This document shows, piece by piece, positions 1 to 64,000 of a stretch of 64,000 nucleotides of DNA. The position numbers and the translations under genes were made by a program. The DNA is from a virus. Below the pieces are notes generated by a model. It had not been told where the DNA came from, did no database searches, and worked only from the letters and a program-made list of their open reading frames with translations. Numbering within the stretch: the stretch's first letter is position 1; the number at the start of each line of letters is the position of its first letter. The DNA lies in the IMG/VR virus record IMGVR_UViG_3300042898_004337, positions 5,607 to 69,606 of that record; one strand, 5' to 3'.

Positions 1-558
1 ATTCAGTACCTGCGTGACGAATGCGCCAAACACTCTAACGTCTATTTCTTGGAAAAGGACACGAAGATCATCGATGATGTTGTGTTTGTAGGAGGTACTT
101 TGTGGACTGATATGAACAAGGGTGACCCTATAACTCTTCACGCTGTTCGTGATATGATGAACGACTTCCGTATTATTAAAAACGATGAAAAAGGTTACAC
201 ACCTTTGAAGCCTGCTGATACTGCTATTCGTCATCGTGAGACACTGCAATACATCAAACACATTGTCAGTGAGCACAAGGACAAAAAGTGTGTCGTTATT
301 GGACATCATGCACCTAGCAAGATGAGCACACATGAGCAGTACAAATCTCAATATCTCATGAACGGTGCTTATAGTAGTGATCTAAGTGAATTCATTATGG
401 ACCATCCGCAGATCAAATTGTGGACACACGGACATACGCATCACCCATTTGACTATGTCATTGGAGAGACTCGTATTGTTTGTAACCCTCGCGGATATGA
501 AAGCGACGGATACTGTGAAGACAGCGGTTGGGACATTACAAAAATAGTGGAAGTATGA
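1..558 (+). CDS. calcineurin-like metallophosphoesterase (5' partial, runs off window start)
   Basis: Open frame from nt 1 in same frame as ORF 49-558; GHHAP and GHTHH metallophosphatase-like motifs. Confidence 0.55.
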   Translation: MQYLRDECAKHSNVYFLEKDTKIIDDVVFVGGTLWTDMNKGDPITLHAVRDMMNDFRIIKNDEKGYTPLKPADTAIRHRETLQYIKHIVSEHKDKKCVVIGHHAPSKMSTHEQYKSQYLMNGAYSSDLSEFIMDHPQIKLWTHGHTHHPFDYVIGETRIVCNPRGYESDGYCEDSGWDITKIVEV

Positions 559-806
559 GTAGTACTGTACGTATATCGTGGGTTCGTAAATATGATAACT
601 CATTCTATTGGAATGAAGTATGTACATGGGCAATTGAATATTTTGGCCTGCCTGGGGGCAGATTCGAAACCCATGCCAATGTAAACTACATGGACTTTAT
701 TTTTAAAAGTAATAAGGATGCATTATTGATGGCGTTACACTGGAATGCCGAGATAGTGCCAAATGAACAAAAAACTGTGGAAACTTTTTCAAATTTCTCG
801 CAGTAA
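555..806 (+). CDS. hypothetical protein
   Basis: ATGA start/stop overlap with upstream gene; 83 aa ORF in track (528-806). Confidence 0.4.
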   Translation: MSSTVRISWVRKYDNSFYWNEVCTWAIEYFGLPGGRFETHANVNYMDFIFKSNKDALLMALHWNAEIVPNEQKTVETFSNFSQ

Positions 807-906
807 TTTGATATTTCGTGTATAAATAATATTGTAAGACGCCGTAAGGGTTTTACATTGAGGTATGGTACCTCAAAATGATTCTTGCTTATTAAGGAGA
901 AAAACT

Positions 907-1338
907 ATGAATCAACTCGCACGTTTCGACACCACCGCTCTAAATCAACTAAACAGAGCACTTATTGGATTTGATAGCCTTTTCAACGATGTTGAAAGAC
1001 GATTTTCAAACTCCGTTCCTAACTATCCTCCATACAACGTTCTAAAGCACGACGACAATTCTTTTGAAATTGAAGTTGCTGTTGCAGGATTTGATCGAGA
1101 GGATATCAGCATTGAGGTAGATCAAAGTCTACTTATTATTAAAGGCCAACGCCAGAAAGAAGACGACACATCTAAGTATGTATATCGTGGACTAGCAGCT
1201 CGAGACTTCGAACGCACGTTTACTCTTGCAGAGCACATTATTGTGGGCAATGCAGAATTGACAAACGGTATTTTAAGTGTTAAACTAACACGAGAAGTAC
1301 CTGAAGCACTCAAGCCTCGCGTGATTGCAATCAAGTAA
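907..1338 (+). CDS. small heat shock protein Hsp20/alpha-crystallin family
   Basis: AGGAG RBS 10 nt upstream of ATG 907; alpha-crystallin domain-like sequence (FEIEVAVAGF...SV.LT). Confidence 0.7.
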   Translation: MNQLARFDTTALNQLNRALIGFDSLFNDVERRFSNSVPNYPPYNVLKHDDNSFEIEVAVAGFDREDISIEVDQSLLIIKGQRQKEDDTSKYVYRGLAARDFERTFTLAEHIIVGNAELTNGILSVKLTREVPEALKPRVIAIK

Positions 1339-1380
1339 TATAACCCAGGGGGAGGCAACTCCCCGTCCAATAGGAATAAT

Positions 1381-1698
1381 ATGGCATCTGATACAATTAT
1401 CGAAAAAGACACAAAAACTATTTCTAAAAATAAGGAAAAAAGTCAAGAACCTACTAGGTACAAAGTCATTGTTTGCAACGACGATGTTACTCCTGTTGAA
1501 TTTGTAATATCCATGCTAGTTGCTGTGTTTAGACATAGTGAAAAAAGTTCTCTTGAATTGACTTTAAAGATACATAACAACGGACACGCTGTTGTAGGAA
1601 TCTATAGTTATGAAGTTGCAGACCAAAAAGGAATCGATGCTACCAATCTTGCTCGTACTAATGGATTCCCTTTGATAATTAAAGTAGAACCAGAATGA
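1381..1698 (+). CDS. clpS: ClpS-like ATP-dependent Clp protease adaptor
   Basis: YKVIVCNDDVTPVEFVISML...H..G.AV.G matches ClpS core (E. coli [20 protein letters not shown]). Confidence 0.7.
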   Translation: MASDTIIEKDTKTISKNKEKSQEPTRYKVIVCNDDVTPVEFVISMLVAVFRHSEKSSLELTLKIHNNGHAVVGIYSYEVADQKGIDATNLARTNGFPLIIKVEPE

Positions 1699-1706
1699 GG
1701 ATTTAA

Positions 1707-2243
1707 ATGAGCTTAAAAGATTTAACCAGTGCTAAACATGCAGAGGCTGAATCTACTCCGTTTATGAAGGCAGTGTTTGCAAAAACCCTGCCTTTTGATT
1801 TGTGGGTAGATTGGACATATCAAAAGTGGCTATTCTATGGAGCCATTGAAGGTGCCGCAGGGGCCAATCGATTGTTAGGAGACTTGCCAGACTTACGCCG
1901 TGCATTTTATCTAGCAATGGATTATCAAGAAATGAACGGGGACAATCCCCGCCATGAGTTCCGTCCTATCGTTGTTGACTATTACAATTACATTCTAATC
2001 ATTAGTAAAGATCCTAACAAGATTATGGCACACTTGTATACATGGCACATGGGTGACATGTTCGGTGGCCAAATGATTAAGAAGATTGTTCCGGGCGCAC
2101 ATCGTAACTTAGAGTTCGAAGATCCCCGAACACTGATGACCAATATTCGTGCCAAGCTAGACGACAGCATGGGCGATGAAGCCAATGTGGCCTTTGATTG
2201 GGCAATACGAATGATGAGGGACTATGACAGTAGTTTGGGATAA
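1707..2243 (+). CDS. heme oxygenase-like protein (HemO/PigA-type)
   Basis: GAGGA RBS; N-terminal ...H.EAESTPFMKAVF... resembles bacterial heme oxygenase helix; adjacent to bilin reductase gene. Confidence 0.5.
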   Translation: MSLKDLTSAKHAEAESTPFMKAVFAKTLPFDLWVDWTYQKWLFYGAIEGAAGANRLLGDLPDLRRAFYLAMDYQEMNGDNPRHEFRPIVVDYYNYILIISKDPNKIMAHLYTWHMGDMFGGQMIKKIVPGAHRNLEFEDPRTLMTNIRAKLDDSMGDEANVAFDWAIRMMRDYDSSLG

Positions 2244-2895
2244 GGTTAGTAAACTAGCCGCTGATATTACAGAAAGATTTAATGTTGTCGGGGAACAGAT
2301 TAATTCCCCGACTGCACATCAATATGGTTGGCATAATACTCTATGGTCCAGTAACCAATTCCGCAGAGCACATGTTGAAATTGTAGATTTCCGTGAGACC
2401 TACAATATCTACATATTACATGTCACAGTATTTCCGCACTTCAACGATCCTAGCCCTATCTATGGGTTTGATGCTGTATGCGGCCCAAACAAAATAACAG
2501 GTGCGTTTCACGACTTCAGTCACGCTGGTGATCCTAATAGTTTTATGTACTTGTGGTTTAAAGCCCAGGTGCATGGACTAGAATGGAACAAGCCTAGACA
2601 ATTACCCGAGTGGGCACAACAGATATTCAGTCCTGCTATAGTAGCTGCTGGTAACCTACAAGACGAAGCTGAAATAGACCAACTATGCAATACAGCATTA
2701 ACCACATTAGATTTCTATCTAAAGAATGTAGGAATAGAACAACAAAGTGGTGCTGATTATCACATGGCACAAAATCGTTATTGCCATTATCAGAAACAGA
2801 ATCCCCATGTGATCAAAAGTATGATTAGTATGGGCATATCTGAACCTACTATGAAGAAATTCGTACAGGAAATCTTATTCCCGGAATTTCACTAA
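2224..2895 (+). CDS. ferredoxin-dependent bilin reductase (PebS/PcyA family)
   Basis: GAGGGA RBS; FDBR-like core (ILHVTVFPHF...IYGFDAVCGP); follows heme oxygenase as in cyanophage ho1-pebS pairs. Confidence 0.6.
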   Translation: MTVVWDKVSKLAADITERFNVVGEQINSPTAHQYGWHNTLWSSNQFRRAHVEIVDFRETYNIYILHVTVFPHFNDPSPIYGFDAVCGPNKITGAFHDFSHAGDPNSFMYLWFKAQVHGLEWNKPRQLPEWAQQIFSPAIVAAGNLQDEAEIDQLCNTALTTLDFYLKNVGIEQQSGADYHMAQNRYCHYQKQNPHVIKSMISMGISEPTMKKFVQEILFPEFH

Positions 2896-2905
2896 ATACT
2901 CTATT

Positions 2906-4288
2906 ATGCGATCACGTGAATTTTTAACCCTATTAGAATCCGAGCAAACTCTTAATCCTAACAAACTGACAAAAGATATGGTACGGTTTGATAGGCTCAT
3001 TGCTAATATTACTGCCGGCAACCCTTTATACTTAAAAGACGGTACTCCTGTTGTTATTAAAAACACAGAAGCAAAGCGATTACAAGATCTTTTTGATCAA
3101 GGAAAATTTGCTGGTACTATAACTCTACTAGGTGCAGATCAAAAACCCTATCCACTGGGATCATTCTTAAAAACAAAAGAATACGGTGGTCAAAGTGTTC
3201 CTCCTAATCAACAAGACACAGATGCAGTTCCTGTTGCTGGCCTTAGACCAGGACAGGTCTTCCAACACGGTGACCCAAATAAAGATCAAAATCTAACACC
3301 CGAACTTGCCTTGGAGTTGGGGGCATTTCTTGCGGGACAATTGGGGCAAAAGATACAATCAAATAAACATCTTGATAGTCAGGGTGCAGCTGGTGCGGCT
3401 GTTAAAGAAATTTCCCGTGCAATTGATGCAGAACAAATTCCGACGGTTCCAGATCTCAGCAAATCAGAAATTGGCAACATACAAAACTATGGATTTGAAT
3501 ATCTAGGAGTACAAGCCCTAATCAAAGGTGTTGCAAATTTTCCAAATTCTGAAGCATTTTACGAACACGTGGGCGGCAATCTAGAGGAATTAGTATTATA
3601 TTTTCCGGCTAGTTCTAGTAATCCTGTAGCAGATAGTTACGCTCTTGTTAACAGAAAAACTGAAAATACTATTTTTATCAGCAGTAAGGGCGCTGGAGGT
3701 GGCATGCCAAGCAGTGTAACCGCATTAAAGATTCCCAATAACATGAGAAAAATGATTGGCAAAGATCCTGCAATTACATTTATTGACATGTTGCAACAAA
3801 ATGCCAAACCTGCATGGATACAACCGTTCTATGCCGCAAATTGGTTAGAAGAAAACTATCCAGGTTCAATGGGAGAATTAAGTAAATTTTTACCCTTTAC
3901 TGACGAATTGTTTATATATTTGTCCACTATTCTAAAATCTCGTAACGAAGGTGTGCCAGAAACACTAGATCAAATTCCAGCAGAATTTCAAGAACTATAT
4001 AAGTTAGTGGAAACTTCTATAACTGCTAAACACCCTTTATGGTACTACTTGAGATACTATGTCAAGGATGTAATTCATAGTGCTGTTAAGAAAGGCGTCA
4101 TTCCTAATTTTTCTAAACGTATGATTGAATTGTTAGGACAGAATTTTGTTCTATTAAAAACCACTATTAAAGGCAAGCAATTTATAACAGATGTAAAATG
4201 GCCTTCAAAAGTAGGTGGTACTATTACATTTGAGCACAAAGATCCTGCTCCAAAATGGGATAGTGCAATGACCTGGAAACTTAATTAA
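2906..4288 (+). CDS. hypothetical protein (460 aa)
   Basis: long ORF, no recognisable motif. Confidence 0.5.
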   Translation: MRSREFLTLLESEQTLNPNKLTKDMVRFDRLIANITAGNPLYLKDGTPVVIKNTEAKRLQDLFDQGKFAGTITLLGADQKPYPLGSFLKTKEYGGQSVPPNQQDTDAVPVAGLRPGQVFQHGDPNKDQNLTPELALELGAFLAGQLGQKIQSNKHLDSQGAAGAAVKEISRAIDAEQIPTVPDLSKSEIGNIQNYGFEYLGVQALIKGVANFPNSEAFYEHVGGNLEELVLYFPASSSNPVADSYALVNRKTENTIFISSKGAGGGMPSSVTALKIPNNMRKMIGKDPAITFIDMLQQNAKPAWIQPFYAANWLEENYPGSMGELSKFLPFTDELFIYLSTILKSRNEGVPETLDQIPAEFQELYKLVETSITAKHPLWYYLRYYVKDVIHSAVKKGVIPNFSKRMIELLGQNFVLLKTTIKGKQFITDVKWPSKVGGTITFEHKDPAPKWDSAMTWKLN

Positions 4289-4325
4289 TTATTCCTGTCG
4301 TTAAGTATATACTAAATACTTAACG

Positions 4326-4694
4326 ATGGAACTGCTCTCAATACTCCTTCTTTTGCAGATCAAGCATTGTTATGCTGATTTTGTCCTGCAGACTTATCAA
4401 CAGACCGTTAAAAAAGGTGTGTGGATGGACCCCACGGGAATTAGTCATACAACAGATCATATGTATTGTACTTTAATAGCAATGCTTATTTTCAGTTTCT
4501 TTGTTCCTGTTGGTGCGTTTGCTATAATATTTGTTACTCTAATTGAAGGTATTGTTCACTATCTTGTGGATTACAGCAAGGTAAAGTATGGTAGCAAAGA
4601 CAACACTAAACCTATCTTCTGGACACAGTTCGGTCTAGACCAGCTAGCACATCAAGTCACATACATATGGATGATATGGTTTTTGTTAGTTTGA
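4326..4694 (+). CDS. hypothetical small membrane protein
   Basis: 122 aa, three hydrophobic segments; 10-bp inverted repeat hairpin overlaps its start. Confidence 0.45.
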   Translation: MELLSILLLLQIKHCYADFVLQTYQQTVKKGVWMDPTGISHTTDHMYCTLIAMLIFSFFVPVGAFAIIFVTLIEGIVHYLVDYSKVKYGSKDNTKPIFWTQFGLDQLAHQVTYIWMIWFLLV

Positions 4695-4695
4695 A

Positions 4696-4726
4696 TTGTT
4701 AAACCCAACAAAACTGCGTATATAAT
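4696..4726 (+). promoter_or_regulatory. candidate sigma70-like promoter upstream of curli-like operon
   Basis: TTGTTA-N19-TATAAT; spacer longer than optimal. Confidence 0.25.
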
Positions 4727-4773
4727 CGCTCTCCAAATGCCCTTAAATATATGTAAGGACATCGGAGCGAGCA

Positions 4774-5262
4774 ATGAAGAAAATTAAAATAGCGTTAGGA
4801 GTATGTCTTACACTAGGACTTGCTACTGCAAATGCAGAATTGGTACACCAATTCAACAATCCTACCTTTAGCGGTCAAGGGTGGGCCAGCCAAGTGCTGA
4901 CTATGGAGCAAATGCGACAGAGCGCACAGGCCAGTAAAGCGTCAAGAGAGGCTGGAGAAAGAGCCGCAGCAGAAGCGGCCGCAGCAAATACACCGTTGGC
5001 TAGATTTATGAATCTGTTTACAGGACAAGTATACAGTCAATTGGCTACACAGTTAACTAACAATCTGTTTAAAGAATGTACTGGATCAAATTGTTCTAAA
5101 GGTGAGTTTATGGTAACTGAAACACAAAAAATTGTCTGGACTAAATTAGAGAATAATGTTACGCTGAATGTTTTTGATGGAAAAATCGTTGACAAGAAAT
5201 TTGTTCCAAATGCAAGTCCGACACAGACTATCACTGTGCCAGTATCTAGTTTTAATTTTTAA
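4774..5262 (+). CDS. csgF: CsgF-like curli assembly protein
   Basis: signal peptide then ELVHQFNNPTFSGQGWASQVL matching CsgF N-terminus ([22 protein letters not shown]). Confidence 0.6.
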   Translation: MKKIKIALGVCLTLGLATANAELVHQFNNPTFSGQGWASQVLTMEQMRQSAQASKASREAGERAAAEAAAANTPLARFMNLFTGQVYSQLATQLTNNLFKECTGSNCSKGEFMVTETQKIVWTKLENNVTLNVFDGKIVDKKFVPNASPTQTITVPVSSFNF

Positions 5263-5272
5263 GGAGCGATGG

Positions 5273-6238
5273 ATGAGAATATTTAAATTATCAACTATTG
5301 TTCTTGCAACAGCAGTATTGATGGGGTGTGCATCCGTAGTTAGACCTTTTGGCAAAGTAGGTATTGGAGACATACCAAAAGTAACAGAGACTATACAAAA
5401 AGAAATTGATACACTACCTGCGCCAGACGGTCCTAAGATTGCAGTGGCAGTTTACGGATTTAAAGACATGACTGGACAGAGAAAAAACAGCACCACGCTG
5501 AGTTTATTCTCAACCGCAGTAACACAAGGTGCCGAAAGTTATCTAATCAAGAGTTTACAAGAAGCAGGTAATCGTCAATGGTTTACTGTAGTAGAACGTG
5601 TTAATCTTGACAACCTATTAAAAGAACGTCAGATGATTAAACAGACTCGTGAGATATACGACGGAGCTAATGCTAAAATGCTACCACCTTTGGCATTAGC
5701 TGGAGTTATTCTAGAAGGTGGTATTATTGACTATAACAGTAATGTCCTAACAGGCGGAACTGGATTTGCAGTTTTAGGAATTGGCCCATACACACAGTAT
5801 ATGCAAGATCAAGTGGTAATCAGTATGAGATTAGTCAGTGTACAAACCGGAGAAATATTAACCAGTGTTACTATTGAGAAAAATCTTTTGAGTACCAAAG
5901 ACGGTACAACTGCTGTTAAATTTTACAATCAAGGAACGCGATCATTTGAGTTTGACAGTAGTCAAACTTTTAATGAACCAGGCAACTATGCTCTAAGGTC
6001 GGCAATTGAGCAAGGAATTATTGAACTAGTTAAAAGTGGAAAAAATCTAGGTCTATGGAAATTCAAGGAGAAACCTAATGAGTTGGTTCAAAAGGAAGCC
6101 CCACGTGAAGGAGCCGCCCAAACACCTTCCGCATCGTCAGTACAGCCCAGCAACGGAAAAAATGCTAGAGGAAGTAAAGAAGAAGGTAGTTGGAATGCTA
6201 CCGACGGATCAGGCAACAGGATCCAAACAACAAAATAA
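5273..6238 (+). CDS. csgG: CsgG-like curli secretion channel lipoprotein
   Basis: AAGGAG RBS; lipobox LMGC; LPAPDGPKIAVAVYGFKDMTGQ, WFTVVERVNLDNLLKERQ, ILEGGIIDYNSNV..GG.G...GIG..TQY..DQV...RLVSVQTGEIL all align to E. coli CsgG. Confidence 0.8.
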   Translation: MRIFKLSTIVLATAVLMGCASVVRPFGKVGIGDIPKVTETIQKEIDTLPAPDGPKIAVAVYGFKDMTGQRKNSTTLSLFSTAVTQGAESYLIKSLQEAGNRQWFTVVERVNLDNLLKERQMIKQTREIYDGANAKMLPPLALAGVILEGGIIDYNSNVLTGGTGFAVLGIGPYTQYMQDQVVISMRLVSVQTGEILTSVTIEKNLLSTKDGTTAVKFYNQGTRSFEFDSSQTFNEPGNYALRSAIEQGIIELVKSGKNLGLWKFKEKPNELVQKEAPREGAAQTPSASSVQPSNGKNARGSKEEGSWNATDGSGNRIQTTK

Positions 6239-6273
6239 AGTGAGACCGGTCAACAAAACCAGGAGCAAATAAA

Positions 6274-7080
6274 ATGAAAAAAACACTATTAGCAATTATA
6301 TTAGCCGCAACACTGCCGGCTTTTGCACAAACAGCACCTACTGCACCAACGCAGGCTAGTGCGCCCACGATTACTACAGCCAGTACCACACGCTTTGCAG
6401 CAGGCGTTACGGCTGCATTAGGTGCAAGTACAACTAACATTATCTATCTAGAGCAGACTGGATCTGCACCTACAGTCAGTATCAATCAAGACGGTAACAG
6501 TAACCGTGCTGGTGCTACTGCCGCAGGTGCTATTAACAGTATGATATTAGATGGTAATAATCAAGTTGTTACTATTGACCAAACAGGTAACAATAACATT
6601 ATCGACACAATGAAAATCACCGGAAGTGATGCTAATGTTTACTTGCTACAGTCAGGTAACAGCAACACAGCCAATGTAAGTTGTGGATTGACAACAACCT
6701 GTGCAGGACAAGCTGGCCTTGATGAAAATGCATTGCTTGATTTAAGATTCACTGGTAACAGCAACACTGCAAATTATACCGGCAATGGTACAGCACTTCA
6801 AGCAGCAGCGTATGTTACAGGCAACGGTAATACACTTAACTTAGAACAATCTAGCTCTACCGGTGCTGGTCAACAAATGTTGATTAACTTGTCAAGTAGT
6901 GACAACAACACTGTTAACGTTCTGCAATCTAGTGCAAGCATGAGCAGTTTAGTATTGGCACAAAACGGTACAGGTAGTACAACATTCAATATTAGCCAAA
7001 CAGGGGCATACTCTAACGTTGCTAATATTTCAGCCACAGCAGCAGGTGGTACTTTCAACATCATTCAGAAGAGCCGTTAA
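6274..7080 (+). CDS. secreted curlin-repeat protein (CsgA/CsgB-like)
   Basis: AGGAG RBS, signal peptide, about 8 degenerate curlin repeats (Q.G..N.A......Q). Confidence 0.65.
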   Translation: MKKTLLAIILAATLPAFAQTAPTAPTQASAPTITTASTTRFAAGVTAALGASTTNIIYLEQTGSAPTVSINQDGNSNRAGATAAGAINSMILDGNNQVVTIDQTGNNNIIDTMKITGSDANVYLLQSGNSNTANVSCGLTTTCAGQAGLDENALLDLRFTGNSNTANYTGNGTALQAAAYVTGNGNTLNLEQSSSTGAGQQMLINLSSSDNNTVNVLQSSASMSSLVLAQNGTGSTTFNISQTGAYSNVANISATAAGGTFNIIQKSR

Positions 7081-7092
7081 TCGGAGGATGCT

Positions 7093-8229
7093 GTGAAGTT
7101 ATGGGCCATTGCACTATGGTTGGTTTGCACCACTGCGGTTGCTGATATAGGATCAGTTGTTGATCTGTCGGGCACCGCAGTTATTAAACGTGGCAAAACA
7201 ACCGTCGCTGTGGTCAAGGGCACTGTAGTAGAAACCAATGACAAAGTTGAAACTAAAAACGGTGTAGTCAACATCAAGTTTAAAGATAATACCACTGTTA
7301 GAATAACTGAAAATAGTGCATTGGTAATAGATGACTTTGTATACGATCCTAAAAATGCTGCGGGCGGCAAACTTAGCCTCAAAGCCGCCACTGGTACTGT
7401 ACGTTATGTATCTGGCAATATTGCACACAACAATCCCAACAGTGTAAAAATTAATACACCCACTGCGTCTATCGCTGTTCGCGGTACTGACTTTGTTATG
7501 AGTGTTGACGAAACAGGCAAAAGCCTTGTTATGTTAATGCCTGCATGTGAAGTAAATCAAAGCATCAACTTAAAGGGAATGGTCTGTGGCAGTGGTCGCA
7601 TAGATGTTGACAGCGGATCAAAAATAATTACATTAGACAAACCTTATCAGGCAACCATTGTTGAAACAGCAGCAACACCTCCCACTGCTCCCGTAGTAGT
7701 TAACTTAGCCAATACTGCAATTGGTAATAATCTATTGATTCGTTTACCGAGCACTATGTCAGGTGTTGGTATACAACAGGCTGCTCGTGCTGCTGCTGAA
7801 AAAACCGGCGATGCTAAACGTGACGATGACAAGAAAGACAACAAAGATCCTAGTTCGGCAGAAGCCAAGGCAACTAACGATCAACAGAAAAACAATCAAG
7901 AACGAACTTCTAGAGAGCGAGATGCAGAAGATCGTGCCCTATCATTACTAACAGAACTAAAAGATAGGGGTGTTGTGGTAACAGACAAAGCATTTGAAAA
8001 CGAACATGTGGTTAGATACTACAAGAACGATAATCCAAACTTAAATCAATTGGGTATAGGCTATATGAGTCTAAGTGCTAATGGCAATAACTTTACCGCC
8101 ATAAGTCTAACCAATGACAACAAGGTGTTGGTAGTTGTTACACAGGATAGAATTACTGATGCGTTTAATTTTGCCGGGGGTAACAGTAAACCACAAGGCA
8201 GTATCATTATTAATCAGAGTTACAGATGA
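7093..8229 (+). CDS. secreted FecR-domain protein with acidic/lysine-rich C-terminal region
   Basis: GTG start after GGAGGA; signal peptide; TPTASIAVRGTDFVM resembles FecR domain core. Confidence 0.45.
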   Translation: MKLWAIALWLVCTTAVADIGSVVDLSGTAVIKRGKTTVAVVKGTVVETNDKVETKNGVVNIKFKDNTTVRITENSALVIDDFVYDPKNAAGGKLSLKAATGTVRYVSGNIAHNNPNSVKINTPTASIAVRGTDFVMSVDETGKSLVMLMPACEVNQSINLKGMVCGSGRIDVDSGSKIITLDKPYQATIVETAATPPTAPVVVNLANTAIGNNLLIRLPSTMSGVGIQQAARAAAEKTGDAKRDDDKKDNKDPSSAEAKATNDQQKNNQERTSRERDAEDRALSLLTELKDRGVVVTDKAFENEHVVRYYKNDNPNLNQLGIGYMSLSANGNNFTAISLTNDNKVLVVVTQDRITDAFNFAGGNSKPQGSIIINQSYR

Positions 8230-9710
8230 TAAGAAAACTATTTTTAATAATGTTGTTGCTGTGCTCTAATGCGTTTGCTGCTATTACTGATTTAAAACTT
8301 AGTACTGCACAGATATTCGATGTTCAGTGGAACATAAGCGGTGGCAGATTATATGCCAGCGGATTCAATTACATCTATGCGTCAGTAAACTATGCCACAC
8401 AAACTACCAGTGCGGCACGATGGACTTTAGCACAGACGCAGGATGCTAACAGCAATGGTAGATATATTGGATTCTTCAACAGCACTACCAATCCTGGTAC
8501 TTATGGTATGGCGGTGTTTAATAGTGACGGTACAAGATACAAAACAATCAACAATACAGGATCTTTCCGTGCCCTAGCAGATGGTGCTATTTTCTATAAT
8601 GGTAATGGAATGTGGGGAACATTAATTACAACAGGGCAAGGATATAACAACGGACAAAGTGGTAATTGGGCAGTGACTCAAGACAACCCGAATAACGCAC
8701 AATTACAGGCATACACGCCCCCTAGTTCAACTCCATTAGCAGCTGGACAAACTGCCGGAAGCAGTAGTCCAACAGTAACTGGTACTAGCACAACTAACAG
8801 CGTGTCTACGTCAAGTTCGAGTTCTAACACAAGTTCTGTTACTGTAACTCGTCCTACTACCACAGGAAATTTTAATGATGTGTTTGTTGGAACAACTACA
8901 GTAACTACGACTACAACTACTCCGGTTACTACTACAACCTATAGTGACGGTAGTACAACAACCAGTAACGGTAATCCTACCACAACTTCTAGCACTACTT
9001 ACGTTATTACACCAACCTATGGTACAGCACCTGTTTATTCTCGCACTGCTCCTAACATCGGTGGCAACAGCATCTATATCAAACAGGTTACTGCTGGATC
9101 AAACAACTCTGTTACATTAGAGCAAGATGGAAATAACAATGCCATTACAGGAACTGACAGCGGTTGGGCAACGTTAAATGGAAACAATAACATATTAAGC
9201 ATAAAGCAGTTTGGTCAAGGTAACATTGCAGGTGTTAAAATGAATGCCTGGGGCAACAATATTGACATTAAGCAACAGACTGCTAACGGTGGTGATGTCA
9301 ACAACAATATATTCAATTTTGAAAGTGCTGGTAATGGTAATGCAGTCACTGCTCAACAACAGAGCAATAACAATACCGCTAGTGTAAAAACTACATGGGA
9401 TATTAATACTGTAAACATTACACAAAAGACTGGAACAGGTAATGCAAGTTATGCTACATTAACAGGCAATTGGAACACTGTTAACAACACACAAGCCGGC
9501 AGCAACAATCTAAGCATTGTAAATGTCAGCGGAGACAACAACTCAGCAACAGTTAATCAAACTGGCACAGGACACAGTACTTTATTAAACTTAATTGGTA
9601 ATAAAAACACTGTTAGCGTCACACAAACAGGTGTAGGAGATGCCTACACACTACAACAGACCTGTACAAATCCAGCAGGCTGCTCGGTATCAGTTATTAG
9701 AAACAAGTAA
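8226..9710 (+). CDS. secreted protein with N-terminal domain, Thr-rich linker and C-terminal curlin repeats
   Basis: signal peptide; long T/S-rich tract; about 9 C-terminal Q.G.GN.A..Q repeats. Confidence 0.6.
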   Translation: MIRKLFLIMLLLCSNAFAAITDLKLSTAQIFDVQWNISGGRLYASGFNYIYASVNYATQTTSAARWTLAQTQDANSNGRYIGFFNSTTNPGTYGMAVFNSDGTRYKTINNTGSFRALADGAIFYNGNGMWGTLITTGQGYNNGQSGNWAVTQDNPNNAQLQAYTPPSSTPLAAGQTAGSSSPTVTGTSTTNSVSTSSSSSNTSSVTVTRPTTTGNFNDVFVGTTTVTTTTTTPVTTTTYSDGSTTTSNGNPTTTSSTTYVITPTYGTAPVYSRTAPNIGGNSIYIKQVTAGSNNSVTLEQDGNNNAITGTDSGWATLNGNNNILSIKQFGQGNIAGVKMNAWGNNIDIKQQTANGGDVNNNIFNFESAGNGNAVTAQQQSNNNTASVKTTWDINTVNITQKTGTGNASYATLTGNWNTVNNTQAGSNNLSIVNVSGDNNSATVNQTGTGHSTLLNLIGNKNTVSVTQTGVGDAYTLQQTCTNPAGCSVSVIRNK

Positions 9711-9729
9711 ATTTTGCTATAAATAACTG

Positions 9730-10062
9730 ATGCGATTCGACGACCTTATTAAAAAACCTGCCAAACCGCAGAAGCCATTGACCTATACAGAAAGTTTACA
9801 GGCTAAACTTGATGCAGAAATGGCGGATAAACCTGCTCCAAAATTTACAGCATTAGAATATGCTATGATGGAAGGTGGTCACAGTTTAGAAGAAAACTTT
9901 GCAGATGGTAAGAACCCGCAAGACAAAGGCGACAGCAAGCGTCACGGTGTTCCTACTAAATCGTCAGTAAGTACACTGCGTAAGGTTGCCAAGCAAGGTG
10001 GTCGAAAAGGTCAGTTAGCACATTGGATGGCCAATATGAAAGCAGGGAAGGCTAAGAAATGA
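9730..10062 (+). CDS. hypothetical basic protein
   Basis: ORF track; Lys-rich. Confidence 0.4.
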   Translation: MRFDDLIKKPAKPQKPLTYTESLQAKLDAEMADKPAPKFTALEYAMMEGGHSLEENFADGKNPQDKGDSKRHGVPTKSSVSTLRKVAKQGGRKGQLAHWMANMKAGKAKK

Positions 10063-10346
10063 AGATTCAAGAACTTTTAGAAGACTGGAACAAAGTCAAC
10101 AAACAAGACAAGACAGATGGCCTTAGTCAAAAGGCTGTTAATGCTTATCGTAGAGAGAATCCAGGCAGCAAACTTAAGACTGCTGTAACTACTAAGCCTA
10201 GTAAATTAAAAGCAGGCAGCAAGGATGCTAAACGCCGCAAGAGTTTTTGTGCTCGCATGTCGGGTAACAAAGGCCCTATGAAGGACGAGAAAGGTCGTCC
10301 AACTCCTAAAGCCAAAGCACTGTCTCGCTGGAACTGCGAGGAATAA
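10059..10346 (+). CDS. hypothetical basic protein
   Basis: ATGA overlap with upstream ORF. Confidence 0.4.
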   Translation: MKIQELLEDWNKVNKQDKTDGLSQKAVNAYRRENPGSKLKTAVTTKPSKLKAGSKDAKRRKSFCARMSGNKGPMKDEKGRPTPKAKALSRWNCEE

Positions 10347-10349
10347 AAT

Positions 10350-12413
10350 ATGAAAAAAATATTACTAAGCCCGTGGTTGGCATTAATTACATTGGTATTG
10401 ATAGCAGGTGTCAGATTTGCAGATCCTGCATTTGTTGAATCAGTTAGACTGCGATACTTCGATCAACTTATCATTAGCCAACCTAAACAAGACATTCCTG
10501 TACATACTGTTAATATAGATGAAGCTGCATTAGACAAGTATGGACAATTCCCTTTTCCTCGAGGACTATATGCTGACATTATTAAAGACCTATATGATAG
10601 AAACGCTGGACTTGTTGTGCTCAATATCCTCATGCCTGAATCAGATCGATTCAATCAAGATACTCAACTGGCCAAAGCCTTAGAAAAATATTCAGTGGTG
10701 CTGCCGCAGGTTGCCAGCACCACAGGCAAGAATAAGACGTTCGGAAGTGCTGTACAAATTGTAGGCGTTGACCCAGAAGGTAGTCTAGTAGAATATCCAG
10801 GTATTATCGCCAACGTTCCTATGCTAGAAGAACGTGCGGCTGGTGTAGGTGTTGTAAATACTTTTCCTGAAATAGACGGTGTTGTTCGTCGTATGCCGTT
10901 GCTAATACTAAGCGGAGAAACTGTGCATCCTGCAATCGGTTTAGAAACACTTAGGACTGCGGCAGGAGATACAAAAATACAAGTTAAGATTACAGACATG
11001 GGGGTTGAAGCAGTGCGTATTCCTAAACTGAATCGCATCAACGTAGATCCATTGAGTCGTGTATGGATTGATTGGAGCCAGCAACCCAAGCAACACAGTC
11101 TTGCCAAATTGCCCAAAGACTTCAACGGTGAAATCGTTATAGTGGGATTAAGTGCGGCAGGATTAGTTCAACCAGTAGCTACTGCTCGCGGCGAAATTTG
11201 GCCACAGGATATGCAGGCAAGTTTATTAGGTACAATGCTTAACGGCAAAACTATTCAGCGTCCAGGCTACGCAGATGACTTAGAAACAGTAGCTATTCTA
11301 ATTGCAGGTATATTGCTATTATTTTTAACGAGGTGGACCTATGCGGGATTGGCAGCGACAGTTGTTATTATTGGCGGTGGCATTGCTGGCAGCATCTATG
11401 CTTACAGCAGTCTTTTATTCTTATTCGATGCTACTGCCTTTGCAGTTGGCACAACTTTGGTCGCTCTGCATGCCTATGGCATCAAGTTTGTAAGCGAGTT
11501 CCTACAGAAGAGTCAGATTAAGAAACAGTTTGGCAGTTACGTAAATCCTGTTATTGTTGAACGCTTACAAAAAGATCCTAGCTTTATCAAACTGGGTGGT
11601 GAGAAGAAAGATTTAACTGTTATCATGAGCGACATGCGTAACTTTACGGGACTAGGTGAGACATACGGTGATGACGTTGTGGCATTTACACAGACTATGA
11701 ACCGTTACATGACTGCCATTGCGGAGCCTATACTGCGTAACAATGGGTGTTTGATCAAGTTCATAGGTGATGCGTCATTACACGTACACGGTGCTCCTAT
11801 TCAAGAAGAACAAGATCCGGATCATGTGTTAGCAGGAGTGCGTACAGGTCTTGAAATGTTGCACGCTGTTGAGCTGTTTAATATTGAACTTACCAAAGAA
11901 GGTAAGCCCTTAGTAGGTTGCGGATTGGGTATCAACACTGGCCCTACACTAATTGGTAACATTGGTAGTAAGGATCGATTTGGTTATGACGTACTAGGCG
12001 ACTCAGTAAGTTTAACTGCTCGACTAGAAGGACAGACCAAGAACTATGGTGTGTTGATCATCATTAGCGAGTTTACACAGGCTCGAGTAGGCGACAATTA
12101 CTTTACAATTCCATTAGACTGTATTGCTGTTAAAGGTAAGACTATTGGCGTTAACATATTCACAGTGTTTTACAATCCAGATGCCACTGTGGCAGCAGAT
12201 TGGATCATGGCTCGAGAGCATCATGAACTAATGTTAGAATATTATCGTCAACAACAGTGGGACAAGGCCATTACACTGTGCCAAGAACTTACAGGTGAGT
12301 TTGACGGCAAGATGGATCACTATTACGAATTATGGATTGAGCGTATTGCTGAGATGCGTACAAGAGATCTAGCCGCAGATTGGGACGGTACCTACAGAGC
12401 TACATCAAAGTGA
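10350..12413 (+). CDS. CHASE2 sensor domain-containing adenylate/guanylate cyclase (class III)
   Basis: GAGGA RBS; N-terminal TM plus periplasmic domain, internal TM helices, C-terminal LTVIMSDMRNFTGLGE...FIGDA..HVHGAP cyclase motifs. Confidence 0.7.
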   Translation: MKKILLSPWLALITLVLIAGVRFADPAFVESVRLRYFDQLIISQPKQDIPVHTVNIDEAALDKYGQFPFPRGLYADIIKDLYDRNAGLVVLNILMPESDRFNQDTQLAKALEKYSVVLPQVASTTGKNKTFGSAVQIVGVDPEGSLVEYPGIIANVPMLEERAAGVGVVNTFPEIDGVVRRMPLLILSGETVHPAIGLETLRTAAGDTKIQVKITDMGVEAVRIPKLNRINVDPLSRVWIDWSQQPKQHSLAKLPKDFNGEIVIVGLSAAGLVQPVATARGEIWPQDMQASLLGTMLNGKTIQRPGYADDLETVAILIAGILLLFLTRWTYAGLAATVVIIGGGIAGSIYAYSSLLFLFDATAFAVGTTLVALHAYGIKFVSEFLQKSQIKKQFGSYVNPVIVERLQKDPSFIKLGGEKKDLTVIMSDMRNFTGLGETYGDDVVAFTQTMNRYMTAIAEPILRNNGCLIKFIGDASLHVHGAPIQEEQDPDHVLAGVRTGLEMLHAVELFNIELTKEGKPLVGCGLGINTGPTLIGNIGSKDRFGYDVLGDSVSLTARLEGQTKNYGVLIIISEFTQARVGDNYFTIPLDCIAVKGKTIGVNIFTVFYNPDATVAADWIMAREHHELMLEYYRQQQWDKAITLCQELTGEFDGKMDHYYELWIERIAEMRTRDLAADWDGTYRATSK

Positions 12414-12432
12414 TAGAAGATGTTCTAGATGA

Positions 12433-12480
12433 ATATGCCAGGCTTTGGATCCTGGCATATTATTGGCCTTATTTTGTTTT
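12433..12480. terminator. bidirectional rho-independent terminator between convergent genes
   Basis: 10-bp stem ATATGCCAGG/CCTGGCATAT, 8-nt loop, followed by T-rich run. Confidence 0.55.
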
Positions 12481-12506
12481 AGGAAACTCTGACAACATTA
12501 AAGAAA

Positions 12507-12869
12507 TTAATCGTCTGCTGCTGCGTCGTTAATTTCTTTCTGTGTAAATTTTCTTTGAGGTATCGGAGATAGTTTTTTTTTAACGGGCTCGGGTTCTTTG
12601 TTTATAGATGCATCAGCAGCAATACGTTCTTTCTCAATGGTCTTGCCACGTAGTTCCATAACAGTTTCAACTTTTTGATTTAATCTGATAAGATCATTGT
12701 CTAACATTCTGATACGATCAATCAGTGCAATTAGTGTCCCGTTAGCTTGTCCTATAACAGGTTTGATTTCCGTGGTCACCCAAGTCCATACATAGTATAT
12801 GAAGTAGCCCATTCCGCCAGCGGCCACAATAGGAAATCCATACTTGTTGACTATTTCAACTATATCCAT
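12507..12869 (-). CDS. small membrane/coiled-coil protein (paralogue of 13196-13471)
   Basis: start MDIVEIVNKYGFPIVAAGGMGYF; one TM segment then coiled coil. Confidence 0.5.
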   Translation of the reverse strand: MDIVEIVNKYGFPIVAAGGMGYFIYYVWTWVTTEIKPVIGQANGTLIALIDRIRMLDNDLIRLNQKVETVMELRGKTIEKERIAADASINKEPEPVKKKLSPIPQRKFTQKEINDAAADD

Positions 12870-12870
12870 A

Positions 12871-13049
12871 TTACTTGTACCCCCTGTTAAATTTAACCAC
12901 AGGATCAACTTTAACTAGTTCAATCCTGCCGTCTGTGTTTCTAACTTCAAAATGATCACCAGCACGCCATTCTAATTTGTCTATATTAATTTCTCTATCT
13001 AGAATTATTCGATCTTTTCGAAGATCCCAATCATAGTCCATGTATTTCA
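12871..13049 (-). CDS. hypothetical small protein (about 59 aa)
   Basis: ATGA-coupled small ORF MKYMDYDWDL... between paralogues; coordinates approximate. Confidence 0.3.
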
Positions 13050-13195
13050 TCGGGCATTTTCCACTGTGTTAAGAATAAGATAGACCTGTCGGTAAGCCTC
13101 TTCAATCATTTCTAACTGTTCTTCGCTTAATTCGCTCTGTTCAAAATTTACTAAATCTTTTGCCAGTTCAGTCTGTAGTTGTTTAATTGCATTCA
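13047..13195 (-). CDS. hypothetical small protein (about 49 aa)
   Basis: ATG immediately follows stop of upstream gene; MNAIKQLQTELAKDL...; coordinates approximate. Confidence 0.3.
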
Positions 13196-13471
13196 TTAAT
13201 CTTTCCTTTGGTCGACTTGATCAGCACGAGCAATTCGATCATAATCGGGCTGTAAGCCCAACGCATGACTTACTTTAACATCGATACGTTGCAATTGATT
13301 AGTCATAGTATCAACCCGACTGTCTAGACCTTTAATAATGCCGCCCATTCCGTTTACGCTAGATGTCACTCCGGCTAAAATAAACTTCAGCGTTAGGAAA
13401 ACAAAGTAGCCAGCAGCCATTGCACCGGCTATCGGAAATCCTAGTTCTGCTACTAATTTTAAAAAATCCAT
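13196..13471 (-). CDS. small membrane/coiled-coil protein (paralogue of 12507-12869)
   Basis: MDFLKLVAELGFPIAGAMAAGYFVFL parallels MDIVEIVNKYGFPIVAAGGMGYFIYY. Confidence 0.5.
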   Translation of the reverse strand: MDFLKLVAELGFPIAGAMAAGYFVFLTLKFILAGVTSSVNGMGGIIKGLDSRVDTMTNQLQRIDVKVSHALGLQPDYDRIARADQVDQRKD

Positions 13472-13579
13472 ATCTTGCTCCGGTTTATTATATTTACAGT
13501 TAATGGTAAAATTAATATAGTAGTAGATAATTTTATTCTGTGCGTATATAATGTACTAAATATCTCAAAGGAACAGATC

Positions 13580-14191
13580 ATGTTTAACAAGAATAGACCA
13601 GTGGGCATAGAAAGTATTAAAAGCTATGCCCAAAAAATTGAAAGTGGATTTTTAGAAAAATACCTAAGTGGTAAAAACATTCTAGAAATTGGATATCAGG
13701 GATACAATGCAGGACGTGAAGTCGTACCCATTGTAGAAAACGCCATTGGCATTGATCAAGGTTATCCAGGCTATGACGGATTACACTTGCCATTTGAAGA
13801 TGCTAGTCAGGATGCAATTTACAGCAGTCATGTACTAGAACATATTCCGCACTGGGAACAAGCGTTACAAGAATGGTTCCGTGTACTAAAAGTAGGCGGC
13901 TATATGGTCATTGTTGTTCCACACTGGTTACTCTACGAAAAGAAGAAAGACTTGCCTAGTCGTTTTGCTGGAGTAGGGCATTTCCGTTACTATCTACCTA
14001 GCACCTTACTTGCAGAAGTACAAGAGGCACTCCCACTAGGTGAATGGCGCTTACGTCACATGTGTGACAACGATACGGGCTTTGACTACAGTTTACCTGA
14101 TACAACACACAGCGAAGGATGCTACGAAATTGAGTGTGTGATTGAAAAGATTGCAGACCCAGCATACATTACACAGATGATGAACAGATGA
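13580..14191 (+). CDS. SAM-dependent methyltransferase (class I)
   Basis: ATG at 13580 after AAAGGAACAG; LEIGYQGYN...HVLEHIPH..., VLKVGGYMV methyltransferase-like motifs. Confidence 0.55.
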   Translation: MFNKNRPVGIESIKSYAQKIESGFLEKYLSGKNILEIGYQGYNAGREVVPIVENAIGIDQGYPGYDGLHLPFEDASQDAIYSSHVLEHIPHWEQALQEWFRVLKVGGYMVIVVPHWLLYEKKKDLPSRFAGVGHFRYYLPSTLLAEVQEALPLGEWRLRHMCDNDTGFDYSLPDTTHSEGCYEIECVIEKIADPAYITQMMNR

Positions 14192-15621
14192 AAAGAAACT
14201 TATTAATTGTATTAAGAACTTGTACCCGTGTTAACATGCTCAACGGTGAAAACATGGGCGGCCGCTATCACAAAGTACCTAAGCATGAGCTTGTAAATGT
14301 TTGCCTTAGCAGTATTGTAGATAGTATTAATCACTGTGAAGGGCACGATGTTAAGCTAGTAGTCTTAGATGACAACAGCACACCCGAAGCAGTTGCTGAT
14401 TTTAAAATCATCCTTGCACAATGCAAATCGTCTACAGAGTTTGTAGCAGTAACAGGCGGAACTGGTGCTAGCTACACTTGCAAGAAAGTCTACGAAATTG
14501 TAGATCAACAGTGTACTGACTTGTGGTATCATGCAGAAGATGACTATCCGCATTTTCAAACTGCTATACAAGACATGCTAGATACTGTGTCACAGTTTGA
14601 AAGTATGACGGGCAAAATGATTGCTGTGAATCCACATGACGATGTTTATCGTTATACCGCACAAGTTTATCCTAGCATTTTGTTGTTTGGTCCCTACAGA
14701 CATTATCGCACGGTAAAACATAGCACTTATACATGCCTTGCTAGTCGTGCAGTCTTTGACAAGTACCGCAAACACTTTGACGATGCAGCGGAATGGATTC
14801 TACGCAAAGATGAAAATGACACTATTAATCAAGTCTGGAACAAAGACGATGTTATGATGTTCAGTCCTATCCCTAGCCTTAGTCTGCACATTACATTAGA
14901 GTCGTTAAAAGATCCTTACATTGACTTTGAAGGGTTGTGGTACAGTATTCCGCAACTGTGGAAGCGTGGTGATCCTAGTAAGTACGCTATTGTTAGTATG
15001 TTCAATGAGCCGCACTACGAATTAGCAGAACATACTTGGACTAACAATAAAGTCAAGTATGCAGAACAACACGGCTATCTAGCATCAGCTAAACGAGATA
15101 ACTTTAGTCCAGAAGCAGTACACTTTGACAAATTTACACACATTCTTGATACGTTTAATAAGAACCCCGATCTAGCATGGATATGGTGGCTAGACAACGA
15201 TGCTATGATCACTAACTACAATCTCAAGATAGAAGATGTAATCGATGATAGCTATGATATTATTATGGCCACTGACATTGCCAGCCTTAACACAGGCAGC
15301 TTCTTTGTTAAGAACAGTGAAAATAGTCGCGTGTGGTTAGAGGACATGATCAGCAAACGCAAAGACTACCTCAACGATAAGAAATGGTTTGATCAACAGT
15401 GCGTGATCGACACCTATGTTACTTACAAGGACATCATCAAGTTGGTTCCTCAAAAGTCTATCAACAGTTATGACTATAGGATGTATAATGTACAGGGTAT
15501 AGACATGTTAGGTAATAACGGACAATGGGAACATGGTGACTGGGTTGTACATTGGCCAGGATTACACAACGGTTTACGAATTCAGCTTGCAGAAAAGTTT
15601 GCTAAAATTACAAACAAGTAA
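14188..15621 (+). CDS. putative two-domain glycosyltransferase
   Basis: LVVLDDNSTPE (GT-A-like) and WWLDNDAMI...TGSFFVKNS (nucleotide-sugar transferase DXD) motifs. Confidence 0.4.
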   Translation: MKRNLLIVLRTCTRVNMLNGENMGGRYHKVPKHELVNVCLSSIVDSINHCEGHDVKLVVLDDNSTPEAVADFKIILAQCKSSTEFVAVTGGTGASYTCKKVYEIVDQQCTDLWYHAEDDYPHFQTAIQDMLDTVSQFESMTGKMIAVNPHDDVYRYTAQVYPSILLFGPYRHYRTVKHSTYTCLASRAVFDKYRKHFDDAAEWILRKDENDTINQVWNKDDVMMFSPIPSLSLHITLESLKDPYIDFEGLWYSIPQLWKRGDPSKYAIVSMFNEPHYELAEHTWTNNKVKYAEQHGYLASAKRDNFSPEAVHFDKFTHILDTFNKNPDLAWIWWLDNDAMITNYNLKIEDVIDDSYDIIMATDIASLNTGSFFVKNSENSRVWLEDMISKRKDYLNDKKWFDQQCVIDTYVTYKDIIKLVPQKSINSYDYRMYNVQGIDMLGNNGQWEHGDWVVHWPGLHNGLRIQLAEKFAKITNK

Positions 15622-15648
15622 TAAACTTTATCAAAAGTAAATATAGGC

Positions 15649-16524
15649 ATGACATATAAAGTATCTAGTATTCCTGAGACTCAAGACATAATTGGTTTTT
15701 TAACTTCTCAAGATGTATTTCCTGATAATTTAGTTAAAGAGTCGTTAAATGATTTTTCGTTTTATGAATTTTCTATGGACGAATTAGGATTACCTTCACC
15801 CCAAGAGTTACTAAATTCAGTTTTAAATATTAAGAATATTGTTGGGTTAAAAGGGTGGATGTCCGATGGAGTCGAAAGTCAGACTTATAAAGGTTTCAGT
15901 CTAACATATAATCCAGATTTTTGTGATGCTAACACTAGCATTTATCACCAAACTTGGGGTGCTGCTAATCTTTTACAAAGTTACGGAAGGGTGCGCGGCT
16001 TAGGAAATTTCTCTTCTATTAGAAATACATACTACGATACCTATGCATTCAGAAATCAAGCTCCTGTAATAGAAACAGAATTGGGCTATCTATTTGATCA
16101 ATTTAGTTGTCCTTTATTAAGAAGTAGAGCGGCATTCTTGAAATTACACAGATGTTTAAATTCTGATGATAGTTGGCATGTTGACGAGCCTCCTTATCAT
16201 ATGTTCCGTATAAACATTCCATTACAAACTTCTAAAGAGCATGTTTTAGAAATAAACGGCAGTGATGAATATGGAAATCATATGCAAGCAATAAGACACT
16301 TAGAAGTTGGAAAAGCCTATATCTGGAATACTCGTATACCTCATAGAGTAACCATAACGGAACCTAATGTTAATCACAAGGATAGAATACATCTTGTTCT
16401 TGGATTTGGAACTTGGATTGATTATAACAAAGACGACGACACATTTTCTAAGTCACAACGATACGGATTATCATTAAAGACTATTATTGAAGAAAAATTG
16501 TTCTTAAAAAAGAAAGGAAATTAA
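15649..16524 (+). CDS. putative 2OG-Fe(II)/PhyH-like oxygenase
   Basis: WHVDEP...H.........PHRV spacing resembles HxD...H facial triad. Confidence 0.3.
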   Translation: MTYKVSSIPETQDIIGFLTSQDVFPDNLVKESLNDFSFYEFSMDELGLPSPQELLNSVLNIKNIVGLKGWMSDGVESQTYKGFSLTYNPDFCDANTSIYHQTWGAANLLQSYGRVRGLGNFSSIRNTYYDTYAFRNQAPVIETELGYLFDQFSCPLLRSRAAFLKLHRCLNSDDSWHVDEPPYHMFRINIPLQTSKEHVLEINGSDEYGNHMQAIRHLEVGKAYIWNTRIPHRVTITEPNVNHKDRIHLVLGFGTWIDYNKDDDTFSKSQRYGLSLKTIIEEKLFLKKKGN

Positions 16525-17289
16525 ATGAGTTTAGAAAAAGAAAAACAAATTATAGATACAATTAGAAGATGTCAACGAAATTGGGATCATTCTAAATCCA
16601 TTCCGCAAGAACATATAGATCACTGGATTTACGTTGCACAACATTCTCCTTCTAAACAGGACGAGTCCTATTTCAATCTTTACGTGATTACTGATAAAAC
16701 TAAAATTGAGTTATTGTCAAACCACACCTGGGGACATACAATGGAAATTGCCCCGGGCAATTTCACAGGTGTAACTAGAAATACGCAAATGTTTGCAAAT
16801 GCCTATTTTCTTTTTACATTCAAACTTCCACCAACCATTAGAGAGATAAGACCAGACGGCCGCCTCTATAACCAAACCGGGCCAGAGGCTGAAGAAAGAA
16901 AAAGGAATGGGTATGTTGCTATAGGAATAGCGGCAGGGCTTATTGCCCAAAGTGCGGGGGATCTAGGATATAAAACAGGATTCAATACTAATCATAATAG
17001 TCACGCTCGAGGCGGCCCTGATCAATCAAAAGTATGGCACGAAACATTAGGTATCAGTTTGTCTGAAAATATAGTAGTTGGTCTAGGGATAGGGTATCCT
17101 GAAGAGGGAAAAGCTAGAAATGAACATAATGAAAAAGAGTTTTTAATTGGTATGCATCCCGGAATACGACATAATGTCAATGACGACTATATTATAATTA
17201 ACGGAGAGAGACACCCTACTCCTAAGATTCATTACAACACTTACAGCGAAAAAGAAAAAATGATTCAGGTCACTACATTCTTTGAATAA
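16525..17289 (+). CDS. nitroreductase-like protein
   Basis: AAGGAAA RBS; N-terminal IRRCQRNWDHSK...P...SKQDESYFNLYVITDK resembles nitroreductase family. Confidence 0.35.
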   Translation: MSLEKEKQIIDTIRRCQRNWDHSKSIPQEHIDHWIYVAQHSPSKQDESYFNLYVITDKTKIELLSNHTWGHTMEIAPGNFTGVTRNTQMFANAYFLFTFKLPPTIREIRPDGRLYNQTGPEAEERKRNGYVAIGIAAGLIAQSAGDLGYKTGFNTNHNSHARGGPDQSKVWHETLGISLSENIVVGLGIGYPEEGKARNEHNEKEFLIGMHPGIRHNVNDDYIIINGERHPTPKIHYNTYSEKEKMIQVTTFFE

Positions 17290-17328
17290 TAGTTTTTAAA
17301 AATGTTGTTAAAAAACAACACATAGATC

Positions 17329-17357
17329 TTGACAGGACTAAATAAACACTATACAAT
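17329..17357 (+). promoter_or_regulatory. sigma70 consensus promoter TTGACA-N17-TACAAT (tandem copy 1 of 3)
   Basis: seen in sequence; conserved CTAAATAA spacer motif shared with copies 2 and 3. Confidence 0.6.
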
Positions 17358-17411
17358 AGAGACTAGGTTGTAAGTTAGGTAGAGAAATTTTAGCCACTTT
17401 AAAAATAGTGG

Positions 17412-17440
17412 TTGACAAGAGAACTAAATAACTGTACACT
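17412..17440 (+). promoter_or_regulatory. sigma70 consensus promoter TTGACA-N17-TACACT (tandem copy 2)
   Basis: seen in sequence. Confidence 0.5.
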
Positions 17441-17499
17441 AGAGACTAGTTAGGAAGAGAAGTTGTTAAAAACTTTTTGTTCAAAAGAATAAAAAGAGG

Positions 17500-17528
17500 T
17501 TGACAATGATGCTAAATAACTGTATAAT
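17500..17528 (+). promoter_or_regulatory. sigma70 consensus promoter TTGACA-N17-TATAAT (tandem copy 3)
   Basis: perfect -35/-10 with 17-nt spacer. Confidence 0.65.
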
Positions 17529-17586
17529 TAACACATAGGCAGCAATGGTGCTGTCTATGTAAAGAAAGTTTTAAAGAGAAAACAAA

Positions 17587-17736
17587 ATGCAATCGTTTAA
17601 TAGACATCAACAATTTGATACGATGCCCAAACAGGCAGGCTTTAACGCCTCCAATTGGTTATCGATCGAGTGTGGTAGTCTGTCATATGATCGCACACCA
17701 GAGATTACCAGGGTCCGGGAGGGCTGGGATGTTTAA
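17587..17736 (+). CDS. hypothetical small protein (49 aa)
   Basis: ORF MQSFNRHQQFDTMPKQ... downstream of tandem promoters; no strong RBS. Confidence 0.2.
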   Translation: MQSFNRHQQFDTMPKQAGFNASNWLSIECGSLSYDRTPEITRVREGWDV

Positions 17737-17768
17737 GTAAACAACTTAATACATTTCAAAACTTCAAG

Positions 17769-17800
17769 GACCCTAGGACTAACACTCCTGGGGTTTTTTG
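17769..17800 (+). terminator. candidate rho-independent terminator
   Basis: imperfect stem CCCTAGG...CCTGGGG followed by TTTTTTGTTTT. Confidence 0.35.
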
Positions 17801-17817
17801 TTTTCCGCAAGGAAGAA

Positions 17818-17970
17818 TGATAGATTTGAAAAGACAAGCAGAGTTTACTAGACAGCATACGCTAAGTCCGGAGCAATTTAAAAAATTGCTCGAAGACAAG
17901 ATAGCTCGTGCTAAACAGTATTATGATGCTAGACTTATAAAGCGAGAGGTGCTCAAGGGTGCCGTCTGAA
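17818..17970 (+). CDS. hypothetical small protein (50 aa)
   Basis: AAGGAAG RBS; MIDLKRQAEFTRQH... Confidence 0.3.
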
Positions 17971-18182
17971 TCGCAAAGTGTGAATATACAGGAAACGAGG
18001 TCCTGGCTCTGCACTATAAACACAGAGTAAACGGGCGGACTAGTGGATGGCTTATCCTTATGTGGATAAAAAAATACTAGTTATTAAAGCAAATTGGTAC
18101 CTGCTGACTCTGAATCAGAACAGGACGCATAGCGTAACAGTTTGTTTTAATAAGCACTTTCGAAAGAGAGTGTTAAAAATTT

Positions 18183-18268
18183 GGAGCTTGTCCCCCATTG
18201 CCAGCTGTAACCTGGTAGCCATTATTAAGTGGGGTGGCTGGCAAGAGGTTCGATTCCTTCAGGCTCCA
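18183..18268 (+). tRNA. atypical tRNA-like gene (86 nt; possible GUA anticodon arm, poor D-arm)
   Basis: GGTTCGATTCC T-loop, 7-bp acceptor pairing GGAGCTT/AGGCTCC, encoded CCA. Confidence 0.3.
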
Positions 18269-18278
18269 CCAATTTTAT

Positions 18279-18351
18279 CTCGCATTCGGTTAGCGGCTAT
18301 GCCACCTGGTTTGGGGCCAGGATTTCGAAGGTTCGAGTCCTTCATGCGAGA
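18279..18351 (+). tRNA. tRNA-Pro(UGG)
   Basis: acceptor CTCGCAT/ATGCGAG, anticodon stem CCTGG/CCAGG, loop TTTGGGG, T-arm GAAGG-TTCGAGT-CCTTC, CCA encoded. Confidence 0.7.
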
Positions 18352-18363
18352 CCAAGTTTAAAT

Positions 18364-18452
18364 GGAAAGTAATGCAGCGGGGTTGGTCCTGCGACCAGCC
18401 TTGAAAACTGGGTTCTCAGAAATGGGATGGGGTTCGACTCCTCTGCTTTCCG
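18364..18452 (+). tRNA. tRNA-Ser(UGA), class II
   Basis: acceptor GGAAAGT/GCTTTCC, D-stem GCAG/CTGC with GG loop, loop CTTGAAA, long variable arm, T-loop TTCGACT, CCA. Confidence 0.5.
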
Positions 18453-18461
18453 CCAAGACAA

Positions 18462-18490
18462 TTGACAAATTCTACATAAGATTGTATAAT
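18462..18490 (+). promoter_or_regulatory. sigma70 consensus promoter TTGACA-N17-TATAAT
   Basis: perfect hexamers. Confidence 0.65.
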
Positions 18491-18498
18491 TACATTAT

Positions 18499-18611
18499 AC
18501 GACCGTAAGTGGAATATGGCAGACCTCCCGTTATGCTCATAGCATAGGTCAGGGGAAGGGGCACATAACATAGTTACCGTGCTCTTGTAGGTTCGAGACC
18601 TACCGGTCGTA
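18499..18611 (+). ncRNA. 113-nt tRNA-like RNA (canonical acceptor, T-arm and CCA; expanded internal region)
   Basis: ACGACCG/CGGTCGT acceptor pairing, GTAGG-TTCGAGA-CCTAC T-arm, CCA; about 40 extra internal nt. Confidence 0.3.
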
Positions 18612-18615
18612 CCAG

Positions 18616-18684
18616 TTTTAGGATCAGTTCAGCAAACTTAAAAACTTTTTTATTATTCAAAAAAACCAAAGTTGATCCTGTTTT
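18616..18684 (+). repeat. conserved intergenic hairpin element TTTTAGGAT...CAGCAAAC...ATCCTGTTTT (copy 1)
   Basis: inverted repeat AGGATCA/TGATCCT flanking AT-rich loop; family also at 18765, 19338, 26481. Confidence 0.5.
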
Positions 18685-18689
18685 ATTAT

Positions 18690-18761
18690 GTATCCCTAGT
18701 GTCAGCGGCAGCACGCCGGTCTCCAAAACCGTTAGGCTTGGTTCAAATCCAAGGGGGTATG
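18690..18761 (+). tRNA. tRNA-Trp(CCA)
   Basis: acceptor GTATCCC/GGGGTAT, loop CTCCAAA, T-arm CTTGG-TTCAAAT-CCAAG, CCA. Confidence 0.7.
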
Positions 18762-18764
18762 CCA

Positions 18765-18831
18765 GTTTTAGGATGCGTCCAGCAAATCAAAAAATTCAAC
18801 TTTTAATTGAAAAATAAGCATCCTGTTTTTT
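18765..18831 (+). repeat. conserved intergenic hairpin element (copy 2)
   Basis: TTTTAGGATGCG...CAGCAAAT...GCATCCTGTTTTTT. Confidence 0.5.
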
Positions 18832-18833
18832 GT

Positions 18834-18904
18834 TCCCGGATTGTGTAATGGTAGCACAACAGACTTTGACTCTGTTAGCCTAGGTTCGATCCCTAGTCCG
18901 GGTG
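18834..18904 (+). tRNA. tRNA-Gln(UUG)
   Basis: anticodon stem ACAGA/TCTGT, loop CTTTGAC, T-arm CTAGG-TTCGATC-CCTAG, CCA. Confidence 0.65.
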
Positions 18905-18930
18905 CCAATATTTTGTTAGACTTCTTAGGT

Positions 18931-19001
18931 GTGACTATGTTGTAATGGTAGCAACCTAGACTGTGACTCTGGTAGTACGGGTTCAAATCCCGTTAGTCAC
19001 C
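18931..19001 (+). tRNA. tRNA-His(GUG)
   Basis: acceptor GTGACTA/TAGTCAC, loop CTGTGAC, T-arm ACGGG-TTCAAAT-CCCGT; CCA not encoded. Confidence 0.65.
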
Positions 19002-19016
19002 CCTAAGTAGTTTATT

Positions 19017-19087
19017 CCTCTTGTAGTTAAATGGTATAACAGTCGGCTGATAACCGGCCATTACAAGTTCGATTCTTGTCGAGAGGA
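19017..19087 (+). tRNA. tRNA-Ile(GAU)
   Basis: anticodon stem GTCGG/CCGGC, loop CTGATAA, T-arm ACAAG-TTCGATT-CTTGT, CCA. Confidence 0.65.
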
Positions 19088-19095
19088 CCAATTAT

Positions 19096-19170
19096 GTAGC
19101 GGTGGCAGAGTGGCCCAATGCAATGGATTGCAAATCCGTAAAACCGTGAGTTCAAATCTCACCCGCTATT
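19096..19170 (+). tRNA. tRNA-Cys(GCA)
   Basis: loop TTGCAAA, T-arm GTGAG-TTCAAAT-CTCAC, acceptor GTAGCGG/CCGCTAT, CCA. Confidence 0.6.
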
Positions 19171-19180
19171 CCAGTTTATT

Positions 19181-19253
19181 GCCCTTGAAGCCTTTAATGG
19201 ATGAGGTCCTGTCTTGTAAGCAGGGGAAGTCGGTTCGATTCCGGACTAGGGCA
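19181..19253 (+). tRNA. tRNA-Thr(UGU)
   Basis: anticodon stem CCTGT/GCAGG, loop CTTGTAA, T-loop TTCGATT, CCA. Confidence 0.6.
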
Positions 19254-19263
19254 CCAGGTTAAT

Positions 19264-19334
19264 GCGTGGTTCGTTTAATGGTAAGATCACTGGCTTCCAC
19301 CCAGTAGTTAAGGGTTCGATTCCCTTACCCCGCA
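19264..19334 (+). tRNA. tRNA-Gly(UCC)
   Basis: anticodon stem ACTGG/CCAGT, loop CTTCCAC, T-arm AAGGG-TTCGATT-CCCTT, CCA. Confidence 0.6.
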
Positions 19335-19337
19335 CCA

Positions 19338-19406
19338 GTTTAGGATACTTACAGCAAACCAAAATATTTCACTTTTTGGCTGTGAAAAGCAAACAGTATC
19401 CTGTTT
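19338..19406 (+). repeat. conserved intergenic hairpin element (copy 3)
   Basis: GTTTAGGATACT...CAGCAAAC...AGTATCCTGTTT. Confidence 0.5.
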
Positions 19407-19449
19407 AATAATGTTGTTAAAATACAACAAAAAATAGTTGCAAAGACTA

Positions 19450-19478
19450 TTGACAAGGAGGTAAAACCTTGCTATAAT
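19450..19478 (+). promoter_or_regulatory. sigma70 consensus promoter TTGACA-N17-TATAAT
   Basis: perfect hexamers. Confidence 0.65.
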
Positions 19479-19552
19479 TAACACATACACTAAGCAATTA
19501 GATGTAAATGTTCTTTAAAAATTTACAGTATAAGAAGTTCTTATACACATGC

Positions 19553-19635
19553 ACACAAAAGCGTAGGCCACGCTGATGTGACGGAACACAGCCTTTGGTT
19601 TCAGAGGTTTGCAGGTTCAACTCCTGTTAGTGTGC
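19553..19635 (+). ncRNA. atypical tRNA-like element (83 nt, T-arm GCAGG-TTCAACT-CCTGT, no CCA)
   Basis: T-arm present; acceptor pairing imperfect. Confidence 0.25.
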
Positions 19636-19652
19636 AGTTGTATAAGAATTTT

Positions 19653-19724
19653 ACTCCGGTCGTCTAGTGGCTAGGACGCCAGCCTTTCAAGTTGGAGAAG
19701 CGGGATCGAAACCCGTTCGGAGTA
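19653..19724 (+). tRNA. tRNA-Glu(UUC)
   Basis: acceptor ACTCCGG/TCGGAGT, D-arm GTCT-AGTGGCTA-GGAC, loop CTTTCAA, T-arm GCGGG-ATCGAAA-CCCGT, CCA. Confidence 0.7.
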
Positions 19725-19734
19725 CCAAGTTAAT

Positions 19735-19810
19735 GGGAAGTTACTGTCACATATGGGAGACAGCAGTTTGTAACTCAAGCTGGGCAATGGTTAAACTCCA
19801 TTACTTTCCA
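19735..19810 (+). tRNA. tRNA, anticodon uncertain (loop GTAACTC; AAC?)
   Basis: acceptor GGGAAGT/ACTTTCC, 5-bp D-stem, T-arm AATGG-TTAAACT-CCATT, CCA. Confidence 0.45.
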
Positions 19811-19817
19811 CCAATAT

Positions 19818-19890
19818 GCCGTTGTAGTCCTCTGGGTAGGGCACCTGATTGTCTATCAGATTTAGGCGGGTTCGATTCCCGTCGACGGCG
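19818..19890 (+). tRNA. tRNA-Asp(GUC)
   Basis: acceptor GCCGTTG/CGACGGC, loop TTGTCTA, T-arm GCGGG-TTCGATT-CCCGT, CCA. Confidence 0.65.
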
Positions 19891-19900
19891 CCAAGTTTAT

Positions 19901-19984
19901 GGAGATGTAGGAAAATTGGTAACCCCAGTGGACTGTAAATCCGCCGCCCGAAAGGCACTACTGGTTCGACTCCAGTCGTCTCCA
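19901..19984 (+). tRNA. tRNA-Tyr(GUA), class II
   Basis: acceptor GGAGATG/CGTCTCC, anticodon stem GTGGA/TCCGC, loop CTGTAAA, long variable arm, T-arm ACTGG-TTCGACT-CCAGT, CCA. Confidence 0.65.
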
Positions 19985-20084
19985 CCAAGTATCTCGAAAG
20001 AGTTTTTGCACAAAGAAAAGTGTGCAGAGTAAAAGCAGTATAATCTAGCCATTGTCTGCTCAAACAAAACAAGGGTCCGAATAT

Positions 20085-20157
20085 GCTTCGTTAGCTCAAT
20101 TGGGAGAGCGCGACACTGTCACTGTCGAGGTAAGGGGATCGAAACCCCTACGAGGCG
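20085..20157 (+). tRNA. tRNA-Asp(GUC) (second copy)
   Basis: D-arm GCTC-AATTGGGA-GAGC, anticodon stem CGACA/TGTCG, loop CTGTCAC, T-arm AGGGG-ATCGAAA-CCCCT, CCA. Confidence 0.6.
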
Positions 20158-20181
20158 CCAAACACGCAAAGAGAATTCTTT

Positions 20182-20260
20182 GCTCCGTAGAATCCGAGCC
20201 AGGTGCACGGACTTGACTGTTAATCAATGACTAGCTGGGTTCGAGTCCCAGATACGGAGC
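20182..20260 (+). ncRNA. atypical tRNA-like element (79 nt; T-arm CTGGG-TTCGAGT-CCCAG, perfect acceptor GCTCCGT/ACGGAGC, no CCA)
   Basis: canonical termini, non-canonical interior. Confidence 0.3.
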
Positions 20261-20274
20261 AAAGAGTTTTTAAT

Positions 20275-20346
20275 GGGGGCAGCAGAGGGCTGCGGAGTTG
20301 CCTTGCAAGCATCTTGTCTAGAGGGGTTCGATACCCCCGGCCTCCA
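20275..20346 (+). ncRNA. atypical tRNA-like element (T-loop TTCGATA, CCA; interior does not fold canonically)
   Basis: GGGGTTCGATACCCCC T-arm then GGCCTCC-A-CCA. Confidence 0.3.
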
Positions 20347-20357
20347 CCAAAGAATAT

Positions 20358-20439
20358 GGGATTTGAATACGTACATATAGGACGAAACTGTGTGAAACTC
20401 ACGCAGGCTGAACAGGTGAAAGCTCCTGTCAAATTCCAC
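20358..20439 (+). ncRNA. atypical tRNA-like element (82 nt; acceptor GGGATTT/AAATTCC plus CCA; no TTC T-loop)
   Basis: acceptor pairing and CCA seen; T-arm non-canonical. Confidence 0.25.
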
Positions 20440-20447
20440 CAAGATAT

Positions 20448-20519
20448 GGGCTGTTAGTGATAATGGGAGCACGGGGGCTTTGCACGTCTCAGGTAAGAGT
20501 TCGATTCCCGTCCACGGCG
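20448..20519 (+). pseudogene. tRNA-Ala(UGC)-like degenerate paralogue of 24674-24745
   Basis: GGGCTGTTAGTGATAATGGGAGCAC...TTTGCAC near-identical to tRNA-Ala 5' part, but 3' acceptor strand CCACGGC cannot pair with 5' GGGCTGT. Confidence 0.4.
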
Positions 20520-20529
20520 CCAAACAATA

Positions 20530-20602
20530 GCCACAATAGCTCCAATGGTAGAGCAGAGGACTGAAAATTCTTGTGTTGCTGGTTCGAGTCCAGCTTGTGG
20601 CA
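20530..20602 (+). tRNA. tRNA-Phe(GAA)
   Basis: acceptor GCCACAA/TTGTGGC, D-arm GCTC-CAATGGTA-GAGC, loop CTGAAAA, T-arm GCTGG-TTCGAGT-CCAGC, CCA. Confidence 0.75.
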
Positions 20603-20612
20603 CCAACAATTT

Positions 20613-20684
20613 GCCCCCGTAGTATAATGGATAATACTCTAGGCTACGAACTTGGTAATGGTGGTTCGATTCCATCCGGGGGCA
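20613..20684 (+). tRNA. tRNA-Arg(ACG)
   Basis: acceptor GCCCCCG/CGGGGGC, D-arm GTAT-AATGGATA-ATAC, loop CTACGAA, T-loop TTCGATT, CCA. Confidence 0.7.
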
Positions 20685-20697
20685 CCAACAATTTAAT

Positions 20698-20769
20698 ACC
20701 GGGTTAGCTCAGTGGTAGAGCAGCGCCTTGATAAGGCGTTGGTCGCAGGTTCGAATCCCGCATCCGGTA
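20698..20769 (+). tRNA. tRNA-Ile(GAU) (second copy)
   Basis: D-arm GCTC-AGTGGTAG-AGC, anticodon stem GCGCC/GGCGT, loop TTGATAA, T-loop TTCGAAT, CCA. Confidence 0.65.
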
Positions 20770-20779
20770 CCAAAAACAG

Positions 20780-20808
20780 TTGACAACTACTGAAAAAGGT
20801 TGTATAAT
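20780..20808 (+). promoter_or_regulatory. sigma70 consensus promoter TTGACA-N17-TATAAT
   Basis: perfect hexamers. Confidence 0.65.
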
Positions 20809-20927
20809 AGAAACTTAAACACAAAAGAGGTAATGACATGAAACGTTCAGGCAAACGATAGTGTCAACTTTAGATCCCGTATATGGTCTAAGGTTGGCAC
20901 ATTAAAGACAAATTTAATATGCAACAA

Positions 20928-21001
20928 CCCTAGCTGGCGTTTAACGGTAGCGTACTCGGCTCTTAACCGATGAGGTGTCAGTTCGAATCTGACGCTAGGG
21001 A
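20928..21001 (+). tRNA. tRNA-Lys(CUU)
   Basis: acceptor CCCTAGC/GCTAGGG, loop CTCTTAA, T-arm GTCAG-TTCGAAT-CTGAC, CCA. Confidence 0.6.
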
Positions 21002-21009
21002 CCATATAT

Positions 21010-21084
21010 GGGATTGTAGTGTCAACGGTTTAGCACAGCGGACTTTTAATCCGCCAGGTCCCGGTTCGAATCCGGGCAGTCCTA
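21010..21084 (+). tRNA. tRNA-Lys(UUU)
   Basis: anticodon stem GCGGA/TCCGC, loop CTTTTAA, T-arm CCCGG-TTCGAAT-CCGGG, CCA. Confidence 0.7.
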
Positions 21085-21096
21085 CCATATCAAAGC

Positions 21097-21171
21097 TCAC
21101 TAGAACTAGTGTGGGCATCCGCTTCCTCACGTAGTGCAGGAGGCGTAACGGTTCGATTCCGCTAGTGTGTT
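21097..21171 (+). ncRNA. atypical tRNA-like element (T-loop TTCGATT; acceptor unclear)
   Basis: T-arm only; no clean acceptor pairing or CCA. Confidence 0.2.
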
Positions 21172-21178
21172 TTGATAT

Positions 21179-21250
21179 GGTAACGTAGCATAATGGTTGT
21201 GCAACACCTTCATACGGTGCCCGGTGTGAGTTCGAATCTCACCGTTACTA
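21179..21250 (+). tRNA. tRNA-Met(CAU) (copy 1)
   Basis: acceptor GGTAACG/CGTTACT, loop TTCATAC, T-arm GTGAG-TTCGAAT-CTCAC, CCA. Confidence 0.65.
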
Positions 21251-21258
21251 CCAAACAT

Positions 21259-21331
21259 GTCCCATTCATCTAGAGGCCTAGGATAGTACCCTTTCACGGT
21301 ATTTACAGCGGTTCGAATCCGCTATGGGACG
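21259..21331 (+). tRNA. tRNA-Glu(UUC) (second copy)
   Basis: acceptor GTCCCAT/ATGGGAC, anticodon stem GTACC/GGTAT, loop CTTTCAC, T-arm AGCGG-TTCGAAT-CCGCT, CCA. Confidence 0.6.
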
Positions 21332-21364
21332 CCAAGTTTTGTTAGAGTGTCAGCAAGTAGAGTC

Positions 21365-21432
21365 ACGCTGTTTAGGTTTCTTCGAAGGACTGAAACAGTA
21401 GAAGGTAGCGGGTTCGATCCCCGTCCGATCGG
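21365..21432 (+). ncRNA. structured RNA with T-arm-like hairpin (GCGGG-TTCGATC-CCCGT) followed by CCGATCGGAAGATCGG palindrome
   Basis: CTGTTT...AAACAG long stem plus T-arm motif; no acceptor pairing. Confidence 0.2.
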
Positions 21433-21560
21433 AAGATCGGAATACAGTTGGAGTATCGTCTGGACAAAGCCCAAGTGACGTATCTTGACCCTGCCGGCTT
21501 TATTACAAGGGAAAATGGTTGCGATATGAGGGACGCAACAACTTTAACAAATTCAACAAT

Positions 21561-21636
21561 GCCCCTTTAGCCCAATTTGGTATGAGGCGTCTCTCTCAAA
21601 AGGAGAATCGTGTCGGTTCGAATCCGACAAGGGGTA
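21561..21636 (+). tRNA. class-I tRNA with leucine-type anticodon CAA (short variable loop)
   Basis: acceptor GCCCCTT/AAGGGGT, D region TAGCCCAATTTGGTA, anticodon stem TCTCT/GGAGA, loop CTCAAAA, T-arm GTCGG-TTCGAAT-CCGAC, CCA. Confidence 0.5.
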
Positions 21637-21797
21637 CCAAGTTTCGAGATAGACGTAGAAGTTGAGTCCCTTGTGCGCTAGGTCCCTATTCTTGAGACTG
21701 ACACACCAGTAGCAACACAAGGTAGTATAAACTCCTTCATACGAGACAAGCCAATGAGTCCTTGAGAAAGATAGTTGGTCTCTCGAAAACCTATTCA

Positions 21798-21872
21798 TGC
21801 CCTTGTAGCCCAATTGGTAGCAGGCAGTGGCCTTAGAAGTCATTCAGTCTCAGTTCGAATCTGAGCAAGGGT
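21798..21872 (+). tRNA. class-I tRNA with leucine-type anticodon UAG (short variable loop)
   Basis: same scaffold GCCCTTGTAGCCCAATTGGTAGCAGGC, stem GTGGC/GTCAT, loop CTTAGAA, T-arm CTCAG-TTCGAAT-CTGAG, CCA. Confidence 0.5.
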
Positions 21873-21883
21873 ACCAAAGTTTC

Positions 21884-21999
21884 CGGAGCCTTGGTGTAAT
21901 GGTAGCACACGTAGAAAGTGATCCTGACAAGGATACGATACAGCAGCCAATTCATTCCATTCATAAGGACGAGATCGGGGTTCGAATCCCTGGGGCTCC
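21884..21999 (+). ncRNA. 116-nt tRNA-like gene with about 44-nt internal insertion
   Basis: acceptor GGAGCCT/GGGCTCC, D-arm GTGT-AATGGTA-GCAC, T-arm CGGGG-TTCGAAT-CCCTG, CCA; interior too long. Confidence 0.3.
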
Positions 22000-22006
22000 A
22001 CCAATA

Positions 22007-22078
22007 TAGTTCCTTAGCGTAGAGGTAGCGCGGCACCTTGACATGGTGTAGGTCACTGGTTCAATCCCAGTAGGAACT
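22007..22078 (+). tRNA. tRNA-Val(GAC)
   Basis: acceptor AGTTCCT/AGGAACT, anticodon stem GCACC/GGTGT, loop TTGACAT, T-arm ACTGG-TTCAATC-CCAGT, CCA. Confidence 0.65.
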
Positions 22079-22086
22079 ACCAACTA

Positions 22087-22161
22087 TGCCCCTGTAGCCC
22101 AATTGGTAGCAGGCAACAGTCTTAAACATTGTCAAGTACCGGTTCGAATCCGGTCAGGGGT
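22087..22161 (+). tRNA. class-I tRNA with leucine-type anticodon UAA (short variable loop)
   Basis: scaffold GCCCCTGTAGCCCAATTGGTAGCAGGC, stem ACAGT/ATTGT, loop CTTAAAC, T-arm ACCGG-TTCGAAT-CCGGT, CCA. Confidence 0.5.
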
Positions 22162-22170
22162 ACCAAACAA

Positions 22171-22257
22171 TAGTGAGTTGCCAGAGAGGCCTATTGGCGC
22201 ATCTTGGAAAGGTGATGGTTCCGTAAGGGGCACGAGAGTTCGAATCTCTCACTCACT
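22171..22257 (+). tRNA. tRNA-Ser(GGA), class II
   Basis: acceptor AGTGAGT/ACTCACT, loop TTGGAAA, long variable arm, T-arm GAGAG-TTCGAAT-CTCTC, CCA. Confidence 0.55.
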
Positions 22258-22262
22258 GCCAC

Positions 22263-22334
22263 ACCGCTTTCGTATAATGGATAATACGGCAGGCTTCTAC
22301 CCTGCGAATATGGGTTCGATTCCTGTAGGCGGTG
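22263..22334 (+). tRNA. tRNA-Arg(UCU)
   Basis: D-arm GTAT-AATGGATA-ATAC, stem GCAGG/CCTGC, loop CTTCTAC, T-loop TTCGATT, CCA. Confidence 0.65.
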
Positions 22335-22341
22335 CCAGTTT

Positions 22342-22413
22342 CGGTCTTTGGTGAAATGGATATCATCTCGGTCTTCGAAACCGAGGGTGGGAGTTCGATC
22401 CTCTCAAGACCGG
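22342..22413 (+). tRNA. tRNA-Arg(UCG)
   Basis: acceptor CGGTCTT/AAGACCG, stem TCGGT/ACCGA, loop CTTCGAA, T-arm GGGAG-TTCGATC-CTCTC, CCA. Confidence 0.65.
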
Positions 22414-22420
22414 CCATTTT

Positions 22421-22492
22421 CTCGCTATAGTTCAACGGATAGAATAGAAGTTTCCTAAACTTTTGATCCCTGTTCGATTCGGGGTAGCGGGA
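22421..22492 (+). tRNA. tRNA-Arg(CCU)
   Basis: acceptor CTCGCTA/TAGCGGG, stem GAAGT/ACTTT, loop TTCCTAA, T-arm CCCTG-TTCGATT-CGGGG, CCA. Confidence 0.6.
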
Positions 22493-22499
22493 CCAATCT

Positions 22500-22570
22500 G
22501 CTCTTGTAGTACAATGGTAGTACACTGTCTTGGTACGACAGCGATTCAAGTTCGATTCTTGACTTGAGCA
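22500..22570 (+). tRNA. tRNA-Thr(GGU)
   Basis: D-arm GTAC-AATGGTA-GTAC, stem CTGTC/GACAG, loop TTGGTAC, T-arm TCAAG-TTCGATT-CTTGA, CCA; two T-T mismatches in acceptor. Confidence 0.55.
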
Positions 22571-23283
22571 CCATCAATTTTTTCTAGAATAATGTCAGTT
22601 AGACTTTTATGAAAATTAATTCCTAGATGTATTAAATCTCTAGCAAGGGTATTATTTTCGTTTTTAATAGCCACAATATCATCAATATAAACAAATTTAA
22701 TATTCAACTGTTTACATAGATACTGAACAGCCATCATATTTTTCATCTTATTTAAATAGATATTTTCTTCAGTACTTAACCATTCTTTATATAAGTCTGG
22801 TTGTGATCCCCATCCTGGTGCTAAATTTCTAGCACTATCAATACCAAGGATCTCTATTCTTGCCGGATAAAGTATCGAAAGTACAACTATCTTAGGGCGC
22901 AACTTTTCTAAATAATGTAATGCTAATCTAAATGCAGTATCACTACTAGACCCTGCTATTCCTAAATTTAAACATTTAAGGTTTAACAAGGAAGAGACCT
23001 TAGTAGGAAATATATCATCCAACGGTAATCCAATACCCATGGTAATACTGCATCCTAAAAATAAAATGCTGTCTTCTTGTGTAAATTCTGCACTACGAAA
23101 CCCTTCGCTATTAAAAGTATAAGATATAGATCTACTTGTCCATTTATTTTCTATTAATTGTTGAGGATTATTTTTTAGATTGATTTTGAATTGTTCCAAT
23201 GAATCAGGAGTAATCCAATTTACAGAAGTGTTTTTACGTTTATAAAACGTATTAAAACAAGGTTTATTAATGTCCATGCACAT
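22546..23283 (-). CDS. SGNH/GDSL-like hydrolase family protein (hypothetical)
   Basis: 245-aa ORF; FLGCSITMGIG resembles a degenerate GDS(L) block; 3' end overlaps tRNA-Thr by about 25 nt. Confidence 0.4.
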   Translation of the reverse strand: MCMDINKPCFNTFYKRKNTSVNWITPDSLEQFKINLKNNPQQLIENKWTSRSISYTFNSEGFRSAEFTQEDSILFLGCSITMGIGLPLDDIFPTKVSSLLNLKCLNLGIAGSSSDTAFRLALHYLEKLRPKIVVLSILYPARIEILGIDSARNLAPGWGSQPDLYKEWLSTEENIYLNKMKNMMAVQYLCKQLNIKFVYIDDIVAIKNENNTLARDLIHLGINFHKSLTDIILEKIDGAQVKNRT

Positions 23284-23323
23284 ATTTATATGAACATTTT
23301 TTACAAAAATTTCAAAATACTTA

Positions 23324-23352
23324 TTGACAATCTGAGCAAAAGGCGCTATAAT
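23324..23352 (+). promoter_or_regulatory. sigma70 consensus promoter TTGACA-N17-TATAAT
   Basis: perfect hexamers. Confidence 0.65.
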
Positions 23353-23499
23353 TATTACATAGTAGCAAACGATAGAGTTAGTTACTAACCAGCTCCTTAA
23401 AAATTTAAAGTTTCAATTTTGCTCCGATGGTGAAATAGGTAGACACAAACTAGTGTGTTTTCTGTGCGTTTAGTATAAATAAACACATAGGAGATCATT

Positions 23500-23937
23500 A
23501 TGATAGATGTTACTGAATTCATTAATCGGAGTAGAGAAGATAGACGCAGTCACTTATGTTTAAGTGAACCGTGCTGTGAGCGTGGAGGTAACTCCACTAA
23601 TCACAAAGGTGTATTAGCCCAGTATCTGGATACAACTATTCCTTCTGGAAGAATTTTATTGTGTCACGCTTGCAACAATTCTAAATGTAGTAATCCAAAA
23701 CATCTTTATTGGGGCACGGATTACGATAACATTATAGTTGATGGTAGCGAGTTTAACACTCATAAGAGTCCTTGGGAACGAAGAGTTGAAAAATATGGAT
23801 ACGAAAAGGCTTGTGCTATGAATAGCAAAGTTGGCAATACTAACGGTTCAGGCAATAAGGGGAAACCCAAAAGCGAAGAGCATAAGAAAAAGATTGCGGA
23901 ATCTATCAAAAGAAAGTATAATATTAACAACAGTTGA
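23500..23937 (+). CDS. HNH homing endonuclease-like protein
   Basis: AGGAGA RBS; Cys/His-rich LLCHACNN...CSNPKHL HNH-like core; located between tRNA genes. Confidence 0.5.
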   Translation: MIDVTEFINRSREDRRSHLCLSEPCCERGGNSTNHKGVLAQYLDTTIPSGRILLCHACNNSKCSNPKHLYWGTDYDNIIVDGSEFNTHKSPWERRVEKYGYEKACAMNSKVGNTNGSGNKGKPKSEEHKKKIAESIKRKYNINNS

Positions 23938-23945
23938 TATTAAAT

Positions 23946-24027
23946 GCGAGAGTGGAGAAATGGTATACTCAGAAGACTTAAAATCTTCCGCTATAATGGC
24001 ATGCGGGTTCGAGTCCCGCCTCTCGCA
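23946..24027 (+). tRNA. tRNA-Leu(UAA), class II
   Basis: acceptor GCGAGAG/CTCTCGC, stem GAAGA/TCTTC, loop CTTAAAA, long variable arm, T-arm GCGGG-TTCGAGT-CCCGC, CCA. Confidence 0.65.
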
Positions 24028-24177
24028 CCATACGCTTAATTAAGCACCATTAATTGAATCCTCTGCAAGCACAGAGGTTTGATTATACGTTATGTAACCT
24101 ATTCAATAAACCGTCAACTCGAGTAAAGCGTGTTGAGGATAGGCATATAGTGTAGAGGATTCAACTAATGGAAATTT

Positions 24178-24264
24178 GGTGCGGTCCTATAATGGTATTA
24201 GAGCGGATTGCTAATCCGTCGCTCGGCGTAATCCGGGTTCTGAGTTCGAGTCTCAGTCGCACCG
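24178..24264 (+). tRNA. tRNA-Ser(GCU), class II
   Basis: acceptor GGTGCGG/TCGCACC, stem CGGAT/ATCCG, loop TGCTAAT, long variable arm, T-arm CTGAG-TTCGAGT-CTCAG, CCA. Confidence 0.65.
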
Positions 24265-24276
24265 CCAAACATACAT

Positions 24277-24365
24277 GCCAGCGAGACTTGGTAGTCAGAG
24301 AGGCCTTATAGACCTTTTAGCGCCAGATTAGCGTTCTTGAGAGGGTTCGATCCCCTCCGCTGGTA
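24277..24365 (+). tRNA. class II tRNA, anticodon undetermined
   Basis: acceptor GCCAGCG/CGCTGGT, T-arm GAGGG-TTCGATC-CCCTC, CCA, 89 nt. Confidence 0.4.
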
Positions 24366-24377
24366 CCAATGATTGAT

Positions 24378-24451
24378 GCGCCTATAGCTCAGTTGGTCAG
24401 AGCAGAGGACTCATAATCCTTTGGTCCTAGGTTCAAGTCCTAGTGGGCGCA
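24378..24451 (+). tRNA. tRNA-Met(CAU) (copy 2)
   Basis: D-arm AGCTCAGTTGGTCAGAGC, stem GAGGA/TCCTT, loop CTCATAA, T-arm CTAGG-TTCAAGT-CCTAG, CCA. Confidence 0.7.
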
Positions 24452-24471
24452 CCAAGTTATTAAAATAGAGG

Positions 24472-24500
24472 TTGACAGGATTATAAATATCCTGTATAAT
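24472..24500 (+). promoter_or_regulatory. sigma70 consensus promoter TTGACA-N17-TATAAT
   Basis: perfect hexamers. Confidence 0.65.
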
Positions 24501-24508
24501 AAAAATTT

Positions 24509-24589
24509 GCCCCGGTGGTGTAATGGTAGCCACGCTGGTCTTAGAAGCCAGTGCCGAGAGGCGTGTCGGTTCGAGTCCGACCTGGGGCA
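24509..24589 (+). tRNA. tRNA-Leu(UAG), class II
   Basis: acceptor GCCCCGG/CTGGGGC, stem CTGGT/GCCAG, loop CTTAGAA, 13-nt variable arm, T-arm GTCGG-TTCGAGT-CCGAC, CCA. Confidence 0.6.
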
Positions 24590-24593
24590 CCAT

Positions 24594-24672
24594 ATTAAAA
24601 CACATACAGATCCGCCCTCTAGTAGGGGAGATAGCGACTAGCGTTGAAGGACTGTTTAAATGTGTTTTAATA
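24594..24672 (+). ncRNA. candidate small structured RNA between tRNAs
   Basis: long inverted repeat TTAAAACACAT...ATGTGTTTTAA enclosing CCGCCCTC/GAGGGG-containing hairpins. Confidence 0.25.
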
Positions 24673-24673
24673 T

Positions 24674-24745
24674 GGGCTGATAGTGATAATGGGAGCACAG
24701 TGGCTTTGCAAGCCTCGGGTGGGAGTTCGATCCTCCCTCGGTCCA
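24674..24745 (+). tRNA. tRNA-Ala(UGC)
   Basis: acceptor GGGCTGA/TCGGTCC (GU pairs), D-arm GTGA-TAATGGGA-GCAC, loop TTTGCAA, T-arm GGGAG-TTCGATC-CTCCC, CCA. Confidence 0.6.
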
Positions 24746-24769
24746 CCATAAAATTTTTTAAGGAATAAA

Positions 24770-24943
24770 ATGAGAGCAAGAACAGGTTCAACTTTTAGGT
24801 TGAGTAAAAGAGCAAAGACTATGATAGCATTGATGAGTTTTAAGAACGATCAAGACCGTCATGGATTCAAAAATGCAATGATAGATGCTCAAGTGGCTGC
24901 GAACATTGTTCCGCGATCCTCTAAAGAGCGAGACGCAAAGTAA
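24770..24943 (+). CDS. hypothetical small protein (57 aa)
   Basis: AAGGA RBS; MRARTGSTFRLSKRAK...; between tRNA genes. Confidence 0.35.
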   Translation: MRARTGSTFRLSKRAKTMIALMSFKNDQDRHGFKNAMIDAQVAANIVPRSSKERDAK

Positions 24944-24950
24944 AGTATAT

Positions 24951-25023
24951 TCCCTGGTAGCTCAGCGGTAGTAGCAGCAGACTGTTAATCTGTTGGTCGC
25001 AAGTTCGATCCTTGCCCGGGGAG
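24951..25023 (+). tRNA. tRNA-Asn(GUU)
   Basis: D-arm GCTCAGCGGTAGTAGC, stem GCAGA/TCTGT, loop CTGTTAA, T-arm GCAAG-TTCGATC-CTTGC, CCA. Confidence 0.65.
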
Positions 25024-25053
25024 CCAAATTTTTTAAACCAACGAAAGTAATAG

Positions 25054-25284
25054 ATGATTAAAGTTATTAAAGTTCCCTTTTCTCCACAGAACATCGACAC
25101 AGACAAATGTGTCGAAGCCGTGGGCAATAGATTTGATCTAGTTCTGATTGCCAGTGCTCGAGTTCGCGAACTGCGACGTGGTCATGCCAAGCAGGTTAGT
25201 GGAACTAACAGTGCTACTATTACTGCCTTGCAAGAAATCGAAGCAGGCAAGATTGGTAGAGAATATCTTAAAAAGGTTCGGTAA
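25054..25284 (+). CDS. hypothetical protein (76 aa)
   Basis: ORF track. Confidence 0.4.
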   Translation: MIKVIKVPFSPQNIDTDKCVEAVGNRFDLVLIASARVRELRRGHAKQVSGTNSATITALQEIEAGKIGREYLKKVR

Positions 25285-25550
25285 TGTCAAAAGGGTCGAG
25301 GCCGCGTCCTTATAGTGTTAGCCAGAATACATTTGCTAACAACTATGACGCTATTTTTGGAAAGAAAGATATGCAAGTAAGAGTAAAAGAAAATGCAGAT
25401 GAGATTGGAAAATGCGGTTGTGGTCGTAGTCCGACTGGTAAGTGTGTCGGTTGGCATGGTCTAACAGAAGCTGACTTTCAATCAAAGCTAGCATCATATC
25501 TAGCAGATGAACAGTCAAAGAATGTAAGTGATTCCACTCAGGGCGGTTAA
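25284..25550 (+). CDS. hypothetical protein (88 aa, Cys-containing)
   Basis: TAATG stop-start overlap with upstream ORF. Confidence 0.4.
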   Translation: MSKGSRPRPYSVSQNTFANNYDAIFGKKDMQVRVKENADEIGKCGCGRSPTGKCVGWHGLTEADFQSKLASYLADEQSKNVSDSTQGG

Positions 25551-25559
25551 ATATATTGC

Positions 25560-25631
25560 GCCCTGTTAGCACAGTGGCAATGCGCCGCTCTTGTAAAGCG
25601 GAGATCGTCTGTTCGATTCAGACACGGGGCA
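25560..25631 (+). tRNA. tRNA-Thr(UGU) (second copy)
   Basis: acceptor GCCCTGT/ACGGGGC, stem CCGCT/AGCGG, loop CTTGTAA, T-arm GTCTG-TTCGATT-CAGAC, CCA. Confidence 0.65.
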
Positions 25632-25639
25632 CCAAGTTT

Positions 25640-26000
25640 TTAGGTTAATTACAGCTATCAAAAATATGCCGACTGCTAGGTCATTAAACTAGTATTAACC
25701 TGTCGAACACCCGGTTTACTGTTTTTACGTTATAAAACAGCGTCCCTGTAACGATAGACCAGGGGGTACACTAGGACCTGACCTCACAGTCCCCATTTCA
25801 GGGATACTGGAAACTGCCTAGGGTGAGGATTAACAGCCTTTCCAAAAGAAGAAAATGTTATGGACAGAGTAACAGCTCAGTCTAGGGCTCATGTGGTGTG
25901 AGTAGCTAGACACTTTATTGAAATACATTTAGCCTAAACCATAGGTTGGGAAGATGGGATGCACACCACCCGAGTGAAACGTGATAAATGTATTTTAATA
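25640..26000 (+). ncRNA. about 360-nt non-coding region with extensive local secondary structure (candidate structured RNA)
   Basis: no ORF >60 aa on either strand within a tightly packed array; paired segments e.g. CCCTG...CAGGGGG, CCTCAC...GTGAGG. Confidence 0.25.
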
Positions 26001-26006
26001 AAGTAT

Positions 26007-26077
26007 GCGGGGTTAGTTTAGTGGTAAAACGAGATCCTTCCAAGTTCAAGTCGCGAGTTCGATTCTCGCACCCCGCT
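26007..26077 (+). tRNA. tRNA-Gly(UCC) (second copy)
   Basis: acceptor GCGGGGT/ACCCCGC, loop CTTCCAA, T-arm GCGAG-TTCGATT-CTCGC, discriminator U, CCA. Confidence 0.6.
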
Positions 26078-26179
26078 CCAAGTTTTGTAGAGATGCAAGT
26101 GCCAATCTGAGTTATAAACTCCCCGGTGCATCCCGGCTATGCTTAGATATTGGCTCTAGGCTTACTACAGTTTTTATTT

Positions 26180-26251
26180 GCCTCGTTAACTCAGTGGTAG
26201 AGTGACGCTTTTACACGGCGTAGGTCGGCAGTTCGAAACTGTCACGAGGTA
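26180..26251 (+). tRNA. tRNA-Val(UAC)
   Basis: D-arm ACTC-AGTGGTAG-AGT, stem ACGCT/GGCGT, loop TTTACAC, T-arm GGCAG-TTCGAAA-CTGTC, CCA. Confidence 0.65.
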
Positions 26252-26261
26252 CCAAGATAAT

Positions 26262-26335
26262 CGGTGTGTAGCTCAGCTTGGTAGAGCTCTGCGTTTGGGA
26301 CGCAGTGGTCGCATGTTCAAATCGTGTCACACCGA
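26262..26335 (+). tRNA. tRNA-Pro(UGG) (second copy)
   Basis: acceptor CGGTGTG/CACACCG, D-arm TAGCTCAGCTTGGTAGAGC, stem CTGCG/CGCAG, loop TTTGGGA, T-loop TTCAAAT, CCA. Confidence 0.65.
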
Positions 26336-26405
26336 CCATAAATACAAAAAAGAATTCACCATGGCACACGGTGTATAATAGGATAAGTAGTGTGGCAAAG
26401 AATAT

Positions 26406-26476
26406 AGCGGGCAGGGCGGCCACCACTCCAGTCTCATAAGCTCGGAGCATCCCAGGTTCAAATCCTGGGCCCGCAT
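26406..26476 (+). ncRNA. atypical tRNA-like element (T-arm CCAGG-TTCAAAT-CCTGG, CCA; interior non-canonical)
   Basis: acceptor AGCGGGC/GCCCGCA with one mismatch. Confidence 0.3.
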
Positions 26477-26480
26477 CCAA

Positions 26481-26604
26481 TTTTAGGATACATGCAGCAA
26501 CGTCTTAAATGACATGTTGGTTCGATTCCAACTCCACGCTTTTGCGTAGATCGCTCAATGGTAGAGCAATGGCTTCCAAGCCATCGAAAAAGGTATCCTG
26601 TTTT
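26481..26604 (+). repeat. conserved intergenic hairpin element (copy 4) enclosing split/permuted tRNA-like halves
   Basis: TTTTAGGATACATGCAGCAAC...GGTATCCTGTTTT; interior has a T-arm plus 3' acceptor strand (26516-26539) upstream of a 5' acceptor/D-arm/anticodon-arm segment (26544-26584). Confidence 0.4.
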
Positions 26605-26871
26605 ATTTTGTTATTCCGGACGCCCTGAAAGGGGAGGTGGTATCGAGCAGTGCGGCAGTATAGCTGCCATGGCGTCGTGAGGTTGTAGAACAATAAACTG
26701 ATAAAATCTACAATATAACAAATGGTTTGACCATTTAGGTTCTTTTCAGCAATCTTATTAAACTTTCTGTAAAAAAGACGGGCCAGGTTCGAATCCTGGG
26801 CACTGCTTGGTCAGCGGTGTTGGTGTAGTGGTAGCACATAAAATGAGAACCTGTTAACTAAAGGAGTAGAC

Positions 26872-27011
26872 ATGAAAGTAAAAGAAACGCTTGACAAAGC
26901 ATACGGTAATGTCCCAAAAGAAATAACTCCTAGTTTCGGAATGGATTGGCCTCCATCATTCCGCGGAGTTAAATACTACTGGCTAAAACTAGTAAGAAAA
27001 TTCACAAGATA

Positions 27012-27012
<1 letters not shown>
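26872..27012 (+). CDS. hypothetical small protein (46 aa)
   Basis: strong AAAGGAG RBS; immediately downstream of a tRNA 5'-fragment (26812-26845). Confidence 0.4.
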
Positions 27013-27087
<75 letters not shown>

Positions 27088-27089
27088 AT

Positions 27090-27116
27090 AAGCCCTACTT
27101 CGGTAGGGCTTTCTCT
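27090..27116 (+). terminator. rho-independent terminator closing the tRNA array
   Basis: stem AGCCCTAC/GTAGGGCT, loop TTCG, then TTTCTCTT. Confidence 0.6.
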
Positions 27117-27143
27117 TGACTAAATGTTGAAAAGAAAGTATAA
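27115..27143 (+). promoter_or_regulatory. sigma70-like promoter TTGACT-N17-TATAAT (ATG about 7 nt downstream, possibly leaderless)
   Basis: hexamers seen; ATG at 27151. Confidence 0.55.
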
Positions 27144-27150
27144 TATATAG

Positions 27151-27378
27151 ATGTATAAAGTAAAAGGTAAAGATATAATTTCCGAAGTTGCTTCATTAGA
27201 AGAAGCAATGCACACTGCCAAAGAGATGAACGAGTTTGTGTCTATCACAGGACCAGATTTTGAAATCGTAGGTATGTTCGGTGTAGATAGCGTGAAGGAT
27301 GGGCTGTGCCCAGATGGTGTTGCCTACGATTGGAACAAAGCGAGCCGTATTGGCGGCATGAAGAGAGAAAGAGTTTAA
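27151..27378 (+). CDS. hypothetical protein (75 aa)
   Basis: ORF track. Confidence 0.45.
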   Translation: MYKVKGKDIISEVASLEEAMHTAKEMNEFVSITGPDFEIVGMFGVDSVKDGLCPDGVAYDWNKASRIGGMKRERV

Positions 27379-27379
27379 C

Positions 27380-27637
27380 GTGGCAAAGGCACAACCAGAA
27401 CACCGAGACAAACTAGGACGAATGTTGGCAGTGGGCGATGCTGTCTGCTATCCTAGCCACAATAGTCTAGAACTAGGCACTGTAAAGAAACTTAATCCTA
27501 AACTGATTACGGTTATCGAAGCAGGACGAGGTGCAAGTAAATGGTATACTGGTAGTAACAAGTATCCTGGAGATCTTGTCAAAGTTGACGGGCCTGAAGT
27601 TACGATGTACCTTTTGAGGATAAATTCTTCTGCTTAG
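27380..27637 (+). CDS. hypothetical protein (85 aa)
   Basis: GTG start after AGAGAGAAAGAG. Confidence 0.4.
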   Translation: MAKAQPEHRDKLGRMLAVGDAVCYPSHNSLELGTVKKLNPKLITVIEAGRGASKWYTGSNKYPGDLVKVDGPEVTMYLLRINSSA

Positions 27638-27824
27638 CCAAATGCAACCGGGCCTCTAGTTCCTGAGCAACAATATAGTCAGTTGAAGCTAATCTAGCCA
27701 ACCAACCTAACATTAGACCCTTTTGTGCCGCCAGTGTTTCTCCTTTTGTAGGATACGTATAGTGGTTCAGTAGTTCGTTTAAATCGTCTAACTTTTCTTG
27801 GATTCGAGTTTTGGGATTGACCAT
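27600..27824 (-). CDS. hypothetical protein (74 aa)
   Basis: convergent ORF overlapping 3' end of upstream gene; no clear RBS. Confidence 0.3.
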   Translation of the reverse strand: MVNPKTRIQEKLDDLNELLNHYTYPTKGETLAAQKGLMLGWLARLASTDYIVAQELEARLHLAKQKNLSSKGTS

Positions 27825-27840
27825 ACTATTATTTACTAGC

Positions 27841-27869
27841 TTGACTAAGTGGTAAAGTTATGCTATAAT
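27841..27869 (+). promoter_or_regulatory. sigma70-like promoter TTGACT-N17-TATAAT
   Basis: hexamers seen; AAGGAGA RBS follows. Confidence 0.6.
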
Positions 27870-27895
27870 TAGAAAGAGTTTAAAAGGAGAACCAC

Positions 27896-28363
27896 ATGCC
27901 ATGGATTGAAAATGTAGCAGCCGCTGATATACCAACTAGGTTTCATCATGAGGCAGGTGAGAACAGTATGCTGATCAGCATTGTTGATCCGGCCAGCTGG
28001 CGCCCTGTGCCCGCACACAAGTTCAAAGAGATTCATAATTTTGAATTTCTAGATGTGGAAAAGAATGATGTTGTTCTTGAAGAAGCCATGCGGTGTAGTC
28101 AAGAGCAGGCTAACGAGCTTGTTCGACTGCTACAACATGCACTAGCCAACCGTATGAATGTAGTTGTTCACTGCTTTGCAGGCATTTGCCGTAGTGGCGC
28201 AGTGTGCGAAGTTGGAGTCATGATGGGCTTCGATGACACTGGTCGATTCCGTAGTCCTAACCTGTTGGTCAAACATCGCATGATGAAGTCTCTGGGTTGG
28301 ACTTATGATGAAGATGAAAAGCCAAATGTAGATGATTGGCGAACTTTTAGGAGTGTAGATTAA
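27896..28363 (+). CDS. dual-specificity/protein-tyrosine phosphatase-like protein
   Basis: VHCFAGICRSGA = HCx5R(S/T) catalytic loop. Confidence 0.6.
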   Translation: MPWIENVAAADIPTRFHHEAGENSMLISIVDPASWRPVPAHKFKEIHNFEFLDVEKNDVVLEEAMRCSQEQANELVRLLQHALANRMNVVVHCFAGICRSGAVCEVGVMMGFDDTGRFRSPNLLVKHRMMKSLGWTYDEDEKPNVDDWRTFRSVD

Positions 28364-28828
28364 ATGGCAAAATGTTATCAATTGATTGGAGTGCCTGGTT
28401 CAGGTAAAAGTACTTGGGTGGCTGAACAAGACTGGGCGTTAACCTGCTCTTGTATTAGCACAGACAAGTGGGTTGAAATCTACGCAAAGGAAGTAGGACG
28501 CACCTACAGCGAAGTGTTTGTAGACTTTATGCCCACTGCTGTAGACCTTATGGCCAAGGAAGTTGTTGCGGCTCGTGAAATGAATCGAGATATTATCTGG
28601 GATCAAACTAGTACTACTCTTGCAAGTCGTACTCGCAAGTTTAACATGTTACCTGACTATGAGCATATTGCAATAGTGTTTAAGACACCTGAACACAAAG
28701 AACTTATGCGCCGATTGATGAGCCGCCCTGGCAAAGAGATTCCGGATCATGTTATTGCCAGCATGATTGCCAGTTGGGAAGAGCCCACTGAGGAAGAAGG
28801 GTTTAAAGAAATTTGGTATGCCAGTTGA
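28364..28828 (+). CDS. P-loop NTPase/kinase (AAA-like; polynucleotide kinase-like)
   Basis: Walker A GVPGSGKST near N-terminus. Confidence 0.5.
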   Translation: MAKCYQLIGVPGSGKSTWVAEQDWALTCSCISTDKWVEIYAKEVGRTYSEVFVDFMPTAVDLMAKEVVAAREMNRDIIWDQTSTTLASRTRKFNMLPDYEHIAIVFKTPEHKELMRRLMSRPGKEIPDHVIASMIASWEEPTEEEGFKEIWYAS

Positions 28829-28853
28829 CGGTATAGGTCACTGGCTGTATAAT
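28825..28853 (+). promoter_or_regulatory. sigma70-like promoter TTGACG-N17-TATAAT
   Basis: hexamers seen overlapping 3' end of upstream CDS. Confidence 0.5.
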
Positions 28854-28863
28854 AGGAAATAAT

Positions 28864-29409
28864 ATGAAAACTTGGATTACTTCGGATCTCCATTTCGGGC
28901 ACAAGAACATCATGAAGTTCTGTCCACAAACACGAGCACGATTCCGTGACGATGTCGGCTATATGAATAGCGCAATGGTAGAAGAATGGAATGCCAAAGT
29001 GGAGCCAGGTGATTTAGTCTACATCTTAGGCGATGTAGCGTTTATGTCAGGAAGTGATGCTGGACGAATGATGAATCGGTTGAACGGAGATAAGATCCTT
29101 GTAGAAGGCAACCATGACCGCAAGACCCTAATGGATGTAACATTCCGCGATGCATTTGTTGAAGTACATAAGTATTTGGATGTTACCTATGACGGACACA
29201 AGTGCGTGATGTTTCACTATCCTATCTATGAATGGGATCAGATGCATCGTGGTGCTCTGCACTTTCACGGTCACTTGCACGGTGGCACTACAGGGATGGA
29301 AAAATATCGTTGCATGGATGTGGGTATGGACTCAACTGGGGAAATTGTAATCACCATGGATCGGGCAGTTCGTATGATTAAAGATAACGAAATTAAAGGG
29401 CATCACTAA
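28864..29409 (+). CDS. calcineurin-like metallophosphoesterase
   Basis: DLHFGH, GDV, GNHD, GHLH motifs. Confidence 0.65.
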   Translation: MKTWITSDLHFGHKNIMKFCPQTRARFRDDVGYMNSAMVEEWNAKVEPGDLVYILGDVAFMSGSDAGRMMNRLNGDKILVEGNHDRKTLMDVTFRDAFVEVHKYLDVTYDGHKCVMFHYPIYEWDQMHRGALHFHGHLHGGTTGMEKYRCMDVGMDSTGEIVITMDRAVRMIKDNEIKGHH

Positions 29410-29417
29410 ATATTTGC

Positions 29418-29648
29418 ATGTTCAACAAATTTGTTAAAATGTTCAAAGATCCCGAACAGGGCACAGTAAAGCTCAGTTTCATAGCGTTAAACGAAAACGA
29501 TGAACCCTATGAGGACGTTGCTACTATGCCTTATCATGACGAGTACATTCGGGCGGACATAGAAGCCAAGTTCAAAAAGTTCATGCTACTGCGTAAGCAT
29601 TTGGTTGTGGAAATTACCGTTTTAGAAGTAGTCAAAACTAGTACTTGA
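29418..29648 (+). CDS. hypothetical protein (76 aa)
   Basis: ORF track. Confidence 0.4.
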   Translation: MFNKFVKMFKDPEQGTVKLSFIALNENDEPYEDVATMPYHDEYIRADIEAKFKKFMLLRKHLVVEITVLEVVKTST

Positions 29649-29760
29649 GTTTACAGTTTAGATAAACTTTAGTACACAAATCAGCACCGAAGAACGTTTT
29701 ACAGCGATTCTTTTGCGCTAGATGCACACAAGCTCATAAGAATCTAGTTTGCTATTCTGG

Positions 29761-29789
29761 TTGACACGCCCTGCTTTCAATGTTATAAT
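29761..29789 (+). promoter_or_regulatory. sigma70 consensus promoter TTGACA-N17-TATAAT with conserved leader
   Basis: perfect hexamers; leader TATACACTTATTAGCAAGGAGAGTAGCATGGAAG. Confidence 0.65.
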
Positions 29790-29815
29790 ATACACTTATT
29801 AGCAAGGAGAGTAGC

Positions 29816-30424
29816 ATGGAAGCACTAATTGAAATGCCAGTTATTAGAAATCACATTACATATCCTTATGTAATTTCTGATAATTTGATTGATCTAAGTA
29901 TATTAGATGCCATTGAAAAATATTGTAGCCAACAAGGCACAAATCCTGCTACAATAGGTAATCGAGATCAAAATAAAGATATTAGAATATCAGAAACAAA
30001 ATTTCATTTTATCAACGATGCTAATGGGTGGATTTTTGATATTTTAGAATATGTTGCAAATATTATAAATGATAAGAATTTTCAATTTGATTTAATTGGA
30101 TTTGATCGATTTCAGTATACTGTATACAACCAAATTGGATCACATTATGCATATCATACAGATATGGCATTTGGTTTAAGTTCAGCCGTTGAGTTGCGGA
30201 ATCCAAGAAAACTATCATTTAGTTTAGTACTATCGGATAATACAGATTATACAGGAGGTGACTTTGAAATAATTACTGACAATGTCGATGCTCCAATAAT
30301 TATTCCGCAAGAAAAAGGAAGAATTATATCATTCCCGTCATACATTCATCATCGAGTAACACCATTGACCAGTGGGGTTCGTAAATCAATTGTATTCTGG
30401 GCAGTGGGTCCAAAATTTAAATAA
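29816..30424 (+). CDS. 2OG-Fe(II) oxygenase (prolyl 4-hydroxylase-like)
   Basis: AAGGAGA RBS; HYAYHTDM...GGDFEI...IHHRV (H-x-D...H triad, jelly-roll core). Confidence 0.55.
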   Translation: MEALIEMPVIRNHITYPYVISDNLIDLSILDAIEKYCSQQGTNPATIGNRDQNKDIRISETKFHFINDANGWIFDILEYVANIINDKNFQFDLIGFDRFQYTVYNQIGSHYAYHTDMAFGLSSAVELRNPRKLSFSLVLSDNTDYTGGDFEIITDNVDAPIIIPQEKGRIISFPSYIHHRVTPLTSGVRKSIVFWAVGPKFK

Positions 30425-30439
30425 GATGTCAAATCCCGG

Positions 30440-30468
30440 TTGACAGCATGGTAAATCCATGCTATAAT
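30440..30468 (+). promoter_or_regulatory. sigma70 consensus promoter TTGACA-N17-TATAAT with conserved leader
   Basis: perfect hexamers; leader TATATACTTATTAACAAGGAGAGCAGCATGGAAG nearly identical to that at 29790. Confidence 0.65.
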
Positions 30469-30494
30469 ATATACTTATTAACAAGGAGAGCAGC

Positions 30495-31031
30495 ATGGAA
30501 GATTTTACAATGGATCTCAGCGGATTTGATGTAGTCCGTAAGGCGCAAGTCTATGCCATGGCTGCTCACGCCGCAGTTGGACAGAGGCGTAAGTACACTA
30601 ACGAACCCTACATTGTCCACCCGGCTGAAGTTGCCAAGATCGTAGCAGGCGTTCCAGGTTCAACTCCGGACATGGTGGCGGCTGCTTGGTTGCATGATGT
30701 TGTGGAAGACACTGGTTGTACTTTTACTGACATCCATATGGCTTTTGGCATCGACATTGCTACCTTGGTTGGATGGTTGACTGATGTTAGTCAACCACAT
30801 GATGGCAATCGTGCCCACCGCAAGGCAATAGACCGTGCTCACACTGCCGAAGCTCCCGCTGAAGCACAAACCATCAAGTTGGCAGATTTGATCTCTAACA
30901 GCCGTAGCATCATGGCTCACGATCCTGCTTTCGCCAAGACCTACTTGGAGGAAAAGAGATTGTTGTTGGCTGTGATGACCAAGGGTGACGCAGGGTTGCA
31001 CGCCGAAGCCAGCCGGTTCGTAGGTGTATGA
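30495..31031 (+). CDS. HD-domain phosphohydrolase, (p)ppGpp hydrolase-like
   Basis: YIVHPAEVA...AAWLHDVVEDT motif pattern of RelA/SpoT-type HD domain. Confidence 0.55.
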   Translation: MEDFTMDLSGFDVVRKAQVYAMAAHAAVGQRRKYTNEPYIVHPAEVAKIVAGVPGSTPDMVAAAWLHDVVEDTGCTFTDIHMAFGIDIATLVGWLTDVSQPHDGNRAHRKAIDRAHTAEAPAEAQTIKLADLISNSRSIMAHDPAFAKTYLEEKRLLLAVMTKGDAGLHAEASRFVGV

Positions 31032-31321
31032 TTGATTTAGACGTTAATAGTTTTTATCCGCATACTCCTATGAACTGGTTTACTAAACGACCTCGGACTC
31101 TCGAAATGCGAGTGCGTGAAGAACTTGCTCCCCAGAAATACACTGTGTATTATTCAGGCGGTGATTGGTGGGAAGAAAAGGATGCTATGACAGAGTGGTG
31201 CTCGAAGCAGTTTGGACACAGAAATGACGGATATAACAATCCTCGTTGGAGTCCTGGACCTTTTGAGTATAGATTCAAAAACGAAAAGGACGCTATGTTC
31301 TTTATGTTAAAGTGGGGATGA
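31028..31321 (+). CDS. hypothetical protein (97 aa)
   Basis: ATGA overlap. Confidence 0.4.
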   Translation: MIDLDVNSFYPHTPMNWFTKRPRTLEMRVREELAPQKYTVYYSGGDWWEEKDAMTEWCSKQFGHRNDGYNNPRWSPGPFEYRFKNEKDAMFFMLKWG

Positions 31322-31322
31322 T

Positions 31323-31532
31323 ATGAAATTCTTTTGGGGCGAGACTAAAGGGCTCAAGGCAGATGTCGAACGTCATCGTGCCCATGAAGCCGAACTGGAT
31401 GCTAAGATAGCAGAGTTGGAAGGCAAGGAAGATCCTATGAGCATTGCCTCATTGCGAGTATATCGTCGCTTCCGTGCCCAACTGCTACAGAGCAAGGCTG
31501 ATGTTGTAACCAAGATTGGAAAAAAGAAATGA
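31323..31532 (+). CDS. hypothetical protein (69 aa)
   Basis: ORF track. Confidence 0.4.
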   Translation: MKFFWGETKGLKADVERHRAHEAELDAKIAELEGKEDPMSIASLRVYRRFRAQLLQSKADVVTKIGKKK

Positions 31533-31762
31533 ACGAACAAATTAAAGAACTTGAAGACCAGGCTAGTCAATATGCTAGTCGGGAAACGACTGACTTAGAT
31601 GAATGGGAATTTATTTTCCGTAAAAAGTTCGCCGAGTTGATTGTGAAAAAATGTGCTGCCATTGCCAGCAATACTAACTTGGAAGATGTTGATGGTGGAG
31701 ATAGTGCTGTGCTAGGCGCCGCCCGAGAACAGATTTTAGAACATTTCGGAGTTGGAAAATGA
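31529..31762 (+). CDS. hypothetical protein (tandem paralogue 1)
   Basis: MNEQIKEL...KFAELIVKKC...LEHFGV shared with next ORF. Confidence 0.45.
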   Translation: MNEQIKELEDQASQYASRETTDLDEWEFIFRKKFAELIVKKCAAIASNTNLEDVDGGDSAVLGAAREQILEHFGVGK

Positions 31763-31977
31763 ATGAACGAATTAAAGAACTTCAAATTCAGGCTGAGGCT
31801 GCTGCCGATGAGATATTTGACCGAAAGGGCAAAATGTACGGCGAGATAGTAATGGAAAAGTTCGCCGAGTTGATTGTGCGGAAATGTATTAAGGATTGCC
31901 GTGATATGTTCGTAGTTGATAGTGTCAGTTGGAATCTCTTAAATGAAAAATTAGAACATTTCGGAGTTGAAGAATGA
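31759..31977 (+). CDS. hypothetical protein (tandem paralogue 2)
   Basis: MNERIKEL...KFAELIVRKC...LEHFGV. Confidence 0.45.
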   Translation: MNERIKELQIQAEAAADEIFDRKGKMYGEIVMEKFAELIVRKCIKDCRDMFVVDSVSWNLLNEKLEHFGVEE

Positions 31978-32171
31978 ACATCCAAACCGTAGCAAGTAAT
32001 CTGCGTAACACAATCGCCGGCAAGGAAATGCTGTTGGAGACCTACCGGAATCCCAGCATCCTGACCAAGTCGATCCGAGAGACTATGGCTCATATGTTGG
32101 AAGTCAATATTGCCGAACTCCGGCGTATCTTGCAGGATGTGGAACAGTGTATTGAAAAGGAAACAACATGA
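31974..32171 (+). CDS. hypothetical protein (65 aa)
   Basis: ATGA overlap chain. Confidence 0.4.
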   Translation: MNIQTVASNLRNTIAGKEMLLETYRNPSILTKSIRETMAHMLEVNIAELRRILQDVEQCIEKETT

Positions 32172-32371
32172 CAGACTTAGAAAAACTCGAAGCACGAATT
32201 GAAGCAGTTGACACAGCCATTGCCAGTGTTAAAATGGCTCTGGGTGTGGATCGTAAATTGGGACATGATAAACATCCCAATGGTCACTACACTAAAGCGT
32301 TGGCAGAACTTATGACTATCCAGTCAAGTTTGAACGCATTACGAATTCGATTGATTGCAGTGGGTAGATAA
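32168..32371 (+). CDS. hypothetical protein (67 aa)
   Basis: ATGA overlap chain. Confidence 0.4.
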   Translation: MTDLEKLEARIEAVDTAIASVKMALGVDRKLGHDKHPNGHYTKALAELMTIQSSLNALRIRLIAVGR

Positions 32372-32379
32372 TTTGGACA

Positions 32380-32407
32380 AACCAACTCTTGACAGGGTTG
32401 GTTTTTT
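32380..32407 (+). terminator. rho-independent terminator whose loop contains the -35 of the rIIA promoter
   Basis: stem AACCAAC/GTTGGTT, loop TCTTGACAGG, then TTTTTTC. Confidence 0.5.
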
Positions 32408-32417
32408 CTTGTATAAT
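32389..32417 (+). promoter_or_regulatory. sigma70 consensus promoter TTGACA-N17-TATAAT upstream of rIIA
   Basis: perfect hexamers. Confidence 0.6.
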
Positions 32418-32455
32418 ATATACATACAGACAAACACACTACTGAAAGGTTTTAC

Positions 32456-34633
32456 ATGATTCTCAACAATGCTCCAGTTAACGAAGCTATTGTTTCTAAC
32501 GTAGCAGAAATTGGCGAGTTCCGTATTCGCAATTCTGCCAAAGCGTTCAGCATTTTGAGTTCGGGCTTGTATGCTAACAAGATCCGTGCTATCATCCGCG
32601 AATTGAGTTGCAATGCTGTGGACAGCCATGCAGCCGCAGGTAAGAAAGACACTCCGTTTGATGTGCATTTGCCCAACACATTGGAGCCGCACTTTGCCAT
32701 CCGTGACTACGGCACTGGCTTGAGTCATCAGCAAGTTACCCAAATCTACACCACTTACTTTGAAAGTACTAAAACAAACTCCAACGAGTTTATTGGTGCG
32801 CTGGGGTTGGGTTCAAAGAGTCCGTTCAGCTACACTGACAACTTCACTGTGACTGCTATCCAAAACGGCGTTAAGGGTATCTACTCAGCTTTTATCAACG
32901 GGGAAGGCGTGCCCAGCATTGCCTTGATGATGCAGGAAGCTACAGAAGAGCCTGCTGGTGTTGAAGTTAAGTTTTCCGTCAACGATCGTTACGACTTTGA
33001 CAAGTTCCGACAAGAAGCTCGAGTTGTCTACAAACACTTTGCTCTCCGTCCGGTTGTTTCTGGCAGTTCCGATTTCCAGTTTGTTGATGCTGAGTACGAA
33101 AGCCGCGACATTGTTCCCGGTGTGCATAGTTTCAAGGATCGCAGTAACAGTGCAGCCATTATGGGCAATATTGCTTATCCTATCGAGGTGCCTAACGCTG
33201 ACGGATCTATTCCGCCTGAGTTGAAGCAGTTGCTGGTCTGCGGTTTGGAAATGCACTTTGGTATTGGCGAACTGGACTTCCAAGCCAGCCGCGAAGGCCT
33301 CAGTTACATCCCATCAACTGTTGCGGCTATCAAACGTAAATTGGAAGCAGTCAATGCGGCGTTGACTGTGGTCATTGCCAAGGAAGCAGATGCTATTGAG
33401 AACCTGTGGGATCGTGCTGTGTTCTTGTTCAAGAAGAAAGAGCATCGACTGTGGACCGCGGCTGTGAGCAAGTATGCTCAAGACACTGCTTTGCCTACTT
33501 ATGACGACAAACAGTACAACCGTTTGAAGCGGTTTGAGTTTAAAGTAGAGGACTTGGCTGCTAACTATAACATCCAGATTCGACAGTTGCATCAGACTCG
33601 TCATAACAAGGCTGTGACCACTGGTAAGAGCACTACAGAGTACGCTCCCGGACATGCAAAAAATGCTGCCGGACATTACATCACTTGGCAAGAATGGCAT
33701 GTGCAGGTTGATGACGCCAGTCACTTCATCATCAATGATTTAAAGACCGGTGCCGGCGAACGTGCTCGTTATCACTATCGTGAAACTGGTTGCGGTGTTT
33801 ACAGCCGTGCTATCTGGATTTTGGAAAAGGCAGACAAGACTAAGGACATGGATACCAAGTCTTTCTTTGCCGCTATCCAAGAACCTCCGCTTGCTCGTCG
33901 CTTTGTCGCAAGTACCTTGAAGCAACGTGAACGTGAGAACATGGGTAAGAACGTTTCAATTCTCAAGTTGGAACGTCGTGGTGGCGGTGGCTATCGTCGT
34001 GATGAGCAAGATATGGTCTGGCGTGCCGCAGGCGATACTAGCAAGTTTGTCACTACAGAAACCTACTACTATGTACCATTGAGCGGCTTCACAATGCTAA
34101 GTGCCAAAGGCTATACTAGCGGTAAGGACATGCATGAAGATGTCAAGAGCTTGCACAATTTGTTCAATGGTGAAATCTATGGTGTGCGTAAGAGCGACAT
34201 TGAAGATATCAAGAAGAAGCCAAACTGGAAAAACTTTGAAGAACACATTGTTGATCAGTTGGCTGCTAAGGACAATTCCAAACTGTTGATGAGTTTGGTT
34301 AAGAGTGCATTAGAGGGGGCCGATGTTATCAACGGCATCCACAATAAAGATATTTTGGCTGAAATTGATGCCAACAGTCCTTACGCTAAACTGGTTTCAG
34401 TGTTTGTAAAGGTTGACAAGTTCACAGGAAACCGCTACAATATTGATAGACTGTTCCGCAAGTTTGCTCCTACAGCTAACCTTAGCCCAGAAGCACTTGT
34501 GACCAAGTATCAAACAGAACTCAACACAGTTAACAGCCGTTATCCGTTGTTGACTAGTTTGAGTACTTACCGCGTAGAGGCAAGCGATATTGCCGAGTAT
34601 GTAAATTTAATTGATGCAAAGAAAGGTATTTAA
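32456..34633 (+). CDS. rIIA: rIIA protein (GHKL-ATPase-like N-terminus)
   Basis: 725 aa like T4 rIIA; AFSILSSGLYANKIRAIIRELSCNAVDSH and FIGALGLGSKSPFSY match T4 rIIA as recalled; ELxxNAxD N-box. Confidence 0.8.
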   Translation: MILNNAPVNEAIVSNVAEIGEFRIRNSAKAFSILSSGLYANKIRAIIRELSCNAVDSHAAAGKKDTPFDVHLPNTLEPHFAIRDYGTGLSHQQVTQIYTTYFESTKTNSNEFIGALGLGSKSPFSYTDNFTVTAIQNGVKGIYSAFINGEGVPSIALMMQEATEEPAGVEVKFSVNDRYDFDKFRQEARVVYKHFALRPVVSGSSDFQFVDAEYESRDIVPGVHSFKDRSNSAAIMGNIAYPIEVPNADGSIPPELKQLLVCGLEMHFGIGELDFQASREGLSYIPSTVAAIKRKLEAVNAALTVVIAKEADAIENLWDRAVFLFKKKEHRLWTAAVSKYAQDTALPTYDDKQYNRLKRFEFKVEDLAANYNIQIRQLHQTRHNKAVTTGKSTTEYAPGHAKNAAGHYITWQEWHVQVDDASHFIINDLKTGAGERARYHYRETGCGVYSRAIWILEKADKTKDMDTKSFFAAIQEPPLARRFVASTLKQRERENMGKNVSILKLERRGGGGYRRDEQDMVWRAAGDTSKFVTTETYYYVPLSGFTMLSAKGYTSGKDMHEDVKSLHNLFNGEIYGVRKSDIEDIKKKPNWKNFEEHIVDQLAAKDNSKLLMSLVKSALEGADVINGIHNKDILAEIDANSPYAKLVSVFVKVDKFTGNRYNIDRLFRKFAPTANLSPEALVTKYQTELNTVNSRYPLLTSLSTYRVEASDIAEYVNLIDAKKGI

Positions 34634-34634
34634 A

Positions 34635-35690
34635 ATGAGTTATCCGTTTATTCTTCAAGGTTCGAATGTTACTGTCGTTATTGACGGCAAACCACATACG
34701 ATTTCTAAGACCCACGTCACTTACCAAAAGGTAGTTGATGCTATTAAAGCACAAGACTGGGACACTGTTAAAAACATTATTGACCCAGTCAAGGTTGTGC
34801 TGAACTACGGTGCTGGCAACATCTCTGTCAAAGGCGAACAACTGTTCTGGAAAGGACAACCTTTTGCAGGTGTATTGGCAAGCCGTATGATTACCATGTT
34901 GCAGGATGGCTTTACTATTGAGCCAATGGTTCTGTTCATGCACAACTTGATGAAGAACCCTTCAAAGCGTTCAGTAGATGAACTCTATGGCTTCTTGGAA
35001 AAGAACAGTTTGCCCATCACTCCCGATGGTTACTTCCTTGCCTACAAGAAAGTACGCCGAGACTTCAAAGACATTCACAGTGGTACTATGGACAATAGCC
35101 CGGGTACTGTTGTCGAAATGGAACGCAACGCTGTTGACGACAACAAGGATCAAACTTGCAGTACTGGTCTCCACTTCTGCGGTTTGAGTTACTTGGACCA
35201 CTTTGGTGGTAATGACAGCCGTGTGGTAATTGTTAAGATTGATCCAGCTGATGTTGTTTCAATCCCAAGTGACTACAATGGTGCCAAGGGTCGTGCTTGC
35301 CGATATGAAGTTATTGGTGAAATGGGCGGTGAAGCAAGGGATGCTTTTGACAAGCCTGTACAGAGCAATGCCAACAGTACTGAAACTGTACGTGCGGCTA
35401 AGCCTGCGCCAGAAGTCCGAGTCGGTTCAAGTATCCATAAGCGTGGTTATAGTGACGGCTTCTCTGGTGCAGACTATAGCAATTCATACAACTATGGTTC
35501 CAGAGAACACAATGCATATGACGTTGGATACGAGGCCGGTGTGGAAGATCGCGAAAACGGTGATCCAGCACGGTATCGTTATGTGCCACCAACTGGTTGG
35601 ACTCGCAATACTGATGGTAAGGTGACACCACCTCCTGGAACTGTGTTTAGGGCACAAGGCAGTGATTGGCCTTTCCCAACTAAAGGATAA
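34635..35690 (+). CDS. rIIB: rIIB protein
   Basis: DNSPGTVVEMERNAVDD...GLHFCGLSYLDHFGG.DSRVVIVKIDPADVVSIPSDYNGAKGRACRYEV matches T4 rIIB conserved C-terminal blocks as recalled. Confidence 0.75.
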   Translation: MSYPFILQGSNVTVVIDGKPHTISKTHVTYQKVVDAIKAQDWDTVKNIIDPVKVVLNYGAGNISVKGEQLFWKGQPFAGVLASRMITMLQDGFTIEPMVLFMHNLMKNPSKRSVDELYGFLEKNSLPITPDGYFLAYKKVRRDFKDIHSGTMDNSPGTVVEMERNAVDDNKDQTCSTGLHFCGLSYLDHFGGNDSRVVIVKIDPADVVSIPSDYNGAKGRACRYEVIGEMGGEARDAFDKPVQSNANSTETVRAAKPAPEVRVGSSIHKRGYSDGFSGADYSNSYNYGSREHNAYDVGYEAGVEDRENGDPARYRYVPPTGWTRNTDGKVTPPPGTVFRAQGSDWPFPTKG

Positions 35691-35695
35691 TCAAA

Positions 35696-35872
35696 ATGAT
35701 TAAACTTTGGTTTGCATTTGCTATCCTTGCTGTTCTGATACATTTTGGCATTCGTGCTATGAGAAATATGGAAGGCAAGGAACAATTGGCCTTGACAAAA
35801 AGCATAGGCTATAGTATACTTGTATCACTGGCAGCAGTAATGTTGATGACAGTGCTTGTAATTCTTTTTTAA
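35696..35872 (+). CDS. small membrane protein (58 aa, 2 TM)
   Basis: AAAGGA RBS; hydrophobic. Confidence 0.4.
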   Translation: MIKLWFAFAILAVLIHFGIRAMRNMEGKEQLALTKSIGYSILVSLAAVMLMTVLVILF

Positions 35873-35967
35873 GGTATTGTATGATCAATGATCGTTGGCT
35901 AAGGCCCTTGTATTTTGCTTTGGGTTTTGTTGTTTGTTTTTATCTTTTTTCCACTGGAGTTATCTAA

Positions 35968-36765
35968 ATGATGCGTTTTATTAAAGTTGGTTTGGTTTTG
36001 ACCGCAGTTGCTCTAACTAGTGCTTGTACTCGTATTGAGACTGGTGAGGTCGGTGTGCGAGTTGGTTTTGATAAACAGGTACAACCAGGTGAGTTGTTGC
36101 CTGGTTCGTTCAATCAGACATTCATCGGTGATGTGCTTACATTCCCGGTCAAGGATGTTAACGTGGTCTTGGAGAATATGACTCCGGTGGCCAAGGACAA
36201 CTCAACCATGAAAGACTTTGATGCTGTAGTTGTTTACAACATCAATTCACAGAATGTTGCCGAACTTTATTCAACCAAGAACAAATCGTTCCACGCTGAA
36301 TTCAAAGGTGACACTTATGTGATGTACAACTATGTGGTTCAGAATGCTCGTAATGCTATCTACAAAGCCGCACGAAAGTACGAAGCATTGGATATGGCAG
36401 ACAACCGCACTGACATGGAAAACTACATTAAGGAAGAAATTGTTCGCAACCTTTCTGAAGAAAAGTTGGACGGTTCCATTATGATCAGTCAGGTTATGAT
36501 TCGTAATGTACTGCCAAGTGATACTGTTGTTGAGTCGGCTAACGCATTGGTTCGTAGTAAGAACGAACTCAAGCAGAAGGAAGTTGAAGTTAAGACTGCC
36601 GAAGCTGAAAGCCGTCGTATGGCAGCACTTGCAAATAACTCAGGTGCTAGTATTGCATTCATGCAGGCACAAGCCATGTTGAATATCTCAGAAGGTATCA
36701 AGAATGGACAAGTACAGACCATTGTTGTTCCAAGCAACTTCAATGCATTGATGATGCCTAAGTAA
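35968..36765 (+). CDS. SPFH/band-7 (prohibitin/HflC-like) domain lipoprotein
   Basis: lipobox LTSAC; SPFH-like core followed by coiled-coil KQKEVEVKTAEAESRR. Confidence 0.5.
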   Translation: MMRFIKVGLVLTAVALTSACTRIETGEVGVRVGFDKQVQPGELLPGSFNQTFIGDVLTFPVKDVNVVLENMTPVAKDNSTMKDFDAVVVYNINSQNVAELYSTKNKSFHAEFKGDTYVMYNYVVQNARNAIYKAARKYEALDMADNRTDMENYIKEEIVRNLSEEKLDGSIMISQVMIRNVLPSDTVVESANALVRSKNELKQKEVEVKTAEAESRRMAALANNSGASIAFMQAQAMLNISEGIKNGQVQTIVVPSNFNALMMPK

Positions 36766-36784
36766 TTAGACAAAAAGAAGAACA

Positions 36785-36805
36785 AGGGCTGTCACGGCCC
36801 TTTTT
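36785..36805 (+). terminator. rho-independent terminator
   Basis: stem AGGGC/GCCCT, loop TGTCACG, then TTTTTC. Confidence 0.5.
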
Positions 36806-36925
36806 CAGAGAAAGCATAGTGTATATCACAAACAAATACGATTCAATCCGACTGCCCAATGAACCAGGCATGTTGGAATGGTTGCAAGAACACTATCCCT
36901 ACTCAGGATATAAGGTGGTAGAAAA

Positions 36926-37150
36926 ATGAAAATCGAAAACGCTGTGGGCACACGAGGATTTATTCTGGACACACTGAACGGATATGTATTCCGTGTATAT
37001 CACGACAAAGGTGGATTCACGGACTATGACCTGCGTCATGGTGATTTAGAAGTTACAATAGTAGATGAGGATGCTTACTTCTACCCTAATGACAAAGACG
37101 GCGGCACATTGGACTATAGTCCAGAAACACAGGGGCTTGATATAAAATGA
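36926..37150 (+). CDS. hypothetical protein (74 aa)
   Basis: ORF track. Confidence 0.4.
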   Translation: MKIENAVGTRGFILDTLNGYVFRVYHDKGGFTDYDLRHGDLEVTIVDEDAYFYPNDKDGGTLDYSPETQGLDIK

Positions 37151-37329
37151 AAGACGAAAGTCATTTACCAGTAAGTGAACAGAGTCTTATATTCCGCCTA
37201 CGCAAGCGAGCAGAGATTCGCAGACAGATCAAAGACCGTAAATCAGTACAGGAAGGCACGCCAGACCGTATTGCAGATTTGTTAGAAGAAGCAGCCGATG
37301 AGATTGATCGATTAAATAGTACACAATGA
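37147..37329 (+). CDS. hypothetical protein (60 aa)
   Basis: ATGA overlap. Confidence 0.35.
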   Translation: MKDESHLPVSEQSLIFRLRKRAEIRRQIKDRKSVQEGTPDRIADLLEEAADEIDRLNSTQ

Positions 37330-37499
37330 ATGATATCGATAAACTTATTTTTCTCAAAGAAGAAGAGATTCAAAAGTACAGACTTGCATCAAAAGATTTT
37401 CCCGTAGAACTAAGAAGAAGATTTTCTGTACATTATATTAAAATGTTAGAAGATCAACTTAATAAATTGCGGCTACAAAAATCAAAAGCATCTAATTAA
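37326..37499 (+). CDS. hypothetical protein (57 aa)
   Basis: ATGA overlap; MNDIDKLIFLKEEE... Confidence 0.35.
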   Translation: MNDIDKLIFLKEEEIQKYRLASKDFPVELRRRFSVHYIKMLEDQLNKLRLQKSKASN

Positions 37500-37503
37500 C
37501 TCT

Positions 37504-38526
37504 ATGCCTACAATTCATATATTAAGCAATCCAACCGGTCCTGTTCATATTAATAACAGGACCGATCCCTTTTCTATAGCGGTAATAAAATTTATCAACA
37601 ACATGATGCCTCTAGGATGGGACTGTATCCATTACGGTATAGTGGGCTGTAAAGTAGATTGTGAAACTGTAATTTGTTTAGATGAGATATACCCACACAG
37701 AAATTCTTGTATAGACAAATACAATATAAGAGCAGCCGGTGAAATTAAATCCCGAAAATCTCCCGGAGATATTATAGTTTGCTTTCATGGTTGGGAAAAT
37801 CAAGTTGCCGCCGAAGCCAATAACGATCTTATTATCATCGAACCTAGCATAGGCTACGACACTAAGGCAGTGTTCGCACCTTATAGAGTATTTGTCAGCT
37901 ATGCCCAAATGCACATGTTCTACGGTGAGAGAAAGATGTTAATGGCTCCTAGCTGGTATGACGCTGTTATACCAAATGCATTTTCACCAGACGAGTTTGA
38001 ATTCTCTAAGGCAAAGAAAGATTATATTCTTTACTTTGGTAGAGTTATTGAAAACAAAGGTCTTAATATTGCTATACAAGCTACAAAAGAAACAGGACAT
38101 AAATTGATTGTAGCAGGTCCCGGAGATCTAGCAGACATGGGTTATTCTGAAATTCCTAGTCATGTAGAAGTGTTTGGTGTGGCAAATGCAGAACAGCGTA
38201 AAGTATTAATGCGAGATGCAAAGGCGATCATAGGACCGACTTACTACGTTGAACCTTTTGGCAATATGGTTGCTGAAGGCTACTTCTCCGGCACCCCAGC
38301 TATTACCACAGACTGGGGGGGCTTTACAGAAACAGTTGTACAAGGTGTAACTGGATTCCGTTGTAGAGAGTTTAAAGAATTTGTCGACGCATTGAATAAC
38401 ATTGACAAGATAGACCCCAAAGTTTGCCGAGACTGGGCAATGAAACACTACTCTGAAGAAGTTGTACATAAACAACTCGATGAATATTTTAAAAAATTAT
38501 TAACAGGCAACTTTTATAGATCATGA
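37504..38526 (+). CDS. glycosyltransferase family 1 (GT4-like)
   Basis: C-terminal FG.V...KG..........G..L.I.G...... and E..EPFG....EG...G.P.I GT-B motifs. Confidence 0.55.
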   Translation: MPTIHILSNPTGPVHINNRTDPFSIAVIKFINNMMPLGWDCIHYGIVGCKVDCETVICLDEIYPHRNSCIDKYNIRAAGEIKSRKSPGDIIVCFHGWENQVAAEANNDLIIIEPSIGYDTKAVFAPYRVFVSYAQMHMFYGERKMLMAPSWYDAVIPNAFSPDEFEFSKAKKDYILYFGRVIENKGLNIAIQATKETGHKLIVAGPGDLADMGYSEIPSHVEVFGVANAEQRKVLMRDAKAIIGPTYYVEPFGNMVAEGYFSGTPAITTDWGGFTETVVQGVTGFRCREFKEFVDALNNIDKIDPKVCRDWAMKHYSEEVVHKQLDEYFKKLLTGNFYRS

Positions 38527-39284
38527 AGAAAGCAATACTGGTTACCAGCGTCATTGATGTTGATAATACCTATCCACTTACCTACAGTAATGTAAGATCT
38601 ATCTTCAGTAATGAAGAACGATTAAGACAAACTATTTTTACTCTATCATCTTTAGATAGAATAATAGACGACGAAACAACTATATTTTTAGTTGACTCAT
38701 CTAAAAATTCTGCACACTACAAAGCAGTACTTGCCTACCAACCAAATCTTGTTTTTATTAATGTAGCAGAAGAATTTCCCGACTTATTTGATATTATTAG
38801 AACACACTCTCACAAGAGTCACTGTGAAACAATATTACAACTTGCATTCTTTAATAGATATAAAGATTTGCTCAAAGAATATGACTTCTTTTTTAAATTA
38901 AGTGGAAGATATTTCTTTGATCGGTCGTTTAACCTAACTCATTGTACAAATGAAAATACAGGGAAATTGTTTTTTAAACATCCGTTAAAATTTGAGTGGC
39001 AGGATACTTGGCCCTATGAAATGGTAGATAGACGAAGTACCCAGCAAGATAACACGCTTAGACAATATTGCTCAGTGCTTTATGGATGGACTTCTGAGTA
39101 TCATGAAAAAATGCTAGACATCTATAGAGTGATTGCAGAATTTACAAATAATCCCAACGGACTAGCATATGATCTTGAAACCTTGTTATATTTCTTTACT
39201 AGACCTTACGAAAAAGACATAGTAGAAACTGACTGGAAAATATATGGCTGGGAAGGTGTTAGTGGAACATACATGAGGTATTAA
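38523..39284 (+). CDS. hypothetical protein (253 aa)
   Basis: ATGA overlap with GT gene. Confidence 0.45.
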   Translation: MKKAILVTSVIDVDNTYPLTYSNVRSIFSNEERLRQTIFTLSSLDRIIDDETTIFLVDSSKNSAHYKAVLAYQPNLVFINVAEEFPDLFDIIRTHSHKSHCETILQLAFFNRYKDLLKEYDFFFKLSGRYFFDRSFNLTHCTNENTGKLFFKHPLKFEWQDTWPYEMVDRRSTQQDNTLRQYCSVLYGWTSEYHEKMLDIYRVIAEFTNNPNGLAYDLETLLYFFTRPYEKDIVETDWKIYGWEGVSGTYMRY

Positions 39285-39833
39285 ATGAATTTAGAATTAT
39301 TAGTTATCGATAACTTTTATGAGAACCCAGACATTGTTAGAAATTATGCATTGTCTCAAGACTTCTCGGTAAAAGGAAATTATCCCGGATCGAGAACTAA
39401 ACCTTATCTACCGGACGATGTTAAATCCTGTATCGAATACTGGATGGCATTTGCAGGACCGGTTACTTACTGGTTTGAAGATCAAGGTTACACCGGAGCC
39501 TTTCAATTAGCCACAGCTCAAGACAGAACATGGATACATGCCGACCATCATAATATGTGGGCAGGTGTTTGTTACCTAACTCCGGATGCTCCACATACAG
39601 GTGGAACTGCATTTTACCGCCACAAAGAAACTGGAGAATTTAGAAGATCTAACAAAGATCACGAAGGTTATGATTATACCAAATGGGATCAATTTGATAG
39701 AGTAGGAAACAAGTATAACAGACTGATAATCTATCGAGGTGATCTATACCACGCAAGTTTAGATTATTTTGGATACAGCAACGAAACTGGCAGACTTTTC
39801 CAAACTTTCTTCTTTAATACTGAGAGAATCTAA
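39285..39833 (+). CDS. putative cupin/2OG-Fe(II) oxygenase-like protein
   Basis: IHADHHN...........LIIYRGDLYHAS H-x-D...H-like spacing. Confidence 0.3.
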   Translation: MNLELLVIDNFYENPDIVRNYALSQDFSVKGNYPGSRTKPYLPDDVKSCIEYWMAFAGPVTYWFEDQGYTGAFQLATAQDRTWIHADHHNMWAGVCYLTPDAPHTGGTAFYRHKETGEFRRSNKDHEGYDYTKWDQFDRVGNKYNRLIIYRGDLYHASLDYFGYSNETGRLFQTFFFNTERI

Positions 39834-40588
39834 TGACCTATAAAATTTGTCAGGTAATATTTTCAACTAACAGACTAGAGTACTTGACTCGTACACTAAG
39901 AGCACAGCGTAATATAAATTATTACGGATGCGAAGTACATAAAATTTTCATCGATGATTATCCTAAAACTCGAAACGATTTGATGATCACAGAGCTGGTT
40001 AAGTTGTACGGCTATAATGAAATTATTTTGCATCCAGAAAATCTAGGGTTGAGTGTAACATGGAGTCAATTCTGGGACCTAATGAAGGAAAGAGATTATG
40101 ACTACATATGGCACCAAGAAGATGACGTAGAAATACTAGAACCTGTACTAGTCACCGACCTTATAGAGCTATTGCAAAAAGATCAAGAATTGGGACAGGT
40201 TCAGTTAGCAAGACAAGCATGGTACGGTCACGAAACGGATCCGATTGCTGACAGATCAGATCATATCTATAAGAATTTTCGTTATACAAAAAATAGCTTG
40301 ATTTTTAGTCCCATGGCAAGTTTATATTCATTAGATAGGGTTAAGGTGGACTATAGAAAATTCTACGATTTTAATTTAAATGAAGGGCTTGTAGGTAAAG
40401 TACTACACGAACAGTACGGCATGGTGTCTGCGAATATTAGAAATTATTATGGAAGAAAACTAATTAATCACATAGGCGAGTGGTTCGTAGGTAAAAGAGT
40501 GTTACCAAACGAACCAAATTATGATCAATTTGCCCACTATGATCCCGATAAAAAGTACCACTCTAGAGACGGCAGAGATTATCAATGA
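39833..40588 (+). CDS. putative glycosyltransferase (GT-A-like, DXD)
   Basis: FIDDYP and HQEDDVEI acidic motifs. Confidence 0.3.
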   Translation: MTYKICQVIFSTNRLEYLTRTLRAQRNINYYGCEVHKIFIDDYPKTRNDLMITELVKLYGYNEIILHPENLGLSVTWSQFWDLMKERDYDYIWHQEDDVEILEPVLVTDLIELLQKDQELGQVQLARQAWYGHETDPIADRSDHIYKNFRYTKNSLIFSPMASLYSLDRVKVDYRKFYDFNLNEGLVGKVLHEQYGMVSANIRNYYGRKLINHIGEWFVGKRVLPNEPNYDQFAHYDPDKKYHSRDGRDYQ

Positions 40589-41091
40589 AAGAAAAATACA
40601 TAGACATGTATATGGATTGGGCTTTAAGAGCTGCTGAACTTAGCCACGCTCGTAGATTACAAGTAGGTGCTGTGATCGTCAAAGATGACAGTGTTATTAG
40701 TTACGGATACAATGGCATGCCCGCAGGTTGGGATAACAACTGCGAAGATCAAGTATGGGATTCGGGTGCAGGCGGTTGGCTCGACCCTGAAGAGTTTGAT
40801 GCCAAGTATCCATACGAAGGATGGCACGAAGGTGCTCAACGAAATGTTCGATACGGATTAAAAACTAAACCTGAGGTATTACATGCAGAATCAAATGCTA
40901 TTGCAAAATTGGCGAAGTCTAACAACAGTGGTGTTGGGGCTGACTTATTTGTTACTCACATGCCCTGTCTCAACTGTGCCAAGCTCATTTATCAGTCAGG
41001 CATTAGTCGTGTATATTATGGTGAAAACTATAGGGATGATTCAGGTGTCAAATTCCTTGAAAAGTCCGGAGTAACAGTAGAACAGATTTAA
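40585..41091 (+). CDS. dCMP deaminase (CMP/dCMP-type zinc deaminase)
   Basis: HAESNAI....PCLNCAKLIYQSGISRVYY zinc-binding motifs (H/C-A-E ... P-C-x-x-C). Confidence 0.75.
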   Translation: MKEKYIDMYMDWALRAAELSHARRLQVGAVIVKDDSVISYGYNGMPAGWDNNCEDQVWDSGAGGWLDPEEFDAKYPYEGWHEGAQRNVRYGLKTKPEVLHAESNAIAKLAKSNNSGVGADLFVTHMPCLNCAKLIYQSGISRVYYGENYRDDSGVKFLEKSGVTVEQI

Positions 41092-42557
41092 AGAGACATT
41101 AGTTTGTTGTAGTATTGAGATTTCAATAGCAAACTTCGACTGACTAATAGTGTATTGAGCTGATCAAAAGAAGTTTCTTTATCACTGATCATTTCAAATA
41201 TTTCTTCAATCGTATATCCTAGATTCATAATACGACCTATCCAGGTAGCGGCACTGAACTTACTACGTTGTTGTAGTCTAGGATCATTATATATCTTACG
41301 CACAAGGGCAGATGCTTCTGTAAAATTCATCTGATCACTTTCCCAGGGCTGATTGATTTTAATCGAGTATCCATACTTCTTAGGGTCTTGATCAATTTTG
41401 CTTGTACTTCTTCCGTCATGATCTGATCTGATGTACAATGGTAGAAATCCAAATACATCTAAAGAACATTCATTGCTTAACAAATAATCTAACGTCCTGT
41501 ATATACTATTTTCATCTTCACCAGGTAATCCTACAATAAAATTGCTACTGGTAATAATCTTACCCTTCCATAACTCTCCACAATAGGCTAGCGTCTCTTT
41601 AATACGCTTTTCTCCTAGACCTTTTCCTATTTTCTTTCCAGCGCGATCATTCATAGTTTCTATTCCGAATGCTAAACTAGCTGCCCCACTTTCTAATAGC
41701 ATTTCTCGCATCTCGGGAAACTTCCAAATCAAATCTAATCTTGCATAACTAGTGTATGAAATTTTAAAAGGTAAGTTGGTAAACACTCTATGGATCATTT
41801 CCATCTTAGGAAGACTTTCATTGATCAATTCGTCAGCAAACATATAGTGAGTTGTTCCAAAGAGTTCATAGTTTCTTATCAACTCTTCTTGCAAAACTTG
41901 TTCATCTTTTTGCCAATCGCCTACTTTTTTTCCTATTAGATCGAAGTGGCAAAATGCACATTGAAATATACAACCTCGAGCTATTTCTATAGGTAACGAT
42001 TCCCCTGTAAAAATAATATCCTGTGGCTGATATATAATGCTACTAGTAGCAAACTGCTCTTGAGTATAAAAATAATCACTGCCATCTATAACATAGCAAG
42101 GAGTAGTCTTTACAGTTTTTAAATCAGCGCCTGTAGATAGATGCTCTAGCAACTTTATTATAGCTACATCACCTTTGTTTATTACTACATAATCAACTCC
42201 CGACCAATATGAATTCAAGGTCATTCGTGCACCACCGAGACAAACTTTGACTTTTGAATTTTTAGATTTAGAGTACTTTACAATAGATACAAATTCTTCG
42301 GTGTCTCTTCCAAAATTTTTAACACTATTGTCTTCACGTTTTTCCATTAGTGTGCAGCTAAATCCAATTAGTAATGTCTCGTTAGTAACAAACTTATCAA
42401 CGATATTTGTTAATTGCTCATATGAATAAAAACTGAATAAGTCTATTACCTGACAAGAGTATCCTGAGTTTCTAATTTCAGTTGCTATTTTGTAAGTCCC
42501 GGCATATTTCCCGTAACCTATAGTATCTGCAACATCAGTGAATAATATTACTTCCAT
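41088..42557 (-). CDS. B12-binding radical SAM protein
   Basis: N-terminal Rossmann-like B12-binding region; GCIFQCAFC = CxxxCxxC; start of AT-rich island. Confidence 0.65.
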   Translation of the reverse strand: MEVILFTDVADTIGYGKYAGTYKIATEIRNSGYSCQVIDLFSFYSYEQLTNIVDKFVTNETLLIGFSCTLMEKREDNSVKNFGRDTEEFVSIVKYSKSKNSKVKVCLGGARMTLNSYWSGVDYVVINKGDVAIIKLLEHLSTGADLKTVKTTPCYVIDGSDYFYTQEQFATSSIIYQPQDIIFTGESLPIEIARGCIFQCAFCHFDLIGKKVGDWQKDEQVLQEELIRNYELFGTTHYMFADELINESLPKMEMIHRVFTNLPFKISYTSYARLDLIWKFPEMREMLLESGAASLAFGIETMNDRAGKKIGKGLGEKRIKETLAYCGELWKGKIITSSNFIVGLPGEDENSIYRTLDYLLSNECSLDVFGFLPLYIRSDHDGRSTSKIDQDPKKYGYSIKINQPWESDQMNFTEASALVRKIYNDPRLQQRSKFSAATWIGRIMNLGYTIEEIFEMISDKETSFDQLNTLLVSRSLLLKSQYYNKLMSL

Positions 42558-43153
42558 TTAATAGTAGTCCAGTCAAATGTAAAATTTGAATCTAATTTTT
42601 CGTAGATTACCCACTGAGGAGTATATTGAATTATTATCGGAAATTTAATTTCCTGTAAACCATTGTAAAAAATATGTTTGGGCAACCGACTGTTAATTCT
42701 TCCTGAGTTTTCTCCTAGCCGGTTACGCTTGAAAATTTGAATAATGTTTTTGTTATACTCATTAAACGATAATGCTATTATTTTTGCATTTCTATCTATT
42801 GCCCATTTTTTTTGTTCTGCTAAAAGATAGTCTCTATTCAATGTTAAATGGCGGTAATTTTTATTCACCCAAGTACGCACGCCTGCAATTACAATATCTT
42901 TACTAAATTCACTTATGTATACGCCGCTACATGCCACTATATTATTACCATCATAAAGGATATAGAAGTCACCGTTAACTCCATCAAACCGGTTAGTGTT
43001 TGTTAAAATATAAGATAGCGTATGACTGTTAGATTGCTGATCTTCTGTCCAAAGATTTATGCTTGCTAGCTGATCTATTTCAAGTGACTCTGTTTTTAAA
43101 AAAGTAAAAAATTCAGTATTGTCGATCAATTCTCTGTAACGTACAATTTTCAT
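42548..43153 (-). CDS. hypothetical protein (201 aa; possible acyltransferase-like)
   Basis: co-directional and overlapping with radical SAM gene. Confidence 0.4.
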   Translation of the reverse strand: MKIVRYRELIDNTEFFTFLKTESLEIDQLASINLWTEDQQSNSHTLSYILTNTNRFDGVNGDFYILYDGNNIVACSGVYISEFSKDIVIAGVRTWVNKNYRHLTLNRDYLLAEQKKWAIDRNAKIIALSFNEYNKNIIQIFKRNRLGENSGRINSRLPKHIFYNGLQEIKFPIIIQYTPQWVIYEKLDSNFTFDWTTIKWK

Positions 43154-43195
43154 AGGAATAAATTCAGTAGATAACTATACTTATGCTTCCTACAA

Positions 43196-44002
43196 GTGCA
43201 AGGAATATTTGTGTCCTTAAAATATTTAGTTCATAAATACAATATGTTTTCAGCAAGTGCAACCACAATTACCAAAGTTCAACTAGCCACAAGCCTATGT
43301 GCAATTATTGGATTGTTTTATTTTGATTTTACTTTTCAAAATATTCTAATAACAACTATAAGTTTTTATCTCTATAGTATTATAGGTGTAAGTCTTACGT
43401 TGCATAGGTACTATAGTCATAAATCTTTTGAATTTAACAGTAACCTGCTAAAATGGATCTGTACGTTGATTGCAATACTTACTGGTCGAGGAAGCCCCTT
43501 AGGTTGGGTATATGTGCATCGATTACATCATGCCTACTCAGATCAACATGAGGACCCGCATAGTCCTCATAACTTAGGATTTAAATTATTTGGATTTAAA
43601 CACATCGAAACTCATAGTGGTAAGATGAAAGTATTTTTAGTAAAAGAGCTAATGACCAAAGAACATCTCTTTATTAATAAATGGTATTTTGCTATAATAT
43701 TTACATGGTTGGTTTTTTTAAGTTTTATCAATATCGATTTAATTTATTTTACATGGGTATTACCTGTTATGTTAGTACAGCTAAGTCAAAACTGTTTTAA
43801 CTATTTTGCTCATATGCACGGACATAGAAACTTCGAAACTCGAGATACTAGTACTAATAACATCTGGTTATGGCCCTTTATACTCGGGGATGCCTGGCAT
43901 AATAATCATCATAAAAATCCTGGAAATTTTACCACTAAAATAAAATGGTGGGAAGTTGACTCATTAGGAAATTTTATTATTTTTATTAGAAAAAAATCAT
44001 GA
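43196..44002 (+). CDS. membrane fatty-acid desaturase (acyl-CoA/acyl-lipid delta9-type)
   Basis: His boxes HRYYSH, HRLHH, HNNHH in stearoyl-CoA desaturase-like arrangement; start may be ATG 43244. Confidence 0.6.
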   Translation: MQGIFVSLKYLVHKYNMFSASATTITKVQLATSLCAIIGLFYFDFTFQNILITTISFYLYSIIGVSLTLHRYYSHKSFEFNSNLLKWICTLIAILTGRGSPLGWVYVHRLHHAYSDQHEDPHSPHNLGFKLFGFKHIETHSGKMKVFLVKELMTKEHLFINKWYFAIIFTWLVFLSFINIDLIYFTWVLPVMLVQLSQNCFNYFAHMHGHRNFETRDTSTNNIWLWPFILGDAWHNNHHKNPGNFTTKIKWWEVDSLGNFIIFIRKKS

Positions 44003-44119
44003 TAGCACTAAACAATTTCATAGGGTATCAAATAAAGGTCGGCGCAAAGTCAGATATTTGCTATCATTCGGGTCAACTACAGAATCTTATAAATCGATAA
44101 AAAGTAAGTTTAATAATTA

Positions 44120-44713
44120 ATGATATTAGTTTGTCCGTTAGATATACCTAAAATTGTACCCAATGATTGGAATGAATGGTGGAGTACCTGGAAGACTGCT
44201 GATGTTATGCATAAAGCTATTAGGAACCACAACACCGTTTCGTCAAACTGGCGAGGCTTAGACTTATACAAAATTCGTGGCCATCCTACCAGTTATCAAG
44301 CACCATATGCTGAACAGAATCCAGTAGTGATAGACTTATGCAAACAAATTCAAGATTCAGTTAAATTTAAAATTGGACTTATCAGAGTGATAGAAAATTT
44401 AGAAACGATATCCCCCCATTCTGATAACACAAGAAATACCCCTAGTATACGAACATTCCTCTGGAACACTTATCAAGAACCTGTATGGAATTTTACAAAT
44501 GAAACTAGTTCCTATACCTTAACGATGCCAAATGATACTAACAGTTTTTATTATCTAGACGGCCCAGTAAAACATTCTTCCAAATATGATCCTAATTGTA
44601 GCAAGGGTCTATTAGCGGTATACGGAGAACCAAACAATGACTTCGAACATTTGATTAACCGTAGCTATTTAAAATATTACAATTATGCCTGGAGTACGCT
44701 ACAACAAGATTAA
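44120..44713 (+). CDS. hypothetical protein (197 aa)
   Basis: ORF track. Confidence 0.4.
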   Translation: MILVCPLDIPKIVPNDWNEWWSTWKTADVMHKAIRNHNTVSSNWRGLDLYKIRGHPTSYQAPYAEQNPVVIDLCKQIQDSVKFKIGLIRVIENLETISPHSDNTRNTPSIRTFLWNTYQEPVWNFTNETSSYTLTMPNDTNSFYYLDGPVKHSSKYDPNCSKGLLAVYGEPNNDFEHLINRSYLKYYNYAWSTLQQD

Positions 44714-44743
44714 ATAACTTAAAATAATAAGTTACATAACTTT

Positions 44744-45517
44744 ATGACAACATATCTATCATCTAGCACACGCGGTTCCCAACTATTCATGATTTTATCA
44801 TTACTAGGTACCATTTCTGGAATAACTTGGTATGGTCTAACGACTAACGCTGTATTGCTTATATTGTTAGGATATTTTTTATACGGTTGTTTGGGTATTG
44901 TCGTCACATACCATAGAAGCCTTACTCATAATAGCTATACTACATATCCTTTATTAACTAAAATTTTATCAGTGATGGGCTGTTTTGCAGGAACAGGAAG
45001 TCCATTAGCATGGGTCGCTATTCATATTAATCATCACTTAAAAAGTGACAAACCAAGTGATCCTCACAGTCCATTATATAAAGGCTTGAAAATCTTTACA
45101 CTTGATTACGTAAATGAAATTGATAGTAATACTAAATGGCGTATGAGAAATATAGTAACGGATAAATTTCAACAGTTTTTACACCGTTATTATTTTGCAA
45201 TTATTGCTGTGTATAGCATGATATTGTTTATGATTGGTGGATTTTATTTAATGATATTTTTACTTTGGGCACCGTCGCTGATTACTGGAATTATGAGTAA
45301 TGTAGTTAATTACGTAGGTCATAAACCTGATTGGTTAGGTGGATATCGTAGTTATAATATAAACGATCAAAGCACAAACAACTGGATATGGGCTATTCCT
45401 AGTTGGGGGGAATCGTGGCACAATAATCATCATCGATACCCTAAAGACTATATGTTCAAAAAGAAATGGTGGGAACTTGATATTGCTGGACTAATTATTA
45501 AGGTAATCAAAACATGA
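44744..45517 (+). CDS. membrane fatty-acid desaturase (second paralogue)
   Basis: His boxes HRSLTH, HINHH, HNNHH. Confidence 0.6.
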   Translation: MTTYLSSSTRGSQLFMILSLLGTISGITWYGLTTNAVLLILLGYFLYGCLGIVVTYHRSLTHNSYTTYPLLTKILSVMGCFAGTGSPLAWVAIHINHHLKSDKPSDPHSPLYKGLKIFTLDYVNEIDSNTKWRMRNIVTDKFQQFLHRYYFAIIAVYSMILFMIGGFYLMIFLLWAPSLITGIMSNVVNYVGHKPDWLGGYRSYNINDQSTNNWIWAIPSWGESWHNNHHRYPKDYMFKKKWWELDIAGLIIKVIKT

Positions 45518-46992
45518 ATTGTATTTTATTATACGGTAGTACCCCAATGCCACTACAAAAGCACGGCGGCGTATTTAGAATATCATCCGAACTGAGAAAG
45601 AATAATTATTCTACTGTGTGCATTGATCTAAGTGCATTTGAATATGTGAATAAACTAGAACAGCTAAAAGAAGTCTTAAAAAATTCAATATCATCAAGCA
45701 CATTGTGGGTAGGATTTAGTACTACATTTTTTGATAAACTTCTTGGATTAACGTTTAAATCTACTACAAACGATGAACTGTTTGTTAACTTTATACAATT
45801 TATCAAGAATTTAAATCCCAAAGTTAAAATAATATCAGGTGGGTCTAGATATTTTCCATTAGAACAATATGGAGTAAAGATATTCAAGAGCTATAGTGAC
45901 AAAGAAATTATAGAATTCACTGAATGGTGTTTGACAAACAAATCATCTAATATTTCTTTTCGTACTACATTAATTCAAGGTAGTGAATTTAAAGATTTTT
46001 CATCAAGTCAAATAACGTACACTAAAAATGATCTGATTAGTAATTTAGATGCATTGCCAATTGAGATAAGCAGAGGTTGCATTTTTAAATGTAAGTTTTG
46101 TGCATTCCCATTAAACGGAAAAACAAAAGGTGAGTGGATAAAACACGGAAATGTTTTATTAGATGAGTTAAATTATAATTATGAAAATTTTGGAATAACT
46201 TATTATACTTTTAGTGATGATACCTATAATGATAGTTTAGACAAGTTAAAATATTTACATGATAACGTATTTTCTAAACTTAAATTTAAAATTCATTTTT
46301 CTAGTTATTTGAGGATTGACTTACTAATGCGATTTCCAGAGTCTATCCCGTACTTAAAAGAGTCCGGGCTCACATCGGCAATGTTTGGTATTGAAAGTAT
46401 TAATCACCAATCTGCTAAATCTATTGGTAAAGGTTTAAATCCCTACGATCAATTAGAATTTATAAAAGAATTAAAACAAAATGAATTCAAAGACGTAATA
46501 TTAAATTCAGGATTTATATTAGGATTACCACATGATACGCTTGATACTTTTACCGAACTTGAAGAATTTTTATTCTCAGACAAAAATTATTTAGATAGCT
46601 GGTATGTAAATCCCTTAGGTATTTCTCCTCTTAGTAAAACTAATAAAAACTTCCACTCTGAATTTGATATTAATCATGATAAGTATGGTTATGAAATTAC
46701 AGATGAAGGATGGTATAATAAAAATACAGGGTTAAGTTACTCACAGTGCTTTGATATTGCTCACAATATAACAGAAAAATCTAACAAGTTTTCAAAATTT
46801 AAATTCGGTGGATTTACTTATAATTACCTAAGACGATTCGGAATTCCAGATAAGGAATTATTGAATTTATCCAGAAAAGAAATAATATCTAAATATAATA
46901 TTCCCTCGTTGATTAAGAAAGAATGCGAAATATACGTAAATGATATGTTAGAACTATCAAAGACTTTTAACTTACAACACAAATCAGATTAG
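45514..46992 (+). CDS. B12-binding radical SAM protein (second paralogue)
   Basis: GCIFKCKFC CxxxCxxC; architecture parallels 41088-42557. Confidence 0.65.
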   Translation: MNCILLYGSTPMPLQKHGGVFRISSELRKNNYSTVCIDLSAFEYVNKLEQLKEVLKNSISSSTLWVGFSTTFFDKLLGLTFKSTTNDELFVNFIQFIKNLNPKVKIISGGSRYFPLEQYGVKIFKSYSDKEIIEFTEWCLTNKSSNISFRTTLIQGSEFKDFSSSQITYTKNDLISNLDALPIEISRGCIFKCKFCAFPLNGKTKGEWIKHGNVLLDELNYNYENFGITYYTFSDDTYNDSLDKLKYLHDNVFSKLKFKIHFSSYLRIDLLMRFPESIPYLKESGLTSAMFGIESINHQSAKSIGKGLNPYDQLEFIKELKQNEFKDVILNSGFILGLPHDTLDTFTELEEFLFSDKNYLDSWYVNPLGISPLSKTNKNFHSEFDINHDKYGYEITDEGWYNKNTGLSYSQCFDIAHNITEKSNKFSKFKFGGFTYNYLRRFGIPDKELLNLSRKEIISKYNIPSLIKKECEIYVNDMLELSKTFNLQHKSD

Positions 46993-47000
46993 AATATTCA

Positions 47001-47918
47001 ATGCAAAGATTTAATAACTGGATGAGTTATAATTTTGACGGTATTGAATACGGTGTTAAAAAAGATAAACATAGTATTATATCTATAAATTTTAACAACA
47101 AGATCAGTACTCCGTTAACTTCTTATAAAGACGCACTCATTAATAATGCACGTATCATGCGAGATTCTTATAAAGAACCGTTTGACGTATGCCTTAGTGG
47201 AGGTACAGACAGTGAAATAGTTGTCAGAACATTTAAGAGTGCTGGTATTAAACATAATACTTTTATCTTTAGATTAGAAAATAACTACAATATTCGCGAC
47301 GTAAACAATGCTGTAAAATTATGCAACGAACTAAACATACCTTACAATATCGTCGATTTTAACGTAGAAAAATTCTTTAAAGAAGAAGCATTGGAATTGT
47401 TTAATAGTACACTGATACCAATGGCAGGGAGACTGCCTAGACTTAAATTTATTGACTACTTAGACAACATACCTATCTTCTGCGACGGCGAACCTTACTG
47501 GCGTCGTGAATTAGAAAATGATTACAGTAAAAAGTCTCGTTGGCTATTTCAATTACACGAGGATGGATATTCTGTATCTACCTACGCTAAAAATATAGGG
47601 AGAACTATTATAGGTGATTGGTACGAATATACTCCTGAAATAATTATGTCTTATAAAGAACTTCCATTAGTTAGGCAACTACTAAATGATGAGCACTTGG
47701 GCAAGATTAGTAATATCAGCAGTAGAGTTGCTATACACAAATACATTTGGCCTACAATGGAATATAAACCTAAACTAGTAGGATACGAGGGATTAGATAA
47801 TCCTGTAGCTCATAGACCTCAATTTATTAATGATTTTTATAACAAATATATGAGAGACATCGACGATACTACAATTAAATATTCTGAAGAAGAATTAAAC
47901 CGTTTGTTATTACAATAA
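47001..47918 (+). CDS. PP-loop ATP pyrophosphatase (asparagine synthetase C-domain/QueC-like)
   Basis: DVCLSGGTDSEIV = SGGxDS PP-loop. Confidence 0.55.
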   Translation: MQRFNNWMSYNFDGIEYGVKKDKHSIISINFNNKISTPLTSYKDALINNARIMRDSYKEPFDVCLSGGTDSEIVVRTFKSAGIKHNTFIFRLENNYNIRDVNNAVKLCNELNIPYNIVDFNVEKFFKEEALELFNSTLIPMAGRLPRLKFIDYLDNIPIFCDGEPYWRRELENDYSKKSRWLFQLHEDGYSVSTYAKNIGRTIIGDWYEYTPEIIMSYKELPLVRQLLNDEHLGKISNISSRVAIHKYIWPTMEYKPKLVGYEGLDNPVAHRPQFINDFYNKYMRDIDDTTIKYSEEELNRLLLQ

Positions 47919-47941
47919 ATATTTGTAGAAAAAGAAAATAC

Positions 47942-48784
47942 ATGTTCAACAATCCACCAAAAATTTTAGCCCATACATCTGCCCTCGATGCTGGCAATTT
48001 TGTTGTACCAGATTATATCCTTAATAAAAATCAAGATAAAATAAATCTTTTTCGACGCCATTGCCCCCATCGTATGTATCCGCTAGCAGAGCCGGGTTCA
48101 ATAGTTGAAAATATAGTATGCAAGTTTCATGGATTTGAATGGAATAAGGACGGAGATCCTATAAACAACGATCGAAAAATTGCATGTGGATCTGCACAAA
48201 CTGGAAAAAGTGGATTAATATTTAAAAACTTTTTAGAACCAGATCACCAATGGGTCAACGATCTTGCAACAGAGACTAATCTAGAATATAGCCATTCTAG
48301 ACACGGAACAAGTGAAAAGGGTAGTTGGCTTTGGATGATGGAAATACAGGCAGACCTACTACATATTAGACAAGGTGAAGATGTAGTACATCCTGAATTA
48401 GCAGAAATTACAAATTTAAATGATATTGAAATGTATGACGGTGACGGATGGATTTTGCAAACCTGTTCAACAGGCTGGTGGTTATTTGTTTATCCATATA
48501 CGTTTATAGAATGGAGCCCGGGGTGTGTAGCATTAAATTATACTACCCCGCACAATACAGAAAGTGAATTTGGTTTTAATTGGATCACACAATATTATTT
48601 CGATAAAACTACCAATGTAGGACAAAGAGAAAAATTTGAACACTATATAGAACCTGTTTTTCGAGAAGATGTTGCTGCGATTGAATCTCAGAAAGGACCG
48701 CACTATCCGCTCACACGATCTTCTAATAGACTAGAGGATCATTGTGTGCATTATGGCAACTGGTTAGGCTCTAATTTAAACTAA
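47942..48784 (+). CDS. Rieske [2Fe-2S] domain protein (non-heme iron oxygenase-like)
   Basis: CPHRM...(17 aa)...CKFHGF = CxH...CxxH Rieske motif. Confidence 0.6.
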   Translation: MFNNPPKILAHTSALDAGNFVVPDYILNKNQDKINLFRRHCPHRMYPLAEPGSIVENIVCKFHGFEWNKDGDPINNDRKIACGSAQTGKSGLIFKNFLEPDHQWVNDLATETNLEYSHSRHGTSEKGSWLWMMEIQADLLHIRQGEDVVHPELAEITNLNDIEMYDGDGWILQTCSTGWWLFVYPYTFIEWSPGCVALNYTTPHNTESEFGFNWITQYYFDKTTNVGQREKFEHYIEPVFREDVAAIESQKGPHYPLTRSSNRLEDHCVHYGNWLGSNLN

Positions 48785-50038
48785 ATGACTAATACTACAA
48801 TTACTGATCTATCACTTAACTCTTTTGGATGCTATAGAGTATATAACAAAAGTAATCATAATTTTTACAAAGATTACTTAAACAAAGTAGAGGCATTACT
48901 CGAAGCTACTCGATTAAAAAAATTAAACACTAATGTAGGTATTGCATTTCGATATTATTCAGACATATGGAAAAACTTCAACTATTCGTTGTGTGGACAA
49001 ATTCCGTTGAATGTTTTATATAAAGATCGTGCAATGCAATTAAGAGACAAGTATGAATATTTAATTTTAAAATATTCAGGCGGTTCAGACAGTCACAATG
49101 TATTGATGACTTTTTTAAAGAACAATATAAAATTAGATGCAATATATGTTAATTGGCCAGTTTCTGCTAAATCAAAAAATCTATACACCCCTAACAATTT
49201 AAATTTCAGTCCTAAGAACGAATTAAGTGAATGGGACTATGTAATAAAACCCGACTTAGATTGGATTTCAAAAAATTATCCAGACATAAAAATCTATGTC
49301 GACGACTGGCTTGAAAATATTACAACAGAAAAAAGAATTGATGATACACAGTTTCAAAAACAAAATCACTATTTAAGCCCTATAAGTTTTTATAGAATGC
49401 AGCATTTTTCTAAATTTGAAAAAACTCTATTCGACAAAGGTGTAAATGTTGGCATTATCGAAGGAGCAGATAAACCCAACTTGTATATTTCTGAATTAGA
49501 ACCTAATAAAGTAGTTTCGAGATTTGTTGATTGGCCTCTGCAACACAACTTGACTTTTGGCGGTACCGGTACTGAGTATTTTTATATAACACCAGACTAC
49601 CCATTACTAGCTGTGGAAATGGCATATCAAGTTTATCTCCATTATAAAACTAATAAAGAAGATAGAATGCTATTGTATCCTCTTTCAAAGTTTAATAATC
49701 TATCAAAAGAAAAAACACTGATGCTGCTAAATCAAACTCCGCAGTACTTAAAAGACGAAATATGTAAAAAAGTTCTGTATCCATTTTGGAATACTAATCG
49801 ATTTCAAATAAAAAAAGATATCGAAATACTAACTCAGGTAAAAGTTGGAAAACCGCAAGATTGGGTATTCTGGGACCATCATGAAACTAAACCAATACAG
49901 GACAAATGGAATTATTATGTAAAGAGTTACCTAAATGGGATAGATGGAGAATATTTAGCTTTCGACAAGAATAATGCTGCTGTTAATTTTAAACCAACAC
50001 ATTCATTTCCCTTTGGTGGGGACTGGCTATTAGACTAA
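48785..50038 (+). CDS. PP-loop ATP pyrophosphatase family protein
   Basis: LKYSGGSDSHNVL PP-loop. Confidence 0.5.
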   Translation: MTNTTITDLSLNSFGCYRVYNKSNHNFYKDYLNKVEALLEATRLKKLNTNVGIAFRYYSDIWKNFNYSLCGQIPLNVLYKDRAMQLRDKYEYLILKYSGGSDSHNVLMTFLKNNIKLDAIYVNWPVSAKSKNLYTPNNLNFSPKNELSEWDYVIKPDLDWISKNYPDIKIYVDDWLENITTEKRIDDTQFQKQNHYLSPISFYRMQHFSKFEKTLFDKGVNVGIIEGADKPNLYISELEPNKVVSRFVDWPLQHNLTFGGTGTEYFYITPDYPLLAVEMAYQVYLHYKTNKEDRMLLYPLSKFNNLSKEKTLMLLNQTPQYLKDEICKKVLYPFWNTNRFQIKKDIEILTQVKVGKPQDWVFWDHHETKPIQDKWNYYVKSYLNGIDGEYLAFDKNNAAVNFKPTHSFPFGGDWLLD

Positions 50039-50046
50039 ACAAGATT

Positions 50047-50958
50047 ATGAAGAAAATATTACTACTTGCTATAATGCTGTTTCACTCAGTCCTTTATGCA
50101 ACCACAATAGAAATTGTAGCTCCGTTTGGACCTGGCGGTCCGGGTAGTTTAATTGCTAGGTCAGTTCAAGAAACGTTTAATGATCCTGCTTACGTTGTGG
50201 TACACAAGCCAGGCGGATCATCGCAGATTGCACTTAGGCACGTTCATAAAGAAAATGCCGTTATGGTATTTGCATCCATTATGTCTTTTGTGTCAATTGA
50301 CAAAATGAACCCCGATGTTAAAAAAATTGTAACCGAAGACCTAGAAATTATTGCATCGATCGGAGTAATGCCTATGGTATTGTTTTGCAATGCCGAAACA
50401 GGAATAAAGAATTTCACAGATCTACAGAATAATAAAAAATCTCTAAGCTTCGGTTCAGTTGGAGTCGGAACCGGTGATCATTATACTACTCAATTGATTA
50501 TAAATAAACTTCCAAAAAACAATCATATAATTGTTCAATATCCAGCTGGAGGAGGGAAACCGTTATTTGACTTACTAGGTAATCAAATTAACTGTATGTG
50601 GGTCCAGTATGCAGTTCATAGACAGCACCTTACTAATCCTAGGCTTAATGCAATAATAGTCACTAACCCTATAAGTGAAAACGTTCCTCTATGGGATACA
50701 CAGTTCAAAGAAAAATTTCCTCTATCAAATATAATGGGACTTGTAATTAGCAAAAGTCTATCAGCTGAAATTAAAGAGAAAATTTTGTTTGATATAAGAA
50801 ATAAGTTCGATGCTTCTTTTGAAAAAAGAATCAAAGGATTGGGTATAACGCCTTATCTCAAATACGGTAACGATACACAAATTATTCAAGAATTTAATAA
50901 AAGTACTTTAGAATATCTCATAAAGAACAATCTGATTGATGAAGGAAAGATTAAATAA
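50047..50958 (+). CDS. TctC/Bug-family periplasmic solute-binding protein
   Basis: signal peptide; IVAPFGPGGPGSLIAR, HKPGGSSQIA, GSVGVGTGDHYT match Bug/TctC family blocks. Confidence 0.55.
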   Translation: MKKILLLAIMLFHSVLYATTIEIVAPFGPGGPGSLIARSVQETFNDPAYVVVHKPGGSSQIALRHVHKENAVMVFASIMSFVSIDKMNPDVKKIVTEDLEIIASIGVMPMVLFCNAETGIKNFTDLQNNKKSLSFGSVGVGTGDHYTTQLIINKLPKNNHIIVQYPAGGGKPLFDLLGNQINCMWVQYAVHRQHLTNPRLNAIIVTNPISENVPLWDTQFKEKFPLSNIMGLVISKSLSAEIKEKILFDIRNKFDASFEKRIKGLGITPYLKYGNDTQIIQEFNKSTLEYLIKNNLIDEGKIK

Positions 50959-51868
50959 TTGATAATAGAGATCTAGCGTCTTCCGGAGTTGCAACATTTC
51001 CTCCTAGCAACTCGATAATATTAACAGCCATTTCAACTAGCTCTGCATTTGATTCAGCTAATCTTCCTCTTTTTGTATAGATATTATCTTCTAATCCCAC
51101 TCTTACATGCCCACCTAATATAGAAGTTTGAGCCAATATAGGCATTTCAGTTTTTCCTATTCCGAATGCACTCCATACTGCGCTCGAAGGCAACTCTCGT
51201 TGTGCATACATCAATGTATTAGTTGATGCAGCCCAACCATATTTGATCCCCATAGCAAATTGCCAAAATGGGTTTTTTTCAATTATTCCTTCTTGATAAA
51301 ATTCGTTGGCCAACACTAAATCACCACTGTCAAATAATTCTAGCTCAGGTTTTACGCCTGCATCTTGAATCAGTTTAATCATTTCTTTTATAATTAGTTT
51401 ATGATTGATTCTAACACCGTTGCTAGATTGATTCATTGTATTAAAGTCTATACTACATAAATCGGGACGTAATTTTACAACATGATTCACTCTCTCAGCG
51501 GCTCCGAGCAATAGGCTATGATGACTTCCTTGCGCTAAATTACCAGGAGTAGGAAACCATTGAGCACCAGGTCCCGTTGTTAAATTTATTAAAACTTTGT
51601 CATTTTTTTCTTTAATTAAACAAACAACTTCTTCATATAATTTAAAACTCATGCTAGGATTGCCTGTCTCAGGATCTCTTACATGTAAATGGACAATAGC
51701 AGCACCGGCTGATGCTGCCCCTAACGCCGAGGTGGCAATTTCTACAGGAGTAATTGGCAGATAAGGAGTTTGATCTTTTCTAGTCGACGCTCCGGTTATT
51801 GCACATGTTATTATAGTTTTCAAATGGTCATTCCTCCGTCCAATACAATAGTATTTCCAGTCATCCAT
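50951..51868 (-). CDS. beta-keto acid cleavage enzyme (BKACE/DUF849, 3-keto-5-aminohexanoate cleavage enzyme-like)
   Basis: N-terminal IITCAITGA and TIM-barrel-like length about 300 aa. Confidence 0.5.
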   Translation of the reverse strand: MDDWKYYCIGRRNDHLKTIITCAITGASTRKDQTPYLPITPVEIATSALGAASAGAAIVHLHVRDPETGNPSMSFKLYEEVVCLIKEKNDKVLINLTTGPGAQWFPTPGNLAQGSHHSLLLGAAERVNHVVKLRPDLCSIDFNTMNQSSNGVRINHKLIIKEMIKLIQDAGVKPELELFDSGDLVLANEFYQEGIIEKNPFWQFAMGIKYGWAASTNTLMYAQRELPSSAVWSAFGIGKTEMPILAQTSILGGHVRVGLEDNIYTKRGRLAESNAELVEMAVNIIELLGGNVATPEDARSLLSII

Positions 51869-52557
51869 GTCATCTTGGTAATAATACTTTCTATCACATC
51901 AACTACATCTTTTCCTGTGCCAATTCGTCTTAAGGGTAACGACTGTGCTATTTTGTCATTATATTCACTGGGTTTATTAGCGCCTGCTACAGCCTTTTCT
52001 AAGTAGCCGGGCGCAATTCCAACAACCCTAATACTCGGAGAAAGGTGTAATGCTAATGTTTGGGTCAGTATGTTAATACCTGATTTCGAAGCAGCATAAA
52101 TCGGGTTACTTCGACTTGCCCGTAAACTTGATGTCGATGACACATTAATAATTAGCGGACTACTTGAGTTATCTAAAAGTTCTTTACATTCTCTTATTAA
52201 TTTAAAAGATCCTTTTAGATTTGTATCAATAATATTATCTAGTATTTCATCTGTAATCGATTCAATATTTCCTAGTTTAATATCATGTGTAACACCTGCA
52301 CTGTTGATCAATACATCTATTCTTCCATATTCTTTACTAATATGCTGTACAACATCTTTTATCATAGTTGTATTTTTAATATCGCACTGAACTGCTATGC
52401 AGTTTATTGAAATATTTTTTAAAATATTAGTTGCTTCAGTAGGGTCCTGTCTAGTTAAACAAATAACAATAGCACCTAAATTTGATAATCTAGATGCTGC
52501 TTCTAATCCTATTTGTCCCATTCCGCCAGCAATCAAAACAATTTTATTTTTTAACAT
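51820..52557 (-). CDS. short-chain dehydrogenase/reductase (SDR)
   Basis: IAGGMGQIG glycine-rich NAD(P) loop; YAASKSG = YxxxK active site. Confidence 0.65.
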   Translation of the reverse strand: MLKNKIVLIAGGMGQIGLEAASRLSNLGAIVICLTRQDPTEATNILKNISINCIAVQCDIKNTTMIKDVVQHISKEYGRIDVLINSAGVTHDIKLGNIESITDEILDNIIDTNLKGSFKLIRECKELLDNSSSPLIINVSSTSSLRASRSNPIYAASKSGINILTQTLALHLSPSIRVVGIAPGYLEKAVAGANKPSEYNDKIAQSLPLRRIGTGKDVVDVIESIITKMTWMTGNTIVLDGGMTI

Positions 52558-53885
52558 ATATATTTTTCAGCTTCTTTTGTTAAAGACAATTTGTCAATTT
52601 TTCCTATACTATTATAAGGAAAATCTTTTACAACCCAAATTTTTCTCGGGCAATGACTAAACGGCATCTTGCTTCTAACATAATTTTCTAAATCTAATTG
52701 AGAAATATTATGTTGAGATTTTACAAAAGCATACGGTTTAAATCCTTTTATTTTGTCTTGTACCTTTATTACCGTTGCAGATTCAACACCTTCATATTGT
52801 TCTAAAATTTTTTCTATTTCTGACGGATAAATTTTTACTCCGCCACATGCAAACATATCATCAAATCGGCCTATGAAATAATAAAATCCATCTTTATCTA
52901 TTTCAAATAGATCATTAGTAACAAAAAAACCATCTTTAGTAATTTTAGATTTATCTAAATCAGTGTATCCAATTAACATAGAAGGGCTATTTATTTCAAG
53001 TATATTATTGATCAATCTATATTCTATATCAGCAAACGGATATCCAACACTTGTTTCCGGAGTAGGTAAAAACGGATGATTTCCAAATAAACTAGAACCA
53101 ACTTCAGTAAGACCGTAGCCTAGTCTAATAGTCGCATTTGGAAATATTCTTTTAGCTTTTTGAAAAGTGGAATAACTTGTCGGAGCACTTGTCAGACGAA
53201 CTAATTTTACAGTATCAAACATTTTATTATTGTTTAACATATTAATTACCGTCGGAACACACACGATATTATTAATGGCATATGAATCTATAAACGTCTC
53301 AAATGAATTTATACTAAATTTCTCAGCAGTAAATAATGTTCCGCCATTTGCTAAACTTAATAAACAATTAAATAAACCGTTTAAATGGTACAAGGGACTA
53401 CTGATTAATTTTAAACTTTTAGTTCCTCGAGGACTTACAGTTCTTTCTACATTAATTTTTAAATTATGGGGTACAATTACTCCTTTAGATTTGATTGATC
53501 CAGAAGTGAATAAAATAGTGCATGGATCTCTACCATTTCTTTCAACAATTGGTATATCGTTAATCTCTTGAAATATTTTAGAAGACAACCTATAGTCTAT
53601 ATCTAAATCAGAAAGTACTTGCTTTTTCTTTTCTTTTGATAAATTATTATTAACAAGGACACTGATATTACCTGACTTTAACACTCCTAGATAAGCAGCA
53701 ATAAATTCAACAGGGTTAGATATATCAAGAAATATTTTTTTATTTTTTAGATCGATACTACTAAGATAGTGGGCATAGTTTCCAACTAAACTGTTTAATT
53801 CTTTATATGTTAATGACTGTGCTCCGTTAGATATTGCAAGTTTATTTAAATTTTGATAGTTAATTACAGAACACAAATTATACAT
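52551..53885 (-). CDS. AMP-dependent synthetase/ligase (acyl-CoA ligase-like adenylating enzyme)
   Basis: TSGSIKSKGV resembles the (S/T)SG(S/T)TGxPKG AMP-binding motif; GYGLTE block. Confidence 0.55.
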   Translation of the reverse strand: MYNLCSVINYQNLNKLAISNGAQSLTYKELNSLVGNYAHYLSSIDLKNKKIFLDISNPVEFIAAYLGVLKSGNISVLVNNNLSKEKKKQVLSDLDIDYRLSSKIFQEINDIPIVERNGRDPCTILFTSGSIKSKGVIVPHNLKINVERTVSPRGTKSLKLISSPLYHLNGLFNCLLSLANGGTLFTAEKFSINSFETFIDSYAINNIVCVPTVINMLNNNKMFDTVKLVRLTSAPTSYSTFQKAKRIFPNATIRLGYGLTEVGSSLFGNHPFLPTPETSVGYPFADIEYRLINNILEINSPSMLIGYTDLDKSKITKDGFFVTNDLFEIDKDGFYYFIGRFDDMFACGGVKIYPSEIEKILEQYEGVESATVIKVQDKIKGFKPYAFVKSQHNISQLDLENYVRSKMPFSHCPRKIWVVKDFPYNSIGKIDKLSLTKEAEKYIC

Positions 53886-53896
53886 AAGGTATTTAT

Positions 53897-54163
53897 ATGA
53901 TTAAAAAATTTGCAATTATAGATAAGGCGACTGGTCTTATCTGTTATATAATAAATGAATATATAACTGTCTCAGACGACAACATTATAATTGAAATAAA
54001 AGAAACCAGTGAGTTTTTTAAAGTTGTTAACAATAAAAATATTATCGAATACCATCTTACGTTGAGCTCAAGGGGATTGGAAATTTTATTAGAAAATGAA
54101 ATTAGTGCAGAATTAAAAGAAAAAAAACAAAGAGTTATTAATTATTATGAAACGAAATTTTAA
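53897..54163 (+). CDS. hypothetical small protein (88 aa)
   Basis: ORF track; possible precursor/carrier-sized. Confidence 0.35.
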   Translation: MIKKFAIIDKATGLICYIINEYITVSDDNIIIEIKETSEFFKVVNNKNIIEYHLTLSSRGLEILLENEISAELKEKKQRVINYYETKF

Positions 54164-55031
54164 TTTTAATAAATTAACGTGTCAATTTACTTATACAGTT
54201 AACGAGTTTGATCCAATTATTACAAACAACTACCTCGAGGCTATTGATTTATCAGTTACAGACTTATATAATGATGCTAAATTAAAAAACATCAATCAAA
54301 TAGGATTGTGCCTTTCGGGTATAGATAGTGAATTAATTGCTAATTCTTTATATAAACTAAAAGTTCCTTGCGAATATTTTTTCCTCCATATTCGAAATAT
54401 AAATGACAATATGCTCGAAGGAGCAAAATTAATTTCTCAGTACCACAACACAAAACTTAACATTTTCGAAATCACAGTTAATGACATCTTTGATTATATT
54501 ATCGACGAAATATTTCAAATTTGTCCTGTTATGTTTCCGGGATATGTGGTAGGTGCAATACTAACTAAATTTATACCAAAAGAGTTTTATATCATAATGG
54601 GAGAAGGGGATATAGAAAAAAATAATGTCAACAAATATCTTACAATTTATAATAATTCGGTTAAAGATTTTGATAATCAATACATCTACATACCTTTGCA
54701 CCTCTCAGAAATTTTATACAATCAATGTTTAACTCATTATAATAAACAAGGAGAAGGTAATTTTTATAGTAGAAATTTTAATACTTGGTATCATATTTTA
54801 AAAGATCCAAGATTAAGAACTAATTTCAAATTTTTTTATGAACCAAAGTCGAGCATAATATTTCCCGATTATCATCATCAATCTGTTTATAAGAAAAAAA
54901 CTGATAACTTTGTATTTGGTAAAAATCCAGATGTTGCAACAAAAATCATGGACCACCTACAAAAAACAGCTAGTGCTAATTGGAGCCCTTATATAGGAAC
55001 CACACTTAGAATACCTAAAAACTTACTATAA
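54147..55031 (+). CDS. PP-loop-like protein (degenerate SGxDS)
   Basis: LCLSGIDSELI. Confidence 0.35.
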   Translation: MKRNFNFNKLTCQFTYTVNEFDPIITNNYLEAIDLSVTDLYNDAKLKNINQIGLCLSGIDSELIANSLYKLKVPCEYFFLHIRNINDNMLEGAKLISQYHNTKLNIFEITVNDIFDYIIDEIFQICPVMFPGYVVGAILTKFIPKEFYIIMGEGDIEKNNVNKYLTIYNNSVKDFDNQYIYIPLHLSEILYNQCLTHYNKQGEGNFYSRNFNTWYHILKDPRLRTNFKFFYEPKSSIIFPDYHHQSVYKKKTDNFVFGKNPDVATKIMDHLQKTASANWSPYIGTTLRIPKNLL

Positions 55032-55042
55032 TAAATATTGCG

Positions 55043-55645
55043 ATGATCGGTATATACTCAAACAACTTAGAAAGATTTCTACTCGTTAAAGACGACAGAT
55101 GGATATCTTTACAAACTGGTAAAATTCTTTCATCCAAATTTTTATTGTCTTTATTTGAATTTAATAATAACAGTATCAATAATGATAATTGCAGCACATG
55201 GGGTATAAAAGATCCTAGTATTGCAATGCTTGATAAACCAATTCCTCGAATAAAACATATCGAAGATCAACTTTTTGATACTCGAGAACGATCACCGGAT
55301 ATTCCTCAGAATGTTTTTTTAGAATATCAGAATTATTGCAATTTTGCATATAATGTTGTGTTGTCTTCTAGACTAACTGATGCAAGTTTAAACTCTAGCG
55401 ATCAAAAATATATATTATCCTTAGTTAGCGATGATATTTCACTATCAACATTATCCGACGACACCGGCCTGGCTAAACCTTTTCTCTGGCATATAGATCA
55501 TATTTTATATTTTTCTTCATCTAGGCAAGAGGCTTTAGAAAAAATATCAAAAATTTTCAAAGAAAACACCAATATGAGTTCATCATTATATTCATATAGG
55601 CAAACTTTCTACAACTATTTAAGAAAATATGAAACTACTATATAA
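55043..55645 (+). CDS. hypothetical protein (200 aa)
   Basis: ORF track. Confidence 0.4.
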   Translation: MIGIYSNNLERFLLVKDDRWISLQTGKILSSKFLLSLFEFNNNSINNDNCSTWGIKDPSIAMLDKPIPRIKHIEDQLFDTRERSPDIPQNVFLEYQNYCNFAYNVVLSSRLTDASLNSSDQKYILSLVSDDISLSTLSDDTGLAKPFLWHIDHILYFSSSRQEALEKISKIFKENTNMSSSLYSYRQTFYNYLRKYETTI

Positions 55646-56936
55646 AAGCACTTCGGTTAATTCTTACAGCGTTGCAACAACTCTGTCTAAATTTTTTGAC
55701 GAGCTCGACGAAGGAGGAAGATTTTATTGTAATATTGCAAGAGCAAATCCACCCGCTGCATATTTGTCAAGAGCCGGAGAATGGAGTGATCCTTGGGATA
55801 CGGTAGTACCGTCCGGATGGGAGATTCCACTTTTTGATTTAAAGTTCAATCTATCATTTGAAGAAGTAACAGACCGCAGGGCAATGGATATAAAAAATAT
55901 TATCGATCAAACAGGTAAAAACTGTGTTGTATTTTATTCTGGAGGAATAGACAGTACTGTTGTAATGGCCTCGTTAATAAAAAATCTAGGACAAGAATAT
56001 TTAGAAAAAATAATAATTTCAATGAGTGCTGATTCTATTATAGAAAATCCATATTTCTATACAAATCACATCGAAGGTAAATTTAAAATTATCGATTCTT
56101 CTAAAAATTTTTATAGTGATTTTATAAAAAATAAACAACATTTTTGTATATCAGCTGATCTAGGTGATTTCATTTACGGAACAGAATTGGGGGTTAAACT
56201 GTATCCTCAAATGAAATACCTTGAAGAAACTATGCAGACTGCCGGTAGAAAAAATCTCAGTCATCTTTACAACAAGGTAAGTGATTCAAACACGCACTAT
56301 TCTGAGTATCGAGATATTTTAATATATTATTTTAATACTGCATTAAAGAGAGGCATAAACTCTTTAAAAACTATACCCTACGTTCCACAAAATATAAGTT
56401 CTGAAAATTCTCACGATGCAAATTTTGGACATTTATTTTATGAAAAAATACACAACAATATAAAAAGTGTCAATGTACCGATTTACAGTTTGCATGATTT
56501 CTTCTGGTGGTCAATGTTTAATCCTAGATTTGTTTGGGGTGCAGTTCGTCCTGCAATGGTTTACGGACTTAACGATAATTTTAAATCAATATTAACTGAA
56601 GACATAATAAGCTGGTTCGGTTCTTTAGATTATCAACAATGGAGTATGCATAATAACAATAACGGGGAAAAACTTAAAGGCATTACACAAAGTACATACA
56701 AGTGGGCATCAAAATGTTATCTGCACAAATTTGATAAAAACGATTTTTATTTTTTTAATAAAATAAAAATGCCATCTATGCCAGTAATTATTGCTCGAGT
56801 ATACAAACAAAATTGGAAGGATCTAGATACTAGATGGGCGCTGGACGAAAATTATCGAGTTTTAAAAATAGATCAACCCGAAGTCAAATGTTACTTTGAA
56901 GCCGGGTTGAAGAACTATAAAATAGATTGGGTTTAG
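55629..56936 (+). CDS. PP-loop ATP pyrophosphatase (asparagine synthetase-like)
   Basis: VVFYSGGIDSTVVMA PP-loop. Confidence 0.5.
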   Translation: MKLLYKSTSVNSYSVATTLSKFFDELDEGGRFYCNIARANPPAAYLSRAGEWSDPWDTVVPSGWEIPLFDLKFNLSFEEVTDRRAMDIKNIIDQTGKNCVVFYSGGIDSTVVMASLIKNLGQEYLEKIIISMSADSIIENPYFYTNHIEGKFKIIDSSKNFYSDFIKNKQHFCISADLGDFIYGTELGVKLYPQMKYLEETMQTAGRKNLSHLYNKVSDSNTHYSEYRDILIYYFNTALKRGINSLKTIPYVPQNISSENSHDANFGHLFYEKIHNNIKSVNVPIYSLHDFFWWSMFNPRFVWGAVRPAMVYGLNDNFKSILTEDIISWFGSLDYQQWSMHNNNNGEKLKGITQSTYKWASKCYLHKFDKNDFYFFNKIKMPSMPVIIARVYKQNWKDLDTRWALDENYRVLKIDQPEVKCYFEAGLKNYKIDWV

Positions 56937-57913
56937 TGTTTCTTAATATTGTCTAACAAGCCTTTACTGAAGAAATTTTCGTACTTTGAATAAATTTCTT
57001 TTGATAACTCTTTAAACGTTTCTAGATCTTTCTGAGATAAATCAACTACTTCGATTCCGTCTGCTCGTGCTTTATCAATTGTAGGACTAACATCATCTAC
57101 ACTGATTTTTCTTTCGAATCGGCCAGCTTCTACTGCTGCTTCCTTTAATAGATTCTGCATCTCGTAATCTAAACTATTAAAGAATTTAGTGTTGATAATA
57201 ATATTAGTTAATAACAGACTGTGACCTGTGTTAAAAATACTTTTAGCAACTGTGTTTTGATCGCAACCGTAAATTCTAGGCCAAGAGCTTTCACCTGCAT
57301 CAATTCTACCATCTTTTATTGCAGGGGTAATTTCTTCAACATCCATTACAATAGGATCTGCCCCTAGTGCTTTAAATGTATCAAAGCATACAGGACTGTT
57401 AGATACTCTAACCTTAGCACCTTTTAAGTCACTTAACGAAGTAATCTTTTTATTAAACGGGAGATTCTTATATCCTCCACTATAGGTAAATGCCAAACCT
57501 TTGATATTACTGTTAGTTTTAGAATAACCGTTTAATAGTTGATCACCAATAGGTCCTTCAAATACTCTAGCTGCATGATCGTGATCGTTGAATAAAAATG
57601 GCATGTCCAATGCATTTAGGTCTTTGTTAAACTTACTCAAGACGTAGGTATACATTTGACTCATTTCAATTTCATCTTTATCCATCAAATCAAGTAAGTC
57701 ATGCTTGGTTATTTTTTTACCGTTTTGATATTTTTCAGCATATTCACTAAGCATTAATACTTCAATTTTTAATCTTCCTGGAGCTCTTTCTTCTACTATC
57801 TCAGCAAATTTTTCAGCAGCTCTAATAAAAATTTCAATAGGTTCGTGTGCAAGCACCCATCTAACTAGTTTGGCGGTCATATCAATCTCCTTTATACCAC
57901 TCATATTTAGCAT
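56933..57913 (-). CDS. TRAP-type DctP-like solute-binding protein (no signal peptide detected)
   Basis: PFLFNDHDHAARVFEGPIG...KGLAFTYSGGYKNL resembles DctP family core. Confidence 0.4.
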   Translation of the reverse strand: MLNMSGIKEIDMTAKLVRWVLAHEPIEIFIRAAEKFAEIVEERAPGRLKIEVLMLSEYAEKYQNGKKITKHDLLDLMDKDEIEMSQMYTYVLSKFNKDLNALDMPFLFNDHDHAARVFEGPIGDQLLNGYSKTNSNIKGLAFTYSGGYKNLPFNKKITSLSDLKGAKVRVSNSPVCFDTFKALGADPIVMDVEEITPAIKDGRIDAGESSWPRIYGCDQNTVAKSIFNTGHSLLLTNIIINTKFFNSLDYEMQNLLKEAAVEAGRFERKISVDDVSPTIDKARADGIEVVDLSQKDLETFKELSKEIYSKYENFFSKGLLDNIKKH

Positions 57914-57949
57914 AAATAAAATTGATTACTACCGTTTCTAGGAGAATTT

Positions 57950-58324
57950 ATGATAATTTTTAAAAGAGTATTTAATAGGCCAATGCCAGAAATTTTCTGG
58001 CATTATGAAGTAATGCAGCCAGACGATGAGTGGTTAACTCGTTGGCATTATTACATTGGAGAAGAAAAGATCACTAAATGGGAGCATAATGTGAGTGAAG
58101 ACCAATTGACTTTAAATTATTATGCCGAATGGGAAAATTTAGAGGAATTTCACAAATACGATCACGATACGGAAATGGATCCATTTTGGATCATACGAGA
58201 CGAGTATAATGCTTTAGTAGGCATTACCGCAGGTGCAAAAATTATTGAAATATCAAGCGAAGACGGAACTGTACAAGAAATTATTCTGCCCGAAGGTAAT
58301 TGGAACATATCAGACATACTTTAA
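57950..58324 (+). CDS. hypothetical protein (124 aa)
   Basis: ORF track. Confidence 0.4.
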   Translation: MIIFKRVFNRPMPEIFWHYEVMQPDDEWLTRWHYYIGEEKITKWEHNVSEDQLTLNYYAEWENLEEFHKYDHDTEMDPFWIIRDEYNALVGITAGAKIIEISSEDGTVQEIILPEGNWNISDIL

Positions 58325-58331
58325 AAGAGGG

Positions 58332-59243
58332 TTATTGTATTGCCTGAGAATGGCGTTTTCTAATATTTGAAATAGAATTAATCCTATCATTAAAAAAATC
58401 TTCAGCATTAATTGAGTCAAACACTGGACTTCTCATATCACTAAGTTTCATTATCTCATCATTGCCTACTATTTTAGTAGATTTGTCTAAAATTCTTCCT
58501 ATAGTTTTTCGTTTTGCTTCGCTCATTTGTCTATTCGAAACAATCACATTAAACACTGACGGAACATTTATACCCTGTTCAGATAAAGTTTTTATAGATG
58601 GTTCGTAGAGAGATCTTGTCGTACAACTAAGTCCTAAAATTTTAATATTCGAATTCTTTTGTTTAAAATTTTGAACTGTGGATAGTCGTTCTATAGTAAA
58701 ATTAACTCCATTATTTCCTGCAAGATTGACAAATGCATCGAAGTTTGATTTAAATGGAACTAATCTAACTGGAATATTATATTTTCTACCAATTTCTAAT
58801 GCTGTAAGATGAGTAGCATTTCCAATTCCCACTGTTCCGACTACGATTTCGGACGTGTGTTGCAGACTCGAAACACCAACAGATTGTATTCCGTTTGACG
58901 ATACAACAGCCCAACATGCATCTCCCATACCGTGGATAGCAACATAATCATTTCTTTTAATTAAATTTTTCTCAACATTGTCAACAAATGCAGCATGTAC
59001 AATTGCTAGAGCAGACGACGGATTTATATCCGTTTCTTTTAATGCAACTATTCCCTGGCCGCCAGGTTTTATTTGAATTTTAAAAATATAGTCTTGTTGA
59101 GATGAGTTAGCTTTTGTAAGTACTTTTTCTAAAGAATTGTGCCCGCTGTGACCTGCACTATAAGGTGAGTTTATCCAAATTAGTTCTGTAGAATTAGCTA
59201 TAGAAGTGATAAAAATTAAAATTGTAAAAAAAATAAATCGCAT
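58332..59243 (-). CDS. TctC/Bug-family periplasmic solute-binding protein (second)
   Basis: signal peptide; WINSPYSAGHSGHN, KPGGQGIVA, GTVGIGNATHL...VPFKSN family blocks. Confidence 0.5.
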   Translation of the reverse strand: MRFIFFTILIFITSIANSTELIWINSPYSAGHSGHNSLEKVLTKANSSQQDYIFKIQIKPGGQGIVALKETDINPSSALAIVHAAFVDNVEKNLIKRNDYVAIHGMGDACWAVVSSNGIQSVGVSSLQHTSEIVVGTVGIGNATHLTALEIGRKYNIPVRLVPFKSNFDAFVNLAGNNGVNFTIERLSTVQNFKQKNSNIKILGLSCTTRSLYEPSIKTLSEQGINVPSVFNVIVSNRQMSEAKRKTIGRILDKSTKIVGNDEIMKLSDMRSPVFDSINAEDFFNDRINSISNIRKRHSQAIQ

Positions 59244-59401
59244 AGTGTCCTCTATAAATGTACTGCATTGTATTTAATGCTACTATATATTAAGGAAAAT
59301 TTATGCCGTTAATAATTATTAGACCGTATCCCTAAACAATACTAAGCTACAATACTGAGGAAAAGCAGATAGTGATAACTAAATATATCACAAGGTGAAA
59401 T

Positions 59402-60136
59402 ATGACTACACCAAGAGTACGATTTAATTGGTCTATGCTAGATCGAGAAACTATTGCAGGTTTCCTGTACTCTCTTTATCCGGAATTAGTCGGGCAACAG
59501 CTTACTATAGAAAAATTCCACAGCAAAATTACCAATCATTTAAAAAAATTAGCGCCAGTTAGGTTTAAACGAAGTACTAATTTTAAAGTAGAATCCAATC
59601 AAGTTTGGGTGGGCGGAACATATTATAGTGAGTGGGACCAAGATAAAAAGAAGGCTGTAGAGATAATATTTGTTTATTCGTTGTTTGACGAGCATATATG
59701 CATAACTAAAAAACGCTACAAGGGAATGTGTTATACAGTAGCAGACACCCTACTACACGAATTGATACACATGAGGCAGTATCGTAGGCGTAAATTTAAA
59801 ATTATTCCAGATTATGCCAGCACTGCAAACAAAACAGAAGTGCAAATGGAGCAGAGTTATTTGGGCTGTTCCGATGAAATAGATGCATACGGATTCAATA
59901 TCGCTTGTGAATTAATAGACAAATTTAAAGGTGATGTGGACCAAATCGTCGACTACCTAAGTGAAAACCAAAAAGGCATCAGACGACGTCACAACAGTTG
60001 GAGAATGTATTTAAGAGCATTCCAACACGATCACAACCATCCCATTATCCAACGATTAAAAAAGAAAGTAGTTCGATATCTACCGCAAGCAGCCATTGGT
60101 AAACCTTACCGTAATAAAGACTGGATAGACCGTTGA
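59402..60136 (+). CDS. HExxH zinc-metallopeptidase-like protein (SprT-like)
   Basis: LLHELIHM motif. Confidence 0.4.
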   Translation: MTTPRVRFNWSMLDRETIAGFLYSLYPELVGQQLTIEKFHSKITNHLKKLAPVRFKRSTNFKVESNQVWVGGTYYSEWDQDKKKAVEIIFVYSLFDEHICITKKRYKGMCYTVADTLLHELIHMRQYRRRKFKIIPDYASTANKTEVQMEQSYLGCSDEIDAYGFNIACELIDKFKGDVDQIVDYLSENQKGIRRRHNSWRMYLRAFQHDHNHPIIQRLKKKVVRYLPQAAIGKPYRNKDWIDR

Positions 60137-60167
60137 CATGCAATGTTAATACTGCTATACTGGCAGT

Positions 60168-60395
60168 ATGACATACACTCTATACAAAAGTCAAATACGC
60201 ACTCTCAAACAGAGCGATCCTAAATTCGTAATCTACGACGGATTGATGCAGGCACCTCGAGCAGGATTTGAGATCAATCAAAGTTGTCCAAAAGAATACA
60301 AGATGATTATCAATGAATGTATTCGTCACGGTTGGCTCAAACCTGTTGCCAATGTTACAGAGCGTGAACTTATTTTTATGGGGCTCAGTGAATGA
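60168..60395 (+). CDS. hypothetical protein (75 aa)
   Basis: ORF track. Confidence 0.4.
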   Translation: MTYTLYKSQIRTLKQSDPKFVIYDGLMQAPRAGFEINQSCPKEYKMIINECIRHGWLKPVANVTERELIFMGLSE

Positions 60396-61225
60396 CATTA
60401 AATACATATATTATGAATTTCCCTTTTTCAAATAACCCAAAAATAGGCATTGTGGGCCTAGGATTTGTAGGCAGTGCCATTGCTAGATCAATGGAAATCT
60501 CAACTGACCTTATACTAGTTGATAAAGATACAACAAAAGGTTCACACACATTTAAAGATCTCGCCGACTGCGAAGGCGTGTTTGTCTGCGTACCTACTCC
60601 AATGGGAGACGATGGCAAATGCGATGCCAGTATATTAGAGTACGTCTTAGAAAAACTTAAAGATTACAAAGGCGTTATTATCAGTAAGTGTACTGCACCA
60701 CCTAGTGTGTACCAAACTCTAAATGATCAGTACCCTAATCTAGTTCATGCTCCGGAGTTTCTAACTGCTGCCAATGCTGAGAGAGATTATATAAATGGCA
60801 AGTTTGCCATTATCGGCGGTAGCGTAGGTGCATATCAGCGTGATGCAGAACGCATTATTCGGCTTGGGCAAACTGCATTAGAACAGGTACAGCATTGCAC
60901 TATCCAAGAAGCCGCACTGAGCAAATATGCTATCAATTCATTCCTATCGACTAAGGTTACGTTTATGAATGAGTTATATGCCCTTGCTACTAAAACAGGG
61001 CAAGATTATAATAAGATTGCCAGTATGATTACAATGGATAGTCGTATTGGCAATAGTCATATGAAAGTGCCAGGACCCGACGGCGAGTTCGGATTTGGTG
61101 GTATGTGCTTTCCAAAAGATACTTCTGCTCTATTAAAATACGCAGAACAACAAGGTGTGCAAATGAATGTTTTGGACTCCGCAGTTAAGAAAAATCTAAT
61201 ACTACGCTTGACTGAACCTAAATAA
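60392..61225 (+). CDS. nucleotide-sugar (UDP-glucose/GDP-mannose) dehydrogenase-like protein
   Basis: KIGIVGLGFVGSA Rossmann motif and VFVCVPTP block typical of UDP-glucose 6-dehydrogenase N-domain; ATGA overlap. Confidence 0.5.
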   Translation: MTLNTYIMNFPFSNNPKIGIVGLGFVGSAIARSMEISTDLILVDKDTTKGSHTFKDLADCEGVFVCVPTPMGDDGKCDASILEYVLEKLKDYKGVIISKCTAPPSVYQTLNDQYPNLVHAPEFLTAANAERDYINGKFAIIGGSVGAYQRDAERIIRLGQTALEQVQHCTIQEAALSKYAINSFLSTKVTFMNELYALATKTGQDYNKIASMITMDSRIGNSHMKVPGPDGEFGFGGMCFPKDTSALLKYAEQQGVQMNVLDSAVKKNLILRLTEPK

Positions 61226-61274
61226 TAATGTATTATAATATACAAGTCATCCACGACAATAACTCGGAGAATAA

Positions 61275-61973
61275 ATGGATACAAGTAAAAATCTATCGCA
61301 AGTTATCCGCGATCGAATGAAACAAGATAACAAACGCTTCTGGGCAGGCGACAACATCAGCGACTATGTCGACAACAATGTTATGCCTGAACTTATTGAC
61401 GAAGCAACAGAGGCCTTTGAAAAAGTGTTAGATTCACTGTTGATCGATCGTGAAACCGACCCCAACAGCAAAGGCACAGCACGTAGACTGGCCAAGATGT
61501 ACTACAATGAAATAATGGCAGGAAGATATGAAGCAGCACCAGACGCAACAGCATTTCCAAACGATTCAGAAGACCGATACGAAGGTATGCTGGTGGTACG
61601 TAGTGAGTTGCGCTCTATGTGCAGTCATCATCATCAGCCCGTTAGCGGTGTCGCTTACATTGGCATCATCGCCGCAGAAAAACTTATTGGTCTTAGCAAG
61701 TACACTCGTATTGCTCAGTGGTGTGCTCGTCGCGGGACTCTCCAGGAGGAACTTTGCAACGACATTGCCCGAGAAATTAGTAAAGCTACTGCCTCAGAAA
61801 ACGTAGCAGTCTACATTCAAGCAGTACACGGGTGCTGTGAGAATCGTGGCATCATGGCGCATAGTTCATTAACTCAAACAACTGTGCTCAAAGGATCATT
61901 TAGAGATGATCCAGCTACAAAGAAAGAATTTTTTGATAACATCAAATTACAACAAGAGTTCGCACCTAGATAA
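61275..61973 (+). CDS. folE: GTP cyclohydrolase I-like (T-fold) enzyme
   Basis: SELRSMCSHHHQPVSGVAYIGII resembles FolE CEHH...active-site block. Confidence 0.5.
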   Translation: MDTSKNLSQVIRDRMKQDNKRFWAGDNISDYVDNNVMPELIDEATEAFEKVLDSLLIDRETDPNSKGTARRLAKMYYNEIMAGRYEAAPDATAFPNDSEDRYEGMLVVRSELRSMCSHHHQPVSGVAYIGIIAAEKLIGLSKYTRIAQWCARRGTLQEELCNDIAREISKATASENVAVYIQAVHGCCENRGIMAHSSLTQTTVLKGSFRDDPATKKEFFDNIKLQQEFAPR

Positions 61974-61985
61974 TTAAGGATAAAA

Positions 61986-62717
61986 ATGAAAAAAGGTAAA
62001 TTAAACATTCCAAGCCGCCCGACTAACTTGGCTCGCCCGACGGCTCCGACGGCACCAACTACTACTGCGATGCCAACGCAGCCAGGAGGTAAACCGCCAT
62101 CAATTATGATCGCTGTTCCATCAATGGAAATGGTCAATGCAGAGTTTGCACAACATCTTGCCATGTCGGCTGCTAATCTAGTAGCACACGGTATTAAGAT
62201 TAATTGTGCATTTAATATCGGATCAGTTATTACTATTGCTCGTCGTAATCTAGTTGACATCTTTTTAAAGAGTGACTTTGATTATATTTGGTGGGTTGAC
62301 AGTGATATGAAGTTTCCAATCGATGCTCCTATTCGTTTACTCAAGCGGAACAAAGACATTGTGGGTGCTAACTATCGTCGTCGTCGTTTCCCTAATGCAA
62401 ACTTCACAGGTATGGTTGGATCTAGCGGAAACTTCCGTGAATTCCAAACTACAGATAATAGTCCAGCAATGGAACTGATCGATGTTCTACCACACGGTCT
62501 AGTACTTTGCAAGCGTGAAGTATATGAAAAAATCCCACAGCCTCATTACTTGCAAGAGTTTATTCCAGAACTTAATTTGGAAATCGGTGAAGATATCTTC
62601 TTCTGTCAACAGGCACAAAAAGCAGGTTACGAGATCTGGTGTGATCAAGAGTTGAGTCGTGAAACAGCTCATATTGGAATCTTTCACTTCAATTACAATT
62701 TAAGTGTTCCTAAATAA
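61986..62717 (+). CDS. putative glycosyltransferase (DXD)
   Basis: signal/Thr-Pro-rich N-terminus then YIWWVDSDM DXD-like motif. Confidence 0.35.
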   Translation: MKKGKLNIPSRPTNLARPTAPTAPTTTAMPTQPGGKPPSIMIAVPSMEMVNAEFAQHLAMSAANLVAHGIKINCAFNIGSVITIARRNLVDIFLKSDFDYIWWVDSDMKFPIDAPIRLLKRNKDIVGANYRRRRFPNANFTGMVGSSGNFREFQTTDNSPAMELIDVLPHGLVLCKREVYEKIPQPHYLQEFIPELNLEIGEDIFFCQQAQKAGYEIWCDQELSRETAHIGIFHFNYNLSVPK

Positions 62718-62729
62718 AAAGGTGAATTT

Positions 62730-62903
62730 ATGTTTGAGTCAATCGAGATCCGTAAGGTAAAAAACGGTGTTGTAGTAACTTTGCGGACCGATGACGAGGA
62801 CGCAGAATACGTTTACGATACCGATAGAAAAGCTATCAAGTTCATTAAGGACATGTTAGAGTCTAAAGGTAACGTAAGCGTTAAGGAAAAACATGACAGT
62901 TAA
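62730..62903 (+). CDS. hypothetical small protein (57 aa)
   Basis: AAAGGTGA RBS; overlaps next gene start by 11 nt. Confidence 0.4.
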   Translation: MFESIEIRKVKNGVVVTLRTDDEDAEYVYDTDRKAIKFIKDMLESKGNVSVKEKHDS

Positions 62904-63348
62904 AAAACAATATGCAGTAGGTGATACAGTATGGATATATGGCATTAACCGAAGCAATACCAAGCCTGTTCAGGGCAAGGTTATTAAAGTAATTGACCTA
63001 AGTGAAGCAGGGTACTCTGTCGGTGATCACTATATTATCGAAGTACCTTCACACATTGAACCTATTCTTGAGATTCGAACGTGGCATAACATTAGTCAAG
63101 ACGAAAAAGGTCCGGTGGGGTCTTTAAGAAACCTTGGTAATTTTGAATCTACTATTAAATTTGCCAGTACTGTTGGTTTTGCATTTGATGATCATCCCAG
63201 TCTTGACTCATCTGAGGAAGAAGAAGGGCCTAGCACGGAAGAAATACATGCGGCTCTACAGAAGAGTCAAATGGAGATGGAACACGCTCCTTTAAATCTA
63301 AAAGACAATAAACCAAAGCGTCGGTACTTTAAAAAGAAGAAGGCATGA
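62893..63348 (+). CDS. hypothetical protein (151 aa; acidic C-terminus)
   Basis: ORF track. Confidence 0.45.
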   Translation: MTVKKQYAVGDTVWIYGINRSNTKPVQGKVIKVIDLSEAGYSVGDHYIIEVPSHIEPILEIRTWHNISQDEKGPVGSLRNLGNFESTIKFASTVGFAFDDHPSLDSSEEEEGPSTEEIHAALQKSQMEMEHAPLNLKDNKPKRRYFKKKKA

Positions 63349-63674
63349 GCGCACTTGATGATTTGCAGGCGGTGATATTTCAGTGGAGCAAAAAACTTTC
63401 TGTGATTAAACCTAAACTTAATTGTGATGGAACAGGTACCGGTGTAAGATGGTGGCGGCTACAACTTGTAGAAGACTGGGGTTCGTCCGAGGCAGAGGAA
63501 TTTGTAAACGACCATCTTCATTCAATAAATCTAGACAACTGTGTTAGATGGACAGAAGAAAAATTAAAAGATTGGCCCAACTGTAAGCGAATGTCTTGGG
63601 ACATGTGGGATTTTAAAAATCGCAGTGATGCTGAAAAATTTATAACTGTATTTCATCTATCATGGGCTCAGTAA
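63345..63674 (+). CDS. hypothetical protein (109 aa)
   Basis: ATGA overlap. Confidence 0.4.
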   Translation: MSALDDLQAVIFQWSKKLSVIKPKLNCDGTGTGVRWWRLQLVEDWGSSEAEEFVNDHLHSINLDNCVRWTEEKLKDWPNCKRMSWDMWDFKNRSDAEKFITVFHLSWAQ

Positions 63675-63955
63675 GATATACTGTAGAAGGCGATGTTGTG
63701 AAAAAGATTCACAAGGTTGTTGTGCATAAGTTTAATCTTGCCGATGTCGACGATCCTGACATATATGCTGCTGGGCCTATGTTTGATTGGGAACGTAGTG
63801 AAGCAGGGCAGTTTGTATTCAAACACGCTGTAGATAAACCAGAATGGCATAGACATATGGATTCAATGTGGACGGGATATAGGTATATTATTATGGCGGA
63901 ACTTGAAGCAAAGAAGTTATCCGAGTTTTATCTTCGTTGGGGACAAGTTAAATAA
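63662..63955 (+). CDS. hypothetical protein (97 aa)
   Basis: ORF track. Confidence 0.4.
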   Translation: MGSVRYTVEGDVVKKIHKVVVHKFNLADVDDPDIYAAGPMFDWERSEAGQFVFKHAVDKPEWHRHMDSMWTGYRYIIMAELEAKKLSEFYLRWGQVK

Positions 63956-64000
63956 ATGTATGAAAATCCTAACTATCCTTCTTCTGTTCTGCTCTCTAAA
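63956..64000 (+). CDS. hypothetical protein (3' partial, runs off window)
   Basis: TAAATG stop-start junction; open to window end. Confidence 0.25.
   Translation, partial: MYENPNYPSSVLLSK

Follow-up and report, generated by a model that had tools for sequence, protein, structure and literature searches.

A predicted curli-type (type VIII) secretion and fibre cassette with a CHASE2 adenylate cyclase and an exchangeable curlin-protein domain in a large uncultured phage

The window analyzed here, a 64,000-nt stretch of IMG/VR record IMGVR_UViG_3300042898_004337 (positions 5,607-69,606) with 363 ORFs, carries in an accessory-gene region of its phage what its sequence indicates to be a genuine set of genes for curli-type (type VIII) secretion and fibres. 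A sequence-only reading had proposed an operon of five co-directional genes coding for CsgF, CsgG, a curlin-repeat protein, a FecR-domain protein and a second curlin-repeat protein. All five ORFs lie on the + strand within 4774-9710, and comparisons with Pfam, NCBIfam, PDB and PHROGs bore out each identity. However, the unit does not end at 9710 as that reading had it, but continues to a conserved gene for a CHASE2 plus class III cyclase protein (10350-12413) that had been overlooked. The supposition that complete type VIII secretion gene sets were not known in phages was likewise mistaken: the series CsgF-CsgG-curlin-FecR-curlin-cyclase is already annotated in Pelagibacter phage HTVC008M (gp014-019) and Methylophilales phage Melnitz (genes 99-104), and the phage cassette was described by Zaragoza-Solas 2020 (PMC7029224), Buchholz 2022 (PMC9004378) and Wittmers 2022 (PMC9599517), the last covering the curlin-repeat proteins, FecR, the adenylate cyclase, and the global abundance and transcription of the cassette. 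PHROGs families also already exist for four of the module's proteins. The cassette is a new example and not a discovery, as its annotation in marine phages goes back to 2013 and papers of 2020-2022 have treated it, and region 4326-12413 is probably the same module as that described in marine pelagiphages. What is new is the carrier, an uncultured phage with a genome of at least 240 kb, ~40% GC and no close cultured relative; the identity of the cyclase sensor as CHASE2, FecR plus CHASE2 being already known as a bacterial sensor pair; and the swappable nature of the N-terminal domain of the second curlin-repeat protein, which in relatives is discoidin, PA14 or GLEYA.

The csgF gene (4774-5262, +; GGAG 7 nt 5' of the ATG) encodes a secreted protein whose signal peptide ends in ATANA before ELV, with matches to Pfam CsgF (PF10614, E=1e-12, 48.8 bits, cut-off 25.8) and phrog_35372 (E=1e-20). 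Its mature N-terminus, ELVHQFNNPTFSG, aligns to the corresponding segment of E. coli CsgF; the F, P, F and G are invariant across 37 distinct phage CsgFs. The adjacent gene (5273-6238, +) encodes a CsgG-like outer-membrane lipoprotein channel subunit with the lipobox LMG-C19, also above its Pfam cut-off (PF03783, E=3e-48, 164 bits, cut-off 20.8). JGI contig Ga0453091_000005 has this 321-aa gene in its annotation as well. The protein recovers PDB 3x2r/4uv3 (E=1e-41) at 40.3% identity over 248 aligned residues with longest exact runs of 4-5 residues, so that the earlier mention of long blocks nearly identical to E. coli CsgG was an overstatement. The CsgG core is conserved, and 10 phage homologs without exception keep the lipobox Cys. 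The constriction loop reads TLSLFSTAV, in which the Phe56-equivalent is retained, while the E. coli residues Y51 and N55 are substituted. Among the ORFs scanned none matched CsgE, CsgC or CsgD, in agreement with the first reading.

The first curlin-type protein, Cur1 (6274-7080, +), has 268 aa and a signal peptide ending in PAFA before QT. Its Curlin_rpt score of 17.8 bits is under the Pfam cut-off of 20.7, and the NCBIfam matches to CsgB (7e-6) and CsgA (1e-4) are both far under the equivalog cut-offs. The degenerate repeats claimed for it are nonetheless genuine: there are 9 copies of the motif phi-x-phi-x-Q-x-[G/S] where 0.14 would be expected (maximum 2 in 2000 shuffles), BLASTP links Cur1 to the repeat region of the second protein, Cur2, at E=1e-5, and an HMM of the Cur2 repeats run over the window's ORFs matched only Cur1 besides (E=0.005). 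Cur1 is a candidate fibre subunit or nucleator. Cur2 (8226-9710, +), the start of which overlaps the FecR stop by 4 nt, is a modular protein of 494 aa with a signal peptide (8226-8279), a variable N-terminal domain (8280-8720), a linker rich in Thr and Ser (8721-9050; 35% and 19%, respectively) and about 9 curlin repeats (9051-9707) that close with a conserved C-x5-C, of which C480 and C486 are nearly invariant. This architecture is as first described, and is supported by Pfam (PF07012, E=2e-12, 47.3 bits, cut-off 20.7), by linker composition and by an AlphaFold model. The AF2 model (mean pLDDT 70.9, with blocks of 75-89 across most of the repeat array) places 18 short strands with an 11-residue period in residues 295-493, i.e. 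~9 strand-turn-strand units, and the repeat HMM resolves the array into 8 clear units plus a degenerate one. Just downstream, at 9718-9725, lies TATAAATA, which the window contains no more often than chance predicts.

The window's Cur2 N-terminal domain had no Pfam match and no significant fold match, and its model is of low confidence (pLDDT 62). Among 41 orthologs in the Cur2 position, 12 have F5/8 type C domains, two PA14 and one GLEYA. In a comparison with three close relatives (L003, L004 and L052), positions 1-8360 align gap-free at 97.8% identity, 957 nt of unrelated sequence stand in place of 8361-8816 (+), and from 8817 to 15605 the alignment resumes at 92.6%. The Cur2 version in L003 is a 661-aa protein with an F5/8 type C domain. 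The N-terminal domain is exchanged as a clean cassette between 98% identical genomes, with the first ~45 codons kept. A lectin nature of the window's own domain would be an extrapolation from these relatives.

Between the two curlin genes lies a gene with a GTG start (7093-8229, +) for a secreted or periplasmic protein with a signal peptide ending in TAVA before DI, assigned to the FecR family, as the first reading had it, by Pfam (PF04773, E=3e-11) and phrog_37870 (E=2e-63). It has a charged K/D/E-rich linker, a conserved C-terminal region and two cysteines, C152 and C165, that are invariant in 20 orthologs; a search of PDB found no sequence relative. The gene at 10350-12413 (+) encodes a membrane-bound CHASE2 sensor (E=5e-35) fused to a class III adenylate cyclase (Pfam Guanylate_cyc, E=2e-13), with a full-length match to phrog_35576 (E=1e-202) and a PDB match to Cya2 (2w01/6fht, E=1e-25). 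Across 32 distinct phage domains there is no variation in the catalytic Arg, the Lys at -4 or either metal-binding Asp, and at its specificity positions (Lys at -4; Asp or Thr) the enzyme has the residues of class III adenylate cyclases. The gene occupies the identical position in HTVC008M and Melnitz and is the sixth of the module's conserved genes. Because Cur2 and two small ORFs separate it from the FecR gene, we infer their pairing by analogy: Burkholderiales and P. aeruginosa have FecR-domain and CHASE2 genes side by side (PMC5192318), and in S. meliloti CyaD1 is SMc02176 and the adjoining FecR-domain protein SMc02177 (PMC5498481). The two small basic ORFs (110 and 95 aa, the latter DUF6321 at E=2.5e-18; 9730-10346, +) are found only in a subset of relatives (L003, L004, L052 and four others) and are absent from HTVC008M and Melnitz; they are probably not part of the module. 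At the other end lies the gene for a small multi-pass DUF3307 membrane protein (4326-4694, +; Pfam E=2e-8; phrog_2470 'membrane protein', E=5e-17). Almost every IMG/VR relative has it directly 5' of csgF, the proteins being 52-81% identical, with no counterpart found in that place in Melnitz; synteny suggests that it may belong to the functional unit.

The most likely explanation is that the infected cell exports adhesive amyloid-type fibres. Upon infection of a Gram-negative host its Sec system would export all the products; the CsgG lipoprotein would build an outer-membrane channel, capped by CsgF via its conserved N-terminal F-x-x-P-x-F-x-G; and the two curlin-repeat proteins would pass the channel unfolded to form beta-solenoids and polymerize into amyloid-type fibres on the cell surface. 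Given that the Thr/Ser-rich stalk of Cur2 bears a domain that is exchangeable and probably binds glycans, we propose that the fibres are adhesins that make the infected cell sticky, which might serve the phage in catching neighboring cells, in particle attachment or in shielding from other phages. The FecR-domain protein and the cyclase would form a periplasm-to-cytoplasm sensor pair converting an envelope- or fibre-related signal into cAMP. The invariant CsgG lipobox Cys, CsgF plug motif and cyclase catalytic residues argue for functional constraint on the module, and the Cur2 domains of relatives together with the clean swap favor the adhesin reading. Export of an extra domain of 150-320 residues through CsgG is assumed, on the basis of reported work on display of CsgA fusions. 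The amyloid-fibre and biofilm-like roles first suggested remain plausible, whereas virion decoration is unlikely, since every component has a Sec signal and would work at the outer membrane of a host that is still alive.

The absence of CsgC/H-type chaperones and the Pfam score of Cur1 count against fibres, as do points that also favor a reading proposed for pelagimyophages and Melnitz (PMC7029224, PMC9004378), in which CsgG, with or without CsgF, is an outer-membrane channel for nutrient or cofactor uptake, or for gated secretin or pinholin-like lysis timing, and the repeat proteins are accessory or vestigial: the periplasmic gate CsgE is absent, the CsgG constriction is altered at Y51 and N55, and no clumping was seen in Melnitz-infected cultures (Buchholz et al., PMC9004378). 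We nevertheless regard a channel of this kind as unlikely. Gene order is conserved in about 55 syntenic IMG/VR viral contigs of up to 383 kb, and in these and both cultured phages two signal peptide-bearing curlin-repeat proteins accompany CsgFG and retain their repeat motifs; with the regular 9-repeat array of the Cur2 model, this points to fibre subunits rather than a bare pore. Active exchange of adhesin-type domains on Cur2 is hard to square with vestigial phage genes, and the CsgF plug motif is invariant, yet a bare pore needs no CsgF.

It is also improbable that two independent modules merely adjoin, namely a curli fibre set and a FecR/CHASE2-cyclase pair that manipulates host cAMP in metabolism or anti-defense. 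Bacteria do have such pairs without curli, the bacterial curli loci nearest the phage CsgG lack FecR and cyclase within 10 kb, some viral loci have no detectable cyclase inside the fetched flank, and FecR and cyclase are not always present according to Wittmers et al. (PMC9599517). However, FecR sits between both curlin genes and in most loci has a 4-nt overlap with the Cur2 start, all six genes stand in one order from HTVC008M through to the window's lineage although the CsgGs are only 43-46% identical, and gene-frequency ratios in ocean viromes are reported to be near 1 (PMC9599517). That the cyclase belongs to a Pycsar-like cyclic-nucleotide defense or counter-defense system is very doubtful: its PADLOC PycC match (E=8.7e-11, residues 418-561) is weaker than the generic class III matches to Pfam and Cya2, PADLOC matches no other module protein and therefore no effector is present, and the enzyme has an N-terminal CHASE2 sensor and the specificity positions of adenylate cyclases.

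The phage location is confirmed by rIIA (E=5e-131), rIIB (E=3e-80) and 40 tRNAs in the window. These are the only grounds there for the T4-like label given earlier, which is not established by them because rIIA/rIIB and tRNA arrays are also present in non-T4 jumbo phages; the phage's backbone genes have no near match in cultured phages, rIIA reaching 28% identity at best. A chimeric or mis-binned assembly of bacterial curli genes with phage DNA is scarcely credible and already contradicted, since the identical arrangement, with proteins 98-100% identical, is found again in three independently assembled samples and in contigs of 208-240 kb, the syntenic viral contigs and two cultured, sequenced phages share the cassette, GC is continuous across the junctions (module 0.41; flanks 0.39 and 0.38), and the six records labeled bacterial MAGs that carry homologous cassettes are short, of 35-41% GC, with phage-type Hsp20, heme oxygenase and bilin reductase neighbors, and are more likely to be phage contigs that ended up in MAGs during binning.

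Among known systems, the module of HTVC008M and Melnitz (PMC9599517) agrees with the window's in its six genes and in their order and orientation, likewise lacks CsgE, CsgC and CsgD, and also has its nearest cellular relatives in Alphaproteobacteria. It differs in that its proteins are only 26-46% identical to the window's, in the size, GC content and 40 tRNAs of the present carrier, in the two small ORFs inserted 5' of the cyclase in the window, and in having Leu in place of the Phe56-equivalent kept in the window's lineage. In podoviruses of that study a histidine kinase is reported before csgF where the window has DUF3307, and the main text of that study mentions neither discoidin/PA14/GLEYA fusions of the second curlin nor that the sensor is CHASE2. 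The curli system of E. coli/Salmonella (csgBAC-csgDEFG) shares the CsgG lipoprotein channel (40% identity), a CsgF whose N-terminal plug motif is conserved, and secreted subunits built of Q/N/G-rich strand-turn-strand repeats. In contrast, the phage module lacks CsgE, CsgC and CsgD, substitutes Y51 and N55, scores far under the NCBIfam equivalog cut-offs in all matches (CsgG 157 versus 505 bits; CsgA/CsgB 17-34 versus 160-165 bits), fuses one subunit to a large N-terminal domain and Thr/Ser-rich linker, and forms a single co-directional cassette with FecR and cyclase. The closest cellular CsgGs (42-50% identity) are from alphaproteobacterial curli loci (Erythrobacteraceae, Sphingomonadales, Hyphomonadaceae), which also have downstream curlin-like repeat genes; these loci are of 55-68% GC versus 41% in the phage module, and neither a FecR-domain gene nor a CHASE2 cyclase was detected within 10 kb. 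Finally, the Burkholderia 'BiofilmReg' operon and S. meliloti CyaD1 place a secreted or periplasmic FecR-domain gene beside a membrane CHASE2 sensor, the output domain in CyaD1 being an adenylate cyclase as in the phage; unlike these pairs, the phage genes have no nearby gene for a cAMP-responsive regulator (Clr/Crp), are split by a curlin gene and are embedded in a secretion cassette.

The curli-type operon proposed by an earlier sequence-only reading of this DNA is recovered as five tightly packed ORFs, all on the plus strand and at the positions it had given: CsgF (4774-5262), CsgG (5273-6238), the 268-residue curlin-repeat protein Cur1 (6274-7080), a FecR-domain protein (7093-8229) and the 494-residue curlin-repeat protein Cur2 (8226-9710). 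The Pfam matches expected for three of these are significant, with E=1e-12 for CsgF (PF10614; 48.8 bits against a cut-off of 25.8), E=3e-48 for CsgG (PF03783; 164 bits against 20.8) and E=3e-11 for FecR. Manual inspection bears out the description of all five as secreted or envelope proteins: each has a Sec-type signal peptide with a basic n-region, a hydrophobic core and an AxA-type site (predicted cleavage at ANA/E, AFA/Q, AVA/D and AFA/A), CsgG having instead a lipobox (LMG/C) whose cysteine is invariant in the phage homologues. The window's CsgG aligns to the solved E. coli CsgG in the PDB with E=1e-41 at 40.3% identity, and since its longest exact runs are of 4-5 residues the "near-identical blocks" once attributed to it are an overstatement. 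The equivalent of Phe56 in the CsgG constriction is kept in the window's lineage and is Leu in two cultured phages, Melnitz (Methylophilales) and HTVC008M (Pelagibacter); Y51 and N55 of the constriction are substituted throughout the phage homologues compared. The mature N-terminus of CsgF has an F-x-x-P-x-F-x-G core, invariant in 37 phage homologues, that aligns to the segment of E. coli CsgF plugging the CsgG barrel, and the protein is accordingly predicted to carry an N-terminal segment of the kind that docks there. By these features the components of type VIII (curli) secretion, namely a CsgG channel, CsgF, curlin-repeat subunits and Sec signals, are present. They are best described as homologues rather than equivalogs of enterobacterial CsgG, CsgA and CsgB, the NCBIfam equivalog cut-offs not being reached for CsgG (156.7 against 505), CsgB (25.8 and 33.9 against 165) or CsgA (22.4 and 17.2 against 160). 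As had also been remarked, CsgE, CsgC and CsgD are not evident: ten ORFs scanned between 2906 and 12413 gave no Pfam or NCBIfam match to CsgE, CsgC/CsgH or CsgD. These proteins are reported missing from alphaproteobacterial and phage modules too (PMC9599517), and therefore mark the enterobacterial subtype rather than the type VIII system itself.

Curlin repeats had been claimed for two proteins, and the claim holds for Cur2 by Pfam itself (PF07012, Curlin_rpt, E=2e-12; 47.3 bits against a curated cut-off of 20.7), Cur1 staying under that cut-off at 17.8 bits. On motif statistics and a repeat HMM, Cur1 nevertheless qualifies: the motif phi-x-phi-x-Q-x-G/S occurs nine times against 0.14 expected (maximum 2 in 2000 shuffles), the protein aligns to the repeat half of Cur2 with E=1e-5, and among 363 ORF segments of the window an HMM built from the Cur2 repeats matched only Cur2 (1.5e-44) and Cur1 (0.005). 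Cur1 is thus, despite its Pfam score, a genuine repeat protein like Cur2. In an AlphaFold2 model of Cur2 (mean pLDDT 70.9, from a 21-sequence alignment) residues 295-493 form 18 six-residue strands with an 11-residue period, i.e. about nine strand-turn-strand units, in agreement with the nine or so C-terminal repeats counted earlier; the Thr-rich linker noted ahead of them is likewise real (35% Thr, 19% Ser). Comparison of the full model to the PDB with Foldseek returned generic β-helix proteins only (best E=0.027). The N-terminal domain of the window's Cur2 has no Pfam match, and when modelled separately (pLDDT 62) its best Foldseek matches were β-propeller lectins at a non-significant E=0.31 and a TM-score of about 0.2.

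The gene in the Cur2 position begins 4 nt before the FecR stop codon in most loci and encodes from 166 to 764 residues. Among 41 orthologues Curlin_rpt is detected in 17, an F5/8 type C (discoidin) domain in 12, PA14 in two and GLEYA in one; the last three are carbohydrate-binding or adhesin modules. Metagenomic homologues of Cur2, of which there are some 1000, show the same two architectures many times over. The clearest instance of exchange comes from three related contigs (L003, L004 and L052) that are 97.8% identical to the window and differ from it by a clean cassette within Cur2: homology is ungapped up to codon ~45, 456 nt of the window are then replaced by 957 nt encoding the discoidin version, and homology resumes through the linker and repeats. 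Since E. coli CsgA has an N-terminal targeting segment, the retained leader (the signal peptide and some 27 residues of the mature protein) may by analogy serve to direct export.

The unit had been drawn as ending at 9710; its five genes stand, but its extent was too short, as a membrane cyclase of 687 residues (10350-12413, plus strand), directly downstream of Cur2 beyond two small ORFs, belongs to it too. This protein combines an N-terminal CHASE2 domain (Pfam, 5e-35) with a class III cyclase domain (2e-13), and matches the phage family phrog_35576 over its full length (1e-202). Class III cyclases use two metal-binding Asp residues, a Lys and an Asp or Thr for specificity, and an Arg and an Asn in the transition state. 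Across 32 distinct phage orthologues there is no variation in the two metal-binding Asp residues, in the Lys at position -4 relative to the second of them or in the catalytic Arg; the second specificity position reads D in 20, T in 10 and S in two. The transition-state Asn is Ser in the type found in the window, covarying with D, such that the observed pairs are D with S, or T/S with N. By these established residue roles the protein is a predicted adenylate cyclase, kept by purifying selection; in Cya2, the closest relative with a solved structure, the two specificity positions are occupied by Glu and Gly. The FecR-domain protein has a conserved N-terminal FecR region with two invariant Cys, a highly charged Lys/Asp/Glu-rich low-complexity linker (residues ~235-290) and a conserved C-terminal domain of ~80 residues ending in INQSYR; a profile of the protein found nothing among PDB sequences. 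Its C-terminus (VVVTQD...IIINQSY) was considered as a curlin-like, fibre-docking unit, which is unsupported because the Cur2-repeat HMM gives only E=0.76. A secreted FecR-domain protein adjoining a CHASE2 sensor is a recurrent bacterial pair: it is found in a biofilm-linked operon of Burkholderiales and P. aeruginosa (PMC5192318), and in S. meliloti the CHASE2 adenylate cyclase CyaD1 (SMc02176) adjoins the FecR-domain protein SMc02177 and the cAMP regulator Clr (PMC5498481). Recognition of the sensor as CHASE2 with its usual partner FecR offers a more specific hypothesis than that of an "iron regulator"; the term CHASE2 is absent from the main text of Wittmers et al. 2022 (PMC9599517).

That the operon sits in a phage, rather than in a chimera of bacterial and phage DNA, is upheld by gene order, base composition and neighboring genes. 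The assembly collection contains the exact CsgG protein in 85 blocks, and in 24 of these the contigs are 0.2-1 Mb long; one contig with this protein (Ga0453091_000005 of JGI 3300042875; 239,901 bp) has an identical gene order over 21 kb. In 56 related IMG/VR loci (CsgG identity 42-100%, at least 63% in all but three) the order Hsp20, heme oxygenase, bilin reductase, DUF3307, CsgF, CsgG, Cur1, FecR, Cur2, cyclase is conserved. This conservation across independent contigs rules against a chimeric assembly. The GC content of the module (0.41) is continuous with its flanks (0.39 and 0.38), and the window encodes rIIA (phrog_612, 5e-131), rIIB (phrog_609, 3e-80), phage-type Hsp20, heme oxygenase, bilin reductase, phosphoesterases and many auxiliary metabolic genes. 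A tRNA array at 18279-27086 comprises 40 genes, all on the plus strand, covering most amino acids with three Met-CAT and several duplicates; 36 of the 40 are confirmed at the Rfam gathering score, and the set is unusually large for a phage. The context had been called T4-like, which is not demonstrated: the best rIIA matches are to PA5oct-type jumbo phages at 28% identity, and a concatenate of nine backbone proteins has only piecewise matches (XacN1, RsoM2USA, PA5oct, Pelagibacter phage Mosig and a Synechococcus phage); to jumbo phages with beta- and gammaproteobacterial hosts and to Mosig, the identities of the backbone proteins are 28-51%. No near-identical DNA match to the module was found among 50,697 phage records, and the 10 kb past the right edge of the window contain further accessory genes and no virion or replication genes. 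The carrier lineage is characterized by about 40% GC, 40 tRNAs and contigs of 208-383 kb, of which the upper figure is not to be taken as a genome size because the 383,411-bp contig (IMGVR_UViG_3300042868_005134) may be two related genomes joined end to end or a product of misassembly. This contig has a CsgG module at both ends, differing in identity to the query (74%, partial, and 67%).

Immediately upstream of csgF lies a 122-residue DUF3307 membrane protein (4326-4694, plus strand), a constant neighbor of the module in the window's lineage. Between it and the bilin reductase is a 460-residue ORF (2906-4288) with no Pfam, NCBIfam or PHROGs match; it is limited to the closest relatives (L003, L004 and L052, weakly L033 and L039) and is therefore a lineage-specific insertion beside the module. 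Further upstream, heme oxygenase (178 residues) and a ferredoxin-dependent bilin reductase (223 residues) are adjacent at 1707-2895, beside Hsp20 (865-1338), and most related viral contigs keep this trio upstream of the module. Among cultured phages the best match is Pelagibacter phage Mosig (33% identity), and bilin synthesis is puzzling in a phage whose host is not evidently cyanobacterial. A sigma-70 scan of 4000-13500 found 23 promoter-like sites against 23.5 expected; terminator-like sites in the same region number 15 against 6.4 expected, most being on the opposite strand and none at an operon end. The T4 late-promoter motif TATAAATA occurs at 9718-9725, in the 19-nt gap between the Cur2 stop and a small ORF at 9730, and at 821-828 upstream of Hsp20, sites of doubtful significance because the window holds seven copies against 7.9 expected by chance. 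Rfam detects no riboswitch or tmRNA near the module, only tRNAs.

Elsewhere in the window, just past the tRNA array (27896-29409 and 30495-31031), are genes for an HD_4 protein (SpoT-like, ppGpp hydrolase-type), a dual-specificity phosphatase-like protein, an AAA_33 kinase-like protein and a phosphoesterase, which are candidates for host-signalling takeover. An island of low GC at ~41000-58000 (0.28-0.34 against about 0.40 elsewhere), with ORFs on both strands, encodes two B12/radical-SAM enzymes, two fatty-acid desaturases, an AMP-binding (acyl-adenylate) enzyme, a QueC/tRNA-methyltransferase-like protein and several ORFs without family match, and looks like a separately acquired lipid or secondary-metabolite block. 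Two periplasmic solute-binding proteins (56933-57913 and 58332-59243, both on the minus strand) are labelled DctP (TRAP type) and, faintly, TctC (tripartite tricarboxylate type) by Pfam annotation of an identical contig (L140).

The best-supported reading of the module is one of fibre export, in which all components would leave the cytoplasm of an infected Gram-negative host through Sec, a CsgG-CsgF channel would be built, and Cur1 and Cur2 would be secreted through it to polymerise into surface fibres, with Cur2 presenting an exchangeable binding head and the FecR protein and CHASE2 cyclase coupling a periplasmic signal to cAMP. One rival is a use of CsgG, with or without CsgF, as a pore alone, in line with the pore, gated-secretin and pinholin roles proposed for phage homologues; conserved, signal-bearing repeat proteins and adhesin fusions weigh against it. 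A second rival holds that the curli set and the FecR/cyclase pair are two modules that are merely adjacent, against which stands the interleaving of FecR between the curlin genes. Decoration of the virion, as suggested earlier, is unlikely, the proteins being of a kind secreted across the outer membrane of a living cell. A Pycsar system is rejected, since the cyclase domain gives only a generic PycC match (8.7e-11) and no effector model (TM/TIR) is matched in the module.

Within the fibre-export reading, the adhesin-domain fusions and the clean domain swap furnish a concrete, testable argument for a binding fibre and not a pore alone. We would go further only tentatively, to the possible but rather doubtful proposal that Cur2 is a programmable adhesin, in which a conserved export leader and an amyloid-forming repeat anchor flank a glycan-binding head (discoidin, PA14, GLEYA or a domain of unknown fold) swapped by recombination between near-identical jumbo phages. 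Infected cells would then grow sticky fibres encoded by the phage, with a target that follows the variation in surface glycans, and the state of the fibre or envelope would be signalled to the cytoplasm as cAMP by the FecR/CHASE2 adenylate cyclase. If true, this would be a phage-encoded device for host behaviour (aggregation or capture) under diversifying selection, well beyond SAR11 phages.

The original observation is confirmed, and its interpretation is supported in part; what falls is the belief that complete type VIII gene sets were unknown in phages, because the cassette is annotated in cultured phages and was described in papers of 2020-2022, such that a specialist in marine phage genomics would recognise it at once. 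A translated CsgG search of deposited phages recovers Melnitz (46% identity) and HTVC008M (43%), whose records have the six-gene order of the window, with functional annotation already on four of the six genes in HTVC008M and on all six in Melnitz. Zaragoza-Solas et al. 2020 reported a "curli operon" in pelagimyophages, proposing a pore role or "sibling capture", and found freshwater SAR11 myophages to lack it (PMC7029224). Buchholz et al. 2022 modelled CsgGF of Melnitz, proposed a gated secretin or pinholin, and saw no clumping (PMC9004378). In both podo- and myo-pelagiphages, Wittmers et al. 2022 named the curlin-repeat proteins, FecR and the adenylate cyclase explicitly; they showed an alphaproteobacterial affinity, detected the genes at every one of the 65 GOV2 stations, where they make up about 0.1% of viral proteins, and also found transcripts (PMC9599517). 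Other surveys mention viral csgGF too, and the roles proposed overall are sibling capture, superinfection shielding, an uptake pore and a lysis timer.

When 185,579 species genomes were scanned, the closest cellular CsgG proteins came from Erythrobacteraceae, Sphingomonadales and Hyphomonadaceae (42-50% identity); in these chromosomes (GC 0.55-0.68) curlin-like genes come after CsgG, and neither a FecR gene nor a CHASE2 cyclase gene lies within 10 kb of it. From the alphaproteobacterial affinity of CsgG and the bacterial FecR/CHASE2 pairs, the module looks like an alphaproteobacterial-type curli set fused with a sensor pair. The full cassette occurs in "bacterial" records only on short MAG contigs of 35-41% GC (L062, L069, L070, L077, L082 and L110), which are probably mis-binned phage contigs, because the phage block of Hsp20, heme oxygenase and bilin reductase is found on two of them as well (L077 and L110). 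Since the related contigs bear MAG labels that contradict one another (Polynucleobacter, Bacteroidetes, Pirellulales, Rhodobacteraceae, Flavobacteriaceae), these labels were not used as host evidence.

The cassette probably reaches beyond the phages of streamlined marine bacteria. It is stably kept in a varied and abundant lineage of large phages, on over 50 contigs of IMG/VR, and of 8,000 metagenome candidates that were scored, 3,935 are CsgG homologues at E<=1e-20. The window's GC (0.38-0.41) is set against 0.34-0.37 for the HTVC008M and Melnitz loci, and its lineage is unrelated at the DNA level to the pelagimyophages, which are of 140-147 kb. In the podovirus versions a histidine kinase gene precedes csgF (PMC9599517), whereas the window has in that place the DUF3307 protein, which has no kinase domain match and no similarity to the gene upstream of csgF in Melnitz. 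The window's gene order matches that of the phage module of Wittmers et al., CsgF-CsgG-CsgA/B-FecR-(CsgA/B)-adenylate cyclase (PMC9599517).

Follow-up and report, generated by a model that had tools for sequence, protein, structure and literature searches.

The window analysed here, a 64,000-nucleotide stretch of a viral genome (IMG/VR record IMGVR_UViG_3300042898_004337, positions 5,607 to 69,606), derives from a T4-like myophage with 40 tRNA genes, and includes both rIIA and rIIB. It carries a cassette of co-directional, tightly packed or overlapping genes, all on the plus strand, which combines curli secretion components with a predicted CHASE2-sensor class III adenylate cyclase. The first cassette gene (4774..5262) codes for a CsgF-like curli assembly protein (Pfam CsgF, E=1e-12) with a signal peptide at its N-terminus (MKKIKIALGVCLTLGLATANA). 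The second (5273..6238) specifies a CsgG-like outer-membrane curli pore lipoprotein (Pfam CsgG, E=4e-48): its longest ORF runs from 5168, but the ATG at 5273 is likely to be the true start, and a lipobox (...VLMGC) follows that ATG; the CsgG gene call in a related viral locus (L143) is of 321 aa. These are followed by the first curlin-repeat (CsgA/B-like) secreted protein (6274..7080), which has a signal peptide and visible N-x-A-x-V-x-Q-x-G-x-G-N repeats, with Pfam Curlin_rpt below threshold (E=0.003); a periplasmic FecR-domain protein lacking the anti-sigma N-domain (7093..8229; Pfam FecR at residues 51-146, E=2.8e-11; phrog_37870, E=2e-63), with the signal peptide VKLWAIALWLVCTTAVA; and a second curlin-repeat protein (8226..9710), whose gene overlaps that of the FecR-domain protein by 4 nt. 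The latter curlin protein has a variable N-terminal region, then a Thr/Ser-rich linker, and ends in curlin repeats (Pfam Curlin_rpt in 3 stretches, E=1.9e-12); the L143 locus, whose cyclase is 100% identical, has a 661-aa discoidin-domain variant in its place. All five of these envelope proteins have a signal peptide or a lipobox.

The cyclase is separated from the second curlin gene by two small basic ORFs (9730..10346), respectively of 110 aa and of 95 aa with a DUF6321 domain (Pfam, E=2.5e-18), which among the viral loci compared precede the cyclase in six only (L003, L005, L010, L017, L034 and L052). Just 5' of these ORFs a motif scan recovered TATAAATA (9718..9725, plus strand), which resembles the T4-type late promoter. 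Its count is not above chance (7 found vs 7.9 expected); at least five of the seven sites are situated directly upstream of gene starts, a placement that is the only suggestive feature, and we infer that the motif might act as a promoter. The ORFs upstream of CsgF encode a DUF3307 protein (4326-4694) and a product of 460 aa that matches no family; no histidine kinase domain was found in these upstream ORFs, while Wittmers et al. (2022; PMC9599517) report a histidine kinase gene ahead of CsgF in the podovirus versions of the viral T8SS (curli) module.

At the other end of the cassette, a micro-ORF of ~40 aa (IEDVLDEYARLWILAYYWPYFVLGNSDNIKEINRLLLRR; 12410..12532, plus strand) has a GTG start that overlaps the TGA of the cyclase as GTGA; its product is a candidate small membrane partner. 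A homologous peptide is encoded directly 3' of the cyclase in 17/57 loci, accompanying both catalytic classes described below. For most pairs its pN/pS is lower in the coding frame (0.26-0.57) than in the alternative frames (~1-2), in a comparison that leaves out the rows of L025 and L061, whose cores were anchored on an earlier 'WP'. It is predicted from these features to be a conserved coding frame. Within it, and between convergent genes, is a perfect 11-bp hairpin (AATATGCCAGG-N8-CCTGGCATATT; 12432..12461), which the first-pass annotation, made from the sequence alone, had described as a strong bidirectional terminator. The hairpin does exist, but it sits inside a coding frame, has no T-run alongside, folds with modest z-scores (-1.8 and -2.4) and was not called in the terminator scan. 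Its stem is kept in two relatives (L004 and L006) with a variable loop, and some relatives have a textbook bidirectional terminator at this position.

The cyclase gene itself (10350..12413, plus strand, ATG start) codes for a 687-aa protein, exactly as the first-pass annotation had delimited it. That annotation had further proposed an N-terminal TM segment, an extracytoplasmic CHASE2-like domain, internal TM helices and a C-terminal cyclase domain, on all of which Pfam, hydropathy and an AlphaFold model agree. Both of the Pfam families that it named score above their curated cut-offs: the periplasmic CHASE2 domain (PF05226), which follows TM1, matches at residues 14-322 (10389..11315; E=5.2e-35, 121.7 bits against a cut-off of 26.3; model pLDDT ~90), and Guanylate_cyc (PF00211) matches at residues 419-597 (E=2.3e-13, 50.6 bits against 21.9). 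Hydropathy places TM segments at residues 1-29 and 307-373; the model has helices at 8-24, 308-328, 330-355 and 362-394 (pLDDT ~90), the last of the three that follow the sensor (residues 307-394; 11268..11531) running on as a cytoplasmic helix into the catalytic domain. One TM before the sensor, three after it and a cytoplasmic output domain are what typify a CHASE2 receptor, and the modeled topology is 1+3 TM, with CHASE2 outside and the catalytic domain inside. The catalytic domain (11604..12140) matches the solved structures 6fht, 2w01 and 3r5g in sequence, and Cya2, CyaB and CyaC in fold (Foldseek TM-score 0.75-0.80). The model is of a monomer only, and is poor (pLDDT <50) at residues 535-564, the stretch bearing D547, S554 and R558. 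C-terminal to this domain is a conserved three-helix unit of no named family (residues 615-670; 12192..12359; pLDDT ~90): the C-terminal 93 residues retrieved nothing meaningful in Pfam and an NCBIfam search with the protein returned no family. The unit is present in bacterial homologues too, whose matches reach residue 687.

That the gene is phage-encoded is upheld by rIIA and rIIB in the window, by 60 IMG/VR loci and by 41% and 37% identity to proteins of the phages Melnitz and HTVC008M; at the nucleotide level, megablast retrieved nothing from phage genomes, and the relatives of the gene are recognizable at the protein level only. These two proteins (Melnitz gp104 and HTVC008M gp019), the 'AC' of the pelagiphage T8SS module (PMC9599517), have the same full-length architecture and are likewise the last gene of a cassette in T4-like myophages. 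The order CsgF, CsgG, curlin-repeat, FecR-domain, curlin-repeat and cyclase is shared by the window, Melnitz and HTVC008M, and by nearly all of the ~50 viral loci with enough upstream sequence. The Melnitz protein (41% identity) is also of the same catalytic type as that of the window, whereas in the HTVC008M protein (37%) the site is canonical, with Ser+Asn, and the C-terminal extension is absent. The window differs from the pelagiphage versions in having the two extra small ORFs ahead of the cyclase, and in belonging to a different, larger phage group (contigs of 240-380 kb, 40 tRNAs).

The FecR-CHASE2 association extends beyond phages. The nearest cellular homologues of the phage cyclase are alphaproteobacterial, and of 80 bacterial CHASE2 cyclase loci, 32 have a FecR gene no more than 9 kb away; the distance is 2 kb or less in 22 loci, and in 9 the FecR gene directly precedes the cyclase gene on its strand. 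Comparable couplings are seen in two known systems. The Burkholderia 'BiofilmReg' operon, which is biofilm-linked, comprises a response regulator, a periplasmic LysM-FecR protein and a CHASE2 histidine kinase: the FecR gene thus adjoins a 1+3 TM CHASE2 sensor, but the output is a histidine kinase with a response regulator, with neither a cyclase nor curli secretion machinery. In Sinorhizobium (S. meliloti), CyaD1, CyaD2 and CyaK, which we compared by description, are also alphaproteobacterial CHASE2 proteins with a class III cyclase, and the extracytoplasmic FecR-domain protein SMc02177 has been treated together with the CyaD1 pathway, recalling the FecR-domain protein of the window. These CHASE2 cyclases make cAMP upon an extracellular protein signal relayed by the outer-membrane β-barrel NsrA (PMC13001267). 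The S. meliloti output is the CRP-type regulator Clr and curli genes do not feature, whereas a weak search, with a single E. coli CRP query, detected no CRP-like cAMP receptor in the window and locus ORFs. The ancestral arrangement in bacteria includes a FecR neighbor. Within the phage loci FecR co-varies closely with CsgG and CsgF (rho ~0.9), and much more loosely with every part of the cyclase, the CHASE2 periplasmic domain included (rho 0.51). Because the S. meliloti FecR-domain protein is a cAMP/Clr target and dispensable for signal perception, the phage protein may be an output partner instead of part of the sensor.

We consider it probable, on balance, that the inner-membrane, CHASE2-controlled adenylate cyclase is the output gene of the phage curli cassette. 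After infection, the phage would make the CsgG/CsgF pore, two secreted curlins, the periplasmic FecR-domain protein and the cyclase, the latter as an inner-membrane homodimeric class III enzyme whose activity would be set by its periplasmic sensor. CHASE2 would read an envelope or periplasmic cue, most likely one that the envelope proteins of the cassette generate or pass on; the prime candidate partner is the FecR-domain protein. The TM helices would then carry the signal to the catalytic domain in the cytoplasm, where ATP would be converted to cAMP, to be read by a receptor of the host or of the phage. That FecR or curli components are the source of the signal is what we infer. The first-pass annotation had likewise envisaged envelope-sensing cyclic nucleotide synthesis, but it had missed the curli/T8SS context.

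A more general host takeover, the main idea of the first-pass annotation, in which a flood of cAMP reprogrammes CRP-type regulation or metabolism of the host in response to a host-envelope or environmental cue unrelated to curli, would reduce the adjacency to shared history. Two loci (L025 and L061) do keep the cyclase beside phosphate-acquisition genes with no adjacent curli cassette, there is recombination between the cyclase and the remainder of the cassette, and many auxiliary metabolic genes are close by in the window. Against this, cyclase and cassette stay together in nearly all loci that have sufficient upstream DNA, over a range of 36% to 100% identity, and do so in two viral families (PMC9599517), and the FecR neighbor, as noted above, is an ancestral bacterial association. 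We accordingly regard the takeover scenario as unlikely, and prefer the reading of the cyclase as the output of the curli cassette.

The active site bears on what this output might be. The motifs quoted in the first-pass annotation are real: LTVIMSD428M provides the first metal-binding Asp, and K470-FIGD474A the specificity Lys along with the second. The D428 and D474 pair, which aligns with the equivalent residues of Cya2, CyaB and RhGC, is invariant in 58/58 phage orthologues, as are K470 and the transition-state Arg, R558. In class III cyclases Lys+Asp or Lys+Thr specify ATP, and Glu+Cys/Gly specify GTP. The pair in the window is K470 and D547, i.e., of the ATP type (K101/D157 have been used in the same sense; PMC4215837), and the product is hence predicted to be cAMP and not cGMP; this is the residue check that the first-pass annotation had proposed. 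The transition-state Asn, which normally holds the ribose in position, is however replaced by Ser554, with the other five canonical catalytic residues present; the absence of such residues had been named in that annotation as evidence against a cyclase, and while the metal-binding Asp pair and the Arg are in place, the Asn is not. The best solved-structure match, Synechocystis Cya2 (2w01, E=8.5e-25; fusion 6fht, E=2e-28; TM-score 0.77), is by contrast a guanylate cyclase with Glu/Gly specificity and an intact Asn. Full-length Cya2 also carries a CHASE2 domain.

We term the combination of Asp547 and Ser554 the D+S type. It differs from the bacterial Ser/Thr+Asn configuration: Thr or Ser, the hallmark of class IIIb at the second specificity position, is found in 80/80 bacterial homologues and 31/58 phage orthologues, and the window has D547 instead. 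Ser554 is shared by all D+S-type sequences, and does not vary among 27 viral-locus orthologues or among 120 further database proteins. The D+S type has 22 perfectly class-specific columns in the catalytic-domain alignment, including I469 beside the specificity Lys, and H478 and H480 after the metal-binding Asp. In our trees, which are all neighbor-joining trees without bootstrap support, D+S sequences form one clade by the catalytic domain, phage-only and nested within a single phage clade, yet fall into 11 groups by the sensor. A repeated convergent mutation was considered and dropped given the single catalytic-domain clade. The type was not found in any of the 80 bacterial loci; two distant D+S metagenomic proteins (P0173 and P0236), both singletons on contigs of 4-5 kb, may be of phage or of other origin. 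The D+S type thus appears, by these trees, to have arisen once inside the phage lineage and to have been exchanged among different sensor backbones.

The strictly coupled change at two active-site positions with ~20 further class-specific residues, and the persistence under strong selection of a single D+S clade beside the canonical type, swapped between sensors, raise the question of whether this domain has another product or regulation, such as use of another NTP or loss of a bicarbonate response, in which case the name adenylate cyclase would be inaccurate. A bicarbonate response is associated with the Thr-type class IIIb enzymes. Yet, Lys470 and Asp547 constitute the classic adenine-specifying pair, and Ma1120 of Mycobacterium (M.) avium, which is Lys-Asp and devoid of the Asn, is an adenylate cyclase; we judge a different product or regulation to be improbable. 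An alternative of a different kind is a pseudo-cyclase, with very weak catalysis or none, that serves as a scaffold or receptor in the membrane. It could be argued from S554 itself, the Asn having been reported as essential in a mammalian cyclase (Yan et al., 1997, as cited in PMC4215837), and from the low model confidence around the S554 segment. However, no orthologue departs from the metal-binding Asp pair, the Lys or the Arg, which is unexpected if catalysis were lost, and dN/dS is lowest in the catalytic domain (0.012-0.031), indicating strong purifying selection. Moreover, Ma1120 offers a natural active precedent: it has Ala in place of the Asn, and restoring the Asn costs it activity (PMC4215837). 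It shares with the window the Lys-Asp pair, the conserved Arg and a small residue for the Asn, though it is a soluble actinobacterial enzyme with Ala, not Ser, and an unrelated domain context. Because of the invariance of Ser554, the low dN/dS of the domain and this precedent, we do not take the substitution as inactivating: a pseudo-cyclase seems very improbable, and we favor a cyclase that is active despite the change from Asn to Ser.

Counter-defence, whereby the phage cyclase would disturb cyclic-nucleotide immunity of the host such as Pycsar or CBASS, as the first-pass annotation had suggested, has next to nothing to commend it: the only PADLOC matches are weak, generic similarities to Pycsar PycC models confined to the cyclase domain (39.5 bits at best, E=8.7e-11), which reflect the shared class III fold and are outscored by Pfam Guanylate_cyc, while the protein of the window is a membrane sensor, encoded by a phage within a secretion cassette, whose neighbors are curli and FecR genes and small ORFs, with no cNMP-binding effector, sponge or phosphodiesterase gene adjacent. 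Nor is cAMP known to be the messenger of any cyclic-nucleotide defence system.

A phage sensor cyclase per se is already known from GenBank annotations and the 2022 description of the viral T8SS module with its FecR and AC genes, for which there is metatranscriptome evidence of expression (PMC9599517). Neither that study nor the isolate papers mention CHASE2 or active-site variants. Possibly new are the identification of the sensor as CHASE2, with FecR genes near its bacterial homologues; the Asp547+Ser554 variant of this copy; the single phage-only clade of the D+S domain, its strong purifying selection and its shuffling among sensors; and the position of the hairpin within the micro-ORF. A bolder and rather doubtful extension is that the D+S domain is a phage-born, functionally distinct module (in kinetics, regulation or even product), kept beside the Thr+Asn module and swapped by recombination between CHASE2 sensors; with the periplasmic FecR-domain protein and the ~40-aa peptide it would make up a signaling device across the envelope, by which a second messenger in the cytoplasm would be tied to the state of the curli secretion that the phage has built.

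Phage curli cassettes are abundant in aquatic viruses and their function has been puzzling because the hosts of the isolates lack curli genes; the OM43 host showed no clumping upon infection by Melnitz (PMC9004378). With a CHASE2 receptor cyclase as the last gene, recurrent FecR neighbors and two recombining catalytic types, a loosely defined 'regulatory AC' now yields hypotheses that can be tested, on the cue read by the sensor, on a rise of cAMP in the infected cell, and on differences between the two catalytic types.

The 687-aa open reading frame at 10350-12413 (+) is real, and the first-pass annotation of its product as a class III cyclase with a CHASE2 sensor is borne out by two Pfam domains, both well over their curated cut-offs, and by the match of its fold. 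CHASE2 spans residues 14-322 (E=5.2e-35) and the class III cyclase domain residues 419-597 (E=2.3e-13), with TM segments placed by hydropathy at residues 1-29 and 307-373. In the AlphaFold model (94 input sequences, mean pLDDT 83.6), one N-terminal helix is followed by a well-defined domain outside the cytoplasm, then by three helices in the membrane, the catalytic domain and, last, a C-terminal unit. Structural superposition of the catalytic part on Cya2, CyaB and CyaC gives TM-scores of 0.75-0.80; these are likewise the best PDB sequence matches. The C-terminal unit (residues 615-670), three helices modelled with confidence, matched no named family in the Pfam search and is also kept by the bacterial homologues.

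While the protein had been correctly identified, its genomic setting had been given incompletely: the cyclase is the terminal gene of a tightly packed, co-directional curli cassette. This cassette includes, all on the + strand: CsgF (4774-5262); CsgG (5273-6238), with a lipoprotein start at 5273; a first curlin-repeat protein (6274-7080); a periplasmic FecR-domain protein (7093-8229); a second curlin-repeat protein (8226-9710); two small inserted ORFs (9730-10346); and the cyclase (10350-12413). A signal peptide or lipobox marks each of the extracytoplasmic components. The annotations of the isolate phages Melnitz and HTVC008M have an identical gene order, which BLAST also recovered in nearly all viral loci with sufficient upstream sequence. 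We favor, as the probable function, a CHASE2-gated adenylate cyclase that acts as the signaling output of the phage curli cassette: an envelope cue would gate the enzyme via CHASE2, and cAMP would be made in the cytoplasm. A single approximate query with E. coli CRP found no cAMP receptor among the ORFs of the window and the loci. In two exceptional viral loci, L025 and L061, the cyclase adjoins phosphate-acquisition genes, not the curli cassette. General reprogramming of the host by the cyclase, independent of curli, is a distinctly less likely account. The upstream genes in these two loci encode PhoX, a PstS-like protein, a metallophosphoesterase and TerC, and directly after the CHASE2 cyclase lies a gene for a second cyclase-domain protein, soluble and 410 aa long, with the domain at its N-terminus (L061 11183-12415; L025 11183-12412).

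Other parts of the neighborhood vary. The second curlin-repeat protein has 494 aa in the window (8226-9710) and 661 aa in L143 (7376-9361), a related phage contig with a 100% identical cyclase, where it bears a discoidin domain of the F5/F8 type C kind; the difference suggests a curlin anchor topped by a head that changes fast and may bind a ligand. The small ORFs at 9730-10346 are basic, one with DUF6321, and separate the second curlin gene from the cyclase only in some relatives; a TATAAATA motif precedes them (region 9718-10346). Upstream of the cassette, an auxiliary-gene block (865-2895) encodes HSP20, heme oxygenase and a ferredoxin-dependent bilin reductase, to which the L143 gene calls add ClpS (531-848). 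Just 5' of the cassette is a 460-aa ORF (2906-4288), kept in L143, with no match in Pfam, PHROGs or PADLOC.

Scanning genomes with a phage-cyclase profile recovered 80 bacterial loci, mainly from Alphaproteobacteria, with full-length homologues of 26-34% identity, and these were searched with profile HMMs built from the phage cassette proteins. A FecR-domain gene lies within 9 kb in 32 of the 80 and within 2 kb of the cyclase in 22; in nine it is directly upstream on the same strand, as in the phage. This search recovered CsgF, CsgG or curlin from none of the 80. According to independent publications, in Burkholderia a CHASE2 histidine kinase is adjoined by a gene for a periplasmic LysM-FecR protein, and the S. 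meliloti CyaD1 pathway includes the extracytoplasmic FecR-domain protein SMc02177. Together, these neighbors and precedents suggest that the FecR-domain protein has long accompanied CHASE2 receptors, regardless of what output they drive; its joining to a curli secretion module looks phage-specific. Co-variation across the phage loci is much tighter between FecR and CsgG or CsgF (rho about 0.9) than between FecR and the CHASE2 domain (rho 0.51). It is possible that the FecR-domain protein is a sensor partner of the cyclase; in S. meliloti, SMc02177 is a cAMP/Clr target dispensable for signal perception, and there NsrA, an outer-membrane β-barrel, relays the signal, which is a protein (PMC13001267).

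Catalytic residues were read from an alignment with Cya2, CyaB and a rhodopsin cyclase. The metal-binding aspartates D428 and D474, the specificity lysine K470 and the transition-state arginine R558 are invariant in all 58 phage orthologues. Positions 547 and 554 take two coupled states only, with no intermediates: Thr/Ser547+Asn554 (T+N) in 31 orthologues, and Asp547+Ser554 (D+S) in 27, including the window and Melnitz. Among database proteins, the 120 closely related to the window cyclase carry D+S without exception, T+N occurs in every one of a further 120 proteins at 52-69% identity, and Ser/Thr+Asn in 80/80 bacterial homologues. The substrate-specifying pair singled out for inspection by the first-pass annotation is thus present as Lys470 and Asp547, which predicts ATP as the substrate; of the catalytic residues whose absence was to count against that reading, the metal aspartates and the arginine are in place and the asparagine is replaced by Ser554. 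dN/dS is 0.012-0.031 in the catalytic domain versus 0.07-0.20 in the sensor, and Ma1120 of M. avium, a Lys-Asp cyclase with alanine at the asparagine position, is active and loses its activity when Asn is introduced (PMC4215837). The invariance of Ser554 within its class, the low dN/dS and this analogy argue against Ser554 being an inactivating change; that the cyclase is a pseudo-enzyme is quite unlikely.

The two types are split perfectly by 22 alignment columns, all within residues 398-554 and including I469/D469 beside the specificity lysine, and H478 and H480 after the metal aspartate. D+S sequences form a single clade in the catalytic-domain tree and are scattered over 11 groups in that of the CHASE2/TM part; with the 80 bacterial sequences added, the phage catalytic domains form one clade with D+S as a single sub-clade inside it. 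All these trees are neighbor-joining without support values, so their topology is provisional; the region-wise identity contrasts are independent of them: L018, a T+N viral locus, shares 77% identity with the window in the sensor and 51% in the catalytic domain, and Melnitz and HTVC008M share 53% and 36%, respectively. The simplest reading of these sequences is that the D+S module had a single origin inside the phage lineage and was later swapped among sensor backbones. That the D+S type has a distinct product or regulation is a minor possibility. The earlier idea of interference with cyclic-nucleotide defence finds no support and is very improbable, as PADLOC PycC matches are confined to the shared cyclase fold and no effector gene was found near the cyclase.

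Of the 'strong bidirectional terminator' reported downstream, the perfect 11-bp hairpin stands (12432-12461), but a consensus scan did not call a terminator. L004 and L006 keep the hairpin with an altered loop; L008, L027 and L051 have a classic A-tract/GC-stem/T-tract terminator at its position. It sits within a small reading frame of ~40 aa (12410-12532, +), not called as a gene in public records, which opens with a GTG that shares bases with the stop codon of the cyclase (GTGA). In 17/57 loci, from both catalytic classes, a homologous peptide built around the core YYWPYFVxGN is encoded after the cyclase. Over 31 codons, pN/pS is 0.26-0.57 in frame and, for most pairs, about 1-2 in the other frames, a pattern that fits coding. 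The predicted product of this frame is a candidate for a small membrane protein that partners the cyclase. Convergent on the cyclase are two paralogous small genes (12507-12908 and 13196-13471, both -) of phrog_18771, of unknown function; even L025 and L061 retain homologues of these genes downstream of their cyclase.

The window derives from a T4-like myophage and encodes rIIA and rIIB. Its 40 tRNA genes (18279-27086, all +) cover almost every amino acid, with duplicates, a number unusually high for a T4-like phage and in keeping with the 240-380 kb contigs bearing the same cyclase. A low-GC stretch (42000-58000; about 0.29-0.36 versus about 0.42 elsewhere in the window), with several large ORFs lacking a PHROG match, may be the counterpart of the hypervariable island described for pelagimyophages. 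The cyclase is 41% identical to that of Melnitz and 37% to that of HTVC008M, both Kyanoviridae; IMG/VR holds 60 loci with relatives, and an identical protein turns up in the contig collection in 77 blocks, of which 26 have contigs of 0.2-1 Mb.

Two papers, on pelagimyophages and Melnitz, treat the phage 'curli operon' but leave the cyclase unmentioned. A viral T8SS module with FecR and an adenylate cyclase was described by Wittmers et al. 2022 (PMC9599517); the cyclase was commoner in the myovirus versions, and its phylogeny suggests an alphaproteobacterial origin; they detected expression of the module in metatranscriptomes and interpreted FecR as an iron regulator, with CHASE2 unmentioned. 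The literature searched yielded no link between CHASE2 and phage cyclases. As family and cassette are thus published, the window cyclase is a new and divergent addition to a described family, and it comes from a larger group of phages. Three of its details did not turn up in the literature searched: the sensor being CHASE2 with FecR as its companion, the D+S catalytic type that recombines, and the micro-ORF.

Follow-up and report, generated by a model that had tools for sequence, protein, structure and literature searches.

The roughly 20 genes of an AT-rich island in the window (the whole 64,000-nucleotide stretch of viral DNA that was analysed) form one co-inherited, phage-endemic enzyme module composed of conserved sub-units (Table 1). 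The island is flexible, varies between strains and is carried by a freshwater phage of ~240 kb that is T4-like (cyano-/pelagimyophage-like). A phage setting, as the sequence-only reading had supposed, is borne out by rIIA/rIIB, 40 tRNAs and T4-like relatives, and the island was recovered with the same phage from at least four samples. The enzymes, whose roles we infer from family or fold, most likely make up a previously undescribed route for altering carboxylic or fatty acids.

Table 1. Features of the island and its anchors (window coordinates).
Feature	Position	Strand	Evidence
Flexible island	41037..59370	.	limits from comparison with island-free relative
dCMP deaminase, left anchor	40585..41091	+	Pfam/PHROG
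rSAM_A, class-B-like (B12-binding-type) radical SAM	41088..42557	-	Radical_SAM 2e-13
GNAT N-acetyltransferase-fold protein (unk201)	42548..43153	-	partner of A-type rSAM
Des1, membrane Delta9-type fatty-acid desaturase	43196..44002	+	FA_desaturase 6e-16
unk197, conserved desaturase-associated protein, no recognised fold	44120..44713	+	no Pfam/PHROG match
Des2, membrane Delta9-type fatty-acid desaturase	44744..45517	+	FA_desaturase 2e-19
rSAM_B, class-B-like radical SAM	45514..46992	+	Radical_SAM 7e-15
PP305, PP-loop ATPase, phage-specific superfamily	47001..47918	+	SGGTDS at 66
Rieske [2Fe-2S] oxygenase-like protein	47942..48784	+	Rieske 1e-8; CPH...CKFH
PP417, asparagine-synthetase-fold PP-loop enzyme, no glutaminase domain	48785..50038	+	fold comparison
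TctC1, Bug/TctC-type periplasmic carboxylate-binding protein	50047..50958	+	TctC 2e-8; BugD 2f5x 1e-10
BKACE (beta-keto acid cleavage enzyme)	50951..51868	-	PF05853 1e-89; PDB 9zsc 1e-79
SDR, FabG-like dehydrogenase/reductase	51820..52557	-	adh_short 1e-42 to 2e-41
Adenylate-forming acyl-CoA/ACP ligase, MenE/FadD-like	52551..53885	-	AMP-binding 8e-34; MenE 3ipl 2e-27
unk88, small ORF	53897..54163	+	no family match
PP294, degenerate PP-loop paralog	54147..55031	+	SGIDS motif at 57
unk200, obligate upstream partner of PP435	55043..55645	+	no Pfam match
PP435, PP-loop ATPase paralog	55629..56936	+	SGGIDS at 104
DctP-type solute-binding protein	56933..57913	-	DctP 8e-56; PDB 4xfe 5e-32
unk124, recurrent small module protein	57950..58324	+	no family match
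TctC2, second Bug/TctC-like binding protein with signal peptide	58332..59243	-	TctC 2e-5
g244, HExxH protein, conserved right anchor	59402..60136	+	comparison with island-free genome

Limits, exchange and composition of the island

A near-identical phage genome of 240 kb, with flanks 98-99% identical, contains only ~70 bp between the dCMP deaminase gene and g244 in place of 18.3 kb; because the relative has ~70 bp at the same site, this is a true flexible island. In blastn, positions 33-8908 of this relative (L090) matched window 32161-41036 (98.4% identity) and positions 8979-13609 matched 59371-64000 (99.35%), and the limits first read from the sequence (41088-59243) agree with this comparison. 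Identity to the island-free genome was 100% up to about 40600, then 55-97% per 40-nt block within the dCMP deaminase gene to about 41060 (most blocks 65-90%), and this divergent allele belongs to the exchanged tract. On the other side, g244 showed one substitution over 233 shared residues; it comes after the module in L015, L062 and L128, and elsewhere after an ADDT-rSAM-kinase cassette. No terminal repeats or mobility genes were found at the island; this and the divergent deaminase allele indicate that homologous recombination swapped the tract bounded by dCMP deaminase and g244. Of the horizontal acquisition proposed earlier, the discrete exchanged island is retained but recent capture of a bacterial operon is not, the module being phage-endemic and moving from phage to phage.

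The island differs in composition from its surroundings, as the sequence-only reading had claimed. GC content was 0.320 in 41037-59370 against 0.416 (27200-41036), 0.396 (1-18000) and 0.400 (59371-64000), and GC3 was 0.248 against 0.353. SD-like motifs (at least 4 nt at -20 to -4) preceded 2 of 20 island genes, with 0.8 expected from shuffles, and 20 of 50 backbone genes, with 8.2 expected (Fisher p=0.021 for the two groups).

Gene content

The two radical SAM enzymes are 37% identical and both contain CxxxCxxC (CIFQCAFC at 196 in rSAM_A, CIFKCKFC at 189 in rSAM_B). They had been called paralogous B12-binding enzymes; the paralogy and the motif hold, but the B12-binding domain was sub-threshold only (2e-4, under cut-off, in rSAM_A). 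Residues 23-424 of rSAM_A align to a PhpK-family model (78 bits). The family comprises at least 1,394 members and 307 viral-contig relatives, is nearly missing from 185,579 bacterial species and had 0 members in 50,697 isolate phages.

The desaturases are likewise paralogs, as first described: they share 32% identity, and each has three His boxes (HRYYSH/HRLHH/HNNHH in Des1) and TM segments (four TM-like in Des2). Against isolate phages, tblastn gave matches of only 24-28%. Acyl-chain tailoring, suggested before, gains support from the full-length alignment of Des2 with SCD1 (4ymk, 8e-12), from an ACP (PP-binding 3e-15) directly adjoining Des in two related lineages, and from an AcpS PPTase in one related locus. 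The window itself has no gene for an ACP, PPTase, ketosynthase or permease, the last in agreement with the original reading.

Four SGGxDS PP-loop ATPases had been counted; three have this motif and the fourth, PP294, a degenerate SGIDS. All four belong to one phage-specific superfamily, that of PP305, to which PP294 was linked by iterative HMM, and none matched the Pfam Asn_synthase model. The proposed asparagine-synthetase likeness failed in that model but stands for the fold of PP417, nearest to AsnB, TsnB9 and beta-lactam synthetase. PP417 has no Pfam or PHROG family and ~1,800 clusters; the PP-loop motif and the D/K/E residues show no variation. The PP305 profile matched only the N-terminal PP-loop of NadE/MnmA/TtuA, and PP435 gave weak N-terminal matches to DndC/LarE/NadE.

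Domain searches recovered the Rieske protein (CxH...CxxH), BKACE, SDR and AMP-dependent ligase named before. The Rieske protein shows weak likeness to SxtT/DdmC. BKACE matches 3-keto-5-aminohexanoate-cleavage-type enzymes and is under every NCBIfam equivalog cut-off; relatives with 55-66% identity occur in 27 metagenome loci, and a peptide scan of 185,579 species revealed no close one.

The three orphan binding proteins were also confirmed. TctC1 has a hydrophobic N-terminal leader as signal peptide; the DctP-type ORF begins ~15 aa ahead of the mature domain and is leaderless, as are 4/4 homologs inspected; TctC2 is under the Pfam cut-off and aligns by family HMM, and its homologs (41-45%) come after PP435 in 7 loci. 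A catabolic uptake role fits these proteins equally well as a role in tailoring. The small protein unk124 was found by HMM in 17-18 loci.

Recurrence of the module

Across ~120 related loci the island genes reappear in conserved pairs and in a co-directional operon whose stops and starts overlap. This upholds the earlier view that the enzymes form a coherent, uncharacterised cluster and are not neighbours by chance. The operon order is Rieske-PP305-ligase-SDR-BKACE-unk200-PP435-TctC-DctP, seen in canonical form in L128-L152; L023, L015, L004 and L009 have the same families at 30-75% amino acid identity in shuffled order. In counts drawn from related, non-independent loci, PP305 neighbours the Rieske gene in 15/15 cases, BKACE the SDR gene in 19/23 locus types, the ligase the SDR gene in 18/20, unk200 PP435 in 17/21 and unk197 Des in 7/7; PP435 comes after BKACE-unk200 in 14 loci, PP417 and TctC are adjacent in 13 cases (60 locus types; 24 PP417 and 25 TctC genes), and binding-protein genes touch a PP-loop gene in 15 of 21 instances against 44 of 320 for other genes. 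Des-rSAM, GNAT-rSAM and PP417-TctC are additional recurrent pairs.

Four sub-units were distinguished: (i) two Des genes with unk197, a B12-type rSAM whose start overlaps the Des2 stop, then PP305 with Rieske; (ii) GNAT and the second B12-type rSAM; (iii) PP417 with periplasmic TctC; and (iv) ligase, SDR, BKACE, unk200 and PP435 with TctC/DctP. The enzyme set recurs in many uncultured aquatic phages and is near-absent from bacteria.

Comparison with known systems

Like the cyanophage lipid desaturases (vFAD), whose Delta9 activity was validated experimentally (Roitman et al. 2018, PMC5776448), the island enzymes are membrane DesC/SCD-type proteins with three His boxes and auxiliary genes of T4-like aquatic myophages. 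They differ in having two to three paralogs per locus, in translational coupling to a B12-type rSAM with unk197 always flanking, and in the adjoining ACP of some relatives. Hypervariable/host-recognition islands of pelagi-/cyanomyophages (Zaragoza-Solas et al. 2020, PMC7029224; Pelagibacter phage Mosig) are also strain-variable between conserved T4-like modules, and contain rSAM "cassettes", stearoyl-CoA desaturase, Asp/Asn beta-hydroxylase-like genes, acetyltransferases and glycosyltransferases. The present island, however, lies between dCMP deaminase and g244 instead of in the tail-fibre region, has rSAM and PP-loop families absent from all isolate phages, and adds the ligase-SDR-BKACE operon and paired binding proteins.

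Unlike the ATP-dependent amide formers AsnB, beta-lactam synthetase and TsnB9, the PP-loop proteins have no N-terminal glutaminase domain, are 9-11% identical to them, and form a multi-paralog, phage-only family in which every paralog has a binding protein, Rieske or unk200 as its partner. Carbapenem/thienamycin-type clusters combine an AsnB-like beta-lactam synthetase with more than one class-B rSAM, GNAT and Fe/2OG-type oxygenases. The island has a similar enzyme mix, and its relatives Fe/2OG-type oxygenases, but the resemblance is at the level of logic only, with no crotonase (CarB/ThnE) homolog and no sequence-level membership. Bacterial BKACE pathways, reported by Bastard and co-workers in 2014, include Kce of lysine fermentation and dehydrocarnitine cleavage. 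There too BKACE, a TIM barrel, stands beside a dehydrogenase that would provide the beta-keto acid, whereas the phage operon that holds the island BKACE also encodes PP-loop enzymes, binding proteins and Rieske.

Possible function

Neither RiPP maturation nor DNA modification is supported. A RiPP/lasso-type cluster, in which B12-rSAM C-methyltransferases and Asn-synthetase-like cyclases would act on a ribosomal precursor peptide, had been raised by the sequence-only reading and has in its favour the PP417 fold and the weak matches of the rSAMs, far under cut-off, to NCBIfam RiPP C-methyltransferases; it is now scarcely credible. No small ORF is kept across divergent module loci, the proposed precursor unk88 being confined to contigs of this phage, Pfam matches to Asn_synthase, PqqD/RRE and peptidases are absent, and intergenic space is minimal. 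Decoration of a modified DNA base (thymidine or 7-deazaguanine) by the rSAMs, PP-loop amidoligases and GNAT is very unlikely. The adjoining dCMP deaminase and a GTP cyclohydrolase I gene 2 kb downstream favour it, as do 9 loci of other T4-like phages. There a member of the rSAM family has an amino-acid:DNA transferase (ADDT; PF18724, 1e-20) on one side and P-loop nucleotide kinase 3 on the other, and a g244 homolog comes next, an arrangement like that of thymidine hypermodification cassettes, which are known to include GNAT and rSAM enzymes (Lee et al. 2021, PMC8989533). But ADDT and kinase homologs were not found in the window, the M6 isomerase is of a different (SPL-like) rSAM class, and the other island genes encode membrane, periplasmic or acyl enzymes (membrane desaturases, secreted binding proteins, BKACE, CoA ligase and, in relatives, ACP), a poor fit.

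Unrelated auxiliary genes may also have gathered at a recombination hotspot, each working on its own, the desaturases on membrane fluidity, the binding proteins in uptake and the rSAMs elsewhere. Gene order does differ between phages, hypervariable islands hold rSAM cassettes, desaturases and AspH-like genes (PMC7029224; Mosig region), and the same rSAM family occurs in other phages as a singleton or inside DNA-modification cassettes and therefore need not rely on other module genes. We consider this improbable, as the same families occur together repeatedly at low identity, in conserved pairs and in a co-directional operon whose stops and starts overlap, and share a single compositional signature, a higher AT content than that of their neighbours in 29/33 loci. 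Somewhat less improbable, though still unlikely, is a nutrient-scavenging catabolic module. The binding proteins would raise uptake of hydroxy-/keto-carboxylates, such as carnitine-like or beta-hydroxy acids, via host TTT/TRAP permeases; SDR, BKACE and ligase would yield acetoacetate and acyl-CoA, giving energy during infection; Rieske would be a demethylase or hydroxylase, and the desaturases and rSAMs separate passengers. The tight operon ligase-SDR-BKACE-(unk200-PP435)-TctC-DctP, the match of BKACE to cleavage enzymes and those of DctP and TctC to carboxylate-binding proteins are consistent with it; phage PstS is a familiar example of an orphan binding-protein AMG, and BKACE family members characterised to date are, to our knowledge, catabolic. 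Against it, the DctP-type protein lacks a signal peptide, in the window and in the four phage homologs, and therefore has no periplasmic uptake role. It also leaves four amide-synthetase-like paralogs, two B12-type rSAMs, GNAT, and the ACP and PPTase of related versions unexplained, and no close cellular donor operon was found, unlike typical catabolic AMGs.

We tentatively favour, as quite possible from the gene families present, a phage-endemic, adenylation-dependent pathway tailoring acyl or carboxylic-acid substrates. In this tailoring pathway, TctC/DctP-like proteins would bind carboxylic or fatty-acid substrates, the TctC-like ones in the periplasm using host TTT permeases and the leaderless DctP-like one in the cytoplasm. 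Substrates would be activated through adenylation, the ligase forming a CoA or ACP thioester and the asparagine-synthetase-fold PP-loop enzymes, without a glutaminase domain, forming amides. The activated intermediates may then undergo beta-hydroxy/beta-keto interconversion by SDR, C2 exchange with acetyl-CoA by BKACE, desaturation by the membrane Delta9-type enzymes, hydroxylation by Rieske, radical C-methylation or rearrangement by the class-B rSAMs and N-acetylation by GNAT. The pathway would thus leave the envelope of the infected cell with a modified acyl/amide lipid or metabolite.

Phage background

The window carries rIIA, rIIB, a dCMP deaminase gene and 40 tRNA genes. Its rIIA is only ~28-37% identical to those of the closest isolate relatives, and its flank proteins were also found on a 239,901-bp contig encoding HSP20, ClpS, heme oxygenase, bilin reductase, CsgF/CsgG and a CHASE2-guanylate cyclase. 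On this evidence the phage is a ~240-kb freshwater T4-like myophage of the cyano-/pelagimyophage type. Exact-protein look-up revealed identical proteins of this phage in at least three further samples.

A stretch of 75 nt within the tRNA array (~24380-24454), corresponding to tRNA-Met, is 89% identical to DNA underlying the integrase gene of Pseudomonas phage phi3. The backbone also has a second small variable spot, where a near-identical 240-kb genome (L089) contains a 335-aa radical SAM protein (rSAM), two ORFs and a different AspH-like gene instead.

Features of the phage backbone and of the island binding protein DctP, with positions in the window
Feature	Position	Remark
Backbone auxiliary genes	865-12413	including HSP20, ClpS, FecR-like protein
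Heme oxygenase	1707-2243	
Ferredoxin-dependent bilin reductase	2224-2895	
Curli secretion CsgF/CsgG	4774-6238	
CHASE2-guanylate/adenylate cyclase	10350-12413	687 aa
Second small variable spot	15606-17433	
AspH-like gene	15649-16524	second variable spot
Nitroreductase	16525-17289	second variable spot
40-tRNA array	18279-27086	nearly every amino acid covered
tRNA-Met	24378-24454	
Phosphatase-, kinase-like, oxygenase and HD genes	27896-31031	between tRNA array and rIIA
Dual-specificity phosphatase-like gene	27896-28363	
AAA_33 kinase-like gene	28364-28828	
2OG-Fe(II) oxygenase	29816-30424	
HD_4 (RelA/SpoT-type HD) gene	30495-31031	
Sugar/nucleotide genes bracketing the island site	37504-40588, 60392-61973	GT1 and GT2 glycosyltransferases, DUF6445, UDP-glucose dehydrogenase, GTP cyclohydrolase I; kept in island-free genome
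DctP-like binding protein	56933-57913	

An exchanged, AT-rich island

Compared with the window, a 239.9-kb island-free genome showed 98.4% identity over 32161-41036 and 99.35% over 59371-64000, and in it 18.3 kb of the window is replaced by ~70 bp with the flanking genes conserved. The island is thus discrete and horizontally exchanged, as the sequence-only reading had supposed. The two genomes agree at 100% identity as far as the beginning of the dCMP deaminase gene, and within that gene identity falls to mostly 65-90%; the exchanged tract therefore comprises a foreign deaminase allele together with the island, ending just upstream of g244, the right-hand anchor gene encoding an HExxH protein. 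No terminal repeats were detected at the island, and domain search of its genes revealed no integrase, transposase or other mobility domain. With its presence/absence in near-identical genomes and its lack of mobility genes and repeats, it is a flexible genomic island of the T4-like phages, and by class it belongs to their auxiliary-gene islands. Homologous recombination between related phages is the simplest mechanism of exchange. Related modules were found directly upstream of a g244 homolog in three loci (L015, L062 and L128), and in another (L137) a module adjoins a dCMP deaminase gene. The exact sequence of rSAM_B, one of the two island rSAMs, was found on 7 contigs, compared with 77-85 indexed blocks for flank proteins, which suggests that a minority of this phage's variants carry the island.

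Sliding-window GC is ~0.40-0.47 over most of the window and 0.28-0.34 between ~41 and 59 kb. The island (41037-59370) has a GC content of 0.320 against 0.416, 0.396 and 0.400 in three backbone segments, and a GC3 of 0.248 against 0.353. A Shine-Dalgarno-like motif (at least 4 nt, -20 to -4) precedes 2 of 20 island genes and 20 of 50 backbone genes (Fisher p=0.021), with 0.8 and 8.2 predicted by mononucleotide shuffles. Both the AT-richness and the scarcity of ribosome-binding signals noticed on first reading were therefore confirmed. The neighbours of related modules were less AT-rich than the module genes in 29 of 33 loci. Scans of the window for sigma-70 promoters, terminators and T4 late promoters (TATAAATA) gave counts at chance level, the last with 7 observed against 7.9 expected. 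One such late-promoter-like TATAAATA is located at 53890-53897 (- strand), a few bases upstream of the ligase start codon.

Protein families of the island

The domains called by the sequence-only reading (rSAM, desaturase, PP-loop, Rieske, BKACE, SDR, ligase, DctP and TctC) were all reproduced by domain and motif searches. The two rSAMs are 37% identical to each other and contain CxxxCxxC motifs (CIFQCAFC, CIFKCKFC), with PF04055 above cut-off. The B12-binding domain PF02310 scored 21.7 bits in rSAM_A against a cut-off of 32.1 and had no match in rSAM_B. A PhpK-family model aligned to residues 23-424 of rSAM_A, but no named class-B subfamily (PhpK, HpnJ, ladderane lipid rSAM, BchE) reached its NCBIfam curated cut-off, the best scores being 78 bits against 600 for PhpK and 67 against 360 for ladderane.

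The two FA_desaturase proteins (32% identical) have three His boxes and TM segments, and one of them, Des2, aligned over its full length to SCD1 (8e-12). Phage Delta9 desaturases are established (PMC5776448). The His boxes, TM helices and FA_desaturase domain mark the two as putative Delta9 acyl-CoA/acyl-lipid desaturases, a class with Delta9 regiospecificity on C16/C18 chains. No other island protein contains multiple TM segments.

Four PP-loop proteins had been reported with SGGxDS; the PP-loop is present in all four (PP305, PP417, PP435 and PP294), but only three have SGGxDS and the fourth a degenerate SGIDS. Iterative HMMs merged them into one divergent superfamily. A PP305 profile matched NadE, MnmA and TtuA in their N-terminal PP-loop only. 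The SGGxDS PP-loop and the synthetase-domain fold of asparagine synthetase B were found; Pfam revealed no GATase or Asn_synthase domain in the four proteins, which are in this respect not asparagine synthetase B. The N-terminus of PP417 is composed of ~90 aa and is not a glutaminase. This AsnB-fold PP-loop family comprises ~1,800 clusters (1,789 PP417-family clusters) without a Pfam or PHROG family.

The BKACE matched PF05853 at 1e-89 over 273 of 274 profile positions, yet fell below every equivalog cut-off; a peptide scan of 185,579 genomes revealed no close relative of it. A Rieske protein, an SDR and an AMP-ligase are also encoded by the island. The protein unk201 was considered as a lipid-type N-acyl amino acid synthase, which was not supported; it is a generic GNAT. 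Of the components of a carrier-protein-dependent fatty-acid/polyketide pathway, no ACP or PPTase was found in the window, and no ketosynthase was seen.

Among the binding proteins, TctC1 scored 34.7 bits against a cut-off of 27 and aligned to BugD, TctC2 was sub-threshold, and DctP scored 190 bits (8e-56) and matched TRAP binding proteins. With all ORFs accounted for, the island contains no TTT/TRAP membrane subunit (TctAB or DctQM), and the earlier impression of binding proteins without a permease holds. So does that of a DctP-like protein without a signal peptide: the peptide is absent from DctP and from four homologs inspected (L128, L135, L140, L144), all beginning ~10-15 residues ahead of the mature domain. 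A cytoplasmic TRAP-type binding protein is unusual; the neighbouring TctC-likes both keep their signal peptide.

A conserved module of uncultured phages

We found 307 relatives of rSAM_B in IMG/VR and at least 1,394 homologs in a set of 5.8 billion proteins. Against 50,697 deposited phages, neither tblastn with rSAM_B and PP305 nor megablast of the whole island gave a match; a PP435 scan of viral contigs, constrained by the word limits of the method, gave no confirmed match. Among cellular genomes (185,579 species), a profile scan revealed only 35 weak rSAM matches, the best on short MAG contigs. The only clear bacterial matches were in Enhygromyxa salina (26-27%) and a Burkholderiales MAG (28%). 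In Enhygromyxa salina (L100, 7665-12148), which has the nearest bona fide bacterial homolog (27% identity), the rSAM neighbours a full-length AsnB homolog and a DUF3050/heme-oxygenase-like di-iron enzyme; this locus, alike in its rSAM/AsnB-like pairing, is possibly a bacterial counterpart of the phage module. The signature families, B12-type rSAM and AsnB-fold PP-loop, are essentially confined to uncultured phages.

Around the 80 rSAM loci retrieved, desaturases, PP305, PP417, unk201, PP435, TctC, Rieske, DctP and the small proteins unk197 and unk200 recurred at 30-75% identity in shuffled order. Counted over 60 distinct locus types, adjacency was observed for BKACE-SDR (19/23), ligase-SDR (18/20), unk200-PP435 (17/21), Rieske-PP305 (15/15), PP417-TctC (13/24), Des-unk197 (7/7), Des-rSAM (10) and GNAT201 (unk201)-rSAM (5/12). 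A metagenome scan with BKACE gave 27 loci, whose contigs reach 345 kb; at least 21 of these loci contain ligase, SDR and BKACE in this order, usually followed by unk200 and PP435 and then TctC and DctP, with Rieske and PP305 before the trio; the window contains the same gene set with the trio inverted. This overturned the view that the trio was a lone bacterial insertion unique to this phage, which had arisen because loci had been anchored on rSAM. A PP-loop gene adjoins 15 of 21 binding-protein genes against 44 of 320 other genes (p=2e-8, only indicative because the loci are related), and in one locus (L092), which lacks rSAM and desaturase, PP417 paralogs and TctC-likes, three of each, are interleaved. 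An ACP (PP-binding, 3e-15) was found in six related loci, and in two independent lineages its gene is the immediate neighbour of desaturase genes; one related locus contains an AcpS-type PPTase. AspH-like cupins, another rSAM type, GNATs and QueC-like proteins are further additions in related versions. These data show that the island genes form a coherent module.

Proposed pathway and alternatives

We tentatively propose, at somewhat under even confidence, that the pathway acts on carboxylic or fatty acids. The binding proteins would capture the substrate, the adenylate-forming ligase would convert it to a CoA or ACP thioester, and the AsnB-fold PP-loop enzymes would form amides. The SDR and BKACE may carry out beta-hydroxy/beta-keto steps and C2 exchange with acetyl-CoA, and the desaturases, Rieske protein, class-B rSAMs and GNAT may tailor the product. 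It is possible, if rather doubtful, that the module represents the first widespread family of phage-native biosynthetic clusters, adenylation- and carrier-protein-dependent, making a specialised amide-containing acyl metabolite or envelope lipid in the course of infection and exchanged as cassettes between aquatic myophages. Such a cluster would be composed of B12-type rSAMs, a large and so far undescribed family of glutaminase-less AsnB-fold amide synthetases each paired with a ligand-binding protein, desaturases, BKACE and GNAT.

A catabolic scavenging pathway is unlikely: it fits the ligase-SDR-BKACE-unk200-PP435 sub-module with TctC/DctP, but leaves unexplained the lack of a leader on DctP, the presence of several amide synthetases and of rSAMs, and the ACP/PPTase of related loci. 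The conserved operon contradicts a mosaic of independent genes, which we consider improbable. DNA hypermodification was suggested by nine T4-like loci (L053, L060, L061, L063, L065, L067, L068, L074 and L076), in which the same B12-type rSAM family (at ~10001-11450 of each) lies between an amino-acid:DNA transferase (ADDT, PF18724) and a P-loop nucleotide kinase 3, after which comes a g244 homolog. These look like a thymidine-hypermodification cassette, with an rSAM differing in class from the SPL-like isomerase of phage M6. However, the ADDT and kinase families have no match in the window by tblastn and the membrane and periplasmic proteins do not fit, leaving this explanation very improbable for the island. 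The RiPP or lasso-peptide product once suggested for it is hardly credible, since no conserved precursor is present: no small ORF is common to divergent module loci, and Pfam revealed no leader peptidase or RRE (PqqD) partner in the island.

Significance of the module

Hypervariable islands in which desaturase and AspH genes occur along with rSAM cassettes were noted earlier without function (PMC7029224), and Pelagibacter phage Mosig is a further case. We found nothing relevant in the literature on BKACE or TctC in phages or on this gene combination, and no published description of the module, the PP-loop superfamily or the paired binding proteins.

Aquatic phages typically have host-derived auxiliary genes for single enzymes, whereas this module, with its 12 to 20 genes, is a conserved multi-enzyme system. 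For biochemistry, the analysis yields several new enzyme families and an unusual DctP-like protein of the cytoplasm, and the near-identical genomes with and without the island constitute a natural experiment on its function. Should its product be a lipid or metabolite, phages would have a specialised metabolism of their own, with which they reshape the freshwater and marine cells they infect.
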